From: an uncultured bacterium
GTDB taxonomy: Bacteria; Vulcanimicrobiota; Vulcanimicrobiia; Vulcanimicrobiales; Vulcanimicrobiaceae
Length of the DNA stretch: 52,648 bases
Direction of reading: 5' to 3'
Assembly (NCBI GenBank): GCA_964245595.1
Contig: CAXTNU010000001.1
Location: forward strand, 1 to 52,648
This document shows positions 1-52,648 of this stretch, piece by piece. Below the pieces are notes generated by a model, which saw only the letters and a program-made list of their open reading frames with translations, searched no databases and was not told where the DNA came from. A program made the position numbers and the translations under genes. Every line of letters starts with the position of its first letter. Within the stretch, counting starts at the first letter, position 1.

Positions 1-111
1 GGCTCGGGCGTCGCTCCCCAGCCAGCGCTCCATCGCCCACGCGCACAGCCCCAGGGCCGCGAGCTGGACCGCGGCCCCGGCCACGAAGATCCACGGCGAC
101 GTGCGTCTCAT
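1..111 (-). CDS. 5' part of a membrane/exported protein (runs off window)
   Basis: ATG at 111; MRRTSPWIFVAGAAVQLAALGLCAWAM is a hydrophobic N-terminus; frame open to the window edge. Confidence 0.45.
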   Translation of the reverse strand, partial: MRRTSPWIFVAGAAVQLAALGLCAWAMERWLGSDARA

Positions 112-201
112 GCGAGGCTCGTCTTTCGTCGTCGGGCACGATGTTTCTTAGCGTGCTCGGTCGTAGTCCACGACCAACCGCCACGCAGAGGAGACCGGCT
201 C

Positions 202-1512
202 TTGGCACGCAGCATCATCGCACCCGCCGAACGCGTCACCAACCTGCGCTGGGGCATCGCGCTCATCTTGGCGTTCGGCGTGCTGATCAACTACATCGAC
301 CGGGGCGCGCTCTCGGTCGCGGCCAAGCCGCTCAACGCGGAGCTGGGCGTCGGCCCGGCGGAGTTCGGCGTGCTGAGCAGCGCGTTCTTCGCCGTCTACG
401 CCTTCTCGCAGATTCCGATCGGCTACATCCTCGACCGCTACGGCGTCACGCTGATCTCGCGGGTCGGCGCGTTCCTGTGGAGCATCGCCTCGATCGGGAC
501 CGCGCTCGCGCCTAACTTCGGGCTGATCTACGCGGCGCGGCTGTTCCTGGGGCTGGCCGAAGCGCCGACCTTCCCGGCCAACGCCAAGGCGGTGGGCTAC
601 TGGTTCCCGCGCGGCGAGCGGGGTCTGGCGACCTCGCTGTTCGACGCGGCGGCGAAGTTCTCCAACGCCGTCGGGGTGGCGTTCACGGCTTGGCTGCTGG
701 TGATGTTCGGCTGGCGCGGGATGTTCTGGTCGACCGCGGCGCTGAGCCTGGTCTTCTTCGCGCTGTTCTACCTGTTCTATCGCAACCCGAGCGCGGACAA
801 GCGGCTCACCCACGCCGAGAAGACCTACATCGAGAAGGGCGGCGGCGAGCCCGAGACGCCGGCCGGCGAGCGGCCGCGCGGCGCGAGCCTGGCCTACCTC
901 ATCGCGCAGCCGAAGGTGTGGGGGCTGACGATCGGCTTCGCCGCGTACGGCTACCTGTTCGCGTTTCTGCTGACCTGGCTGCCGACGTACTTGCAGACCA
1001 CCTTCGGGGTCAACATCCTCAAGGCGGGCGGCTACGTGTTCCTGATCTGGGGCGTCGGCACGCTGACCGATCTGCTCGTCGGCGGCTGGCTCGTGGACTA
1101 TTTGATCAAACGCGGTGCGGACGCGAACCGGGTGCGCAAGACGGTGCTGATCGTCGGCCTGGTGATGGGCTTCGCGGTGATCGGCGCGGCGTACACCAAG
1201 GACATCAACGTCGCGGCGTTCTGGATCACCGTCGCGGTGGCGGGCATCTCGTTCCACGCCCCGGTCGGCTGGTCGATCCCCGCCCTGATCGCGCCGGCCA
1301 ACAGCACCGGGCAAGTCGGCGGGATCATGAACTTCCTCAACAACGTGGCGGGCTTCTTCGCCCCGACGATCACCGGCATCATCGTCGCGCGCACCGGCTC
1401 GTTCAACAACGCGCTGATCGCGGCCGGCGCGATCCTGGTCGTCGGCATCCTCTCCTACGTCGTCGTCCTGGGCCGGATCGAGAAGATCCCCGAACCGGGC
1501 TACGTTGGCTAA
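202..1512 (+). CDS. MFS transporter, anion:cation symporter (sugar-acid, DgoT/ExuT-like)
   Basis: INYIDR, GLAEAPTFP, WFPRGERG motifs; about 12 TM segments; GAGGAG RBS before TTG. Confidence 0.9.
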   Translation: MARSIIAPAERVTNLRWGIALILAFGVLINYIDRGALSVAAKPLNAELGVGPAEFGVLSSAFFAVYAFSQIPIGYILDRYGVTLISRVGAFLWSIASIGTALAPNFGLIYAARLFLGLAEAPTFPANAKAVGYWFPRGERGLATSLFDAAAKFSNAVGVAFTAWLLVMFGWRGMFWSTAALSLVFFALFYLFYRNPSADKRLTHAEKTYIEKGGGEPETPAGERPRGASLAYLIAQPKVWGLTIGFAAYGYLFAFLLTWLPTYLQTTFGVNILKAGGYVFLIWGVGTLTDLLVGGWLVDYLIKRGADANRVRKTVLIVGLVMGFAVIGAAYTKDINVAAFWITVAVAGISFHAPVGWSIPALIAPANSTGQVGGIMNFLNNVAGFFAPTITGIIVARTGSFNNALIAAGAILVVGILSYVVVLGRIEKIPEPGYVG

Positions 1513-3019
1513 CGGCCGCCTCACCGCGTCCGGCCCGGACGCGGTGATCGGCGTGGACCTCGGCACCTCCGCGGTCAAGGTCCTGGCGGTGACGGCGGCC
1601 GGGCGCGAGGTCGCGAGCGGCTCGGAGTTCTACGGCTTGGAGACGCCGCACCCGGACTTCGTCGAGCAGGACGCCGACCTGGTGTACCTGGCGACGACGC
1701 GGGTGCTCGCGCGCGTGCTGGCCGACGTGCGCCTGCGCGGCAACGAGGTCGTCGCGATCGGCTTCTCGGCCGCGATGCACGGCGTGCTGTGCGTCGACGA
1801 GAACGGCGAGCCGCTCTCGCGCGTCATCACCTGGATGGACCGGCGCGCGCACGAGGTCGCCGACCGCTGGCGCGCCGACGGCAGCGGGAGCGCGCTCTAC
1901 GCCGCGACCGGCGCGCCGATGCACCCCATGCTGCCCGTCGCCAAGCTGCGCTGGCTGGCCGAGCACGAGCCCGAGCTGTTCGCCCGCACCCGGCGCTTCG
2001 TGTCCTTGAAAGAGCTGATCGTCTACCGCTGGACCGGCGAGTGGCTGGTCGACCACGGCATCGCCTCGGCCAGCGGCATGCTCGACCTGCGCACGCGCGA
2101 CTGGCACCCGCGCGCGCTCGAGCTGGCCGGCCTCGGCCCGGAGCGGCTCTCGCGCCCGGCGCTGCCGTCGACGGCGCTGCGCGCCTTCCGGCCGACGGTT
2201 GCGCGCGGGCTGGGCCTCAACGACCATGTCGACGTGGTACTCGCCTCCGCCGACGGGCCGCTGGCGAACATCGGCGTCGGCGCGACGGTCGGGGGCGACG
2301 TCGCGCTGACGCTGGGCACCTCGGGCGCGGTGCGGGTGCTGGCCGACACGCCGCTGCTCGACCCGCGCGGGCGCACCTTCTGCTACTGCGCCGACGATAC
2401 GCGCTACGTGATCGGCGGCCCGACCAGCGCGGCCGGCGCGTCGCTGGACTGGATCTTCGCGCTGCTGCTGGACGAGCTGCCCAAGGACAAGCGCTTCGCG
2501 CGCGCCGCCGAGCTGGCGGCGCAGATCGCGCCCGGCGCGCAAGGGCTGGTGGTGCTCCCGTTCTTCGCGGGCGAGCGGGCGCCGTACTGGAACAGCGCGC
2601 TGCGCGGCACCTTCGACGGGCTCGACCTCGCCCACGACCGGCGCGCGATCCTGCGGGCCGGCTTCGAGAGCGTCGTGTTCGGCGTGTTCGCGGTGTACGA
2701 AGTGCTGCGCGAGCTGACCGGGTCCGCTTCGCGCCTGCTGCTCACCGGCGGGCTGACCAAGGCCGCGCTCGTGCGCGGGCTGCTGGCCGACGTCTTCGGC
2801 CTGCCCGCCGCGCAGCCGCACCAGCAGGAAGCCTCGGCGCTGGGTGCCGCCCTGCTCGCCGCCCAAGCCGTCGGCCTGATCCCCGCCGCCGCCGCGACGG
2901 CCCGCGCGCTGGGCCAAGACGCTCCGACCGAGCCGAACCCGGCGCTCGCCCCGACTTACCGCGAATCGTACGGGCGCTACCGGGCCTTCGTGGAGGCGCA
3001 CCTGCGGCTGTTCGGGTGA
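1505..3019 (+). CDS. gntK: FGGY-family carbohydrate kinase, gluconokinase-like
   Basis: IGVDLGTS, SAAMHG, TWMDRRA, HPMLP, DGPLANIG, GTSGAVR, LPFFAGERAP; overlaps MFS stop. Confidence 0.75.
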   Translation: MANGRLTASGPDAVIGVDLGTSAVKVLAVTAAGREVASGSEFYGLETPHPDFVEQDADLVYLATTRVLARVLADVRLRGNEVVAIGFSAAMHGVLCVDENGEPLSRVITWMDRRAHEVADRWRADGSGSALYAATGAPMHPMLPVAKLRWLAEHEPELFARTRRFVSLKELIVYRWTGEWLVDHGIASASGMLDLRTRDWHPRALELAGLGPERLSRPALPSTALRAFRPTVARGLGLNDHVDVVLASADGPLANIGVGATVGGDVALTLGTSGAVRVLADTPLLDPRGRTFCYCADDTRYVIGGPTSAAGASLDWIFALLLDELPKDKRFARAAELAAQIAPGAQGLVVLPFFAGERAPYWNSALRGTFDGLDLAHDRRAILRAGFESVVFGVFAVYEVLRELTGSASRLLLTGGLTKAALVRGLLADVFGLPAAQPHQQEASALGAALLAAQAVGLIPAAAATARALGQDAPTEPNPALAPTYRESYGRYRAFVEAHLRLFG

Positions 3020-3110
3020 CGTGGCTCCCGCGTCGACTGTTCGGCTGACGCCATCCGCGTCGGCCGTTCGGCTGGCGTCGATCCCCACGTCGGTCGTTCG
3101 GCCACGGCAA
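3005..3110 (+). repeat. Four degenerate 27-30 bp tandem repeats derived from the kinase 3' end
   Basis: Units start at 3005, 3034, 3061, 3091 and share CGRYYGTTCGG; the first three end in CCRCGT. Confidence 0.65.
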
Positions 3111-3143
3111 CCCCTCTCGCCCGTAAGGAGTCGATCTAGCGGT

Positions 3144-4133
3144 ATGGCGCACGAGGCAACGGCGACGATCGTCGTCTATTACGAGCACCCGCAGTGGTTC
3201 GAGCGGCTCTTCGCCGAGCTCGACCGGCGCGGGCTGCCGTATCGCAAGGTCCTGGCGACCGAGCACGTCCTCGACCCGGCCGCGCCGGCCGAGCCCAACA
3301 CGCTGGTCTTCAACCGCATGAGCGCCTCGGCCGCGACGCGCGACCACGCCGACGGGCTGGCCTTCTCGCTCGACGTGCTGGCCGGCTACGCGCTGCGCGG
3401 GGTGCCGGTGATCAACGGCGCGCGCGCCTACGCCTACGAGATCTCCAAGGCCAAGCAGCTCGCCCTGATCGACTCGCTCGGGCTGAAGTTCCCCAAGACC
3501 CGCATCATCCACCGCGCCGACCAAGCCGCCGCGGCGGCGCGCGACCTGCGCTTCCCGATCGTGTTCAAGCCCAACATCGGCGGGCGCGGGGCGGGCGTGA
3601 TCCGCTTCGACAGCGCCGAGCTGCTGGCGGAGACCGCCGCGGCGGGCGCGCTGGACCTGGGCTTCGACTCCGTCGCGCTGCTGCAAGAGTACGTCCCCAA
3701 GCGCGACGACAAGATCACCCGCGTGGAGGTGCTGGGCGGCGAGTACCTGTACGCGATCGACGTGACGACCAGCGCCGAGACGTTCGATCTGTGCCCGGCC
3801 GACATCTGCCGCGTGCCGGCGCCGGTCGCGGTCGGCGAGACGTGCGCCGCCGAGCGCGCGCCCACCGTCACCGCCGTGCGCGCGCACCCGCCCGCCGATG
3901 CGATCGCCGACGCGGTGCGGATCGTGAGCGCGGCCGGCATCGACGTCGGCGGGGTGGAGTTCATGGTCGACGACCGGGACGGAACGCGCCTGTTCTACGA
4001 CGTCAACGCGCTCTCGAACTTCGTCGCCAACCCGCTCGAGACGGTCGGCTTCGACCCCTGGGAACGCCTGGGCGCGTATCTCGAGACGCGCGCGCGGCGC
4101 GGTATGCCCGCCGCGCTGGCGGGAGCGCGCTGA
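3144..4133 (+). CDS. ATP-grasp (RimK/GshB-like) ligase
   Basis: VIN, SKAKQ, FPIVFKPNIGGRGAG, LQEYV, GGVEF, DVNALSNF; AAGGAG upstream. Confidence 0.8.
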   Translation: MAHEATATIVVYYEHPQWFERLFAELDRRGLPYRKVLATEHVLDPAAPAEPNTLVFNRMSASAATRDHADGLAFSLDVLAGYALRGVPVINGARAYAYEISKAKQLALIDSLGLKFPKTRIIHRADQAAAAARDLRFPIVFKPNIGGRGAGVIRFDSAELLAETAAAGALDLGFDSVALLQEYVPKRDDKITRVEVLGGEYLYAIDVTTSAETFDLCPADICRVPAPVAVGETCAAERAPTVTAVRAHPPADAIADAVRIVSAAGIDVGGVEFMVDDRDGTRLFYDVNALSNFVANPLETVGFDPWERLGAYLETRARRGMPAALAGAR

Positions 4134-5179
4134 TGCGCTTCGGGTACTGGATGCCGGTCTTCGGCGGCTGGCTGCGCAACGTCGAGGACGAGCGCATGCC
4201 CGCGACCTGGGACTACGTCTCGGCGCTCGCGCGCCGCAGCGAGCGGATCGGCTACGATCTGTCGCTGGTTGCCGAGCTGAACCTCAACGACATCAAGGGC
4301 GTCGAGGCGCCCTCGCTGGACGCCTGGTCGACCGCCGCCGCGCTGACCGCGGTCACCGAGCGGCTCGAGCTGATGGTCGCGGTGCGCCCGACGTTCCACC
4401 TCCCCGCGCTGCTGGCGAAGCAGGCCGCCACGATCGACCGCATCGGCGGCGGCAACCGCCTCTCGCTCAACGTCGTGTCGTCGTGGTGGAAGACCGAGGC
4501 CGAGATGTACGGGGTCGGCTTCGAGCAGCACGACGACCGCTACGCACGCACCGCCGAGTGGCTCGACGTGCTCGACGGCGTCTGGTCGCAGCCGCGCTTC
4601 AGCTATCAGGGCAAGTTCTATTCCGTCGCCGAGACCGCGCTGGAACCCAAACCCGCCACGCGGCCGCGCCCGGTGATCTACGCCGGCGGCGAGTCCGAGG
4701 CGGCCAAGGAGCTGATCGCGGCCAAGTGCGACGCCTACGTGATGCACGGCGACCCGCCGGAGCGGGTCGGCGAGAAGATCGCCGACATGCGGGCCCGGCG
4801 CGAGCGCATGGGTTTGGGCCCGATGCGGTACGGCGTCGCCGGCTACACGATCGTGCGCGACGCGCACGAGGACGCGCGGCGCGAGCTGGCCCGGATCACC
4901 GACGTGCGCGCCAGCGCCGCCGGCTTCGCCAACTTCCAGCAGTGGCTGAGCGGAACGCAGCTCGACACCCAGCTCGCCCAGCAGGAGTACAGCGTCTCCA
5001 ACCGCGGGCTGCGCAGCGGCCTGGTCGGCACGCCCGACGCGGTGCGCGAGCAGGTCGCGGCGTTCGAGGCGGTCGGCGCGGACCTGCTGCTGCTCCAGTG
5101 CAGCCCGCAGGCCGAGGAGATGGAACGCTTCGCCGAAGCGGTGATCGCGCCGCTGCGCAAGACCACCGCCGCCCGTTGA
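4133..5179 (+). CDS. LLM-class flavin-dependent monooxygenase (SsuD/SfnG-like)
   Basis: MRFGYWMPVFGG, AVRP, LNVVS, IYAGGES, LVGTP; TGATG-coupled to the ATP-grasp gene. Confidence 0.88.
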   Translation: MRFGYWMPVFGGWLRNVEDERMPATWDYVSALARRSERIGYDLSLVAELNLNDIKGVEAPSLDAWSTAAALTAVTERLELMVAVRPTFHLPALLAKQAATIDRIGGGNRLSLNVVSSWWKTEAEMYGVGFEQHDDRYARTAEWLDVLDGVWSQPRFSYQGKFYSVAETALEPKPATRPRPVIYAGGESEAAKELIAAKCDAYVMHGDPPERVGEKIADMRARRERMGLGPMRYGVAGYTIVRDAHEDARRELARITDVRASAAGFANFQQWLSGTQLDTQLAQQEYSVSNRGLRSGLVGTPDAVREQVAAFEAVGADLLLLQCSPQAEEMERFAEAVIAPLRKTTAAR

Positions 5180-6093
5180 GCGCGAGCCGCCCGCGCGGCG
5201 ACGCGTACGCCGCGCTGGCCGTGCTGGCGCTGGTCTGGGGCTACACCTGGGTCGTCATCAAGGTCGCCACCCACGACGCCTCGCCGCTGGTCGTCGCGGC
5301 GGTGCGCCCGGCGCTGGGCGCCGTCTGCCTATTCGCCGCGCTGACCGTGATGCGCCGCTCGCTGCGGCCGACGCCGCTGCGCGACACGGTCGTGCTGGGG
5401 CTGCTGCAGACGACCGGCTTCACGCTCTTGCAGACGCTCGCGGTGTCGCTCGCCGGCGCCGGCAAGGTCGCGGTGCTGGCGTACACGATGCCGTTCTGGG
5501 TCGCGCTGCTGGCCTGGCCGTTCCTGAGCGAGCGGATCGACCGCGGGCGCTGGATCGCGCTGGCGCTCGCCGCGCTGGGCTTGGGCTTCGTGCTTGCGCC
5601 GCTGAACGCGCACGCCGTGCCGGCCGATCTTCTGGGCGTCGCGAGCGGCATCGTGTGGGCGGCGAGCGCGGTCTGGGCCAAGCGCCTGCGCACCCGCCAC
5701 GACGTCGAGCTGCTCTCGCTCACCGCCTGGCAGATGCTGTGGGGCGCGATCCCGCTGGTCGTGCTGATGCTCGCGGTGCCCGAGCAGGTCCGCTGGACGA
5801 CCTCGTTCGTGCTCGCGATGGCCTACATGGTCGTCGCCTCGCAGGCGCTGGCCTGGGTGCTGTGGCTGTTCATCCTGTCGCGCCTGCCGGCCGGCGTGGC
5901 AGGCATCGCGTCGCTGGCGACGCCGGTGCTCGGGGTCGCGTTCGCCGCGCTCCAATTGCACGAGATCCCGACCGGCACGGAGCTGGCCGGGATCGGGTTG
6001 ATCGTGGCGGCGCTGATCGTGAACTCGCGCCCGCCGGGCAAGCACGCGAGCGGGCCGGAACGTCCCGATCCGATCGCCACCGTGCTGGACTAG
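5176..6093 (+). CDS. DMT/EamA family transporter
   Basis: LVWGYTW, AYTMPFW, LSER; two EamA halves; TTGA overlap with upstream stop. Confidence 0.85.
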   Translation: MSASRPRGDAYAALAVLALVWGYTWVVIKVATHDASPLVVAAVRPALGAVCLFAALTVMRRSLRPTPLRDTVVLGLLQTTGFTLLQTLAVSLAGAGKVAVLAYTMPFWVALLAWPFLSERIDRGRWIALALAALGLGFVLAPLNAHAVPADLLGVASGIVWAASAVWAKRLRTRHDVELLSLTAWQMLWGAIPLVVLMLAVPEQVRWTTSFVLAMAYMVVASQALAWVLWLFILSRLPAGVAGIASLATPVLGVAFAALQLHEIPTGTELAGIGLIVAALIVNSRPPGKHASGPERPDPIATVLD

Positions 6094-6123
6094 ATCAGGG
6101 TCGGAACGCGGTATCGTCGTCGG

Positions 6124-6619
6124 CTACAACTGCATCGGGTCGACGTTCTGGCCGGCAGCGCGCATGCGTCCCGCAAGCTCGAGCGCCTGCTCGCGGGACA
6201 GATGCTGCGTGGTGATCAGACCGCGTAGAATATCGAGCGTGGAAGCAGTTCGCACGAGCGATGCGCGGGCGATAAGAGCCGCATCGCTATCGTCCGTCGC
6301 GAAGATCGCCTTTCGCTCTTCACAAACGACGATGGACTCCGCTTCACCACGATGCCTCCGCTTCGTTCCCAACGCCAACTGAATTTGAGAAGCTCGACGA
6401 AGCTCCGCCGTGCCCGACAGATCGACTCGCTGCAGCCACCGTGTGCCCGGCGTGCGAGACGACCGGGATACCGCGCGAGACGGTCGCGGACAGCTCATTA
6501 TCTTCGACATACCCGGCGATCAGCGATCGTCCATGAAAGTGACGCGCTAAGAGCACGAGGGCATGGGCCTCGGCAAAGTTGATCAATGTCGACGCGTCGA
6601 AACAGACCGCAGAGAGCAT
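6124..6619 (-). pseudogene. PIN-domain toxin-like gene split by one frameshift (about 6440-6500)
   Basis: N-part VCFDASTLIN...E in ORF 6344..6619; C-part GEAESI...ATDD in ORF 6124..6510; together they give the PIN acidic residues. Confidence 0.7.
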
Positions 6620-6622
6620 TGA

Positions 6623-7378
6623 TCAGATGAGATCGGACAAGTCGATGTCAGATTGAATCTCTACTGGCCCAGGGTAACGGTCCTTCACCACTTCTGCGGG
6701 CAGATCGAGCGCATCGCCGGCCGACTCGGCAGTGATCTTCCCCGTGTGATATGCTCGCGCAACAGCCTCTACGTAACGGCTGGGCAGCTCCGCTTTATCC
6801 GGTGAATCGAGAGTCTCGTACTCCGCAAATGGGTTCGGTTTGAGCGCAGCAGCGCTGACGAGTAAACGGCTGACGTCGGCCCCGGCTACCAAATCGGCCC
6901 GCTCCAGCTGGATGAGCGCCGGCTGCAGCGTAACCCGAAAATGCTTGGCCACTCGGATCGCTCCCTCGATCATCGTTGGGTCGAGCTTCTCCTTGATGAC
7001 GAACTTCATGATCCCGCGCCGCGGAACGAGCAGTTCTGCTGCAAAGCGGTTGGCATCCCGTTCTTCTTGGGATTGCTGCTCTGCCATCACGTCCACATCG
7101 AGCTCTTCGACATGGCCAAGCACGTGATGGCCGAATTCATGAGCAGCGGTGAACCGCTGGCGACCGAGTGGTTTCGCGCGATTGAGATAAATGAAACCTG
7201 TCCCGGCGCGCTCGTCTCGGACGTAGATGCCGTCGATCTGGAGATTCGAACCCGAACGCCGAACGAAGACGATATCCGGCCGCTCCCGGAGGAACTCGAA
7301 GATGCCGATCGGTTGGTCGGGCGGTAAAATTTCGTCGCGAAGTCGAGAGGCTAGCTGAACTGGGTCAGGTTTCGCCAT
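6623..7378 (-). CDS. ImmA/IrrE-family metallopeptidase
   Basis: RQRFTAAHEFGH (HExxH), EERDANRFAAELLVP; C-terminal HTH-like segment. Confidence 0.88.
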   Translation of the reverse strand: MAKPDPVQLASRLRDEILPPDQPIGIFEFLRERPDIVFVRRSGSNLQIDGIYVRDERAGTGFIYLNRAKPLGRQRFTAAHEFGHHVLGHVEELDVDVMAEQQSQEERDANRFAAELLVPRRGIMKFVIKEKLDPTMIEGAIRVAKHFRVTLQPALIQLERADLVAGADVSRLLVSAAALKPNPFAEYETLDSPDKAELPSRYVEAVARAYHTGKITAESAGDALDLPAEVVKDRYPGPVEIQSDIDLSDLI

Positions 7379-7688
7379 GCACGACCAAGTCGTCATAGCG
7401 ACGGCGAAATCTTTGCAACCACGCTAAGTCGCCTTCGGCTCCATTGCTCAGCGCTGACGATCGGAATCGCGGCGAACCGGAAAACTCGGGATACAAGATG
7501 AAGTCGACGTCGCAGGCGAGATAGCCCGCAAGCTCACGCAACTCGCGGGCGGAGACTTTTCGCTCGCCCTTTTCCATCTTGCACATCTTAGAGCGATCCA
7601 GCCCAAGCTTTGCTCCAAGCTGTTCCTGGCTCAGCCCGGCTTGCTGACGCAGAGCGGCGATTCGTGAGCCGAGATCCGCATCGGTCAT
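7365..7688 (-). CDS. XRE-family HTH regulator
   Basis: LGSRIAALRQQAGLSQEQLG...KMEKGER. Confidence 0.88.
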   Translation of the reverse strand: MTDADLGSRIAALRQQAGLSQEQLGAKLGLDRSKMCKMEKGERKVSARELRELAGYLACDVDFILYPEFSGSPRFRSSALSNGAEGDLAWLQRFRRRYDDLVVHGET

Positions 7689-7732
7689 ACGATAATCATA
7701 ACACATTGTTGCGTTTTTCGCAACAATGTGTT
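7689..7732 (-). promoter_or_regulatory. Sigma70-type promoter for a leaderless XRE mRNA overlapped by a 14-bp palindromic operator
   Basis: Minus strand TTGCGA-N17-TATGAT-N6-ATG; perfect IR AACACATTGTTGCG (7700-7713) / CGCAACAATGTGTT (7719-7732). Confidence 0.75.
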
Positions 7733-7803
7733 TTCCTGATGGGCCAAGCTGCGACCGGGTGCACGGCGGGCCGACATGCCGGCCCGCTCGTGCTCGTGCT
7801 GAA

Positions 7804-8898
7804 CTAGATCTCGGTCGTCTGGCCCGTCGTCCCGGTGCCGCCGTCGTAGCCGGAGGCGCGCACGTTCGTCGTGTCGCCGTCGACGCGCAGCTTCTCCTCG
7901 CGGGTGGTATCCGAGACGCGCTGCGTTTCGGTGACTTCGCGCTTGCCGACCACGACCTCGCCGGTCACGACGGCGCGCTTGGTGACCGCGACCTGCTCGC
8001 GCATCAGCGGCACGCGAATCGTCTCGCCCGCGCCGATCTCGCCGATGTCGCCCGCATCCGCGCTGGTCTCGCTGACCGGGCGGCGCTCGACGAACAGTTC
8101 CTCGCGGATGACCGGAACGTCGATGTCCTGCTGGTGCTCGACCACGTCCTTGGTGATCTGCACTTCACCCGATTGCACGCGCTGCTTGTCGACGCTCAGG
8201 CGCTCCTCGCGCAGCTTGATCCGGCGGTCCTCGTCGATCTGCTCCCCGCGCGCGTAGCTGGACGAGTCGCCGTAGCCGAGCACCTGCGAACCGCGCAGCG
8301 TGGTGGCATCGGTCGCCGCATCGTAGGCGCCCGTCGTGCCGACGGCCGGCGTGCCGGCGAGACCGCCGGCGAGCCCGCCGCCGACCGCGCTCGCGGTCGT
8401 AGCGGTGGTAGCGGTCGTGTCGGCCGCATAGGTGCCCGTGCCGAAGCTCTCGCCGGCCAGGATGTGGCCGCCGTTCTGCTCGATCAGCGTGGCGGCGAGC
8501 TCGGGATGGTTGTGGCCGTCGACGGTCAGGATCGCGCTGTTCGGGGCGAGCGATCCGTCGATGCGGCGCGCTTCGCTGGAGGCCACGCCGTGGCGCACCA
8601 GCTCGTCGTAGAGCGTACGGTCGCCGCTCGCGCCGCTGAAGAAGCGCCCGATTTTGTCGCCCAGCGAATCGCCGTCGTCGCTGGTCACCTGGGTCTGGCC
8701 GGTGGTCGTGCCGGCGCCCGTTCCGGCGTACGCCGTCGTGTCTTCGCTCGCATGCGTCACGCCGATCCAGGTGCGCCCGAACCCTTCGTCGTGCAGCGCG
8801 TGCGCCGCCGCGTGGGCGGTCTCGCGATCGGCGAACGCGGCGACCAGCGCTCGCCCGTCGTATGCTTCATCTCGCGCGGTACCGGTATCGTAGTTCAT
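7804..8898 (-). CDS. YsnF/AvaK (DUF2382) general-stress-type protein
   Basis: LREERLSVDKQRVQSGEVQITK...VPVIREELFVERRPV; TIRVPLMREQV repeats. Confidence 0.85.
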   Translation of the reverse strand: MNYDTGTARDEAYDGRALVAAFADRETAHAAAHALHDEGFGRTWIGVTHASEDTTAYAGTGAGTTTGQTQVTSDDGDSLGDKIGRFFSGASGDRTLYDELVRHGVASSEARRIDGSLAPNSAILTVDGHNHPELAATLIEQNGGHILAGESFGTGTYAADTTATTATTASAVGGGLAGGLAGTPAVGTTGAYDAATDATTLRGSQVLGYGDSSSYARGEQIDEDRRIKLREERLSVDKQRVQSGEVQITKDVVEHQQDIDVPVIREELFVERRPVSETSADAGDIGEIGAGETIRVPLMREQVAVTKRAVVTGEVVVGKREVTETQRVSDTTREEKLRVDGDTTNVRASGYDGGTGTTGQTTEI

Positions 8899-9064
8899 CG
8901 AAATCCCTCGTCACGGTTGGGTCGTTGTGTTCTCGCGGAGCGGAACACGGCTGGCGAGGTGTGCCCTTTTTCGAGACTTTCTACAACTCCGGGCGCACGA
9001 ATTCTCATGCGTAATCGCACCGTTCCGCGCACTCCGCGACCCAGGGCTCGCTCGCTGGCGAGCG

Positions 9065-9478
9065 TCAGACCGCTCGCACCGCCAGCTTGGCGTTGGCGAA
9101 ATCGATCTTGGTCTGCGCGCGGCGCTGGGCGTCGACGTCTCCGGCGCCCTTGAGTTCGTCTTGCGCCGCGGCGAGGTCGGTGCGCGCTTGCGCCGGATCG
9201 ACATCGTCGGCTGAGAGCGCGGCGTCGGCTAGGATCGTGACCTTGCCGGGCAGCGCCTGCATGAAGCCTTCGCTGCAAGCCAGCTCGAGCCGGCGCGTCG
9301 CGCCGCCGTCGCGCACGTTCGCCCGCAGCACGCCGGGCCGCAGCGCGGTGAGGTACGGCGCGTGCGAGGGCAGGATGCCGACCTCGCCCTCGGTCCCGAC
9401 GGCGATGACGAGCTCCGCCTCGCCGTCGAACTTCACCGCCAGCGGCGTGATCAGCGTGAACGGGATCGCGTTGGCCAT
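9065..9478 (-). CDS. atpC: ATP synthase F1 epsilon
   Basis: GEVGILPSHAP motif; operon position. Confidence 0.95.
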   Translation of the reverse strand: MANAIPFTLITPLAVKFDGEAELVIAVGTEGEVGILPSHAPYLTALRPGVLRANVRDGGATRRLELACSEGFMQALPGKVTILADAALSADDVDPAQARTDLAAAQDELKGAGDVDAQRRAQTKIDFANAKLAVRAV

Positions 9479-9570
9479 CAGTCGCGTCCGCTACGCGGCC
9501 GCGACGAGGACCGAGCGCCACACGTGGCGCCTCCGCCGTCGGCATGATTGGTGGTGTCGATGACGATCAT
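9476..9570 (-). repeat. Palindromic intergenic element copy 1, containing a 30-aa mini-ORF (9478-9570)
   Basis: Homologous to 11944-12041; GCGCCACACGTGGCGC palindrome; ORF MIVIDTTNHADGGGATCGARSSSRPRSGRD ends TGATG on the atpC start. Confidence 0.75.
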
Positions 9571-9573
9571 GGT

Positions 9574-11088
<1,515 letters not shown>

Positions 11089-11946
11089 TTATCCAGCCAG
11101 GGCTTCGGCGCCGCCGACGATCTCCAGGATTTCCTTGGTGATCGAGGCTTGGCGCGCTTTGTTCATCTCGACGGTGTTCTCGTCGATGAGTTTCTTGGCG
11201 TTGTCGGTGGCGTTGTTCATCGCCACGAGCTGAGCGGCGTAGAACGAGGCGTTGGTCTCGAGCATGGCCGAGTACAGGGTGAACTCGAGGTACTTGGGCA
11301 GCAGCCGGCCGAGCACGAACTCCGGCGACGGCTCGAATTCGACCGCCCCGGCCGAGGCCTTGGGCGCCGTGGCGTCATCGGGCACGATCGGCAGGATCTG
11401 GCGCACCTCGGGCCGCTGCGTCATCATGTTGACCAGCTTGGGCGACACGAGCGTCAGCGACGAGATGCGGCCCGCCGTGAAGTCGTCGGTGACCCGCCGC
11501 GCCAGCTCCTGGGCGTTGGCGAACATGTCGCCTTGCGCCAGCGGCCAGAACTGCAGCGTCTCGCCGCTCTGGCGGCGCAGGGCGTTACGGCTCTTGATGC
11601 CGATCGCGTACCAGGCCAGGTTCGCGTTCTCGCGGCCGTGGATCTCGGCCGAGCGGATCAGGTTGGCGTTGAACGAGCCGGCCAGCCCCTTGTCGGCGGT
11701 CATCAGGATCACGCCGCCCGGCGCGTTCTCACGGCCGGGCTTCATGAACGGGTGGTCGACCGCGCCGACGTTCGCGATCAGGTCGCGCAGCATCGCACCG
11801 ATCGCGTCGGCGTACGGGCGCGACTGCTTCTGCAGCGCCTCGGCGCGGCGAATCTTCGCCGCCGCGACCTGCTTCATCGCCTTGGTGATCTGCTGCGTGT
11901 TCTTCAGCGACCGAATCCGGTCCCGAAGATCGCGAACGCTCGGCAT
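11089..11946 (-). CDS. atpG: ATP synthase F1 gamma
   Basis: ITKAMKQVAAAK, DKGLAG, NKARQASITKEILEI. Confidence 0.98.
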   Translation of the reverse strand: MPSVRDLRDRIRSLKNTQQITKAMKQVAAAKIRRAEALQKQSRPYADAIGAMLRDLIANVGAVDHPFMKPGRENAPGGVILMTADKGLAGSFNANLIRSAEIHGRENANLAWYAIGIKSRNALRRQSGETLQFWPLAQGDMFANAQELARRVTDDFTAGRISSLTLVSPKLVNMMTQRPEVRQILPIVPDDATAPKASAGAVEFEPSPEFVLGRLLPKYLEFTLYSAMLETNASFYAAQLVAMNNATDNAKKLIDENTVEMNKARQASITKEILEIVGGAEALAG

Positions 11947-12041
11947 CAGCCGCGTCCGCTACGCGGCCGCAGCGGGGACGTCGCGCCACACGTGGCGCCT
12001 CCGCGGCCGGCCGGGTTGGTGGTGTTCATGGTGGCGGTCAT
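11944..12041 (-). repeat. Palindromic intergenic element copy 2, containing a 31-aa mini-ORF (11946-12041)
   Basis: Homologous to 9476-9570; ORF MTATMNTTNPAGRGGATCGATSPLRPRSGRG ends TGATG on the atpG start. Confidence 0.75.
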
Positions 12042-12049
12042 CGAGACGA

Positions 12050-13549
<1,500 letters not shown>

Positions 13550-13689
13550 TTTAATTGCCTCCAGCATGGGGCGCTCCGCCCCAGGCTGCGCGCCCCCCAC
13601 GCTGTGCGTGGGGCCCCCGGGCTCGGGCGCCCGCGAGATTGGTGGTAAATTCGAGATTCCCCGAGGTCGCTTGCGACATGATCTCTGTC

Positions 13690-14226
13690 TTAATTCGTGC
13701 TGAGCAGGCGGGCGATGTCGTCGAGGCGGCCGGCGATCGTGCCGTCGGCGCGCTTGTCGCCCATCGTGATGCGAACGCCGCCGATCAGGTTCGGGTCGAC
13801 CGACTGCGTGACGTCGAACTGGGTGCGGTAGGCCGCCGCGAGGCGGGCGACGATCGCGTCCAGCTCGCCCCGGGAGAGCTGGCGGGCGCTGGTGACCTGG
13901 AGCGGCTGGGCGCCGCGCGCCTGGCGCTCGAGGACGTCGTACTGCCCGACGATCTCCTCCACCATCGCCTCGCGGCGCTTGCGGACCAGCAGCAGGATCG
14001 TGTGCAGCGCGATCGGGTCCAGGCGCGCGAAGGCCTGGCCGACGATGGTCTCCTTCTCCTTGCGGTCGACGACCGGGGAGCGGAAGAACTTGCGCACGTC
14101 GGCGTCTGCATCCAGGGCCGCGACGAAGGTGTGCAGATCGTGCTGGACCGGCGCGACCTTGCCCGCCTCCTGGGCGAGCTGGAAGACGGCGCTGGCATAG
14201 CGGCGGGCGAGGGTCTCGTTGGGCAT
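13690..14226 (-). CDS. atpH: ATP synthase F1 delta
   Basis: [20 protein letters not shown]. Confidence 0.95.
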
Positions 14227-14729
14227 CAGAGCTTCCCTCGGGACAGATCGTCGACCGTCTCGTTCACCAGGCGGGTGTTGGTGCGCTCGTCGACGCGGCC
14301 GGCAGCCTGCGCGCGGGCTTGCAGCAGCGCCTTCTCGATGAGCTCGATGCGCAGCCGGTCGCGCGCCGCCATGCGGGCCCGTTCGAGCTCGCCCTGGGCG
14401 TTGCGCACCATGCGCTCGCCGTCGGCCCGGGCTTCGGCCACGAGCTGGTCGTGCTCGCGCTCGACCACGGTCTCCACGCGGGCGCGGATCTCGGCCGCGT
14501 CGCGCTGCGCGCCCTCGACCTCGGCCCGGGCCGTCCCCGCTTCGGCGCGAACCCGCTCGCGGCGCGCCTCGGCCTCGGCGATCTCGGCGTTGCGGGCGCG
14601 CTCGTTGGCCTCGACGGCCGGGATCAGGTACTTGCGGAAGAGCAGGATCAGCACGATCAGGAAGACGACCGCGCCCAGCACCTGCGACCACAGCGCGACG
14701 GATTCGAAGAAGCGGTTGGTGGTTTCCAT
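14226..14729 (-). CDS. atpF: ATP synthase F0 subunit b
   Basis: N-terminal TM followed by coiled coil; operon position. Confidence 0.9.
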
Positions 14730-15163
14730 CAGGCCCCGGCCCCCGAGCCGATCGCGCGCTCGAGCATGGTCTGCGCGAGCCCGTCGACGATCTGCGCCTC
14801 GTTGGTGCGCGCGGCCTCGATCTCGCCGCCGACCTGGCGGTGCGCGTCCTCGACGATGGCGATGGCCCGGCTCTGGTAGTCGCCGGTCACCTGGCCCGCC
14901 TCGTTCTGCGCCGTGACGCGGGCCTTCGCGATCGCCGCGTCGGCTTCGCGCCGCGCCGCGGCGCGGTGCTCCTCGGCCGTTCCGCGCGCCGAGCGCACCT
15001 CGGCCTCGCCGCTCTCGATGTCGCGCGCCAAGCCGTCGATGTAGGCCCGGCGCTGCGCGATGGCGCGGCCGACCGGCCGCAAGAACGCGACGTTCAGCAG
15101 GACGATGAAGAGGACGAAGTTGACGACCTGGACGAGCAGCGTCCCGTCGATCGAGAGAAACAC
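14729..15163 (-). CDS. ATP synthase F0 subunit b'
   Basis: VFLSIDGTLLVQVVNF...FLRP..R; second b-type subunit. Confidence 0.88.
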   Translation of the reverse strand: MFLSIDGTLLVQVVNFVLFIVLLNVAFLRPVGRAIAQRRAYIDGLARDIESGEAEVRSARGTAEEHRAAARREADAAIAKARVTAQNEAGQVTGDYQSRAIAIVEDAHRQVGGEIEAARTNEAQIVDGLAQTMLERAIGSGAGA

Positions 15164-15167
15164 GGCC

Positions 15168-15446
15168 CTACTTGACGATCGCCTGGATGTGCGCCGGCAC
15201 GTTGGTGACGGCAAAGAACAGGTACAGGCCCAATCCCAGGCCGATGATCGGGAACGCCTCCAGAATGCCGACGCCCAGGAAGAAGAACGTGAAGATGTTG
15301 GGGCGGGCTTCGGGCTGACGCGCGATGGCCTCGACGGCCTTCGAAGCGACGATACCGTCGCCGATGGCCGAGCCGAAGGCGACGGCCGCGACGATCAGCG
15401 AGAAGCCGATCACCATCATTGCGAGGATCAGAGCATCCGAGGTCAC
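15168..15446 (-). CDS. atpE: ATP synthase F0 subunit c
   Basis: ARQPE loop; ion-binding Glu in GILEAF. Confidence 0.96.
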   Translation of the reverse strand: MTSDALILAMMVIGFSLIVAAVAFGSAIGDGIVASKAVEAIARQPEARPNIFTFFFLGVGILEAFPIIGLGLGLYLFFAVTNVPAHIQAIVK

Positions 15447-15546
15447 GTGGAGCGAGCCTTTCTAGGTGTCCGCCGCCGAACGGCGGGCGATTGGAGGGCG
15501 GCTTGAGCGAAGCCCAAACGCGACGGGTTCGCGCAGCGCGAACCCA

Positions 15547-16278
15547 CTAGTGTTCCTCGGCCGTCGCCAAGGAGAGATAGACGATGGAGAGGAGGGTGAA
15601 GACGAACGCCTGCAGCGTACCGATGAAGAAGTTGAAGAACTCGAGCAGGAACGGCACGATCGCCGCGCCCAGCGACAGGTTCACCGGGCCGACTTTGACG
15701 TTGGACGCGATGATCGTCGCGACGACGAACAGCAGCAGCTCGCCGACGAAGATGTTGAAGAACAGCCGCAGCGCGAGGACGACCGGGCGGGCCAGCTCCT
15801 CGATCAGGTTGAGCGGAAACAGGACCGCGAACGGCTTGAAGAGGTGTCCGAACGCGCCGATGCCGTTCTTGCGGATCGCGACGAACCAGATCCCGAAGAA
15901 CACCAGCAGCGCGAACGCGACGGTGGTGTTGAGATCGGCCGTCGGCGCGCCGCCGAACGGCAGCCCGAGCTGCTTGAAGGGGAAGAAGCCGACCTGGTTG
16001 AGGATGAAGATGAAGAAGAACATCCCGATGAAGATCGGGACGAACCGTTCGCCTTGCTTGCCGATCGTGCTGACCGCGAGGTCGGCCAGGTAGTTGACCA
16101 AGCCTTCGAACGTGGCCTGGGTCTTGTTGACCCGGTGCGTCGCGTACGAGCGGCCGAGCCACCAGAAGAAGGCCAGCGAGACGAGCATCACGAGCCAGGT
16201 CGTCAAGATCGTATCGGCATGCACGGAACCGATCGCCGGCCACTGCCAGGTCAGATGCGCGCCGACTTGTTCCTTCAC
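15547..16278 (-). CDS. atpB: ATP synthase F0 subunit a
   Basis: PTADLNTT, LALRLFFNI, LQAFVFTLL. Confidence 0.96.
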   Translation of the reverse strand: MKEQVGAHLTWQWPAIGSVHADTILTTWLVMLVSLAFFWWLGRSYATHRVNKTQATFEGLVNYLADLAVSTIGKQGERFVPIFIGMFFFIFILNQVGFFPFKQLGLPFGGAPTADLNTTVAFALLVFFGIWFVAIRKNGIGAFGHLFKPFAVLFPLNLIEELARPVVLALRLFFNIFVGELLLFVVATIIASNVKVGPVNLSLGAAIVPFLLEFFNFFIGTLQAFVFTLLSIVYLSLATAEEH

Positions 16279-16706
16279 CACGTCCCTCGTCGATATGCGT
16301 TGCGCAGCACGATCGCGTACGATGCCAGCGGCGCGAAGAATCCGGCGTAGGAGATCGCCAGAGCCCACACGGGGCCGGTGATCGCCGCAGTAGCCGGGAG
16401 AGTGCCGACACCCAGTACCCTGACCACGTTGTTGAGGCCGTACACACCACGCGAGCGTCTCCCGTCCAGGAGGCGCTCGTTGTTGCGCATGATCAACAGC
16501 ATGTTCACGACGCCGCACCCTCCTCCGAGCGCCAGGTCGAGACCCAGGAGCGGAGAGCGGAGAGCCACCAGGATGGCGAGCCCCGCGAGCAACAGCGACG
16601 TGCGTAGAGCGACCGACCGTTTGCGCGCATGATATTCGCGCAGCTCGGCCTGGTCGGCGCGCTCCGTATTGTCCCAGGTTTCGGGTCTCCCCTCCTGGAC
16701 TTTCAT
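16275..16706 (-). CDS. atpI: ATP synthase protein I-like membrane protein
   Basis: About 4 TM segments directly upstream of atpB. Confidence 0.65.
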   Translation of the reverse strand: MKVQEGRPETWDNTERADQAELREYHARKRSVALRTSLLLAGLAILVALRSPLLGLDLALGGGCGVVNMLLIMRNNERLLDGRRSRGVYGLNNVVRVLGVGTLPATAAITGPVWALAISYAGFFAPLASYAIVLRNAYRRGTW

Positions 16707-16717
16707 CGCACGAGAGC

Positions 16718-16903
16718 CTATTTGACCGAACGGACGACCTGGGAAACCGCGATTCCGCCCCCCACGACCAGCCCCGCGAACAGGCCCACGATGGCCCACC
16801 AGGATGCACCCGTTCGGTTCGCGGTCACCACGCCCAAGGCGAACCCGCCCAGCGTGCAGCCGACGAAGAGCGCCCCCAAACCGATCAGGTGGGACGGATT
16901 CAC
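16718..16903 (-). CDS. AtpZ/AtpI-family small membrane protein
   Basis: Two Gly-rich TM helices at the head of the atp genes. Confidence 0.65.
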   Translation of the reverse strand: MNPSHLIGLGALFVGCTLGGFALGVVTANRTGASWWAIVGLFAGLVVGGGIAVSQVVRSVK

Positions 16904-18114
16904 GTGGCGACACCCGAGCGGAACTGCTCGGACTGAGCTCCGGGACGAAACTCGTCGGGCTGCGGCCCGCCGCGCAAGACGTGGAGCAGCCAGCCGACGA
17001 TCCGCTCGGCCGCCCGGCCGTCGCCATAGGGGTTGGCGGTGTGGGCCAGCCGGCCGTACGCCTGGGCGTCGGTCAGCAGCCGGCGCGTTTCCGCGACGAT
17101 GACGTCGTAGTCGGAGCCGATCAGGCGCAGGGTGCCGGCCTCGAGCCCCTCGGGCCGCTCGGTCTCGCGCCGCATCACCAGCACCGGCCGGCCCAGGGTG
17201 GGCGCCTCTTCCTGCAGCCCGCCCGAGTCGGTCAGCACGAAGTGCGAGGCCCGCACCGCGGCGACGGTCTCGGCATAGTCGAGCGGCTCCAGCAAGCGAA
17301 CGCCCTCGACCCCGTCGAGCACGCCGTGGACGACCGGGTGGACCGCCGGCGAGGGGTGGACCGGCCAGACGATCTGCGGCCGCTCGGGGAAGCCCGCGAT
17401 CGTGCCGACGGCGCGGGCGATGTCGGCCATCGCGCCGTGGTTCTCGCGCCGGTGGGCGGTCACGAAGATCATCGGCCGGGCCGGGTCGAGGCCGTCCAGC
17501 GCGTGGGTGCCGACCCCGTTGCCCAGCCGCCGGCTGGTGGCCAGGAAGGCGTCGATGACGGTGTTGCCGGTGACCACGACGTGGGCGTGGTCGGTCCGCT
17601 CGGCCAGCAGGTTGGCCTTGGAGCGCGCGGTCGGCGCGAAATGGAAGGAGGCCAGCACCCCGGTCAGGCGCCGGTTGGCCTCCTCGGGGAAAGGCTCGGT
17701 GATGGTCGAGGTGCGCAGGCCGGCCTCGACGTGGCCGACCGGGATCTTCGCGTAGAACGCGGCCAGCGCGGCGGCGGTCGAGCTGGTGGTGTCGCCGTGC
17801 ACGAGGACGACGTCGGGCCTGGTCTGGGCCAGCACCCGCTCCATGCCGGTCAGGACCCGGGTCGTGATGTCGGTCAGCGACTGGGCCCGGGTCATGATGT
17901 CGAGGTCGACGTCGGGCACGATCTCGAACAGCCGCAGCACCTCGTCGAGCATCTCGCGGTGCTGAGCGGTGACGCAGACGATCGGTTCGACCGCCGGCAT
18001 CGCGGCCCGCAGCGCGTGCACGACGGGCGCCATCTTGATCGTGTCGGGCCGCGTGCCCATCACGGCCATGACGCGCAGCGGCCGGGCGTTCGAGGCGGGC
18101 GGCTGGGCGCTCAT
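16900..18114 (-). CDS. wecB: UDP-N-acetylglucosamine 2-epimerase (non-hydrolysing)
   Basis: GTRPD.IKMAP, HGDT, HVEAGLR, PFPEE.NR, TDSGGLQEEAP, NPYGDG. Confidence 0.96.
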   Translation of the reverse strand: MSAQPPASNARPLRVMAVMGTRPDTIKMAPVVHALRAAMPAVEPIVCVTAQHREMLDEVLRLFEIVPDVDLDIMTRAQSLTDITTRVLTGMERVLAQTRPDVVLVHGDTTSSTAAALAAFYAKIPVGHVEAGLRTSTITEPFPEEANRRLTGVLASFHFAPTARSKANLLAERTDHAHVVVTGNTVIDAFLATSRRLGNGVGTHALDGLDPARPMIFVTAHRRENHGAMADIARAVGTIAGFPERPQIVWPVHPSPAVHPVVHGVLDGVEGVRLLEPLDYAETVAAVRASHFVLTDSGGLQEEAPTLGRPVLVMRRETERPEGLEAGTLRLIGSDYDVIVAETRRLLTDAQAYGRLAHTANPYGDGRAAERIVGWLLHVLRGGPQPDEFRPGAQSEQFRSGVAT

Positions 18115-19112
18115 CGCGCGCGCACCCCGCCGCCGACGCCGGACAGCACGAGGGCGACCACGCCCAGGACGAGACAGAGCGCGTAGATCAGAAGAACCGC
18201 CTGGCGGACGTTGAGCCCGAACCGGAAGATGAGCTGGTGGTGGAAATGGCCGCGGTCGGCCTCGTAGAACTTCTTGCCCGCGCGCGTGCGGCGCACGATC
18301 GCGAAGGCCGTGTCGAGCACCGGCAGGCCGAGCGCGACCAGCGGCACGAGCAGCGAGATGGTGAAGGCCGTCTTGCTCGCGCCCTCGATCGACACGGTCG
18401 CGAACACGTAGCCGATGAAGAGCGCGCCCGAGTCGCCCAGGATGATCTTGGCCGGGTTGAAGTTGTAGGGCAGAAAGCCCAGCACGCCGCCGACCAGCGC
18501 GGCCAGGATCAGCGCCAGCTCGGGGTGCCCGTGGGTCAGGCTGATGACCAGCAGCGACATGCCCGAGATCGCGGTCAGCCCCGAGAGCAGGCCGTCGAGC
18601 CCGTCGATGAAGTTGATCGCGTTCATCATCCCGACGTACCAGATCAAGCTCAGCGGAATCGGCAGCCAGACCGGCAGATAGAGCGGCGCGCCGTGGTGGA
18701 ACGGGTTGGTGACGTAGGGCGGGATGACGAAGCCGTAGAGCATCGAGATGCCGGCCACGACGATCTGCGCGACCAGCTTGCCGCGCGGCGACATGCCCAT
18801 CACGTCGTCCCAGATGCCGACCATCAGGATCAGCGTGCCGCCGAAGATCAGCCCGATCGCGTCGTGCAGGTTGTCCTTGTTGCCGAACTGGTTCTTGGCG
18901 ATGAGGTAGCCCAGCGCGGAGAACATCGCGAACGCGAAGCCCAGGTACACCGCGATCCCGCCGATGCGGGGCTTGGGCACGTCGTGCATGCGCCGCTCGC
19001 CCGACTCGTCGAGCATCCCGACGGAGAGCGCCAGCCGGCGCACGTAGGGCGTGGTGAAGAGCGCGGTGGCGAACGCCAGCAGCAGCGCCACGGCGATGAT
19101 GGCGGGGTTCAT
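18111..19112 (-). CDS. MraY-family undecaprenyl-phosphate GlcNAc-1-phosphate transferase (WecA/TagO-like)
   Basis: PRIGG, GIWDD, NAINFIDGLDGL, NFNPAKI.LGDSG, DRGHFHH. Confidence 0.93.
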   Translation of the reverse strand: MNPAIIAVALLLAFATALFTTPYVRRLALSVGMLDESGERRMHDVPKPRIGGIAVYLGFAFAMFSALGYLIAKNQFGNKDNLHDAIGLIFGGTLILMVGIWDDVMGMSPRGKLVAQIVVAGISMLYGFVIPPYVTNPFHHGAPLYLPVWLPIPLSLIWYVGMMNAINFIDGLDGLLSGLTAISGMSLLVISLTHGHPELALILAALVGGVLGFLPYNFNPAKIILGDSGALFIGYVFATVSIEGASKTAFTISLLVPLVALGLPVLDTAFAIVRRTRAGKKFYEADRGHFHHQLIFRFGLNVRQAVLLIYALCLVLGVVALVLSGVGGGVRAR

Positions 19113-19160
19113 CGAGCCCCCGCTACCGCTGCCGCCGGACCAGGATGACGTGTACCAGGG

Positions 19161-19643
19161 TCACGCGCGGGCCGGTTCGGGCACGAACTGCTCGAGCGCC
19201 ACGCCCGCCTCGGCCAGCAGCGCTTGCGCGACCGGATCGGGGTAGGCGTCGGCGTAGACGATCCGGACCACGCCGGCGCTGATCAGCAGCTTGGAGCAGC
19301 CCGCGCAGGGCTGGTGGGTGCAGTAGGCCGTCGCCCCCGCGATCCCGACCCCGTGCAGGGCGCCCTGGACGATCGCGTTGGCCTCGGCGTGGGTGGCCCG
19401 CAGGCAGTGGCCGTCGACGATCAGGCAGCCGGCGTCGGTGCAGTGGGCGACCCCGCGGGGGGCGCCGTTGTAGCCGGTGGTGAGGATGCGCCGGTCCCGG
19501 GTGAGCACCGCCCCGACGCTGGCCCGCGGGCAGGTCGCCCGCGTGGCCACCGTCCGCGCGATGTCCATGAAGTACTCGTCCCAGCCGGGGCGCGTTACAC
19601 CGGAAACTCGATTCACCCCGGAAATTCGCTCGTCTTCTCGCAA
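19161..19643 (-). CDS. dCMP/cytidine deaminase (ComEB-like); first codons supplied by the island
   Basis: RPGWDEYFM, ATC.R..VGAV, GYNG, HAEANA, PC..C; TTG start aligns with the GTG of the displaced copy at 45759. Confidence 0.9.
   Translation of the reverse strand: MREDERISGVNRVSGVTRPGWDEYFMDIARTVATRATCPRASVGAVLTRDRRILTTGYNGAPRGVAHCTDAGCLIVDGHCLRATHAEANAIVQGALHGVGIAGATAYCTHQPCAGCSKLLISAGVVRIVYADAYPDPVAQALLAEAGVALEQFVPEPARA
19582..19593 (+). repeat. attL-like core
   Basis: CAGCCGGGGCGC, identical to 45701-45712. Confidence 0.85.
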
Positions 19644-19653
19644 TCCGCCCCGT

Positions 19654-20478
19654 TTATTCGCCGTCTCCCCTTCTGCGGCCCGGCGACTTGTAGGAGGGCA
19701 CGCCGTCGCGCAGGTAGCGGCCCAGGAAGGCCCTCGTGTGATGCGTGCCGCCGGTGCGGACCTGGCGTGTCGCCGCCACGGTCGCTCCGACGGTGCCGTC
19801 GAAATCCGCGATGGCTGAGCACAGTGCCCTGAGTGCCTCGCGCCATGGCGTCTCGGCCAGGCGGTAGACGCGGAACGGTCCGACGGTGGTGGCCGTGAAG
19901 AGGCCGTCGCGCTCCATCGGCCGGAGCAGGGCGAGCATCTCATGCTGGGTCTTGACGCCGCAGCCGCGCGCGACGGAACTCTCGTCCACCTCCTCGAGCT
20001 GCGCCACGAGGATGACGGCAAGGGTCCGCAGCGGTGACCCGAGCCAAGTCAGCGGGCTGCCTTGGGCGCCGCGTTTCGGAAACTGACGCGGGGTCGTCGG
20101 TGCATCTACAAGGCACGAACCTTCGGGGATTGGCGCTGGTGGGCCGATGCGCACGGCGTTCGCGGCGCCGACCGCCGTCAGCACGCGTCGAACCGCGGGA
20201 GTGAGCGGGCCTTCTCGGGCCAGGCGGTAATCGAAGACGTTCCAACGCTCGGCCGTCGTCCAGCGCCCGATGAGGCCGGCGATGGCCATTTTCCGCAGGA
20301 GGCCTTCGGCCCCGGATGCCGACAGGGCGGCGAGCGCCGGGATGGCGTTTCGGCGCGCGGGCTCGGCCGAGCCGATCTCGACGAGGACCCGCGTCGCGAG
20401 GCTGTTGCCCAGGAACAAGGGCGGGTATCCTTCCTGCGCCTCGCTCCGCCGGCGGCGAGCCGGGTCCCACCTGTCCAC
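19654..20478 (-). CDS. Double winged-helix protein, paralog A
   Basis: Two repeats of the LG...RT.V..E...L..LE.DG...G..R.Y.L wHTH pattern; paralogous to 20518-21390. Confidence 0.6.
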   Translation of the reverse strand: MDRWDPARRRRSEAQEGYPPLFLGNSLATRVLVEIGSAEPARRNAIPALAALSASGAEGLLRKMAIAGLIGRWTTAERWNVFDYRLAREGPLTPAVRRVLTAVGAANAVRIGPPAPIPEGSCLVDAPTTPRQFPKRGAQGSPLTWLGSPLRTLAVILVAQLEEVDESSVARGCGVKTQHEMLALLRPMERDGLFTATTVGPFRVYRLAETPWREALRALCSAIADFDGTVGATVAATRQVRTGGTHHTRAFLGRYLRDGVPSYKSPGRRRGDGE

Positions 20479-20517
20479 GAGACGGCGGTACGCTGCCGCG
20501 ATCCAGGCTCCCCGTGG

Positions 20518-21390
20518 CTAACGCCGTCGCCGACGGCGGCGCGGCCGCATGGGCTCCAAACCGAGATGCGCGCGAAGGTGAACGCGGCCGGAGCACTGGC
20601 CGTGAACCAGGAGGATCCTGGCCGGCGCGATGACGCTCGCGAGGTCGGGTCGGACGCGGAGGACGGCCTGGCAGAGCGCGATGAGCGGCTCGGTCCAGGG
20701 TGCCTTGAAGAGCCGGTAGAGCCGGATGGAGCCGACCATCCCGCTGGTCAGCACCCCGTCCGCCTCGAGCGGGTCCAAGAGGCGGTGCATGTCGCCGTCC
20801 GTCCGCACCCCGGCGACCCGGGCGATGGTCGAGGCGTCCCCCGCGCCGAGCGAGGCGCAGACCAGGACCGCCGTCGTGCGGTTGGGGTGGCCGAAGATGG
20901 TCTCGACGTCGCCCGGTGGGCGGCCGAAGATGCGCAGCCTGGTGACGTTTGAGCCCTCGACCACGGCGAGATCTTCGGACGGTGAAGGGGAGGGTGTCCA
21001 GGTCAGGTTGTTCGTGTCCGCGATGCTGCGCAGCAGGTCGCGCACCGGCTCGGCGAGTGAGTGGCGTCGGTCGAGGGTCAGGAGGTAGCCGTCGTGGTGG
21101 GCGGGATTGCGGTAGCGCCGCACCAATCTGAGCGCAACGAGCCTGCGGACGGTGTGGCCGAGATTGGCGTCCGTGACGTTCGCGCGCTCGGGTAGGTCGT
21201 TGATGGCCACGGGCTCGCGTGCGGCGATTTCGACGAGCGTCTTTGTGACGGCCGCTGAGCCTAGGATCAGTGCCGGGTATCCCGGCCTATTTGCTTTGAT
21301 GTTGTCCTGTCGACGCCCGCGTGGACTTGGGATTCGGTCGTGAACCAACGAAGGAGCATAGCCTGGCTTTTCTTTTTCGTTGCGGCGCAT
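20518..21390 (-). CDS. Double winged-helix protein, paralog B (start uncertain)
   Basis: GYPALILGSAAVTKTLVEI vs GYPPLFLGNSLATRVLVEI in paralog A; IFGHPNRT...LDPLEADG...GSIRLYRL. Confidence 0.6.
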   Translation of the reverse strand: MRRNEKEKPGYAPSLVHDRIPSPRGRRQDNIKANRPGYPALILGSAAVTKTLVEIAAREPVAINDLPERANVTDANLGHTVRRLVALRLVRRYRNPAHHDGYLLTLDRRHSLAEPVRDLLRSIADTNNLTWTPSPSPSEDLAVVEGSNVTRLRIFGRPPGDVETIFGHPNRTTAVLVCASLGAGDASTIARVAGVRTDGDMHRLLDPLEADGVLTSGMVGSIRLYRLFKAPWTEPLIALCQAVLRVRPDLASVIAPARILLVHGQCSGRVHLRAHLGLEPMRPRRRRRRR

Positions 21391-21603
21391 GCACCGGCAC
21401 GCGGCGCCGCAACGAACGAAACTGTACGGTTCGGCTCTGACCCATCGGGAATCGGAGCGACACGGGAACGGGCGGAGGGATGCGCTCCGCAGGGTGTCTG
21501 TCCCTCGTCCACCGTTCGGCGCGCGTAGCGCCCACATGCTCAGTCCGCGCTAGGTACTGCGGGTCCTCACACACGGTACGATTGCCGCATGGCGACGCCG
21601 GCA

Positions 21604-22242
21604 CTAGAATTTCGTGCGCAGTAGGCCGAGCGAATCGGCCTCCAGGGCCGCGATACGGCGGCCGAGGTTTTCCCGCGCGGTCGTTTCCGAATGCACCACG
21701 TCGAGCGCGTGGGCAAGGCCGAAGTCCACTGCCGGCGCGGCGAGCACGCGCTCACGCATGATCGAGAAGCGTGACATCGCCGCCAAGCCCTCCAACAAGG
21801 TGTCGAAGTGGACGAACCGTCCCTGCAACTGCGCGCAGATGTCCGCAAGTGAGGCAGTTGCAGCGAGCGCGCGGATGCATCGTCCGTCGCCCGTAAAGAG
21901 CAGTGTGTCCGCGTTCGAGCAGGCGTAATCAATGAAGCGAGCTTCGCCGTCGTCGATGCCGGGAACCGCAGCGAGCCGCTTCAGACGCACCGCATCAACT
22001 GCGTCCGACGGCAGCGGTTCGCACATCGTGTACATGGTGTAGGCGTCCTTCCGGACGTCCGTTGTCGCGTAGAACTTTGCGTACAGCGGCAGCTTGTCGC
22101 TCAGGCGAAGCGAACCAAACGCGGCCGGCACGCAGAAGTACGGTCGCTTAGCTCCGTTCGACCGGAGCAACCGGTCTAGTTCGGCCACCAGTGAGAACGA
22201 CGCCGTCTTGATGATGACATCGTTGTCGAGAAGCGGCTGCAC
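21604..22242 (-). CDS. PIN-like protein
   Basis: LLDNDVIIK, IDDGEA, FTGDGR acidic motif set. Confidence 0.6.
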   Translation of the reverse strand: MQPLLDNDVIIKTASFSLVAELDRLLRSNGAKRPYFCVPAAFGSLRLSDKLPLYAKFYATTDVRKDAYTMYTMCEPLPSDAVDAVRLKRLAAVPGIDDGEARFIDYACSNADTLLFTGDGRCIRALAATASLADICAQLQGRFVHFDTLLEGLAAMSRFSIMRERVLAAPAVDFGLAHALDVVHSETTARENLGRRIAALEADSLGLLRTKF

Positions 22243-22251
22243 CAGTTGACG

Positions 22252-23289
22252 TCAGACCAACGGCTCGCGCAGCACGTCGTCGAGCATCTCAGCCGCGTCA
22301 GATGGCAAAGATCTCAAGTCGAGATGTTCGGCCGCCGCAGCGTTCACAGTCCGCATGGGGAGCGCAGGTTCGCTACGTCGCGTCTTTATCGCCCGATGCA
22401 TGAAGGCAAAGTCGTTAGTCTCGCGGCCGAACCGCAGCGCGAGATGTTCAGGGTCGATACGCAAGGGTGCCGCCTGCGACCAGAGGACGTTGGCCAGTTC
22501 GCGCGGGGTGCCTGCGAAGTTCTCCCAGAAGGCCGGCGCATCGAGACTTCCGAGGACGCCAAGTGCGTACCGGTTCGCGTCCGATTCGTCCTTTGCGTCT
22601 TGATCTTCATCGACCGCGTCGGAAAAGGATTCGTTCTCCTGAACATGCCCAAGTGCGATGTGGCCGAGTTCATGCGCGATAAGGAAGGCGTCCCACGCTG
22701 CCAACTGCTGCTCGTTGCGCGTGAGCAAGATGACGTCGCGGCCGTCAACACGATGGACCAACGCATCCATTCCGCGGGGAGTTGGGACCGCGGCGACATG
22801 AAGCACCGCGATATTGCGGTCCCAACAGTAGCGCAACAAGCCCTCCAACGACGTCCATGGTACGTCGCTGGAGGCCAGAATTTCCGCGCGTACACCGGCG
22901 GGGTCGGCGCTTACCGGGGCGGACCTCGGGATGGTGGCGGCGACTAAACGCGCGATGCCCGCGCAGTACGCCTGCGGCGCGTCCGGCGGCGCCTGGGCAG
23001 TCGAGGATCCCGAACGTTTGAACCGCATGCCAACAGGCCCGTCCGGGACGATGCGATCGTGCTCGAGGAACTCCGCCACGTCGAGTCCAAGGCGTCGCGC
23101 GAGAACGAGTTTAAGGTGCTGCTTCGCGCCCTCGTCCTCTCTCTCGACATCCGCGGTCCACCAGGTGGGGATGGCGTGGCCGAGGACGTCGGATTGGTAT
23201 CCCTCGCCACGGAGGCGCTTCGTGAGTTCGCGCACGGCCCGCCCTCGGCCGGCTAACGCATCGGCAGCCATCGAGTCTGGGACTTCCAC
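22252..23289 (-). CDS. ImmA/IrrE-family metallopeptidase
   Basis: FLIAHELGHI (HExxH), DESDANRYA. Confidence 0.8.
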   Translation of the reverse strand: MEVPDSMAADALAGRGRAVRELTKRLRGEGYQSDVLGHAIPTWWTADVEREDEGAKQHLKLVLARRLGLDVAEFLEHDRIVPDGPVGMRFKRSGSSTAQAPPDAPQAYCAGIARLVAATIPRSAPVSADPAGVRAEILASSDVPWTSLEGLLRYCWDRNIAVLHVAAVPTPRGMDALVHRVDGRDVILLTRNEQQLAAWDAFLIAHELGHIALGHVQENESFSDAVDEDQDAKDESDANRYALGVLGSLDAPAFWENFAGTPRELANVLWSQAAPLRIDPEHLALRFGRETNDFAFMHRAIKTRRSEPALPMRTVNAAAAEHLDLRSLPSDAAEMLDDVLREPLV

Positions 23290-23322
23290 GGTGGAGGCAA
23301 GGGTTCCGCCTGCCGGCTTGCT

Positions 23323-23862
23323 TTACGAGCACGCGACTCCGACTAGGCCGATCATCAGGTTTCCGTAGGCCTCGGCAAGGTCCAACAATTCGGCCACGCT
23401 CGGCGAGTTGCGGAGCACCAACACGATGTCATCGCCATGCCGCTCGGCGCGCAGAATGAGCTTTTGCAATTGGACTGCAGGATGCGTGCGGCCGTGTCTA
23501 CCACGGAGGTAGTGTAGGTCGGCCAGAAATGCTCCACGCGCGGCGCCGTCGCCGCGCAGAAAGAGCCTCGGATGATCCGTGGTCGCGTCCATCACCACGA
23601 GGGCGGACACGGAAACGAATCGGCCGCCGCGCGCTCGACGCAACCGGCACCTGATGCTTGTGCAGTACGCGACATCGACAACGGCGTCGGGATACCTCGC
23701 AAGGAGCCGCGAAAGCGCGCGTCCAGAACAGCGCAGCTTGATGCGGTCAGGACTTTCGCTTCGTTGAGCATGGACGCCCCTCTCACCGAGCGCGTACGCA
23801 GATTGCGCCAGCGCTTCCACGCCTGGGGTGTGGTGTGAAAGGTGGAGGGTAAACTCGGGCAT
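23323..23862 (-). CDS. Hypothetical protein
   Basis: GAGGAG RBS before ATG 23862; co-directional with neighbours; no motif recognised. Confidence 0.5.
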   Translation of the reverse strand: MPEFTLHLSHHTPGVEALAQSAYALGERGVHAQRSESPDRIKLRCSGRALSRLLARYPDAVVDVAYCTSIRCRLRRARGGRFVSVSALVVMDATTDHPRLFLRGDGAARGAFLADLHYLRGRHGRTHPAVQLQKLILRAERHGDDIVLVLRNSPSVAELLDLAEAYGNLMIGLVGVACS

Positions 23863-23898
23863 GATGGCTCCTCGTGGAAGCCGCACGCCTCATGTTTC

Positions 23899-23938
23899 GA
23901 ATTCGCGGCGGCGGCGAGCCTATCGCCGCCGCGAATTC
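23899..23938. terminator. 15-bp perfect stem-loop downstream of the nuclease gene
   Basis: GAATTCGCGGCGGCG / CGCCGCCGCGAATTC with 10-nt loop; no U-tail, so it may be a stabiliser rather than a terminator. Confidence 0.45.
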
Positions 23939-23953
23939 CCGGTACCACGTTGA

Positions 23954-24934
23954 CTACGCCGTCTTGCGTCGGCCCGCGCGGCGGGCTCGCTCGAACGGAT
24001 TGCGGATTGGGTAGACGGGCGGGCCGGGAAGGTTCACCGTTGGACAGCTGTAGCGGACGTCACAGGCGTTGCAGGTCTTGGTGTCTGGCGGTTCCAACGG
24101 CGTCGGCCAGTTGCCGTCCTGACGATGCTGCATAATCGCCCGGGCATCGGCATCGAATCGCGTAAGCGCTTCACGCACGCGTTCCTCGGTGATAGTTACA
24201 TCGAGAGTGGCGAATTGGGGCCGTCCCTTCGTCCTGTTCACCCCTTCAAGTTCATTAATGAAGTACACAACGGCGCGAGCAGGGAAGGCGTCCGTCCGTA
24301 GGCGGTACAGTTCCGCGTACACAAGCATTTGCCACTCGTAGTTCTTCCAGTCCGCTGTGCCGCGTCCGAGCCGTTTGGAACCCTTGTAGTCCCAGATCTC
24401 CATGGTCCCGGGATCGAGTGGTTGGTCGATGCGCTCAACGTCCTCAGCCCGCGCGATGACATCGACGACGCCGCGCAACACGTAGTCGCGCCGGTCGCTC
24501 TCAAGCCGGAACTCTGTGTCATGCACGCGCGGGTAGAGCGTCGGTCCTTCGATGGCGTTGAAGTTCTTAATGACCTCCTCTGCCTGGTCTGCGACATCGT
24601 CGTTTGCCGCACGCACGCCGTGTGATTGGAGCGCGTTGCGGACCTCGAGGAAATATGTGGCGATGTCCTCGTCCCTCGCAAGCGTCCCGAACGGTCTATC
24701 CGGGACGAGTCCCCGGTAGAGGCGGTGGCAACGGTCGAGGACCTGGTGGATGATAGTCCCGTAGAACGCCTGCGTAGAGCGCGCCGGCACGAAGCCATCG
24801 TTTCCAAAGAAGCGGTACTGTCGGGAGCATTTCCGGTACGACAGAATGTCGGATGTTAGGCTAAACCGTGGCCGGGCCACGGTCGGCGGCTGATACGGGA
24901 CGTGCAAGCCCTCGAAGTTTTCCCAAATCGCCAT
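23954..24934 (-). CDS. RecB/AddB-like PD-(D/E)XK nuclease with Fe-S cysteines
   Basis: CSRQY, GTIIH, LRGVVDV, IWDYK, QMLVYA, C..C.....C. Confidence 0.88.
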   Translation of the reverse strand: MAIWENFEGLHVPYQPPTVARPRFSLTSDILSYRKCSRQYRFFGNDGFVPARSTQAFYGTIIHQVLDRCHRLYRGLVPDRPFGTLARDEDIATYFLEVRNALQSHGVRAANDDVADQAEEVIKNFNAIEGPTLYPRVHDTEFRLESDRRDYVLRGVVDVIARAEDVERIDQPLDPGTMEIWDYKGSKRLGRGTADWKNYEWQMLVYAELYRLRTDAFPARAVVYFINELEGVNRTKGRPQFATLDVTITEERVREALTRFDADARAIMQHRQDGNWPTPLEPPDTKTCNACDVRYSCPTVNLPGPPVYPIRNPFERARRAGRRKTA

Positions 24935-24943
24935 ATCATATCC

Positions 24944-27172
24944 TCATAACGGCGGCGCGTGGTACCGCAGCCAGGTGCGGTCTGGTCCGCACGGGATGCT
25001 GTCGTTTCTGCGGAAGTGGGCATCGCTACCGACGAGGATGAGCGCCCACTGCGCGCGCGAGTACGCCACGTAGAACGCGCGCACGGTATCGACCTCCGCG
25101 CGCACGGAGGCGTCTGGGCGCGCGAATTGACGCGCGTCTTCGCGCGCGAACCGGGCGATGTCGTCCTCCAGCGCGTAGACAGCAGCCTTGGGATTAGCGG
25201 TCGTGCCCATGCTCCCAACGAAGACAAACGGGAACTGCAATCCCTTCGCCTGGTGGATGGTCATGATTGGGACGTAGCCGGGTGGGACGATGATGTCATC
25301 ATCCTCCTCGTCGTTCATCCCCTCAAGCGCCAAAAACCCGAAGAACAAGTTGTAGAAGCCACCGTTCCATTTCGGCACTACGCCGCGCTCGCCTGTAGGA
25401 GCGGCCATCATGCTGCCGCGCCGTACACGGTCGTCGCGCGCGACGGGAAGCGAAGCGAACGCCTCGATCAGAGCCGTGATTTTGGCAAGCCGCTCACGTC
25501 GGACCGGGTCCTCGTCGTTCCACGAGCGGAACGGTTGGAGCGCGAGGATCAGGTACAGCAACTCTTGCAGTTCGGTTGGTACGCGTTCGCCGGGGTGCTC
25601 ACCGATATTGCGCACCGCTTGCGCAACGTAGGTGCCCAGCTCGGGGTGGTCGCGCGCCACCCTCTCGTAGACGGCACGCGCACTATGGACGAGGTCCGCT
25701 ATCTCGCGTTCCCAGGGAGGGCTCGGGAGGTCCGGGTCGGTGATCGCCGTGATGGCGCCGAGCAGCGCGAGAACCTCCTCTTGCGCGAGGAACGATTTAT
25801 TGCGCGGATTGAAATATGGGATGCCGCGCGCGCGCAGCGCCGTCGCATAGGCGCCCGCTCCCTGCGCACCCTCTTTCGTGCTGCGCAGGATTAGACAGCA
25901 CTGACTATAGTCCTCGATGACACCGTTGTTTTTCAGGTCTGCAATGGTCTCGGCAAAAGCGTCCGCGAACGCTTCGTAGTTGCGTCCGCTCATCTTCCCG
26001 ACCGCAGGGTAGTCGTGCGCGCTGATCTTCGTGTTCATCGCCTCAAGGGGCGGTTTGCCGGGCACGCGTGACCCCGGTGCGGCCATCCCCGCGAACGCTG
26101 TCACGTACGCGTTGCAGAAGTCGACCACCTTACTGTGGGAACGAAAGTTCTCTACTAGCGGGTATTTCGCGACCTCGGCGCGTTCGACGCCCAGTTGCGC
26201 GACGCAAGCTTCATCGAACGTCACCATGCATTCAACAGAGGCGCCCCGGAAGCGGTACAGAGCCTGGTCGTCGTCGCCGACCACGACGATGTTCTTCGTG
26301 CCACGCGCGAGGTTCAGATAGATACGTTCCTGCAGCACGTTAGTGTCCTGGTATTCGTCGACAAGCACCCACCGGATCGGCGGGCGCTCCGTGGTACCTT
26401 CGCGCAGCTCACGTCCCGCCGGCGTGTCGAGGAACTCGAGAAAGCGCGCTTGCAGGTGGGCAAAGTCGCAGCGGTTCCGTGCTTTGAGCGTCTCCGTGTA
26501 CTGCTCATAGACATCGGCCAACATAGCCCAGGCGCCGCCCTCGGCCCGCATGAGGGCGAGCGAGGCGCGGTCTTCGGCCACCCGGTTGAACAGTTTCACG
26601 AGTTCGCGCGTTGCGACCCAGCGCCGTGGAGGCTTGTCGTACTCGGGCTTCCAGTCGAGCGGACGGAACAGGTACGCGAAGTGGCGCCAGAACTCCAGCC
26701 GTTCCGGCGCCGTGCTCCGCTTGACGAACTCCACGTGCTGGTGCACAAACATTGCCGTCTCGAACTCGTCCATGAGGCGGACGTTCTGATAGTTAGGCGC
26801 GCGGAATTCTTGCAGGAGGTCATTGCACAGGCCGTGCAGCGTGCCGATGCGAAGACGCGAAACGTCAACGCTGCGCGCCTCAGGATACGCGTTCACGACG
26901 GCCGTGTTGTAGAGGCCAATTCGGTCGTCGATGTTGCGAGCGGCCTTCTCGGTGAACGTCGTTACGACGATGCTCTCTGCGTCGACCCCATCGACGTAGA
27001 GCAGACGAAGCACAAGCAGAGCGAGCGTCTCGGTCTTCCCCGAGCCCGGTCCGGCGATAACCCAGGCCGGGCCAGAGGGGTGCGCGATGATATTGCGCTG
27101 TGCCCTGCTCGGACGCTCCTCGCCATCGCCGCGAGGTGGAAAGATGGCGCGCAGCAACTGCTCGAGGGTCAT
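24944..27172 (-). CDS. UvrD/Rep (SF1A) helicase
   Basis: AGPGSGKT, TFTEKAA, VDEYQDTN, GDDDQALYRFRGA, NFRS, TIHQAKGLQF, YVAYSRA; AGGAG RBS. Confidence 0.95.
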   Translation of the reverse strand: MTLEQLLRAIFPPRGDGEERPSRAQRNIIAHPSGPAWVIAGPGSGKTETLALLVLRLLYVDGVDAESIVVTTFTEKAARNIDDRIGLYNTAVVNAYPEARSVDVSRLRIGTLHGLCNDLLQEFRAPNYQNVRLMDEFETAMFVHQHVEFVKRSTAPERLEFWRHFAYLFRPLDWKPEYDKPPRRWVATRELVKLFNRVAEDRASLALMRAEGGAWAMLADVYEQYTETLKARNRCDFAHLQARFLEFLDTPAGRELREGTTERPPIRWVLVDEYQDTNVLQERIYLNLARGTKNIVVVGDDDQALYRFRGASVECMVTFDEACVAQLGVERAEVAKYPLVENFRSHSKVVDFCNAYVTAFAGMAAPGSRVPGKPPLEAMNTKISAHDYPAVGKMSGRNYEAFADAFAETIADLKNNGVIEDYSQCCLILRSTKEGAQGAGAYATALRARGIPYFNPRNKSFLAQEEVLALLGAITAITDPDLPSPPWEREIADLVHSARAVYERVARDHPELGTYVAQAVRNIGEHPGERVPTELQELLYLILALQPFRSWNDEDPVRRERLAKITALIEAFASLPVARDDRVRRGSMMAAPTGERGVVPKWNGGFYNLFFGFLALEGMNDEEDDDIIVPPGYVPIMTIHQAKGLQFPFVFVGSMGTTANPKAAVYALEDDIARFAREDARQFARPDASVRAEVDTVRAFYVAYSRAQWALILVGSDAHFRRNDSIPCGPDRTWLRYHAPPL

Positions 27173-27254
27173 GGTCTCCTGCCCGGGCCGTAGCAACAGA
27201 GAAGGCTTCTGCCGGAAGAGCCTCTCGGGCTGCCCTACTTGATCGGGTCCCCTC

Positions 27255-27350
27255 GACACCCCTGCACAGTTTATAGCCCTGTTCGTGGGTGTCTTAGCAT
27301 AATAACTGTAGACCATGAGGAATATGTTGCTACGCAGTTAATAAGCCCTC
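27255..27350. promoter_or_regulatory. AT-rich divergent promoter region between the helicase and the dpd-like operon
   Basis: CATAAT and TAATAA boxes; imperfect IR TAACTGTAG...CTACGCAGTTA; separates divergent genes. Confidence 0.5.
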
Positions 27351-28244
27351 ATGCCCAGAGCGACGCCCGAAACAGTGCGCCGTCCTATCGTGGTGACGTG
27401 GTGCGTCGCTCGTAAGACGGTTCCGGCCAGTGCCCGATTCACGGAGGCCTCGGGGTCGACATCCGACCGCATCGCCGCTTGGCTCGGGACGCTACGGGAC
27501 GCACCACCCAAGGTCCCGGCGCGGGACCTGTACGCGGGCCGCGCGTTTTGTCTCGCGCGTGAGGCAGCAGACCGTTACGGAGCCGACCTCTCGGTCGTGT
27601 CGGCGGGACTAGGCTGGGTGACCGCCACGACGGTCGTGCCAGCCTACGACGTGACAGTGGGAACAGGGGGCCTTCAGGGCCACGACTTCGACCTGGCCGC
27701 ATGGTGGCGATCCGTGGTCACTGGCCCCTTCTCGACCACTCCGGGACGCGACCTGGCGGACCGACCTCTGGTCCTCGCCTGTGTCGCGAGCGCCTACGCG
27801 TCGTTCTTCTCGGATGCGCTTGGTTCAGTTCCGCGCGAGCGGCTACGGATCTTCGGCAGCGGACTCGCGCAACGCCTGGGAGGAGGGTTATCCTACGCGG
27901 TGATGCCGTACGACGACCGGCTCGACGTTCTCGTACCGGGGACGCGAGCGGACTTCGCGCAGCGCGCGCTTCGCCACTACCTTTTTGAGATCGGTCCGTC
28001 GACAGATACCGAGGGAGACAAGCGGCGAATCAAGGCTGCGCTCGCTGGTCTGGCGAAGGATCGGATCCGACCCGGACGGAGCCTGGGCGACGAAGAGATC
28101 CGCGCACGCATCTGCCAAACCGCGGCCGAGACTGGGTTGAGCCGGACGGCGATGCTGCGCCACTTCCGAGACGTGCTTGGGATCGCTTGCGAGCAGTCCC
28201 GGTTCGCGCGCCTGTACGGGGAGGCGTTGCCCGATGGGCACTGA
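27351..28244 (+). CDS. YaaA/DUF328-like protein, candidate DpdC
   Basis: C..RK, PARDLYAG, VVSAGLG.V, PAYD motifs; first gene of the dpdA operon. Confidence 0.6.
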   Translation: MPRATPETVRRPIVVTWCVARKTVPASARFTEASGSTSDRIAAWLGTLRDAPPKVPARDLYAGRAFCLAREAADRYGADLSVVSAGLGWVTATTVVPAYDVTVGTGGLQGHDFDLAAWWRSVVTGPFSTTPGRDLADRPLVLACVASAYASFFSDALGSVPRERLRIFGSGLAQRLGGGLSYAVMPYDDRLDVLVPGTRADFAQRALRHYLFEIGPSTDTEGDKRRIKAALAGLAKDRIRPGRSLGDEEIRARICQTAAETGLSRTAMLRHFRDVLGIACEQSRFARLYGEALPDGH

Positions 28245-29343
28245 CGCGCTCGTCGTGCGCGCCATTCACGCGCGGCAGGGCGACCACGACATCTACTCCT
28301 TCTTCATCCGTGGCCCGCAACTCTTGAAGATCGCGAAAATCTCGCGAATCGCGCCCGACGAGAAGGGCGGGCTCTCAGGCTTTCAACGTAAGCCCGTCCA
28401 AGATCAAGTGCGCGCCATCGCGGAATACGTTTCGCGCGGCGACGTGCTCTTCCCGAACGCCATCGTGCTCGCCCTCAGTTCGAATGTCAAGTACGTAGCA
28501 ACCCGAGGCCCCACCCCACGTGGAAGCAACGACACGGGGGAGGCGGGGACACTCACAATTCCCGCCGCCCAGGGCACTGCCGCGGCGTGGATCGTAGACG
28601 GCCAGCAGCGCGCACTCGCGCTCGCGGAGAGCCGCGCGGAACACCTCCTCGTCCCGGTGGTCGCATTTGTCTCCGAAGCGGTGGCGACGCAACGCGAGCA
28701 GTTCATTTTGGTCAACAAGGCGCGACCACTCTCGCGCCGGCTAATCGACGAACTGCTGCCCGAGGTAGACTTCCCGCTGCCTCGGGATCTTTCAGCACGC
28801 AAGACGCCGAGCTACCTTTGCGGCGTGCTCAACGACCACCCTGACTCTCCGTTCCATGGGCTGATACGCCGAGCGTCGACCGTCGGCGACGGCGCCGTCG
28901 TCACCGACTCAAGCCTTGTCCGCGCCATCCGGAATAGCATCGCACATCCGCGCGGCGCGCTTGCGGCGCACGTCACACCCGACGGCAAGACGGATATGGC
29001 TGCGGCCTTCCAGACATTAGTCACCTTCTGGGGAGCAGTCCGCGACGTTTTTCCGGATGCGTGGGGGTTGCCAGCCGACCGCAGCCGGCTCATGCACAGC
29101 GCCGGCATTGAGGCCATGGGAGTTCTGATGGACCAAATCATGGGCCGCCTTGCGTCGACAGACAACGCCTTGAAAGTTCGTACGTCGCTCGAACGAATCG
29201 CTCTCGAATGTCGTTGGACTCACGGTCGTTGGGCGACGATCGATCGCGAGTGGAACGACATTCAGAGCACCCCGCACGATGTCAGGCTACTCGCGAATCT
29301 ACTCGTCTCTCTGGATCGGGGCGCCCTGGTGGAGCAGCGTTGA
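28234..29343 (+). CDS. DGQHR-domain (DndB/DpdB-like) protein 1
   Basis: GFQR, FPNAIVL, IVDGQQR, QFILVN. Confidence 0.88.
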   Translation: MGTDALVVRAIHARQGDHDIYSFFIRGPQLLKIAKISRIAPDEKGGLSGFQRKPVQDQVRAIAEYVSRGDVLFPNAIVLALSSNVKYVATRGPTPRGSNDTGEAGTLTIPAAQGTAAAWIVDGQQRALALAESRAEHLLVPVVAFVSEAVATQREQFILVNKARPLSRRLIDELLPEVDFPLPRDLSARKTPSYLCGVLNDHPDSPFHGLIRRASTVGDGAVVTDSSLVRAIRNSIAHPRGALAAHVTPDGKTDMAAAFQTLVTFWGAVRDVFPDAWGLPADRSRLMHSAGIEAMGVLMDQIMGRLASTDNALKVRTSLERIALECRWTHGRWATIDREWNDIQSTPHDVRLLANLLVSLDRGALVEQR

Positions 29344-30611
29344 AGTTTCTGTACTCCGACAGCCTGGACTTCGTCGATCCAGAATACGATTTCGCGCGCG
29401 GTCAGCACGGGGCCGTGCGTCGCATGCACGAGGACGACGATTATCCCCACGAGCATTTCGCGAAGGCGCCATACGACGGCCTTCTGGTGTCCCGTGCCAT
29501 AGTCGGCGACGCCCACCGAAAGGGCAAGTACACGCCCGCGCAGGCCATGCGCTTTCATCGCGAAGGGGCCCGTGCGTTCCTGCGGTATCCGAAGGCCCGC
29601 TTCCGCGGAAGCATTATGATGGGCGACTGTGGCGCGTTTTCGTACAGCAATGATGCGGTTCCGCCCTACAGTGTCGAAGACACGCTCGAATTCTACGAAG
29701 ACGGCGGCTTCTCGCACGGGTGTTCCGTCGACCACGTCATCTTTGACTTCACTGACAATGCTCGTCCATCGCGACGCGCGAAGAAGCGCTTCGACATCAC
29801 GCTTGACAACGCGAGGCGCTTCATCAAGGCATCCGGCGTCTTGGGTAAGGGTTTCACGCCGGTAGGCGTCGTCCAGGGCTGGTCGCCGGAGAGCATGGCC
29901 GATGCAGCGGTGCAACTCGCCAAGATGGGATACCGATACCTCGCAGTTGGCGGCCTAGTTCCGCTGCGGACTTCGCAGATATGCTCCGCGCTCGCGGCGA
30001 TCCGCGACCCGCTACCCTCTTTTGTGAAGCTCCATTTGCTCGGGTTCGGAAAGGTGGAAGACCTCCAGGAAGTCGCCCGCTACGGAATCGCGAGCTTCGA
30101 CACGACCTCGCCGCTTCGTCGCGCGTTCAAAGACGCGGATAAGAACTACTTCGCCTTCCGCCCGGACGGCGGCATAGACTACTACACTGCGATCCGCATA
30201 CCGCAGGCAGTCAATAGTTCGCGGCTGCTTCGGCGTGTTCGCCTGGGCCAGCTGAACCAGGAGCGGCTCCTGACGCTGGAGGCCGACGCTCTCGCCGCCG
30301 TCCGCGCGTTCGCTGAGCGACGTATGAACAGCATGGACGCGGTAAGCGCCATCATGGCGTACGTCACGTACGCGCTCTGGGACGACCGGGTGACGGACGA
30401 GCGGAACTCGGCACGCTTCGCGCGATTCGCGACCGTGTACTGCCAGACACTAGAATCCCGCGTGTGGGAGTCGTGCGACTGCAGGGTCTGCGCTGAGATC
30501 GGCGTGGAGTGCCTCCTCTTCCGCTCCTCAAACCATAACAAACGCCGTGGTTTTCACAATCTACACGTCTTCTACAAGAGCGTCGGCGCACGCTTCGGCA
30601 GGAAAGTATGA
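29340..30611 (+). CDS. dpdA: TGT-like DNA 7-deazaguanine transglycosylase
   Basis: DCGAFSY, SVDH, GVVQGW, GGLVP, HLLG, SFDTTSP, Zn site C.C..C...HN; TTG overlaps upstream TGA. Confidence 0.85.
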   Translation: MKFLYSDSLDFVDPEYDFARGQHGAVRRMHEDDDYPHEHFAKAPYDGLLVSRAIVGDAHRKGKYTPAQAMRFHREGARAFLRYPKARFRGSIMMGDCGAFSYSNDAVPPYSVEDTLEFYEDGGFSHGCSVDHVIFDFTDNARPSRRAKKRFDITLDNARRFIKASGVLGKGFTPVGVVQGWSPESMADAAVQLAKMGYRYLAVGGLVPLRTSQICSALAAIRDPLPSFVKLHLLGFGKVEDLQEVARYGIASFDTTSPLRRAFKDADKNYFAFRPDGGIDYYTAIRIPQAVNSSRLLRRVRLGQLNQERLLTLEADALAAVRAFAERRMNSMDAVSAIMAYVTYALWDDRVTDERNSARFARFATVYCQTLESRVWESCDCRVCAEIGVECLLFRSSNHNKRRGFHNLHVFYKSVGARFGRKV

Positions 30612-31645
30612 CCGCCACCACTATAACTCTCGGGCCGACGATCTCGCCGCATCAGGGGACAGCCGCCCGGGTCCTGTGCTTCACCGCTACCGCGCGTCAA
30701 ATCGCTAGCATCGCCCGGATCGACCGCATCGGTCGTGATGGGAGCGGCGACCTGCGCGGCTTTCAGCGTCCCCAGATCGCTACGCACATCCGGGAAATAC
30801 GGGACTACCTTTCCACGTCAGAAGCGATACTTCCCAACGTCATCGTCCTCGCCTTCAATGAAGGCGTGAAGATTCGGAAGGACGGCATGTTGCTTGTCGA
30901 CGTCTCGACAGGACCGCCAGGATGGGTAGTCGATGGACAACAGCGGCTGACCGCCGCGCTGTCGATCGGCGAATCGCCGTTCGAACTGCTCGTATCGGCC
31001 TTCATCTGCAACGACATGGCGGAACTCAAGCGCCAGTTCATCCTTGTGAACAACACGCGACCGCTCGCAAAGCCCTTGATTTACGAACTCCTGCCCGGCA
31101 CGAGCGGCCTTCCGCACCGCCTATCCGACCGCACCGAAGCCGCCATCCTGACCGAAGCACTCAACTACCGCGAGGACTCGTCCCTCCACGGTTTGATCCA
31201 GCAGCAGACCAATCCCGACGGCGTCATCAAGGACACGATCCTGCAGAAGATGCTGATCAACTCGATGCTCCACGGAGCGCTGCGAGACGGGGCCGGAACG
31301 TCGGTCGCGTCCCGGTTTGCACTCGTGAGCGCGTTCTTCGCCGCGGTACGGCGCGTTTTTGAGCCCGATTGGGTGGGCCACAACGCCAAGACGTCTCGGC
31401 TACTCCATGGCGTGGGCGTGATCTCTATGGGCTACGTGATGGACGAACTCTACGTCCGCAAACGCGCACGCCGGCTCCGGGAGTTCGAACGTGGCTTGGA
31501 TCCGCTCGATGGGCGCACGCACTGGACGTCCGGGGAATGGAAGATTGGGGCCGAGCGGCGTCCGTGGCACTCGCTGCAGAACACGAACGCTGATTATCGG
31601 CTGCTTTCCCACCACCTCGTGCGCATGATACGGCGGGGACCGTGA
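30608..31645 (+). CDS. DGQHR-domain (DpdB-like) protein 2
   Basis: GFQRPQI, LPNVIVL, VVDGQQR, QFILVN. Confidence 0.88.
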   Translation: MTATTITLGPTISPHQGTAARVLCFTATARQIASIARIDRIGRDGSGDLRGFQRPQIATHIREIRDYLSTSEAILPNVIVLAFNEGVKIRKDGMLLVDVSTGPPGWVVDGQQRLTAALSIGESPFELLVSAFICNDMAELKRQFILVNNTRPLAKPLIYELLPGTSGLPHRLSDRTEAAILTEALNYREDSSLHGLIQQQTNPDGVIKDTILQKMLINSMLHGALRDGAGTSVASRFALVSAFFAAVRRVFEPDWVGHNAKTSRLLHGVGVISMGYVMDELYVRKRARRLREFERGLDPLDGRTHWTSGEWKIGAERRPWHSLQNTNADYRLLSHHLVRMIRRGP

Positions 31646-31727
31646 GGACGCAGGATGCCAGCCGTCTGGAACCACAAGCGGCGACGATGCCGGCGACGCC
31701 GTGTCTGGCCGGGAGGGATGAAGTACG

Positions 31728-32447
31728 ATGAGTGATTTGGACCCGTCCGCGGCGTTGGTCCTATTTTCGGGCGGACAGGACTCAACCACGTGCCTCGCCT
31801 GGGCTCTCGACCGGTTCGCCCGGGTGGAGACGATCGGCTTCCTCTACGGTCAACGTCACGCTGTCGAGATGGACGTGCGCGAACCGATCCGCGATGCATT
31901 ACGCGCGCACTCGCCGGTGTGGTCCGAACGGCTGGGGCCGGATCACGTCGTGCCGCTCGAGGCGCTGCCGCTCGTGTCACGGAGCGCCCTCGTGGACGGC
32001 GGTTCGTTCGGCCTGCGCGACGACGGGTTACCGAAAACCTTTGTGCCAGGCCGAAACCTAGTGTTCCTAATGTTCGCGGCAATCGTGGCGCAGCAGCGGG
32101 GACTCAAGGTTCTGGTTGCGGGGACATGCGAGACTGACTATTCCGGTTATCCGGACTGCAGGGACGACACCGTTAAAGCCCTCCAGGTCGCGCTGAACCT
32201 CGGGATGCAGACGCGTCTGACGATCGAGACGCCGCTGATGTGGTTGGATAAAGCACAGACGTGGGAGCTGGCCGGGGCGCTGGGTGGTGATGAACTCATG
32301 TCGCTCGTGGTCGAGATGACTCACACCTGCTACGCCGGTGATCGTACGCATCGGCATTCATGGGGCTACGGATGCGACGCGTGCGACGCGTGCGCGTTGC
32401 GGGCCCGCGGCTGGTCCGCCTACGGGTTGCGCAGGATCCAGGCCTGA
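31728..32447 (+). CDS. queC: 7-cyano-7-deazaguanine synthase
   Basis: [38 protein letters not shown]...GC..C.AC. Confidence 0.95.
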
Positions 32448-32451
32448 GACG

Positions 32452-32826
32452 GTGCGCATCACCAAGACGTACCGCTTCGAAGCCTCCACTTGTTGCCGCA
32501 TCATGATGGTAAGTGCGCGAATCTGCACGGCCACTCGTACCGCCTCGACGTTAGCGTCGCAGGGCCGTTGCGCGACGAGGGTCCGCAAGCCGGCATTGGT
32601 CATGGACTTCTCGGATCTATCCCGGGTCGTCAAGCAGCGCGTCGTCGACGTCTTGGACCACACACACCTCAACGACGTGCTTCAGAACCCAACGTGCGAG
32701 CATCTCGCCCTGTGGACATGGGAGAATCTCGCTCCGACACTCCCAAGCCTGGATGAGGTCGTGCTGTGGGAGACGGAGAGCGCCCGCGCGACGATTCGAC
32801 GGACCGACATCGAGGTAGCCCCGTGA
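32452..32826 (+). pseudogene. queD: 6-carboxytetrahydropterin synthase with two compensating frameshifts
   Basis: FEAS[H]..., C.NLHGHSY (in the shifted frame), MDFSD, LDH..LN, NPT.E, LWET; -1 at about 32486 and +1 at about 32596. Confidence 0.85.
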
Positions 32827-33651
32827 GCGCGAGACGGCGAGCGCTGCCAGCGTGGTTGTGGCCGCCGTGGTGGAGTGGAGGGTCGAGACGCATTGACCCA
32901 GACGCCGTCGGGCGCATGTTCGCCGCTCTCCGGAGCGATGCGAGCAAAGCTGCGCTCTGTGAGGCGCACGACATCGCGAAAGCAAGCCTGACGTTGGTCG
33001 TCGAACTGACGGAATACGAGGACAGCAAGGTCGCCAGGCTCCTGACAGTGGTGGCGTTCTTGAGCGCGATCGTAGGAGCGGTCTTCACTCGGTTTTCGAC
33101 CATCTACGGATGGAACCGGCGCGTACGCTGCCGTCAAGGCGACGTACGTCCTGTTCTTCGTTTACAGCGTGCTCGTGGCTCTGGCGGCCACCGTGCTCAT
33201 TGGAGCGATCCGTCCGACGTTCAACTTGCGCTGGACCGGAGAGCACAAGGGGTTGCCCGACTCGCTGTTCTTCTATCAGAAGATCCTGGAGGTATCTCCT
33301 GACGAGTGGGTCAAGGCATTCACCGGATCAACCGACATCAAGGCCAGAGCCGCCGGCGACTACGTCGCCGAGACCTATTTCGTGGCGGAGAAGATCGCGA
33401 AGAAACTGTGGTGGGTCAAACGCGGCGTCTACCTGTTGATTGTGGCGATGGCGATCCTCGTCGCGTTCTTAGTCCTCGCGGGTGAGACGTTCATCACGGT
33501 GAGACCGACTCCGACACCGCCCGCGGTCGTGATCGTCACGTCGCCTACGTCGACATTGTTGCCGACCGATGCTCCGTTGTCGAGCGCGACCGTCACGCCG
33601 TCTCCCTGTCCGATGAAGACCAAGCAGGCGACGTTCCGAAAGCCCGTGTAG
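32823..33651 (+). pseudogene. Pycsar-effector (PycTM/DUF5706)-like membrane protein with one +1 frameshift at about 33114-33117
   Basis: EDSKVARLL-TM1, TM2, SLFFYQKI, Y...KIAKK...V-TM3; about 275 aa when repaired. Confidence 0.6.
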
Positions 33652-34430
33652 ATGCGTGTCCGTCTGTTCGCCGATGCGGACAACATGCTGTGGGACACCA
33701 ATGCGGTGTTCGGGGCCGCTCAATTGTCGCTCGCGCGCAACGTCGCCGATCTTTCGCCCCGGCCGGGGCTGCTCGACGTCGAGGACGAGGCGGCGCTTCG
33801 GCTCGTCCGTGTGCTTGATCAGCGATTGGCGGTCAATCATGAGTTGGGGTTGCGGTACCCCCGCTCCTGTTGGCGAAAGCCCTACATGTTTTGCTCGGAG
33901 GTGATGGCGACGAGGCGAAGCTCGTCGAGGCGGTCGAACTGCATCACGCCGCCCTCGCGGCGAAGCCGCCGTTGCGCGCGGGCGTACGTGAAGGGCTTGG
34001 GGCGCTAGCCACGGCTGTCGGTCAGCTCGTCCTTGTGACAGAGTCACGCCAGGCACGTTGCATCGACCTGCTCGACCATCATGCCTTGGCGGACCATGTC
34101 GAGCGCGTCGTGTACGGCGCCAAGTCACCGTCGTTGTACCGTGAACTCCGCGACGTCGGCTGTACCGACGTGATGGTCGGCGACCAATTGGACCGGGACA
34201 TCGCCTTCGCGCAGGCGGCGGGCTTCGTGGGCATCCACTTCAGCGGCGGATTTACGCCGTTTTGGACGTCTGACCTGGAGGTCCGATTTGACTTCTCGAT
34301 AGGTGATTTCCGAGACTTGGTACCCATCATGGCGCGCCTCGTTTCGGCCGGCTCATCTCAGGCACTCTCGGCATCGCGGCACGTAACTCAGGCGCAGATG
34401 CCGTCGGAACGCTCGAACAACGCGGATTGA
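33652..34430 (+). pseudogene. HAD-superfamily hydrolase with one -1 frameshift in the C5 run at 33858-33862
   Basis: DADNMLWD (motif I), VTE (II), K (III), MVGDQLDRDI (IV); about 259 aa when repaired. Confidence 0.8.
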
Positions 34431-34700
34431 GCGACCATCTGGTGTGGCGGCAAGTCAGACATGGCCTGCAAGCGTCGTGCGAGGAAGGCGGTGTCGTCAC
34501 GACGAGTAAACGCCCGCTCCAAGGAGCCGGATGCGGACGCATCTGACGCCCACGCGCACCATCGGTGACGAAGATGGGCTAGATGTCCGGCAGCCGGTGC
34601 CGGAGGGTCTCGATTCAGCGGAGCCGGCGGCGGTGGCGGTCTGGGGCACACCACCCCTTGGTGGCCAAGCACGCGTCCGCTGCTCGCCCGGTGAGACCTG

Positions 34701-35258
34701 CTAGAAGCCGGCGACAAGCTGGCCGTCGGCGTCTTTGTGCATGACGGCCTGGCCGTCCACGATGTCCTTCGGTCGCGCCGCAAGTCGCTGCGCGATCATC
34801 GCCTTGCCGACGTCGTCAGGCTCGAAGTGGGCGTCGAAGGACACCGCGGTTCCCGCCGCGGTCTGCTGGTCGGGGCCGACCTTGTCGACGACCATCCTGC
34901 CGATGGTCACGTAGGACACAGGCGTGCCGGTGAACGGACGCCCCGTCGTCACCGCGTGAGCGGCCGGAGCCCACGTGTACGTTGAGCAGTGCAGGACACG
35001 CGGACCCGAGTCGATGAGGTTCCGCTCCGTCCCCGTGTCGGCGACGTGCACGTACGGCAGGTGCGCGTAGTAGCCGCGCCACTTCAGTTCGTCGGTTCGG
35101 CAACTGCGGCCCTTGAGGACCTCGGTCTGCCGCGGTTGGGCGTCAAGCGCCTTCTGGATTGCCGCCTTCTTCTCGACGTCGTGGTTCGAAGGACCGGCGC
35201 CGCACGCGGCGAGCGCGAAGAGCAGCGCCGCGGGCGCCATAAGCAGACGGCCGTTCAC
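34701..35258 (-). CDS. Putative lipoprotein
   Basis: LLFALAAC lipobox; GTGA overlap with the upstream gene. Confidence 0.6.
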   Translation of the reverse strand: MNGRLLMAPAALLFALAACGAGPSNHDVEKKAAIQKALDAQPRQTEVLKGRSCRTDELKWRGYYAHLPYVHVADTGTERNLIDSGPRVLHCSTYTWAPAAHAVTTGRPFTGTPVSYVTIGRMVVDKVGPDQQTAAGTAVSFDAHFEPDDVGKAMIAQRLAARPKDIVDGQAVMHKDADGQLVAGF

Positions 35259-36169
35259 CGCAGCGAGACCTCGCGGTAGGTCGCGTCGGGCGCGACCGGG
35301 TCGGCGATCGCGAAGGTGACCGTCGTCGTGACGGCCCCGTGCGGCGGAACCGTCATCATGCCGATACGCCCGAAGTCCTCGGCCGGCGCGACCTCGGGGA
35401 CGGTGGTGGTGGCGCTGCCGAACGGGTTCAGGCGCTGGTAGGTCGGCGCCGCCTGCGCAAGACCGGCGTACGTCTTGCGGGCGCCGTTCGCGAGCGGGAC
35501 CGTCAGCGTCAGGTCGGAGGGGCGCAGGGTGACGGTGCCCTCGGAGCCGACGATGGCGAGCGCGTCGTGCACGTAGAGCACGCCGTCGAGGGTGTCGGTC
35601 CAGGACCTCGTCACCGCGACCTGCACGTGCGGTTTCGTCCTCACCGCGCCGGTGTTCCGCGTGCCCTCCCCTTCGCCGGCGTCGTGTCGCGCGGTAGGTA
35701 GCGGCAACAATTTCTCGGGCCAGGTTTGTCCGTACGTCCACTTCTTGTTGCCGGTGAAGGTGGCGTTCGCCGGTCGGCAGTCGACGCGCGCGACGGCGCT
35801 GATGGGCTCGGTCATGCTGACGCCGAATCCGACTTCGTAGGCGGCGACGTCGTCTGACGCGACGGGTGTGGTGACGGGCAGGCTGACCGACGTCTGCCCG
35901 ATGAGGGTGTTCTCCGCGTCGTACATGCGCAACGCGACGCCGGCGGCGAGCAGTTGGTGTCTGGTGCGGTTGACGACGGTGACGGTGCCGCCGTGCCAGA
36001 AGCTTTCGGAGTGCGCGACGACGCACTTGGTGACGGCGAAGGGCGCGCCGGCGCCGACCAGGTTGCCGTTGAGGATTTGTTCGTCGGCGCGCACCGGAGC
36101 CGCGGCGGCGACGAGCGCGGCGAGGACGGCGACGCCCGAGACGACGCGGCGGAGGGGAGGGTGTTGCAC
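35255..36169 (-). CDS. Secreted beta-rich hypothetical protein
   Basis: Signal peptide ending VRA-D; two beta-strand-rich segments. Confidence 0.6.
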   Translation of the reverse strand: MQHPPLRRVVSGVAVLAALVAAAAPVRADEQILNGNLVGAGAPFAVTKCVVAHSESFWHGGTVTVVNRTRHQLLAAGVALRMYDAENTLIGQTSVSLPVTTPVASDDVAAYEVGFGVSMTEPISAVARVDCRPANATFTGNKKWTYGQTWPEKLLPLPTARHDAGEGEGTRNTGAVRTKPHVQVAVTRSWTDTLDGVLYVHDALAIVGSEGTVTLRPSDLTLTVPLANGARKTYAGLAQAAPTYQRLNPFGSATTTVPEVAPAEDFGRIGMMTVPPHGAVTTTVTFAIADPVAPDATYREVSLR

Positions 36170-36294
36170 CGGCGGACCTTCCTGAGGGACCCGAGACCTG
36201 GGTGAGGCGCCTGATCATACGATGCGGTTTGCGCACTATCCTTCGCCGTCCATACACCGTGGCGCTTGCTTCGCGAAACGCGGACGATGGGTAG

Positions 36295-36534
36295 ATGAAG
36301 CGTCAGCGCCGACCCAACCCGGAGGCGGTGCTCCAGCGGTTCTCCCAGGCGGTCCGCAAGCAGCGCGAGGGGTTGGAGGACCGTCTCAGCCAGGAGGCCG
36401 TCGCCCACGAGGCCGGCATCAGCCTGCGGCACTACCAGAACCTGGAAGCCGGGCGTCTCAACCCATCGTTGCTAACGGCGCTCGCGGTGGCTCGGGCCCT
36501 GGAGACCACGCTCGGGGACCTGCTCGACGAGTGA
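36295..36534 (+). CDS. Small XRE-family HTH regulator
   Basis: LSQEAVAHEAGISLRHYQNLEAGRLNPSL. Confidence 0.85.
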   Translation: MKRQRRPNPEAVLQRFSQAVRKQREGLEDRLSQEAVAHEAGISLRHYQNLEAGRLNPSLLTALAVARALETTLGDLLDE

Positions 36535-36742
36535 CGCCGCTTCGCTCGTCTCGCGCGCGGGTCCGCGATCCTAGCAGACGCTCCCGGGCTGCAGCAAGAG
36601 CTTGATCTGACCAGGCCTTGCTGCGGACGCGATGGCCGATCGATGCGATTGACCCCGGATCGTAGGATCGGATCGGCAACCGCGGCGACGTTCGTCGCCC
36701 ACGCACGTCGTGCGCTGGTTCTGCGGTTGCCGGAGTCGCAGC

Positions 36743-37588
36743 ATGGCCGACGAGTTCATTCAGACGACTGCAGGGACGCCGGAGCAGCGCCGTACGTGGG
36801 CACGCATCGTCACCGGCGCATTGCGCGAGGAGGCGGCCGAGAAGCGTACGACCGCGGACAAACTCGACGAGATGGCGCATCGGCTCGATGAAGCGGACGT
36901 CGAGGGCGGGCAGTTGCCGGCGGATGTGCTGGTGAGTCTGCTCACGGAGTCGGTTGGAGTGGACCTTGTCGCGGCGCTGCTGGGCTCACCGGATGCGGAC
37001 GTTGACGAGCTGCAAGCCATCGTGCATGGCAACCCGCGCGCGCGCGAACCCAAGGCTGACGGTTTTGATGTGGATTGGACGCGCGAGCCGGCGTCCCCGT
37101 ACGAGGAGGAAGTGCGGGCGTTGTTGCTGTACCGGCTGCTCGCGCGGGGCGGTGCTGGCTGGGTGGAACTGCTGACGATGCGGTCGGACCGGTCCGTCGG
37201 CAGCGACCTTGACGCTGCTGCGGACGAGGCCAAACGGCTTATCGCGCAGCGCTTGTCGGACCGACACAAGACGATGGTGCGCGAGGCTCAGGCTGACGTC
37301 GAACGGCTGCGCGCGGCGGCTCTGGACGGCAACACCGCATGCGCGCCCACGACCCGGGTGGATGTGCATGCGGAGTTGCTCGACGATTTCATCCGTCAGG
37401 TCTTGCACATGGACCCGGCCTGGACGCTGGTGAGCGACGAGGTGTTCCTCGACGAGTTCCCCGAGCCGGTCGGCGTCTACGCCGAGCGCATCCGCGAGGT
37501 CTATGGCGTGGACGTCGGCGCGCTGGAAGACCCGCTGTTGGCGACGGTGCTGGAGGCCATCGCTGAGAACTCACCATCAGAGCAGTGA
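36743..37588 (+). CDS. Hypothetical acidic protein
   Basis: GGAG RBS; long ORF with plausible codon usage; no motif recognised. Confidence 0.55.
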   Translation: MADEFIQTTAGTPEQRRTWARIVTGALREEAAEKRTTADKLDEMAHRLDEADVEGGQLPADVLVSLLTESVGVDLVAALLGSPDADVDELQAIVHGNPRAREPKADGFDVDWTREPASPYEEEVRALLLYRLLARGGAGWVELLTMRSDRSVGSDLDAAADEAKRLIAQRLSDRHKTMVREAQADVERLRAAALDGNTACAPTTRVDVHAELLDDFIRQVLHMDPAWTLVSDEVFLDEFPEPVGVYAERIREVYGVDVGALEDPLLATVLEAIAENSPSEQ

Positions 37589-37728
37589 CGCAACAAGCAG
37601 AGGTAGCAAGGTATCAGTACCGGATCAAGGGTAGGGTTTCCGACACGCTTGTTGGCGGCGTGGTTTGGGAGAAGCGCACGGAACCAATCTCGTACTCGGG
37701 TCAAGACTATCGCAAATCCGTAGCTGTC

Positions 37729-38763
37729 TTAACTATCCTTCAATTTAGCACGTAGTCTGCTATATTCTTCGTGGTATATATCCTTCAAATCTATTGCTTC
37801 GATTGCTTGATTTGCATAGCACCGTGCTTCGTCGGTTTTATTTTCCTCGAAGCTTGTTACTGCTTTACGGGCTCTGTCTACTTGCAATTTATGAAGACGC
37901 TCCGTCGTCTTCGCGATTTCATGCTTGAAAATCGCCGGAGGATCATTCACTTTATCGTACGGTATCATCATTTCGATAAGCGTTCTGTACCGCTTAACTT
38001 CGGCTATATTATTCGACTTCAAGACTTCGTCCTGAATTTCTTCTAGATATTTCCTACTAGCCTGACTTAGATCATTACCCATACGACAGAAATGATCTGT
38101 GCCTTGTAGTCGTTCCTCCAAGTCAGTCGGAATCCGCCAAGATATTAAGCGCCATTTGTGCGGGATTGTGCCCCGAACACGCCGACGCTTGGCGCCTCGG
38201 GAAGCCCATGGAGTAGGCTCGTCGGCGAGGCGGAAGGCAAGGCGCACCGTTGGGCCTCGTCCGGCTCGGATGATTCGGGTGGTGAACCGGTGACAAGGCC
38301 TGGCGGGACACGGCCCTTGTATCGCATCATAACGTATGCGGTCGCGCACCGCTTGTGCCCACGAGGGCCCAACCAACCACCGGAGGAGATCCTCTTTTGG
38401 AGACTTTCCTTGGCGCGGAAAACGCCACGTCACTAACCAAAATGAGACACCGTTGCGCGTTGGACCCGGCTCGATTTGCCTGGCTTGGTATAGCGCTGTT
38501 AGAATAGTCGGCCAGTCCAGAAAGTCGGTTTGACTGAGGAGGTAATGATATTTCGGACCAAAGGCGCGGATGGCCTTAGCTGCCGCAGGGTAGACGAGGG
38601 CGTGCAATTTGCGCAGGTCGTCGTTTGGTACGGCGCTCATGCGCTGGCTTTCTGACCGGCTGAACGCAAAACAGGTGTTCGGATAGCCGTCTTCCAAAGT
38701 TTTGCTGAGTATCTCGGATGGCAGTGCTTCTTCATCAAATGGAGGATGAAGAAGCACTGCCAC
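37729..38763 (-). CDS. Hypothetical protein, AT-rich (start uncertain)
   Basis: 344-codon open frame through AT-rich DNA; helical charged C-terminus. Confidence 0.4.
   Translation of the reverse strand: MAVLLHPPFDEEALPSEILSKTLEDGYPNTCFAFSRSESQRMSAVPNDDLRKLHALVYPAAAKAIRAFGPKYHYLLSQTDFLDWPTILTALYQARQIEPGPTRNGVSFWLVTWRFPRQGKSPKEDLLRWLVGPSWAQAVRDRIRYDAIQGPCPARPCHRFTTRIIRAGRGPTVRLAFRLADEPTPWASRGAKRRRVRGTIPHKWRLISWRIPTDLEERLQGTDHFCRMGNDLSQASRKYLEEIQDEVLKSNNIAEVKRYRTLIEMMIPYDKVNDPPAIFKHEIAKTTERLHKLQVDRARKAVTSFEENKTDEARCYANQAIEAIDLKDIYHEEYSRLRAKLKDS
38719..38762. repeat. Perfect 18-bp inverted repeat with 8-nt loop
   Basis: TGGCAGTGCTTCTTCATC / GATGAAGAAGCACTGCCA. Confidence 0.9.
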
Positions 38764-39613
38764 ATCTCTCGCGCCTATGGACAGTAGACTGTCGTCTCCT
38801 TAATACGTTTGTGCATTTCTTGCTTAATGCAGTCCAGGACTCGGTGACAACGCGGGTCGGTCACGCTTATTGCAAGCGCGTACGTCTACCCCGACCGTAA
38901 AAAGCCGTCCTCGTTGCACACCCCGCCGTGCAACTTCTTGTGAGGATGCCGTGCACGTCGGAGCACAGCAGAAGTACCGGTTTGTGCTCAACCAGTAGCC
39001 GCCGCATCCCAGACGACTTGCTCACGGATGAGCCGCGGACACATCGGTCGCCTGCTACGAACCGCTCGCGTTGATGCGTCAGCGCAGCCACGGTGCCGGT
39101 GGTCGTCCGGTGTACGCCACGCACGTTCGAATCAATCCTGTCACGCCGTTGCAGTCTTGCCTCGGACCCGCACCGCCGGGCATGGTCCCGGTCCGCCGCC
39201 ACGTCATGTCTGCCGTTGATGGCTTCCTCATCACCTGCGTCGCCCAGATGCCCGGCCATTCCGGTCGTTCGGTCCCGCCAGGGTAGAGCGTGCAGAACCA
39301 GTACGGCCTTTGAGATTTCCCAACCCCAGCCAGCGCTGGCCCGTATCCTCGTACTGCTGTTGATTCGGGCTCGTCATGACGTTCTGCTACGTCGGCATCG
39401 GTCTAGGTCTCGCTGCAGCACAAAAATCGCAATCGTGCAAGACTGGCGCGGCAAATCAAGATCGAGTAGGATCGCGATCGGCCGGTCCAAGCGACCGGAA
39501 ATCAGCAACCACCCCGTGACCTTCAGATTGCAGCCTGGCGGGTCACGGGGTAGCGCCGGACCACGATAGCACGCCCGCCGGGCGCGCGAAAGGGTCCGTC
39601 GCGGAAAGGCTCC

Positions 39614-39892
39614 GTGAAGACCTATCCGCTCAACCCCAGCCCCATCGCCGTGATGAGGGCCCGCTACCGCCTCGACCAGGTCGACGCCGCCCGGCGCCTG
39701 GGGCTGTCCCTCGGCCAACTCAAAGTCCTCGAGATGCGGACCGGCGAGCTGCCGCCCGACATCCTTGAGGTCATCGACCTCCTCCTCGGACCGCCGACCT
39801 GCTATCGCCAGATTTCCATCTGGGAAGCCCTGGAAGAGCTCGGACGTCTAGACGCCCAGAACGATGGAGGGGAGGGTGGCGCGCGTGCGTAG
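39614..39892 (+). CDS. XRE-like HTH protein
   Basis: SPIAVMRARYRLDQVDAARRLGLSLGQLKVLE. Confidence 0.65.
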   Translation: MKTYPLNPSPIAVMRARYRLDQVDAARRLGLSLGQLKVLEMRTGELPPDILEVIDLLLGPPTCYRQISIWEALEELGRLDAQNDGGEGGARA

Positions 39893-40166
39893 CGCCCGTC
39901 TCGACGTGCTCGAGTCGCCGGTTGCAGTGTTGCGCCGGCGGCACGGACTCAGTCCCGACCAGGCCGCGTCCCGGCTCGGCATCTCGGTGCTGCGGCTGGC
40001 CCGGCTGGAGGCCGCCACCCGCCGGCTGCCGGTCGGCACGCTGGCCGCGATCGCCGAGCGCTTCGGTCCACCCGGCACGCCGCTGAGCGTCATGGACCAC
40101 GTCCGCGCGATCGTCGCGGCCGGCGAAGGCGCACCGACGGTCGGTGGAGGCCGTTCCGATGGCTGA
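39876..40166 (+). CDS. XRE-like HTH protein, paralog of the previous gene
   Basis: SPVAVLRRRHGLSPDQAASRLGISVLRLARLE. Confidence 0.65.
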   Translation: MARVRSARLDVLESPVAVLRRRHGLSPDQAASRLGISVLRLARLEAATRRLPVGTLAAIAERFGPPGTPLSVMDHVRAIVAAGEGAPTVGGGRSDG

Positions 40167-40584
40167 GCGCAGCGGACCCGGCCCGACCCTGCGCACCGTC
40201 TTGCAGACGCTCAACGCGCGCGGCTACCACGTCGGGCTCGACGACGACGGCCACAGCATGCTGGTGGTGGACGAGCGAGGCCGACGTTCGTGGCTGGGCT
40301 ACGGCCCGGTCATGCGGTTCTGCTCGCGCGGCGACGACGTCGACGACGCCGCCCTGGCGGTCGAATTGCACGCGCTCCTGGACGGCCTGCCCGACGAGTG
40401 GGCGCCGGCGGTGTGGTGCGAGGTCGGCGTGGAGGACTCGGATCTGGCGTGGCAGTTGGAGCGGTTCGGGGTGCGGCCCGGGGCGTACGTGCTGGCGGTC
40501 GCGGCCGGCCTGTGCGACCTGCCGTCCATCGCCGCGAAGTACGGTCTGCCCTCCCCTTCGCCGGAGGACCGTCGCGATGGATGA
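40159..40584 (+). CDS. Hypothetical protein
   Basis: GGAGG RBS; overlaps both neighbours. Confidence 0.55.
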   Translation: MAERSGPGPTLRTVLQTLNARGYHVGLDDDGHSMLVVDERGRRSWLGYGPVMRFCSRGDDVDDAALAVELHALLDGLPDEWAPAVWCEVGVEDSDLAWQLERFGVRPGAYVLAVAAGLCDLPSIAAKYGLPSPSPEDRRDG

Positions 40585-40978
40585 GGCGGTGCGGTTTTGG
40601 GGCGACCCGGTGCGCGCGTCGCTGATGGAGGGGCAGCCCGGGGTCGAGCCGTTCGAGCGGCTCTACGCCACGTTGGAGCGCCGAACCGCGGCCACGGACG
40701 GCCCGCTCTTTACTTCTGCCGACGTTCGTGCTGTGGTGGCCGAGCGCGGGCTGACGGTAGGCCAGTTCGCGCACGTCGTGAGCGTGCCGCCGGCCTACGC
40801 GAACGGCATCGTGAACGGGTGGTTGCGGTTGTCGCCCAGGGGGTTGGTGGAGGTGGCGTGGTGCCTGGAGGTGCCGGTCGGTGCGTTCTTCCACGACGGC
40901 CGTTTTCGGCAGCGCTGGCGCGTGCGGGAGTACCGCGCGTTCGAGCGGGCCCAGACGGTCGTCCGGCACCTCATCTAG
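40577..40978 (+). CDS. XRE-like HTH protein
   Basis: RGLTVGQFAHVVSVPPAYANGIVNG...LVEVAWCLEVPVGAFF. Confidence 0.6.
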   Translation: MDEAVRFWGDPVRASLMEGQPGVEPFERLYATLERRTAATDGPLFTSADVRAVVAERGLTVGQFAHVVSVPPAYANGIVNGWLRLSPRGLVEVAWCLEVPVGAFFHDGRFRQRWRVREYRAFERAQTVVRHLI

Positions 40979-41249
40979 GACGCGCACTTTCGCCGGTGAT
41001 CGGCGCGAGCTACAATGCGAAGATCAAGTTGCTGGCGATGGAGGTACGAACTCCATCGCCAGCACTGGCAGACCTGAACCACAGAGTTGAGCGCTGTGTA
41101 GAGGAAGTTAGCCGGTAGCCCGAGGTGGCATGCCGGCCGTGACCGCTTTTGGCTGCTTCGAGACGCCCCCTTGAAAGACGGGCCCCGAGGCGATCGGATT
41201 TTCGCATAAATTAGTGCTCTGCGAAAGGTCCGATGAACGAAAGACATCC

Positions 41250-41690
41250 GTGGGAAACCACAAGCCCGAAAACCGAGACATCGTCTGCCTGGACGAGCTG
41301 CGCGAGGTCTACCGCGTCCCGCTCGTCGTCGGCGAATACGGCCTGACCCACCACCGCCCTGGTGGCATAGAAGACATCCCGGACATCGCCGAGGTCCGCC
41401 GCTTGGGGGTCGAGCGCTGGGACGTGCACGGCACGAGCCTCGAGCGCGTGTACGACACGCCGCAGACCGTCCGCATCACCAAGAAGGGCCGTCTGCTCTG
41501 CGCGTGCCCGCGCTCCTGGTCCGTCGGGCTGGTCTGCGTGCACATGGCCGCGGTGAAGCGGCTCGACCTGCCGGAACGCGAACCGGTGCCCGAGTCGTTC
41601 ATCCCGTTTGACTTCGCGCCAGCGGACACGCGAGCCGCGGCGGAAATGCCGGCCACCGCCTCCTCGACCGGGGACAAGGCCCGTGGCTGA
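41250..41690 (+). CDS. SWIM zinc-finger protein
   Basis: CACPRSWSVGLVCVH = CxC-x(n)-CxH. Confidence 0.7.
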   Translation: MGNHKPENRDIVCLDELREVYRVPLVVGEYGLTHHRPGGIEDIPDIAEVRRLGVERWDVHGTSLERVYDTPQTVRITKKGRLLCACPRSWSVGLVCVHMAAVKRLDLPEREPVPESFIPFDFAPADTRAAAEMPATASSTGDKARG

Positions 41691-43332
41691 CGAGCGCGTG
41701 GTCACCGGAGAACTCGTGTCGGGAACGGCTTCGGCCGCTTTCGCCCCGGACGTCGCGCACGCATCCGCGCCGCCCGTCTCGAAGATGGCGATGCCATGGC
41801 CCTTCGGAACGGAGTCCGCGCCCTTCAAGGGCTACGTCCGTTCGCTGGACGAGCTGCGCACGCCGACCATCACGGACCACGGCCACGGCGTGCGGGTCTA
41901 CCCGTCCTCGACCGCCGGCCCTCCCTACATCGTCAACGCCTTCAAGCGCACGTGCTCCGGCAACCACTGCCAGAACATCGTCGGCCAGTGCGGTCACCTG
42001 TGGGAAGACGACTTCCGCTTCGGCCAGCACAAGGGAGCCGATTTCGTGCTGCCACCGCGGACGACGCGCATCCGCGAGAAGGGCACGTCGTGGTCGTCGG
42101 TCGACCGCTACCTGCCGCGGCCAAACCCGGTGGTCGACGGCAGAAGGTATGCGACCATCGCGAAACAGGCGCGGGTCGAAATGGCGAGCATGGGCCGGTC
42201 CGTCCTCGGGTGCCTGGCACACGTCCTTCGCGCCCAGGCGACGCAGAAGGCTCTCGCGGCCGGTGAAAAGGCACCGGTCGGGCGGCCCAACACGGATCTC
42301 TACGACCTCGCCCTCATGGCGGTGCTGCGGATGGCGAACGACTGGAGTTACGAGCGCACTCAGGACGAAATCAACCGGTTGGCCGAGGCGGGTGTCATCC
42401 AGAAACCGTTCAAGTATCCGCGCTTGAACGAGGCCATGATGGAGTTGCCTCTTTCCGGTGTGCTCCTTGATATGGCGGACTACCTGACCCGCTACTTCCG
42501 CGACGTGGGCACGGTGGGGGTGATGGACGGCATGATCCTGTCCACGAACAAGACGGACAACGCCAACAGCGGCTATTTCCGGGCGAACCCGCGGTCGGTG
42601 CTGACCGAGCTGCACGTGCTGTACGAGATCCGCTGGGGCTTCATCGCCGGCTTCTCGCTGACGTGGTGCGCGCGCGGCCGCGGGAGCGGCGAGGCCCCGC
42701 AGTTTCCGTTCGTCCTGCACGACGCGAAGACGGCGCTGCCCCACCTGCGGATGGTGCAGGCCGACTTGGCCTACGGGAGCGCCCGCAACTTCGCGCACGC
42801 GCTGGCCCGCGGCATCACGCTGCTGGTCCCGGTACGTCAGAACGCCTTCTCGAAGAAGCAGTCGTACCTCACGAACGACCAGGTGGAGCGTCTGCGGCGC
42901 ACTAATGGGCCGGACTCGCCGCTCATCCAGCAGGTGCACCGGTTCCGCAACGCCGTCGAGGGTTGGAACGAGACCCAGCGGGCGGTCATGTGCCGCAGCC
43001 TCAAGACGGTACCCGACCGCTCGCGGATGCCCGAGCGCAAGGTGGACCTCAAGCAGATGAAGGCCAAGCCCGACCTGGCGGAGATCGAATTGCCGGAGTC
43101 GGACGCCGAGCGGGCCTGGATCATCGCCACGGAGCAGTTCGTCGGGCGGTCGTGCGTCAACGAGATGCTGTGCCGGCGGGTGTGGACACTGGTGCGCGCC
43201 ATCGTCAAGGCCTCGGCCTACTACAACCAGCCGGTGGACATGGGGTTCGTGACCCCGTTCCAGCCGAGGCAGGAGGATGAGGCGTTCTCCATCTTCAGGC
43301 CAGCGTTCGAACCACTGCCGCAGACCGAGTAG
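41683..43332 (+). CDS. DDE transposase-like protein (IS4/IS5 superfamily) with N-terminal Cys/His cluster
   Basis: MDG (D1), QADLAY (D2), HRFRNAVE (YREK-like E), NEMLC; N-terminal C....C......C.H. Confidence 0.7.
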   Translation: MADERVVTGELVSGTASAAFAPDVAHASAPPVSKMAMPWPFGTESAPFKGYVRSLDELRTPTITDHGHGVRVYPSSTAGPPYIVNAFKRTCSGNHCQNIVGQCGHLWEDDFRFGQHKGADFVLPPRTTRIREKGTSWSSVDRYLPRPNPVVDGRRYATIAKQARVEMASMGRSVLGCLAHVLRAQATQKALAAGEKAPVGRPNTDLYDLALMAVLRMANDWSYERTQDEINRLAEAGVIQKPFKYPRLNEAMMELPLSGVLLDMADYLTRYFRDVGTVGVMDGMILSTNKTDNANSGYFRANPRSVLTELHVLYEIRWGFIAGFSLTWCARGRGSGEAPQFPFVLHDAKTALPHLRMVQADLAYGSARNFAHALARGITLLVPVRQNAFSKKQSYLTNDQVERLRRTNGPDSPLIQQVHRFRNAVEGWNETQRAVMCRSLKTVPDRSRMPERKVDLKQMKAKPDLAEIELPESDAERAWIIATEQFVGRSCVNEMLCRRVWTLVRAIVKASAYYNQPVDMGFVTPFQPRQEDEAFSIFRPAFEPLPQTE

Positions 43333-43457
43333 GCTACGCCAAAGAAACGGAGGCTGCGGCGACACGTCGTGGCCTTGTTATTGGCTGCGGTCGCCCATCG
43401 CGACGATGCTGGGGAGCAAATGTTTGTTACCCGTGGTATACTACTGATCGTGGTTTT

Positions 43458-45608
43458 ATGAGTCGGAACTCGCGTAATCCCAAGAGGTCATCTAGCATGT
43501 CGACTGAGCGAGAGTTCTCAGTTGGGCCAATTAATGTTCGTCTGCGTGGCAAACAGGTTGAAACGACGGTCACCGCCTCACCGTCGGAATTTGCACAAAT
43601 GCGAGCGCACTTTGCTGAACAAAAGCGGCGAGCACCGGATGATTTTTGTCGAGAGATGGAAGACGTAATGAAGGCCATCGAAGACGTTGATTCGCTGACT
43701 GTTCTAGGCGCAATATTTTTTCGCTACCACTTAGCTCCCGCACTATTTGGCAAGGAGATGAAAGAGTCGTTTGCGCTGGTGGAACATATGGCGCTCCTTC
43801 TTGCGAAGCGAGACGGGAACGGCGAGAAGTTCGTTCTCGACAGGAGCGCGAGCGCAGTGGTCTTTTCGTACTTACAAGATCACCTCAACGCTGCGGCTTT
43901 CTTTGCGTTCCCCGATATGCCGGACGATCTTTCGGACGAACCGGACCCGATACTGGATGCAGTCGTGAATGTCCGAACCTGGGAGATGGGAGTTCGGGTC
44001 CCGCGCTATGACCATCATCAAAAAGCATTGCTGCGGTCGCTATTCGTCCCCTTTGCAGGCACCTTGCGCGAGACGCTGGGTTTCACATGCGAAGACGCAA
44101 TGGCAGTCGAGGAGGCCTTCGTTCGGTCCATCAAAGAGACCGCGCGTGAAGGGATGGATCAAGCGCGAACCGTCCTTCGTGACGTTGGGCGCGGGCTGAA
44201 AGGTGCCGCAGTGGGTGGCGATGCCCACGGAATCGTCAAGATGATGCTTGGGTCGAATGTGCAAGATCCCATGCCGTTGGTGCGGTCGATGCTCGGGGCG
44301 TGGCTAGGCTTTCGAACAGGGCATTCGCTCGGGATGACGGTGGAAGATGTATCGAATCGTACGGCTCTTCCTGCTGTTACTGTGCAGCGCGTATTAGACA
44401 CGATCACGACAACGTCGGAGGACCTTCGTGACTATTTCCACATCGTACCAGTTAACCCCCTCAAGTCGAAACCGCTCGTCGAGATCGACGGCGTTTACGT
44501 CATGCCGAGTCCCGGGCTCTTTTTGCCAGCCCTTCAAGTGTTGTTTGAGGATGCGCTGAAGAAGACTGCGGCGTGGCACACATATGATAACCATCGCAAA
44601 GACTTTTCCGAAGAGCGCGCCGGTACATTGCTCGGTCGCGTCTTGCCAAACGCTTTAGTTCTCCGCAATGTAAAATACCCCGGTGGCGAACTCGATGTCA
44701 TGGTTGCATTTGAGCGTCGGCTCTTTCTCGTCGAAGTGAAAGGTGGTGGGTTTGCAAAGCGCGCTCGCGTAGGAGTCGACAAACTATTGAAGGCGAACCT
44801 TCACGATCTCGTCCTAAGAGCCCATGAGCAAGCGCGGCGAGCTGCAGAGTATATCAAAAGTTCCGATACAGTGACATTTCGGAACGACTCTGGGAATTTT
44901 ACAATCCGTAGCGCTGACTACAATCGTGTCCATCTCATTGCGGTCACGTTGGAGCAGATCGGTCACCTTGTGAATGGACTCGGCTCGCTGGTCACGCGTG
45001 GTGGCGAAGACGTCCCTTGGACGGTGGCTATGGATGACTTGGAGACCGTAACAGACGTTCTGACGCGCCCAGCGCAGTTTGTACACTATTTGGAGGGCCG
45101 TGAGGCGATTCTTCGTGTGCCGGCTATCTCCGGACAAGACGAGCTAGGCTTTCTGGAGTGGTATCTGCGAACATCGCTGCGTGAAGTTCCCCAGCAGTTC
45201 GGTGATGCCCAAGTTGTCATGATGGATGCGGCTAGCCCGACGATTGACGCGTTCGGGAACGCCAAGGCCCGCGGCGAAGACCCGCCGGTGCCACCTCAGG
45301 CGCTCCCTGAGCTGGTGCTACGTCTGGTCGACGGCCTTGCTGCGGCACGCTGTGACGGCTGGCTGGACGCTGGCATTGCGTTGCTTGAGATGCCCCACGC
45401 GCTTCAACGGTCGCTGGCGCGCCAGATGCTAAAGATTGACCGAGGAGGCGGCAAGACCGAGATGCACGTCGTCGCGTACGACGGTAACAGTGACGTGACG
45501 GTTCGAATTGTCGGATCTCAATCCCGCACCTCTGACGTGCCAGGATGGCTCATCGAAGTTGATCGGGCATGGAACGTCGTCGGCTTGCGAAAGCCTCGGG
45601 CTCGCTGA
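43458..45608 (+). CDS. Large NERD/PD-(D/E)XK nuclease-domain protein
   Basis: E...ELDVMV...LFLVEVKG...QARRA.EYI; TGgTATACT extended -10 just upstream. Confidence 0.7.
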   Translation: MSRNSRNPKRSSSMSTEREFSVGPINVRLRGKQVETTVTASPSEFAQMRAHFAEQKRRAPDDFCREMEDVMKAIEDVDSLTVLGAIFFRYHLAPALFGKEMKESFALVEHMALLLAKRDGNGEKFVLDRSASAVVFSYLQDHLNAAAFFAFPDMPDDLSDEPDPILDAVVNVRTWEMGVRVPRYDHHQKALLRSLFVPFAGTLRETLGFTCEDAMAVEEAFVRSIKETAREGMDQARTVLRDVGRGLKGAAVGGDAHGIVKMMLGSNVQDPMPLVRSMLGAWLGFRTGHSLGMTVEDVSNRTALPAVTVQRVLDTITTTSEDLRDYFHIVPVNPLKSKPLVEIDGVYVMPSPGLFLPALQVLFEDALKKTAAWHTYDNHRKDFSEERAGTLLGRVLPNALVLRNVKYPGGELDVMVAFERRLFLVEVKGGGFAKRARVGVDKLLKANLHDLVLRAHEQARRAAEYIKSSDTVTFRNDSGNFTIRSADYNRVHLIAVTLEQIGHLVNGLGSLVTRGGEDVPWTVAMDDLETVTDVLTRPAQFVHYLEGREAILRVPAISGQDELGFLEWYLRTSLREVPQQFGDAQVVMMDAASPTIDAFGNAKARGEDPPVPPQALPELVLRLVDGLAAARCDGWLDAGIALLEMPHALQRSLARQMLKIDRGGGKTEMHVVAYDGNSDVTVRIVGSQSRTSDVPGWLIEVDRAWNVVGLRKPRAR

Positions 45609-45649
45609 GCGGTTGCGTCGGTCAGCACGCGGGGGAGCGACCCTTTACC

Positions 45650-45682
45650 CTGAATATTCGGGAATCGACCCCGAAAATTCAG
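45650..45682. repeat. 13-bp inverted repeat (12/13 match) next to the right island boundary
   Basis: CTGAATATTCGGG / CCCGAAAATTCAG. Confidence 0.6.
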
Positions 45683-45700
45683 ATTAAACGAGCTAACGCA

Positions 45701-45759
45701 CAGCCGGGGCGCTCCGCCGCGGGCCGGCCCGATGGGGAAATTCGCTCGTCCTCGTGCAC
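45701..45759 (-). pseudogene. attR-like core plus displaced original 5' end of the dCMP deaminase gene
   Basis: GTG-start peptide MHEDERISPSGRPAAERPG aligns with MREDERISGVNRVSGVTRPG at 19643; frame stops a few codons past the core. Confidence 0.8.
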
Positions 45760-45881
45760 CGAGGGCTGATTATTCGCTAGGACGATCCCGGCCGCCCGTG
45801 TCCAGCCGTCTGGCTCGCGGGCCGAACCGGCGGCGAAGGTGGGAATTGTTTACGCTGCGTAAGGGACCGGCCACTTACTTC

Positions 45882-47417
45882 ATGTTGAAAACGGTGTCCG
45901 GCATGCTCCTTCGTGCCTTCAGCTCGGCGCGCATCGCTTGGTTGATACTCGCAGCCGCAGCGTCGGCAGGTTGCGGATCTTCGAGCGTCGTTCCCAGCTC
46001 AGCGAGTTCATCATCGGCCTCGACGAGTAACGCAGTCCGGCCATCTCTTGGAATGGCACATGTCGCTGGCTTCGGCACATCGTCGACAGCGTCACGCTCG
46101 CGCCGGCCGAGCGACATCGGGGGTCAGCTCCCGGCTCAAACCATCAACGTTCTATGGGACGTCGTCGCCGGCGGGCCGGATCACATCACGTCGCAGAGCG
46201 AATCGGAGCGTAACCAGTTCACCTCGCTGGGCCAGACGTGGTACGTCTTCACCAACCAGCTATCCGGGACCCAGCCGCTGTACCGTCTCATCGCGGGCAG
46301 CGACCATATGGATTCGATTTTGGCCGGTGAAGGAGGATATTCGACGGAAGAGACCCTCGGGAACGGCTTTACGTCGAGTGGCGCCCCCGGCGTGACGTTC
46401 ATGCAGCGGTCGTACAACTCCGGCAATCACGATCACGACACTCAAGTGCCCGGACAAGTTCTTGCGGGCTACTCGGCCGAGCCGTTGGGTATCTACGGAT
46501 ATCCTCGTTACGGAACCCAGAGCACGTCGCTCACGACGATCACGGCGAACAACGTGACCGCAACCGTGAATGCGGTCGCCGGGGGAGCGTTCTGGAGCTG
46601 GACCTGGAGCGGCAACCAATTTCTCAACACGGCGGACAACGGCCGAGAGATGCAGTCCGCCTTCTATTACGGTTATCATACCGACGGTAGTTGGACGCAG
46701 AACCCGACCGAGGCCGGTGACTGGGTTACAGGAAACGCTCAGGACCGCCATGGGTCTCCGGTGATCTCGACGTCCATCTCCGGCACTGTCATCAGCACGC
46801 GAGCGGTCCCGCTCGAATGGAACAGTCCCCCACCGGACCCGCAAGTCAATTCGGACCGAGCGACGATCTATAAGGACGTGATCATCGGTAAGAACGTCGA
46901 TCTCAATTTCTACAATATGCCGGGAATCGCATCCTACACGACCGTCCTGACGCTGCCGAATGCCGTGTCCGGGGCATCGTTAGAGATGCCCACCGCCTAT
47001 CTCAACGCCATGTACGATCACTTTTGGGCGTACGATGCGAAGATGCAGCATGAAACGGCCGCGACACCGACGCCTTGCGTAAAGAACGTCGAGGTGAACA
47101 GTGGTCAATACTTGCCGAGCGGGTATGGCGGCGTCATCATCGGAAAGGGCGACAGATCGGCGGCTCTGGGCGTGTACGCCAGACTCGATACCGTTGGCGG
47201 ACCGGCTTCCTACTTCACGCTGTGGCAGTTGGATAACGGCACGGGGAGCTGCAAGAACGGCGCGAACAAATGGTCCGTCGTGCGCGGCGACCCGACGCAG
47301 CCCTCCTCGAGCACGAATTTTCCGAGTGGAACGTCGTCGTACCAGACGTTCGTCCTGACTGGGACGGTCGACTCGATCGAATCGAACATGCGGCAATTGT
47401 ACAGCCAGGGCTATTGA
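45882..47417 (+). CDS. Putative lipoprotein / secreted protein
   Basis: Hydrophobic signal with ASAGC lipobox, Ser-rich linker, beta-rich domains. Confidence 0.7.
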   Translation: MLKTVSGMLLRAFSSARIAWLILAAAASAGCGSSSVVPSSASSSSASTSNAVRPSLGMAHVAGFGTSSTASRSRRPSDIGGQLPAQTINVLWDVVAGGPDHITSQSESERNQFTSLGQTWYVFTNQLSGTQPLYRLIAGSDHMDSILAGEGGYSTEETLGNGFTSSGAPGVTFMQRSYNSGNHDHDTQVPGQVLAGYSAEPLGIYGYPRYGTQSTSLTTITANNVTATVNAVAGGAFWSWTWSGNQFLNTADNGREMQSAFYYGYHTDGSWTQNPTEAGDWVTGNAQDRHGSPVISTSISGTVISTRAVPLEWNSPPPDPQVNSDRATIYKDVIIGKNVDLNFYNMPGIASYTTVLTLPNAVSGASLEMPTAYLNAMYDHFWAYDAKMQHETAATPTPCVKNVEVNSGQYLPSGYGGVIIGKGDRSAALGVYARLDTVGGPASYFTLWQLDNGTGSCKNGANKWSVVRGDPTQPSSSTNFPSGTSSYQTFVLTGTVDSIESNMRQLYSQGY

Positions 47418-47510
47418 TGCCGGCACGCGGGCAAGCCGGCAGGCGAAGCTTGCGCCGCTCGAGGCCGTGTGACGACGGTCGAATTGGACGAATACGTCTA
47501 AACTAACCGG

Positions 47511-48650
47511 CTACGGCCGCGTCAGGTCCCACATGAAGCCCAGGAAGCTCGCCTTCGGCCAGAACGCGTCGGTATTGAGCCGGCCGGCGAACGACGGTTG
47601 CCGCACGGCGCGCCAGGCGTAGGGCTCGATCGCGAGGCCGAACGTTGCGCGCACGGCGCGCGCGGTGCGCTCGTTGCGGTCGAACACGCGCAGTTCGCGC
47701 TCGTACCGTTTGCGCGCGCGCGAGAGATCGGGCGTTTCGGCCAGCACGCGCGCGGCGAGGTGAGCGCTGTGCATCGCTTCGTAGATGCCCTCGGCGGTGA
47801 ACGGGTCCGCCACGCCGGCCGCGTCGCCGACGAGGAACACGCGCCCCGCCGCGCGCCGCTTGCGGCCGGTCGGAATCAGGCCGCCGCGCAGGTCGTCGAG
47901 CGGCGGGTTCTCGCCGAGCAGCTCGCGCGCGAAGCGGCTCTCGGCCAGCCAGCGGTTCAGCAGCGCGCGCAGGTCGCCGCCGCGGCGGGCGAGCAGCTTC
48001 TCGTCGACCGCGATGCCGACGTTGGCGCGCCGCTCGCCGATCGGGAAGACCCAGCCGTATCCGGGGCTGACCAGCCGGTCGTAGAAGAGGCCGTACTCCT
48101 GCGCGAGCGCGCGCGGTGCGTCGGTGTAGCCGCGCAGCGCGACGAGCCGCGAGCGGTACGGTGGAAAGCCGAGCTTCGCGGCGAGGCTGCCGGTCGCGCC
48201 CTCGGCGAGGATCGCGACGTCGGCGCGCACGCCGTACTCGCGGTCGCCCGACGCTAGGGTCGCCTCGATCGCGTCGGCGTGATTCGCCAGCGCACGGACC
48301 GCGGTGGCCGGCACGAACTGCGCTCCCGCCGCGACCGCCGCGGCGACCAAGAGCGCATCGAATTCATGGCGCTCGATGGTCGTGCCCCACGGTGTCGCGG
48401 CCGGCCAGCCGCCGCGAAAGGCAGTCTCCCGCGGCGTCGTCACCCGCGCCTGTTCGAGCCGCACCGCGCCTTCGATCGCGATGCCCGCCGCCCGCCCGAG
48501 CTGCACGCCCAGCGGCGAGATGCCGTCGCCGCAGGTCTTCGGCCGCGGCCACGGGCTGCGCTCGACGAGCCGCACCTCGGCCCCCGCCCGGGCCAGCTCG
48601 AGCGCGGCGATCGCACCGCCCGGCCCCGCGCCGACCACGATGGCCCGCAT
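47511..48650 (-). CDS. Geranylgeranyl-reductase-family FAD oxidoreductase
   Basis: VVGAGPGG, PRPKTCGDG, GYGWVFP, LVGDAAG..DP.TAEGI. Confidence 0.9.
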   Translation of the reverse strand: MRAIVVGAGPGGAIAALELARAGAEVRLVERSPWPRPKTCGDGISPLGVQLGRAAGIAIEGAVRLEQARVTTPRETAFRGGWPAATPWGTTIERHEFDALLVAAAVAAGAQFVPATAVRALANHADAIEATLASGDREYGVRADVAILAEGATGSLAAKLGFPPYRSRLVALRGYTDAPRALAQEYGLFYDRLVSPGYGWVFPIGERRANVGIAVDEKLLARRGGDLRALLNRWLAESRFARELLGENPPLDDLRGGLIPTGRKRRAAGRVFLVGDAAGVADPFTAEGIYEAMHSAHLAARVLAETPDLSRARKRYERELRVFDRNERTARAVRATFGLAIEPYAWRAVRQPSFAGRLNTDAFWPKASFLGFMWDLTRP

Positions 48651-48728
48651 CGGATTACGCCCCACGACCTGCTCCTCTCCGCTACGAATCGGAATCCCGT
48701 TGCTTTGACGTGCTCCGGCTGGGCCGAG

Positions 48729-49328
48729 TTACCTGGTCAGGACGCGGGGCGTCCAGCCGGGATCGGACAGGGCGGTCAAGACGTGGTCGCGCCAGGCGCC
48801 GTCGATGAAGAGGTAGTCGCGCGCGTAGCCTTCGACCGTGAACCCGAGCCGGCGCAGCAGCTTGCCGCTGCGCTCGTTGCCGGGCTGGTAGTTCGCCATC
48901 ACGCGGTGCAGGCGCAGCTGCGCGAACGCGAACCGCACCACCGCGCCGACCGCCTCGAAGGCGATGCCGCGCCCCTCGTGGGCGGCGTCGACCGAGTACC
49001 CGAGGTGACACGCTTGGAACACGCTGCGCACGACGTTGCTCAGGTTGACGCTCGCCACGATTTCGCTCGTGCCCCCGTCCCGGATGCGGGCGAGAAAGGC
49101 ATAGCCGCGATCCGCTTGCGCCTCCTCTCGCCGTTGCGCGAGCGCGCCGCGCCGCCATTCGAGGTCGTACGCCAGCGCGGGATCGCGCTGCGGCTCCCAG
49201 CGCGCGAGGTGCGCGGCGTTGCGGCGCTCGTACGCGATCAGGTCCGCCGCATCGTCCGGGTCCACCGAGTGAATCGTCAGGCGCTCCGTCTCGAACCGAT
49301 GGCGCTTTCCGCTCACGTCGTATTCCAT
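48729..49328 (-). CDS. RimJ-like GNAT N-acetyltransferase
   Basis: ETERL, WEP, LGYSVD...GRG, LHRVMANY.P.N.RS, GF..EG.ARDYL.I.G.W.DH. Confidence 0.9.
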   Translation of the reverse strand: MEYDVSGKRHRFETERLTIHSVDPDDAADLIAYERRNAAHLARWEPQRDPALAYDLEWRRGALAQRREEAQADRGYAFLARIRDGGTSEIVASVNLSNVVRSVFQACHLGYSVDAAHEGRGIAFEAVGAVVRFAFAQLRLHRVMANYQPGNERSGKLLRRLGFTVEGYARDYLFIDGAWRDHVLTALSDPGWTPRVLTR

Positions 49329-49354
49329 CGCCGGTGATGATCCCGTTCAGCCGT

Positions 49355-50020
49355 CTACGGCGCGGACTTCGTGCGCGCGTGGACCGGGACCGACGAGGTG
49401 GAGCCGAACATCCGGTCTCCCGCGTCGCCCAGGCCGGGGACGATGTAGCCGTGGTCGTTGAGCCGCTCGTCGAGGTGCGCGGTCACGATCCGCACCGCGG
49501 GGTGCTCGCGGGCGAGCGTAGCGACGCCTTCGGGGGCGGCGATGATGCAGACGAACACCGGCGACTTCGCGCCGCGCTCCGCGAGCATCGTCAGCGCCGC
49601 CGAGCCGGAGTGGCCGGTGGCGAGCATCGGGTCGAGCACGAACACCTCGCGCTCGCCCAAGTCGTCGGGGAGGTTGGCGTAGTACGGCACCGCGGAAAGC
49701 GTCTTGGGGTCGCGATAGAAGCCCAGGTGCGCGACCACCGCGTCGTCGACGACCGCCAGGAAGCCCGGCAGCAGGCCCAGCCCGGCGCGCAGGATCGGTG
49801 CGACCACCGGCCGGGTCGCGATCCGCTTGACCTTGGCCAGCGCGACCGGGGTCTGCACCTCGATCTCGGTCTGGGGCAGCCCGCGGGTCGCCTCGTAGGC
49901 CAGCAGCTGGCCGATCTCCTCGACCAGCCGGCGGAAGACCGGCGTCGCGGTGGAGGCGTCACGGAGCCGGGCCAGGCGGTCCTGGACGGCAGGGTGGTCG
50001 ACGATCAGCGGCTTGGGCAC
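49355..50020 (-). CDS. upp: Uracil phosphoribosyltransferase
   Basis: PILRAG, DPMLATG, GYIVPGLGDAGDR. Confidence 0.97.
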   Translation of the reverse strand: MPKPLIVDHPAVQDRLARLRDASTATPVFRRLVEEIGQLLAYEATRGLPQTEIEVQTPVALAKVKRIATRPVVAPILRAGLGLLPGFLAVVDDAVVAHLGFYRDPKTLSAVPYYANLPDDLGEREVFVLDPMLATGHSGSAALTMLAERGAKSPVFVCIIAAPEGVATLAREHPAVRIVTAHLDERLNDHGYIVPGLGDAGDRMFGSTSSVPVHARTKSAP

Positions 50021-50070
50021 GACTGGTGATGATCGCGGCGGGCCGCCGCTTGCCCTGCCGAAGGCCGGCC

Positions 50071-50325
50071 TTATGCCGAGTATGCGTTCAATTCGTCCGG
50101 CGTCAACGTTACGATCGTGCTGATATCGAGGACGCGATGGGCGAAGCGTTCGCGAATAAGGTCCCACACGAGATCTTGCCTGCCGACAAAATCATGATCG
50201 GCGAATTCGGGCCATGTGAGGACGCCGCTGATCTTCCCTCGGGTCGGACGGGGACCAAAATCAATCCGAACACCAGGGAAGTGCTCCTCCAGTGCGATTT
50301 CTAGCTGGTCTCGGAGCTCGTCCAC
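50071..50325 (-). CDS. Small BolA-like protein
   Basis: GKISGVLTWPEF...RQDLVW...I..LTPDE resembles BolA/IbaG; GGGAG RBS. Confidence 0.5.
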   Translation of the reverse strand: MDELRDQLEIALEEHFPGVRIDFGPRPTRGKISGVLTWPEFADHDFVGRQDLVWDLIRERFAHRVLDISTIVTLTPDELNAYSA

Positions 50326-50768
50326 TTCACAACTCCCAATTGAACGATGACACTGCACTGGTCGAGCAAGCGCCGCGTGTTCGCCTCGACACGATCTCGG
50401 TCTTCGATCTTGCCAAAACGGTAAGCGCTGTATCGCTTATTGATCTCGCGAATATAAGCGTCGTACAAGCTGGAGGGGTAGTATCGAAGGTCGTTTTGCC
50501 AACGGGCGCGGACTTCCGAAAGCGCGGCGCCGGCCTTACGGGCTGCCTGGTTTCCGAGACGATCGTCGAAGCCACCTCGCGCCAGTTGGCCGACGTCGTG
50601 GCGTGCATCGAATGGTTCGCCCGGCCGCCAAAATGCTCGCAGCATACACTCCACGGCAACGCCGGCGACATACGCCGCGGCGACGAAGTCCTTCGCTTTG
50701 AAAAGCGCCGTTGCCGTTGCAAGCCTTTCCTGAGCAGCATCATAGTAATGCTCGGGCCTCGTCAACAC
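50301..50768 (-). CDS. HEPN-domain protein
   Basis: A..L......AAY.AG.AVEC.L, HD...L, W...LRY. Confidence 0.7.
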   Translation of the reverse strand: MLTRPEHYYDAAQERLATATALFKAKDFVAAAYVAGVAVECMLRAFWRPGEPFDARHDVGQLARGGFDDRLGNQAARKAGAALSEVRARWQNDLRYYPSSLYDAYIREINKRYSAYRFGKIEDRDRVEANTRRLLDQCSVIVQLGVVKWTSSETS

Positions 50769-50781
50769 TCGTTCGACATAC

Positions 50782-52029
50782 CTACGGCACGTCGTGGCGG
50801 GAGGTGAGCTCGGCGACGCGGGCGCGCAGCGCGTCCTGCTTGGCGCGGGTCTCGATGTCGTCCAGCGCTTCGCCGATGATGCGGCCGACTTCGCGCGCTT
50901 CGTCTTCGCCGAAGCCGCGCGAGGTGATCGCGGGCGAGCCGATCCGGATGCCGCTGGTGATCGCGGGCTTCTGCGGATCGAATGGGATCGCGTTCTTGTT
51001 GACCGTGATCTGGATCTCGTCGAGGTACGCCTCGACGGCCTTGCCGGTCAGGTTCTTGGGCGTGAGGTCGACCAGCAGCAGGTGCGTGTCGGTGCCGCCG
51101 CCGACGAGCCGCACGCCGGCCCGGGCCAGCTCCTCGCCCATCGCCTTGGCGTTGGCGATGACGTTCTGCTGGTACGTCTTGAACGCCGGCTGCAGCGCCT
51201 CGCCGAACGCCACCGCCTTGGCCGCGATGGTGTGCATGAACGGGCCGCCCTGGATACCCGGGAAGACGCTCTTGTCGATCGCCGTGCCGTGCTCGGCCTT
51301 GGACACGATCAGGCCGCCGCGCGGGCCGCGCAGCGTCTTGTGCGTGGTCGAGGTCGAGAAGTCGGCCAGCGGCACGGGCGAGGGGTGCAGGCCGACCGCG
51401 ACCAGGCCCGCTATGTGCGCCATGTCGACCATGAACAGCGCGCCGACCTCGTCGGCGATCTCGCGGAAGGGCGCGTAGTCCATCGTGCGCGGATAGGCGC
51501 TGGCGCCGGCGACGATGAGCTTGGGCTTGTGCTCGCGCGCCAGCTCGCGGACCTGGTCGAAGTCGATCAGCTCGGTGTCGCGCCGGATCCCGTAGGCGAC
51601 CGCGTTGTAGAGCTTGCCGCTGAACGAGACCTTCGTCCCGTGCGTCAGGTGGCCGCCGTGAGCGAGCGACATGCCCAGGATCGTGTCGCCCGGCTCGAGC
51701 ACGGCCATCATCACGGCCATGTTGGCCTGCGCGCCGGCGTGCGGCTGGACGTTGGCGTGGTCGGCGCCGAACAGTCGCTTGAGCCGCGCGATGGCGAGGG
51801 TCTCGGCCACGTCGACCCACTCGCAGCCGCCGTAGTAGCGCCGGCCGGGATAGCCTTCGGCGTACTTGTTGGTCAGCACCGAGGCCGAGGCTTCGCGCAC
51901 CGCCCGGCTGGCGTAGTTCTCCGAGGCGATCAGCTCGAGGTTCTCGCGCTGGCGGCGTTCCTCGCGCTCGATCGCGGCGTACAGCTCGGGATCGGCGGCG
52001 GCGAGCGTCTGGGATTCGAGCAGTTGCAT
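50782..52029 (-). CDS. glyA: Serine hydroxymethyltransferase
   Basis: [40 protein letters not shown]. Confidence 0.99.
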
Positions 52030-52036
52030 GTCGCGT

Positions 52037-52297
52037 TCAGCCTCGGTCGTCGGTGTCGATGTCGCTGCGGCGCTTGATCAGCGTCGTGGCGGAATAGTCG
52101 GGCTTCGCCACCGGCGCCTTGGACGCCCCGCCCCAGCGCAGGACCTGCACCAGGATCAGCAGGCCGACCGTCGCGACCAGCGCCAGCCAGAAGGTCGGGC
52201 CGGCATAGCGCGGCTGGGTGTGGTCGAACAGGTATTCGGCCAGCGCGATGGCGACCGCGGCGAGGGGGACGATGTTGCCGAGCGTTTGGCGGTCTAT
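52037..52297 (-). CDS. Small two-TM membrane protein (start codon unclear)
   Basis: Two hydrophobic helices directly upstream of glyA. Confidence 0.45.
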
Positions 52298-52309
52298 GAC
52301 GGACTCCCG

Positions 52310-52648
52310 GTGAAGCGTGCGGCGGTGCGGATCGCTCTTTCGAGTTCGGCCTTTCGGCGCCCGTTCGCCGCGGGCGAGCTGACCCAATTGGAGTGGGTCG
52401 AGCGCTGCGCCGCCGCGCTGGGCGCCGACGGGATCGTCTGCGACGTGGCCGATTTTCCGCGCACCGATGCCGAGTACGTCGCGCAGCTGCGCAAGGTTGC
52501 GGTCGACTTGGGCATCGTCCCGTTCGGGCTGGACGCGCCGGCCTTCTTGGACCCGGCGGCCGAGCCGGGCGCGCGCGAGGCGACGCTCGCGCTGGCCAGC
52601 GGCATGGGCGCGCTCGCATGCAGGCGCGCGGCGTTGTCCGTTGACCGG
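52310..52648 (+). CDS. 5' part of a xylose-isomerase-like TIM-barrel protein (runs off window)
   Basis: RIALSSSAF...LTQLEWVERCA..LGADG...YVAQLRK.A.DLG. Confidence 0.6.
   Translation, partial: MKRAAVRIALSSSAFRRPFAAGELTQLEWVERCAAALGADGIVCDVADFPRTDAEYVAQLRKVAVDLGIVPFGLDAPAFLDPAAEPGAREATLALASGMGALACRRAALSVDR

Follow-up and report, generated by a model that had tools for sequence, protein, structure and literature searches.

Gene-preserving, base-exact integration is usually attributed to integrases of the tyrosine or serine class; for targeted transposition by DDE enzymes the credit goes to the multi-protein Tn7 machinery. In SXT/R391 elements prfC is kept whole by an element-borne 5′ end. Tn7 duplicates 5 bp of its target and Tn5 duplicates 9 bp; TnGBS and ICEA elements are conjugative and Mutator-like. 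SXT/R391 ICEs and dusA islands are described as inserting in the 5′ ends of conserved genes, with imperfect end repeats and tandem arrays at one site (PMC5812530, PMC4482086), and the account of the dusA islands gives a tyrosine recombinase as their sole universal gene (PMC4482086). Tn7-like elements are reported to combine a DDE transposase, large defence-rich cargo, fixed targets that include competence genes, oriented insertion and repeated binding sites at both ends, and one archaeal member to carry a complete substitute for the gene that it interrupts (bioRxiv 10.1101/2025.07.27.667033). TnGBS and ICEA are presented as large elements moved by a DDE transposase in place of an integrase (PMC5812530).

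The locus considered here is a 26-kb block of phage-defence genes lying within the start of the housekeeping gene dcd of a soil bacterium (genome G000); the window is the whole stretch of 52,648 nucleotides that was analysed. Like SXT/R391 and dusA islands it occupies the 5′ end of a conserved gene, with end repeats, tandem arrays and the gene kept whole; unlike them, the studied islands carry no tyrosine recombinase and no conjugation genes were found. With Tn7 it shares a DDE transposase, large defence-rich cargo, fixed host targets that include competence genes, oriented insertion and putative binding sites repeated at the ends, but the duplication is 9 bp and not 5 bp, the transposase fold is nearer to Tn5 than to TnsB, and the predicted replacement consists of a promoter and N-terminus that form part of the element end itself. 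No TnsC-type ATPase or TniQ/TnsD was found among the island ORFs, a lone TnsA-like domain occurring in G023 only. The fold, the D-D-E residues, an arginine four residues before the glutamate, a 9-bp duplication and subterminal repeats about 18–20 bp apart are shared by these elements with IS4/Tn5 and the small insertion sequences that have SWIM and DDE_Tnp_1 domains. They differ in a larger transposase (510–590 aa) of a separate clade, in 6–34 kb of cargo, in their fixed target codons and accessory winged-helix genes and, at dcd and comEC, in poor terminal inverted repeats. TnGBS and ICEA are likewise large, with a DDE transposase and no integrase, but here no transfer genes were found and the insertion is inside a coding sequence, with repair.

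A search of mainly openly accessible literature, by title and abstract, found no description of this element family. Nor, in mainly open-access work, were dCMP deaminase as a genomic-island integration site, bacterial insertion sequences with a SWIM zinc finger, or Eremiobacterota genomic islands with a transposase found described. The likely agent of the insertion is a DDE transposase of the cut-and-paste type, directed at particular host genes, and not a classical integrase.

The island and the two 5′ ends of dcd

The features of the locus are given in Table 1.

Table 1. Features of the island and its target gene (positions in the window)
Feature	Position	Strand	Remarks
dCMP deaminase (dcd, ComEB-like), 160 codons	19161..19643	-	PF00383, E 2e-23
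Target duplication, left copy, 9 bp	19582..19590	.	first 9 bases of block 1
Element left end	19591..19690	.	motif copies at 19600, 19618, 19650; matches comEC-island left end
Tandem winged-helix protein A	19654..20478	-	stop codon inside block 3; paralogue of B, 31–33% identity
Tandem winged-helix protein B	20518..21390	-	weak MarR match; candidate end-binding or target-selecting partner
Cargo: ORF without assignment, IrrE/M78-type metallopeptidase	21604..23289	-	
Cargo: PD-(D/E)XK nuclease, UvrD helicase	23954..27196	-	
Cargo: dpdC-dpdB-dpdA-dpdB, queC, frameshifted queD (7-deazaguanine DNA-modification cassette)	27351..32826	+	
Cargo: Pycsar-type membrane effector split over two frames, HAD-like hydrolase	32766..34430	+	
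Small HTH genes and SWIM-type zinc-finger ORF, upstream of transposase	39614..41690	+	
SWIM-DDE transposase, 549 aa	41683..43332	+	points to island right end
Cargo: 716-aa ORF, no family match	43458..45608	+	
Element right end	45650..45700	.	kept in G055 (twice) and G014
Target duplication, right copy, 9 bp	45701..45709	.	sequence
Displaced previous dcd 5′ end	45701..45800	-	promoter-like motif, GTG start 45759

The original prediction described three blocks recurring at the two ends (19582/45701, 19620/45736 and 19654/45770). All are present, with the translations and the one-codon offset between copies that it gave. The duplication it reported is real. Small corrections concern the start codons and the island limits: the left start is TTG 19643, the right GTG lies as tabulated, and the island proper is 19591–45700 (26,110 bp). 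The blocks do not constitute a single att repeat, block 1 containing the 9-bp target duplication and blocks 2 and 3 coinciding with a motif repeated at the left end. A 15-mer from the blocks occurs twice in the 4.3-Mb assembly, both times within the window; a 12-mer occurs eight times and an 8-mer 14 times, so that neither is distinctive alone. A DNA profile made from the dcd 5′ regions of 18 relatives, with the window excluded, matches the genome at two places only, with E values of 3e-10 and 1.4e-7 (E 1 for the match ranked after them), and the duplication is therefore neither chance nor a dispersed repeat. Together with the 15-mer counts this search rules out a dispersed repeat family as the source of the right copy. 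The GC content is 0.638 in the island against 0.698 genome-wide. It is also low (0.61) to the right of the island, at 45.7–47.5 kb.

The island sits inside the 5′ end of dcd, as had been proposed, and codons 1–20 of the gene are island-derived. Read on the minus strand, the left end presents a promoter-like site at about 19654–19684, the start codon and then the replacement N-terminus, in agreement with the suggestion that the island would supply this part of the protein in frame. The predicted promoter-like motif is conserved in the genus. It was also tried as a mark of a competence regulon and rejected; a matrix built on 13 of the 38 sites matched the genome 15 times, never at a recognisable competence gene. 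The right copy was taken to be the previous 5′ end of dcd, and G001, the closest relative, in which dcd is intact, indeed has the right type: 50 of 57 coding bases and 66 of 79 bases are identical to the right copy, as against 48 of 79 to the left. The displaced frame reads on into the end of the island and is closed by a stop after 26 codons. Beyond the junction the dcd body is identical to that of G001 across the first 67 nt past the Trp codon (100%, and 97% overall). The crossover is thus narrow, and this comparison found no donor tract in the body.

Of 26 dcd genes taken from the other genera of this family, 23 start no more than six codons from the conserved Trp. For this reason the seemingly native right copy is probably itself an older element end. 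The types of 5′ end are discordant with the dcd/glyA tree.

Within the cargo, DpdA and both DpdB proteins score above the cut-offs of PADLOC and NCBIfam. The SWIM label of the ORF upstream of the transposase comes from motif inspection and from Atlas neighbours, and in G014 a homologue of this HTH/SWIM module also stands ahead of the DDE gene in the comM island. The right end of the element holds a 13-7-13 inverted repeat (45650–45682). No Pfam or NCBIfam match to conjugation genes (type IV secretion, relaxase) was obtained among the island ORFs scanned.

Recurrence at dcd and at other genes

The view that dcd is a dedicated integration target is upheld by relatives. The same junction base, followed by a homologous right end, is found in G000, G014 and twice in G055, where two elements lie in tandem with the oldest, G001-like copy outermost; this amounts to four junctions in three of the 38 genus genomes read, each of a different species. 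The site is thus fixed and in the 5′ end of the host gene, with an element-borne replacement. The register of the 9-bp repeat at dcd is set by the right junction and the comEC island, and its length there rests on that register because the identity extends over 12 bp in G000, 8 in G055 and 11 in G014. Separately, a displaced copy of the dcd 5′ end lies 1.9 kb upstream in G007; it lacks the conserved right end, and the transposon model does not account for it.

An island of the same layout in G007 interrupts comEC and is flanked by an exact 9-bp repeat. Its left end has the same motif in the same register as at dcd, here with no coding role. A matrix from six dcd left ends ranked the comEC left end first of approximately 120,000 positions, at the predicted base, with a score reached by three other of 8.6 million positions of its own genome; a right-end matrix from three sequences ranked the comEC right end only 64th of 119,930. 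In G060, of another genus, a winged-helix gene is followed, at the same codon, by the 3′ half of comEC, the 5′ half ending at a contig edge. The comM island of G014 is flanked by a 9-bp repeat and ends in a terminal inverted repeat of 19 bp that is perfect; we note that the halves of comM lie on two contigs and that the transposase is only distantly related. Terminal inverted repeats are poor at dcd (6/7, 4/7 and 3/7 of the first bases; 3–6/7 when comEC is included) and the inner end motifs are mostly in direct orientation. Six small SWIM-DDE elements were also read, with 9/9 bases duplicated in three, 7/9 in one and two not resolved. For the elements at ssb the other end was not found, and rpsR is absent downstream of ssb in the five genomes checked.

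The right-end pattern gave no metagenome contig, no viral contig, one genome contig locus (G055) and one of 201 class genomes (its own), but strict patterns missed two true ends that were later found with mismatches, and such blanks in public collections mean little.

The transposase and the winged-helix proteins

The transposase retains its catalytic triad, Asp282 (42526), Asp361 (42763) and Glu426 (42958), and also Arg422. In 52 sequences both aspartates are invariant and the arginine and glutamate are at least 90% conserved. A first structure model, built on five sequences, had a pLDDT of 45 and was unusable; the model now used has 87.6. Its best fold match is Tn5 transposase (Z 15.1, rmsd 4.5, 266 aligned), with TnsB at Z 9.1–9.3, though TM-scores against solved transposases are low (0.2–0.3). 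No solved structure related by sequence was found. The modelled RNase H-like fold and intact D-D-E place the enzyme in the IS4-like DDE superfamily, whilst every match to the named families IS4, IS5, IS1182 and ISNCY falls far below the curated family cut-off. Transposases of this type, with roughly 20 close homologues of the present one, form a clade apart from those of the small SWIM and DDE_Tnp_1 insertion sequences.

In G000, G055, G007 and G014 the DDE gene lies 1.0–3.1 kb from the right end and faces it, that of G055 being a C-terminal fragment of 67–90% identity. It is present in only two of the six dcd islands with a winged-helix gene, the rest being decayed or cut by contig ends. Winged-helix protein B has 19 homologues at 51–71% and occurs in seven of 44 genus genomes, six times in the upp-dcd interval and once at comEC; for a homologue in G224 no target gene was seen downstream. 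Metagenome and viral scans gave no loci for protein B, and metagenome, viral, plasmid and phage scans none for the transposase.

A complex of the transposase and protein B was predicted with a score of 0.44 against 0.00 for the best control, which is weak support. Among 157 solved complexes 18 reached this mark at 0.60 or below, as did the two mismatches that passed. Contact agreement between runs was at least 88% and the partner pLDDT at least 84.

Mechanism and alternatives

We consider it probable that the island is a target-specific cargo transposon, with putative binding sites at its left end that also serve dcd as a new promoter and N-terminus. The SWIM-DDE transposase, of Tn5/IS4 fold, would cut at a fixed site no more than 13 codons into the conserved part of dcd, and insertion would duplicate 9 bp. 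Because the left end supplies a promoter-like site, a start and 20 in-frame codons, dcd would be left whole. The island's own enzyme would have made the insertion, the repeated end motif would be its binding site, the tandem winged-helix protein may help to choose or bind the site and the replacement start would be expressed. Repeated insertion and decay could have produced the variable 20-codon extension that is now fixed across the genus. Since neither conjugation nor phage genes were found on the island, transfer between cells is presumed to occur by DNA uptake or by carriage on another element.

Could the left-end motif instead be a captured host dcd promoter and 5′ end, carried by a DDE transposon whose transposase alone does the targeting, the winged-helix proteins playing no part? 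Among present-day dcd 5′ ends the left copy most resembles those of G049, G051 and G052, where no island is seen, and small SWIM-DDE elements that have no winged-helix gene recur before argC/argF (G018, G006, G055). We regard this as unlikely, given that comEC left ends bear the motif with no coding role, that most dcd genes of other genera lack the extension, and that winged-helix genes lie beside the left end at dcd, at comEC and, with a weak match, at comM.

The original prediction invoked integration of the SXT/dusA kind, which is not supported: no tyrosine (PF00589) or serine (PF00239) recombinase match falls within the islands of G000, G007, G014, G018, G023 and G055, all PF00589 matches being off the islands. 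Such an element might have lost its recombinase or use one in trans, joining a circle at a short core, with the SWIM-DDE gene a passenger and the motifs arm sites. Direct end motifs would fit arm sites, and the 13-7-13 repeat, a weak symmetry round a 7-bp core in G000, the tandem accretion in G055 and the replacement 5′ end, a hallmark of these elements in the dusA account (PMC4482086), are all compatible with it. Yet the 9-mers at dcd, comEC and comM are unrelated while their length is always nine, and the comM island has true terminal inverted repeats, so that we judge this explanation improbable. Very improbable for this island is the absence of any dedicated element, with congeneric DNA entering an upp-dcd hotspot by transformation through a dcd homology anchor and a microhomology join. 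It would suit the displaced copy of G007, the intact comEC and comM of G000 and the interval itself, which in 31 genomes measures anything between 0.3 and 30 kb and holds mostly ordinary genes. It would not suit a dcd body free of donor tract, the same end motif at the unrelated comEC, or four junctions that share one base and lead into homologous DNA foreign to the host. It may explain part of the diversity of the interval.

Significance

Beyond the single locus, a target-specific transposon at dcd raises a wider reading, which we hold possible and somewhat doubtful. The elements may form a new family of site-specific cargo transposons hitting fixed codons in dcd, comEC, comM and perhaps at the ssb stop. 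A Tn5-fold SWIM-DDE enzyme and a tandem winged-helix partner would be all they use, without TnsC, TniQ or a guide RNA. Within the branch at dcd, the left-end transposase sites would also serve as promoter and in-frame N-terminus, the start of the gene having been permanently rewritten genus-wide by repeated insertion.

A transposon that enters an important gene by means of a DDE transposase and does not break it would follow an undescribed route. If true, a one- or two-protein Tn5-fold system that delivers 6–34 kb to fixed sites would add a third route to those of integrases and Tn7, and would be of interest as a compact targeted-insertion tool. Island finders keyed to integrases would miss such defence islands. 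It would also be a case of transposon ends turned into the promoter and N-terminus of a host gene.

The original prediction placed three short repeat blocks at both ends of the island, and they are present there at the coordinates proposed. The 15-mer block occurs twice in the assembly, both times within the window, and a profile built on the dcd 5′ regions of 18 relatives gives two significant matches genome-wide, at 19582-19679 (left copy) and 45701-45784 (right copy). As claimed, the left copy is in frame with the dCMP deaminase (PF00383), with wecA, wecB and the atp genes downstream, and the frame of the right copy ends early, at a stop after 26 codons.

G001 is the nearest relative that has no island immediately upstream of dcd; the first 19 codons of its intact gene share 50 of 57 bases with the right copy. 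Comparison over 79 bases gives 66 matches to G001 for the right copy and 48 for the left. The body of dcd is identical in the two genomes for 67 bases past the Trp codon and 97% identical overall. These matches identify the right copy as the former 5′ end and the left copy as island-borne, and limit the exchange point to a few codons. Of four sequencing runs (two studies), three yielded contigs that span the left junction and continue into the island at approximately 93-94% identity; a contig from the fourth is identical over dcd, and its match ends at 19593. The host is a member of the Eremiobacterota/Vulcanimicrobiota; an island gene has one homologue labelled Candidatus Elarobacter. Just beyond the right end a gene diverges from the displaced dcd promoter (Table).

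Recurrent insertion at dcd

A dcd match was found in 39 genomes of the genus, and the upstream region was read in all of these but one unpublished genome, giving 38; unpublished genomes underpin none of the conclusions. Where upp and dcd lie on one stretch (31 genomes), they are 0.3 to 30 kb apart. That dcd is a dedicated target, as originally suggested, is supported by four junctions in three of the 38 genomes, namely our own, G055 (twice in tandem) and G014. Displaced 5′ copies in all three end at the same base, followed by the same island-end sequence. The outermost copy in G055 is most similar to that of G001, as expected if every new insertion moves the previous start outward. Of 44 genomes of the genus, seven hold a homologue of the tandem winged-helix gene adjoining dcd. 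Five of these homologues lie immediately upstream of dcd, a sixth is at the distal end of the G014 island and the seventh is elsewhere in G007; four of the seven contain stop codons.

A further displaced copy, in G007 (L044), lies about 1.9 kb upstream of dcd and has no conserved element end. It flanks a single glycosyltransferase-like gene and is not explained by the transposon account as it stands. The upp-dcd interval of G015 is filled by at least seven tandem paralogues of a secreted protein; a similar cluster adjoins the G007 comEC island.

The types of dcd 5′ end disagree with a dcd/glyA two-gene tree (built without nine of the genomes, and with weak support at many deep nodes); the sisters G000 (our genome), G001 and G055 have three different starts. 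Other genera of the family contributed 26 dcd loci (three unpublished ones excluded). In 23 of them the start is no more than six codons from the Trp and the end-motif score is negative; two have the long N-terminal extension. The simplest reading of these sequences is that the extension is an old element end, renewed repeatedly; capture of a host dcd 5′ end by the element is a possible alternative.

Related elements at other genes

G007 has homologues of the winged-helix and DDE genes, oriented as in the window and separated by 31 kb, and a 34-kb island there interrupts comEC with an exact 9-bp repeat. Counting from the repeat, the left end of this island has copies of the end motif at +10 and +28, which corresponds to 19600 and 19618 in the window. 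When six dcd left ends are used to build a matrix, the comEC left end scores highest among about 120,000 positions, and at the base predicted; in our genome three other positions of 8.6 million score as high. The right-end matrix, from three sequences only, ranks the comEC right end 64th. A genome of another genus, G060, has a winged-helix homologue ahead of the 3′ half of comEC, at the same codon as in G007. The G014 island that splits comM, its halves on two contigs, carries a more distant SWIM-DDE gene, homologues of the small HTH module of the window and, at the left end, a tandem winged-helix ORF (weak match). Its terminal inverted repeat is perfect over 19 bp, and a repeat of 9 bp is present.

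Six small SWIM-DDE elements show duplications of 9/9 bases in three cases and 7/9 in one, with no clear pair in two. The duplicated 9-mers differ among targets and their length is constant, the mark of a staggered cut. Three such elements, directly upstream of argC or argF, adjoin an AT-rich site that we take to resemble an ArgR box, a possible second case of targeting. In two genera SWIM-DDE genes end just past the ssb stop codon, where similar AT-rich repeats begin; the other ends of these elements in G060 and G014 were sought and not found.

Features of the island, its surroundings and related loci
Feature	Location	Coordinates	Remark
dpdC-dpdB-dpdA-dpdB	island cargo	27351-31645	dpdABC cassette, two dpdB paralogues; dpdD-K genes none seen on island
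queC	island cargo		
queD	island cargo	32444-32826	frame-split; decay or assembly error
Pycsar-type membrane effector	island cargo	32766-33651	frame-split; decay or assembly error
UvrD helicase, PD-(D/E)XK nuclease	island cargo		
IrrE-type peptidase	island cargo		
Low-GC stretch, about 2 kb	window	37700-39600	no convincing gene
SWIM-DDE transposase	island	41683-43332	sole mobility gene
Low-GC secreted-type protein	beyond right end	45732-47417	no family match
Small low-GC module: HTH, IrrE/M78 peptidase, ORF without assignment	host part	6124-7706	layout resembles 21604-23289
HEPN-like gene, small partner	between glyA and upp	50071-50768	probably toxin-antitoxin
Secreted-protein paralogues	G015 (L037)	11136-19353	
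Small element, arg site	G018 C2 (L078)	562868-566008	
Small element, arg site	G006 C2 (L079)	from 15580	
Small element, arg site	G055 C14 (L170)	near 90000	
SWIM-DDE locus, ssb stop	G060 C118 (L167)	5041-5307	
SWIM-DDE locus, ssb stop	G014 C146 (L168)	14424-14729	
Small SWIM-DDE end remnant	own genome, C210	near 2425	

The mobility gene

Cargo of related islands includes restriction-modification, Vsr, HEPN, Abi_C and toxin-antitoxin genes. The window transposase has a weak DDE_Tnp_1 match, and its nearest Atlas clusters are SWIM + DDE_Tnp_1. Over 52 sequences Asp282 and Asp361 are invariant, Arg422 and Glu426 nearly so. A confident structure model (pLDDT 87.6) resembles transposases and integrases; the best fold match is Tn5 transposase (Z 15.1, rmsd 4.5, 266 aligned) and the top Foldseek matches are ISCth4 (TM 0.2-0.3). 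The close clade numbers about 20 proteins, and across 348 family genomes full copies occur only in our genome and G007, with a fragment in G055.

Mechanism and relation to known systems

Most likely, the transposase would bind the repeated end motifs and cut the target at a fixed codon with a 9-base stagger, the element inserting in one orientation. A predicted complex of transposase with winged-helix B scores 0.44 against 0.00 for the best control; among 157 solved complexes, 18 reached this level, as did both of the mismatches that passed. At least 88% of contacts agree between runs, and partner pLDDT is at least 84. The prediction weakly suggests that the two proteins pair.

An integrase acting in trans might instead move the island. 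We judge this improbable and retain it since terminal symmetry at the dcd ends is weak, the motifs are in direct orientation, a DDE gene is seen in two of six dcd islands and transposition itself is inferred. Against it, Pfam, NCBIfam and whole-genome family searches found no tyrosine or serine recombinase gene in the islands of the window, G007, G014, G018, G023 or G055 (for G007, 32 of 77 candidate ORFs were scanned individually and genome-wide searches covered the remainder). The SXT/dusA-type mechanism first proposed is not supported, no tyrosine recombinase having been found on the island. The outcome resembles that of SXT/R391 and dusA islands, whose defining enzyme is lacking here (PMC4482086, PMC5812530). 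Tn7-type elements, as described in bioRxiv 10.1101/2025.07.27.667033, are alike in targeting, but TnsC and TniQ are missing here.

DDE-bearing islands are a known broad class (PMC10484663). Titles and abstracts, the scope of our search, gave no published description of dcd as integration target or of a window-type SWIM-DDE island family, and there is a fair chance that the island belongs to a new family.

Insertion in comEC and comM would break a competence gene; such genes are a known aim of mobile elements (PMC12378983). Read on the other strand, the left end at dcd would give the gene a promoter-like motif, a start codon (TTG) and 20 in-frame codons, and this island-borne start may keep dcd expressed, perhaps together with the genes downstream of it.

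What the first reader, a model, noticed from the sequence alone, without database searches (positions are those of the whole stretch)
23954..34430. Candidate new defence system: a minimal 7-deazaguanine DNA-modification operon with non-Dpd effector genes
Seen: a tightly coupled operon (YaaA-like, DGQHR, TGT-like, DGQHR, queC, queD, TM protein, HAD) sits back-to-back with a UvrD helicase and a PD-(D/E)XK nuclease inside a mobile island. Known: in the Dpd system DpdA with DpdB exchanges guanine for preQ0 in DNA, DpdC (YaaA-like) converts it to ADG, and restriction needs DpdD-K. No dpdD-K-like gene is recognisable in the island. Inference: this is a distinct restriction-modification architecture in which deazaguanine marks self, the helicase-nuclease pair restricts, and the TM/HAD pair adds an abortive or nucleotide-sensing layer. 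I do not recognise this combination as a named system.
Basis: partly seen in the sequence, partly recalled or inferred. Interest (0 to 1): 0.9.

Follow-up and report, generated by a model that had tools for sequence, protein, structure and literature searches.

The report
Compact Dpd variant with Metis-like alarm
An inserted island carries the genes predicted to write a 7-deazaguanine mark into the cell's own DNA, lacks the eight usual restriction genes, and instead carries a recurring helicase-nuclease pair that likely destroys unmarked DNA plus a membrane-protein/phosphatase pair (broken in this copy) that would kill the infected cell when the marked nucleotide is released.

Summary
The window encodes dpdC-dpdB-dpdA-dpdB-queC-queD-TM-HAD, divergent from a UvrD helicase and an AddB/Cas4-like nuclease, in a 26 kb insertion. 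DpdA keeps its catalytic aspartates, and no DpdD-K was found in the 89.8% complete assembly. queD, TM and HAD are frameshifted here; an intact copy of the layout lies on Bradyrhizobium plasmid NZ_CP083722. Among 101 DpdA loci of 15 kb or more, 27 have the helicase-nuclease pair alone, 62 DpdD-K alone, 3 both and 9 neither. 14 of 15 genomes with the pair lack DpdJ and DpdF genome-wide; the nuclease was not found in 1,060 background genomes. The exclusion is not significant after correcting for kinship (p about 0.125). The modification core, doubled dpdB and dpd islands without restriction genes are in print; I found no paper naming this pair as the replacement. TM+HAD is almost confined to dpd operons and has the layout of type II Metis (3-helix effector plus HAD phosphatase), suggesting sensing of a deazaguanine nucleotide; homology to MisB/MisC could not be tested. 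No activity is shown. Verdict: new variant of Dpd.

The parts
19582..19593 (.). left copy of the 12-base direct repeat bounding the island, inside the 5' end of the dCMP deaminase gene
   Evidence: empty site in G351
23954..24934 (-). PD-(D/E)XK nuclease of AddA/AddB/Cas4 type, 326 aa, intact; invariant E141, D158, D182, K184 and four cysteines C36, C288, C291, C297 (predicted iron-sulphur site)
24944..27184 (-). UvrD-type (SF1) helicase, 746 aa from the start shared with relatives; helicase motifs intact
27351..28244 (+). dpdC (DUF6884, YaaA-like), predicted to convert dPreQ0 to dADG
28234..29343 (+). dpdB copy 1 (DGQHR-family ATPase, motif DGQQR), 369 aa
29340..30611 (+). dpdA DNA-guanine transglycosylase, 423 aa; D96, F100, D131, D254 and GGLVPL align with Salmonella D95, F99, D130, D256 and the preQ0 loop
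30608..31645 (+). dpdB copy 2 (motif DGQQR), 345 aa
31728..32447 (+). queC, preQ0 synthase, intact; the only queC found in the assembly
32452..32826 (+). queD, broken by two frameshifts; the host has another queD next to queE on contig C195
32823..33651 (+). PycTM-like membrane protein (three predicted helices in the intact relative), broken by one frameshift near 33120-33133; candidate MisC-like effector
33652..34430 (+). HAD phosphatase (DADN motif, GDQxxxD motif), broken by one frameshift near 33846-33861; candidate MisB-like nucleotide cleaner
45701..45712 (.). right copy of the 12-base direct repeat bounding the island

Best explanation
The locus joins a complete Dpd modification core, predicted to put 7-deazaguanine into the host's DNA, to two exchangeable modules: a UvrD helicase plus AddB/Cas4-like nuclease that likely replaces DpdD-K as the arm that degrades unmarked DNA, and a membrane protein plus HAD phosphatase that likely works like type II Metis. 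Steps. (1) QueC with the host's FolE2, QueD and QueE makes preQ0; DpdA with DpdB swaps it for guanine; DpdC converts it to ADG (genes and catalytic residues shown; chemistry carried over from Salmonella). (2) Helicase and nuclease form one unwinding-cutting machine (co-evolution shown, complex predicted) that is stalled by or avoids marked DNA (inferred from gene context only). It does not co-evolve with DpdA, so it probably reads the chemical mark rather than a matched sequence. (3) The HAD enzyme removes the phosphate from stray dADG or dPreQ0 monophosphate; when a phage shreds the chromosome the nucleotide builds up and opens the membrane protein, ending the infection (inferred by analogy). 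In this genome step 3 is probably dead through frameshifts.
For: Core; pathway genes elsewhere in the genome. Replacement pattern: 27 pair-only, 62 DpdD-K-only, 3 both, 9 neither of 101 loci; DpdJ and DpdF absent genome-wide in 14 of 15 pair-bearing genomes, present in 22 of 22 controls; nuclease in 0 of 300, 0 of 380 and 0 of 380 background genomes; the pair label needs at least 9 changes on the DpdA tree. Reverse search from the nuclease: 5 of 6 two-gene forms examined on plasmids lie within 12 kb of a DpdA/TGT gene. One machine: identity matrices of helicase and nuclease correlate at 0.94; fused forms exist; predicted complex 0.70 against best control 0.00; nuclease fold matches AddA, ACE1, AdnA, Dna2, Cas4. 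TM/HAD: 24 of 25 HAD-bearing loci also hold the TM protein (19) or a DUF6414 protein (5), never both, and TM never lacks HAD; 4 of 4 plasmid TM hits and 4 of 5 close HAD hits are in dpd operons; type II Metis is a three-helix membrane effector with a HAD cleaner, and its authors predict versions with their own modifying enzyme (10.1101/2025.11.05.686725).
Against: No activity is measured. The exclusion rests on few independent events: 9 independent pairs, 5.4 with and 1.0 against, median p 0.125; for HAD with the pair p 0.375. The pair coexists with DpdD-K in L066, L106/L107 and G342 and occurs without DpdA next to DISARM, alone in G302 (L172) and, in fused form, next to a methyltransferase or alone, which fits a general accessory role. 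No mark-reading domain was identified in either protein. 9 of 101 loci have neither arm. TM/HAD also rides with DpdD-K (L016, L027, L075, Agrobacterium plasmid) and often follows the preQ0 transporter yhhQ, which fits salvage. Homology to MisB/MisC was not testable. The complex score may reflect likeness to solved AddAB/AdnAB.
Confidence: 0.5

Rival explanations
1. The helicase-nuclease pair is a general accessory machine that chews DNA ends or clears DpdA reaction intermediates (abasic sites, covalent adducts) and does not read the mark; these loci are modification-only islands whose mark protects against other restriction enzymes.
For: AddAB-like fold and predicted complex; found with DISARM, with a methyltransferase, with full DpdD-K and alone; no co-evolution with DpdA (0.07-0.09); dpd islands without restriction genes are reported (PMC11888242).
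Against: A repair helper should be needed as much in DpdD-K loci, yet it is in 3 of 65 such loci against 27 of 36 loci without DpdD-K, and in 2 of 22 control genomes.
Confidence: 0.27
2. TM and HAD are housekeeping for the modified base: HAD dephosphorylates released deazaguanine nucleotides and the membrane protein exports or recycles them; there is no abortive layer.
For: Position at the end of the preQ0 genes, often right after yhhQ; weak matches of the HAD to nucleotidases that clean non-canonical nucleotides (YjjG E 2.3e-10); dispensable in most dpd loci.
Against: The membrane protein resembles the Pycsar death effector PycTM, not a transporter; its slot is taken by an unrelated soluble DUF6414 protein in 5 loci, as effector swapping would give; cleaning alone should be needed in all dpd loci.
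Confidence: 0.25
3. TM+HAD is an ordinary type II Metis that senses methylated nucleotides and sits here only because defence genes cluster.
For: Same layout as MisC-MisB; defence islands collect unrelated systems.
Against: This TM/HAD family was almost never seen away from dpd: 4 of 4 TM and 4 of 5 HAD plasmid hits, 0 of 400 other genomes of the order of G346; it is coupled start-to-stop to the que genes.
Confidence: 0.1
4. Mark plus helicase-nuclease is an addiction module that keeps the island or plasmid, or the pair attacks modified rather than unmodified invaders; phage defence by self-marking is secondary.
For: Sporadic spread on islands, plasmids and virus-labelled contigs.
Against: A nuclease against deazaguanine DNA could not sit beside an intact writer of that mark without a guard; addiction and restriction are not exclusive.
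Confidence: 0.08

Closest known systems
Dpd restriction-modification system (dpdA-K, Salmonella Montevideo; PMC10164549, PMC5699537)
   Same: DpdA with catalytic residues, DpdB, DpdC and preQ0 genes on an inserted island; same clade of DpdA also occurs with DpdD-K.
   Different: No DpdD-K; a two-gene SF1 helicase and AddB/Cas4-like nuclease instead; extra TM/HAD pair; two dpdB copies (extra dpdB copies are already reported, PMC11888242).
Type II Metis (MisC-MisB) and predicted type III Metis (10.1101/2025.11.05.686725)
   Same: Adjacent three-helix membrane protein and PF13419-type HAD phosphatase; effector slot exchangeable while the HAD stays; link to a DNA modification.
   Different: Coupled to a deazaguanine writer, not to adenine methylation; the membrane protein matches PycTM whereas MisC is described as lacking an annotated domain; sequence homology and ligand untested.
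dpd islands lacking the restriction operon (GATOR-GC survey, PMC11888242)
   Same: dpdABC with que genes and no dpdD-K.
   Different: The section read names no conserved substitute; here a recurring helicase-nuclease pair and TM/HAD pair are identified.
BRIGADE (10.1101/2025.09.15.676423) and BREX-related capture systems with TGT (PMC12839542)
   Same: Deazaguanine genes joined to non-canonical effectors, sometimes PD-(D/E)XK nucleases.
   Different: BRIGADE is defined by YprA helicases in haloarchaea, the BREX-related system by HerA/FtsK and no DpdB/C; neither is present here.
AddAB/AdnAB helicase-nucleases and Gabija GajB
   Same: UvrD-type motor; RecB-family nuclease fold with four cysteines.
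   Different: One motor and one separate nuclease; no second large subunit; no GajA match.

Membership tests
Dpd system | DpdA transglycosylase with catalytic Asp95, Asp130, Asp256 and preQ0 loop | tested here: met
   NF041059 500 bits over cut-off 200; D96, D131, D254, GGLVPL align to 7UI4; His181 is Gln179
Dpd system | DpdB ATPase and DpdC | tested here: met
   two DpdB over cut-off; DpdC E 1.7e-59
Dpd system | restriction block DpdD-K | tested here: not met
   none in island or assembly; best DpdF-like hits E 1e-40 over the helicase core only, as in 9 of 14 control genomes; assembly 89.8% complete; same result in 14 of 15 relatives with this layout
Dpd system | dPreQ0/dADG in genomic DNA and restriction of unmodified DNA | not testable with these tools
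   needs LC-MS/MS and transformation or plating assays
Metis type II | HAD phosphatase of PF13419 type | tested here: met
   intact relative L074 passes PF13419 (31 bits, cut-off 23.8); DxD motif invariant or nearly; window copy frameshifted
Metis type II | adjacent protein with three membrane helices | tested here: met
   three hydrophobic segments in intact relative L088; adjacent in 19 of 25 HAD loci; window copy frameshifted
Metis type II | sequence homology to MisB and MisC | not testable with these tools
   sequences are in supplements and figures not available; no Metis model hit in PADLOC 2023 or NCBIfam
Metis type II | activation by m6dAMP, dependence on Dam | not testable with these tools
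   gene context points to a deazaguanine nucleotide instead (inference)
Pycsar | PycTM-type effector | tested here: met
   PF18967 33.9 bits over cut-off 27.2; Atlas features and structure agree
Pycsar | pyrimidine cyclase PycC beside the effector | tested here: not met
   no cyclase match among the window proteins scanned; neighbours are queD and HAD
Gabija | GajA OLD-family nuclease beside a UvrD helicase | tested here: not met
   helicase hits GajB models (E 2e-37) but the partner is PD-(D/E)XK with no GajA hit
BRIGADE | YprA-family helicase | tested here: not met
   no DpdJ/YprA-type match at E 1e-20 in the assembly; definition from passages
AddAB/AdnAB-type helicase-nuclease | SF1 motor coupled to a RecB-family nuclease with four cysteines | tested here: met
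   (predicted, not measured)
AddAB/AdnAB-type helicase-nuclease | two large subunits, each with a nuclease domain (recalled) | tested here: not met
   only one helicase gene and one small nuclease gene in the locus and relatives

The most novel reading that the evidence does not exclude
One self-contained cassette uses a single hypermodified base twice: in DNA as the self-mark that holds back a two-protein AddB-like restriction machine, and as a free nucleotide as the alarm that opens a PycTM-like pore when a phage destroys the chromosome. This would be the smallest DpdB-type deazaguanine restriction system, show that DpdD-K is a replaceable arm, and be the first Metis-like sensor of a base other than methyladenine.
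Probability: 0.3. Interest if true: 0.87.

Novelty: new variant of a known kind. Interest (0 to 1): 0.66.

Why it matters
How Dpd restricts unmarked DNA is unresolved, partly because eight genes are involved. A two-gene arm on an intact plasmid locus of about 11.5 kb makes the question testable with purified proteins. The TM/HAD pair offers a direct test of the Metis authors' prediction that other modifications, written by a system's own enzyme, serve as signals of genome destruction. Defence-finding tools that require DpdD-K would miss or mislabel roughly a quarter of the loci in this DpdA clade.

Tried and rejected
Sequencing runs: none was listed for 27300-34500, so the frameshifts could not be checked on reads. 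Integrase: no PF00589 or PF07508 match on the window's contig; only a weak DDE transposase match at 41608-43332. Sequence search of solved structures with the nuclease and TM profiles gave nothing useful; fold searches with the TM model gave only generic helical bundles. TM and DUF6414 profiles are unrelated. DpdF-like hits on C268 and C454 were rejected as DpdF: helicase core only, far below true DpdF scores. The viral-contig search with the helicase mostly returned more distant UvrD proteins with no separate nuclease match; these 77 loci were not counted, apart from those on the two contigs already held as L168 and L171. Region L298 (second nuclease copy in G301) was fetched but not analysed because the script timed out. 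The Fisher test (p 1e-13) is not used as evidence because kin are not independent. Co-evolution of the pair with DpdA was tested and not found. Pycsar, Gabija and BRIGADE membership rejected (see tests). Literature searches listed no paper whose title, abstract or read passages describe DpdABC with a UvrD plus PD-(D/E)XK pair, or Metis with deazaguanine; Thiaville 2016 and the 2024 MMBR review were not held, Yuan 2018 was not tried, and bioRxiv supplements (Metis Tables S1, S3) were not seen, so prior description is not excluded.
Full report
OBSERVATION. On the + strand: dpdC (PADLOC E 1.7e-59), dpdB (406 bits, cut-off 300), dpdA (500 bits, cut-off 200), a second dpdB (342 bits), queC, queD, a PycTM-like membrane protein and a HAD phosphatase. 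On the - strand, 166 bases from dpdC and divergent: a UvrD helicase and, 9 bases after it, a PD-(D/E)XK nuclease. DpdA aligns over its length with Salmonella DpdA (7UI4, E 2.8e-87); D96, F100, D131, D254 and GGLVPL match D95, F99, D130, D256 and the preQ0 loop that PMC10164549 (abstract, sections 30 and 33 read) shows or models as needed; His181 is Gln here. queD has two frameshifts, TM and HAD one each. In 95 host genes compared with a relative, 3 showed a frame change over 37,062 residues, against 4 in about 640 residues here; local decay is the likelier reading, but no reads were listed to check.

ISLAND. Relatives match the left flank up to about 19595 and the right flank from the upp region, with 0.06 to 14 kb between them against about 30 kb here. 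Relative G351 has the empty site; the window has a 12-base direct repeat at 19582-19593 and 45701-45712 in the 5' end of the dCMP deaminase gene. GC is 0.63 in the operon against 0.70 for the genome. No recombinase was found on this contig. DpdA is in 2 of 300 other genomes of the phylum and 0 of 18 of the genus; both others carry DpdE-H. The host has queD and queE on C195 and a FolE2 match on C419, so preQ0 synthesis looks complete with the island's queC. No DpdD, E, F or J at family level, and no G, H, I or K, was found in the assembly (89.8% complete).

RELATIVES. An alignment of 30 close DpdA proteins fetched 166 loci: the best 80 of 470 in genomes, the best 80 of 524 in a partial metagenome scan, 6 viral. 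The core dpdC-dpdB-dpdA-dpdB-(queE-queD)-queC is the norm in this clade whatever follows it, so the second dpdB is not special; PMC11888242 (section 37 and passages read) also reports 801 extra dpdB copies and islands without restriction genes. Recurrent neighbours were named by PADLOC and Pfam: DpdD-K, YhhQ, FolE2, HNH, and the helicase-nuclease and TM/HAD families of the window. With profiles built from these families I scored 170 loci; 69 under 15 kb were dropped. Of 101 left, 27 had the helicase-nuclease pair alone, 62 DpdD-K alone, 3 both, 9 neither. The 27 include the window and three loci reached through the nuclease (L173, L186, L187), so 23 of 97 DpdA-first loci; some rows are near-duplicates (L007/L008, L096/L097, L106/L107); L164 has the pair under the score threshold, L155 has the helicase at its edge beside DpdE-H, and L058 has the pair beyond the flank. 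Because flanks were 10 kb, I searched 50 of the 80 genomes whole: DpdJ and DpdF were found in 1 of 15 pair-bearing genomes, 22 of 22 DpdD-K controls, and 1 and 2 of 13 others; the nuclease in 15 of 15, 2 of 22 and 1 of 13. Of the two controls with the nuclease, G342 has it inside the same island and G346 beside a second dpd core. The nuclease was not found in 300, 380 and 380 background genomes (only 5-6 candidates scored per genome).

On a FastTree of 98 DpdA proteins the pair label needs 10 changes, at least 9 forced by well-supported branches, and the window lies in a supported clade of 10 loci that all have the pair. The kin-corrected test is weak: 9 independent pairs, on average 5.4 with the exclusion and 1.0 against, median p 0.125. 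Across 27 loci helicase and nuclease identities track each other (0.94, p 0.001) but not DpdA (0.07 and 0.09), while DpdA tracks DpdC (0.55). The nearest whole locus, L088, is 78-84% identical in helicase and nuclease but 58% in DpdA.

REVERSE SEARCH. Starting from the nuclease, 20 plasmid records matched; I examined 10. Of 6 two-gene forms, 5 lie within 12 kb of a DpdA/TGT gene (Halobaculum, Scytonema, Bradyrhizobium, Rhizobium, Picosynechococcus) and 1 follows DISARM. The 4 fused forms lie beside a methyltransferase (1) or no annotated modifying gene (3). Bradyrhizobium sp. 41S5 plasmid NZ_CP083722 has the window's layout, intact and with queE. A second copy in G302 has no DpdA in the 20 kb fetched. 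Two virus-labelled contigs have DpdA with the pair and no DpdB. The family is wide: 224 clusters at 50% identity with E up to 1e-30.

HELICASE-NUCLEASE. The nuclease keeps E141, D158, D182, K184 and C36, C288, C291, C297 in all 27 aligned proteins. Its model (pLDDT 82.8) matches the Argonaute-linked Cas4-family ACE1, AddA, AdnA, Dna2, AddB and Cas4 (E 1e-6 to 1e-3); the split cysteine pattern is the iron-sulphur site of that group (recalled). Helicase motifs are intact. The predicted complex scored 0.70 against a best control of 0.00; runs agree in at least 82% of contacts, partner pLDDT at least 80; the mark was reached by 116 of 157 solved complexes and 2 of 215 mismatched pairs, and likeness to AddAB may explain the pass. 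PADLOC has no specific model for the pair, only GajB and weak Cas4 hits.

TM AND HAD. The HAD family was in 25 of 170 loci; 19 also hold the TM protein, 5 a different protein that the Atlas places in DUF6414 (0.97), none both, and TM never occurs without HAD. Among loci of 15 kb or more it is in 18 of 27 pair loci and 2 of 62 DpdD-K loci (kin-corrected p 0.375). On plasmids, 4 of 4 TM hits and 4 of 5 close HAD hits are in dpd operons, the fifth being a shortened orphan; the HAD was not found in 400 other genomes of one order. The intact TM of L088 has three hydrophobic segments and resembles PycTM, yet no cyclase is near. The Metis preprint (10.1101/2025.11.05.686725; parts 1-2 of 5, discussion and passages read, supplements not seen) shows that a three-helix membrane protein, MisC, is triggered by m6dAMP released when phages degrade the host genome, that a HAD phosphatase, MisB, clears basal m6dAMP, and predicts systems with their own modifying enzyme; it does not mention Dpd or deazaguanine. 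The pair here has that layout and sits at the end of an operon that writes a base found, in deoxy form, only in DNA. I infer that it senses dADG or dPreQ0 monophosphate. Homology to MisB/MisC could not be tested.

MECHANISM. Shown: gene content, catalytic residues, island limits, recurrence, co-evolution of helicase with nuclease, the broken tail. Carried over from Salmonella: DNA modification (about 0.9 for intact copies). Inferred: the pair as restriction arm (about 0.55), TM/HAD as Metis-like alarm (about 0.5). The main rival is an end-chewing or clean-up accessory beside an orphan modification.

COMPARISON AND NOVELTY. It is a Dpd modification module by every testable feature but fails the DpdD-K test, so it is a variant, not canonical Dpd. 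It works like type II/III Metis in layout; membership is untested. BRIGADE (10.1101/2025.09.15.676423, passages read) and the TGT-bearing BREX-related systems (PMC12839542, passages read) show that deazaguanine genes pair with other effectors, but with different helicases. PMC5699537 (passages) notes variable dpdEFJK. Eight literature searches listed no description of this combination; two key papers were not held. Earlier notes of this scan, unchecked, describe the same helicase-nuclease arm in a Bradyrhizobium locus and in DpdB-less cassettes; I reached that reading before looking, and none found by a search for Metis terms. That DpdB and the helicase coexist here argues that the helicase is not merely a stand-in for DpdB.

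VERDICT. Real, recurrent, modular. New variant of a known kind; interest 0.66. The window's own copy is a poor test object; the Bradyrhizobium plasmid copy is the one to test.

Noticed in passing
window 21604-23886 (- strand, three genes): An IrrE/ImmA-like metallopeptidase (PADLOC PD-Lambda-2_B E 5.7e-10, CapP weak), a 212 aa protein with a PIN-like start by eye, and a 187 aa protein follow the nuclease; all three are also in L088 (76%, 80%, 48% identity), inverted there. Possible regulator or separate defence unit.
   Followed up: partly
L009, L011, L048, L074, L095: A DUF6414 protein without membrane helices takes the TM slot before the HAD; it also occurs without HAD in L040, L046, L054, L148. 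Candidate alternative effector.
   Followed up: partly
L036, L047, L050, L052, L076, L079, L080, L082, L084, L091, L127, L138 and others: An HNH nuclease paired with a third, distant DGQHR-like protein recurs beside dpd cores of both types (17 loci in the family).
   Followed up: no
L013, L035, L045, L049, L114, L120, L132, L156: A 765 aa RecB-like nuclease (TM0106-like) precedes a long DpdJ-like helicase of about 2,100 aa; perhaps another Dpd restriction subtype.
   Followed up: no
L015, L018, L019, L021, L023, L024, L034, L070, L090, L122: A DUF6308 protein of about 205 aa recurs on the opposite strand next to the dpd core.
   Followed up: no
G000:C195:3961-5534 and window 31728-32447: The host's queD and queE lie on C195 without queC; the island's queC is the only one found in the assembly, so the island may complete the host's preQ0 pathway (or the host copy is unassembled).
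   Followed up: partly
window 19582-19661 and 45701-45777: The island's left end supplies a diverged copy of the start and upstream region of the dCMP deaminase gene, so the gene is restored after insertion; the gap between this gene and upp varies from 0.06 to 14 kb in relatives, a hotspot with no integrase found.
   Followed up: partly
window 43458-45608, 41608-43332, 19654-21537: Other island genes: a 716 aa protein without family match, with a nuclease-like motif by eye near residue 430; a weak DDE transposase-like protein; two related-looking winged-helix proteins at the left end.
   Followed up: no
G346 (L075 and L173): One Mesorhizobium genome holds two dpd islands, one with DpdD-K and one with the helicase-nuclease pair, each with a HAD gene.
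   Followed up: partly
L188 (Picosynechococcus plasmid NZ_CP014001): DpdA, a second TGT-like gene between two DEAD helicases, the helicase-nuclease pair and a NurA-HerA pair share a 38 kb plasmid.
   Followed up: no
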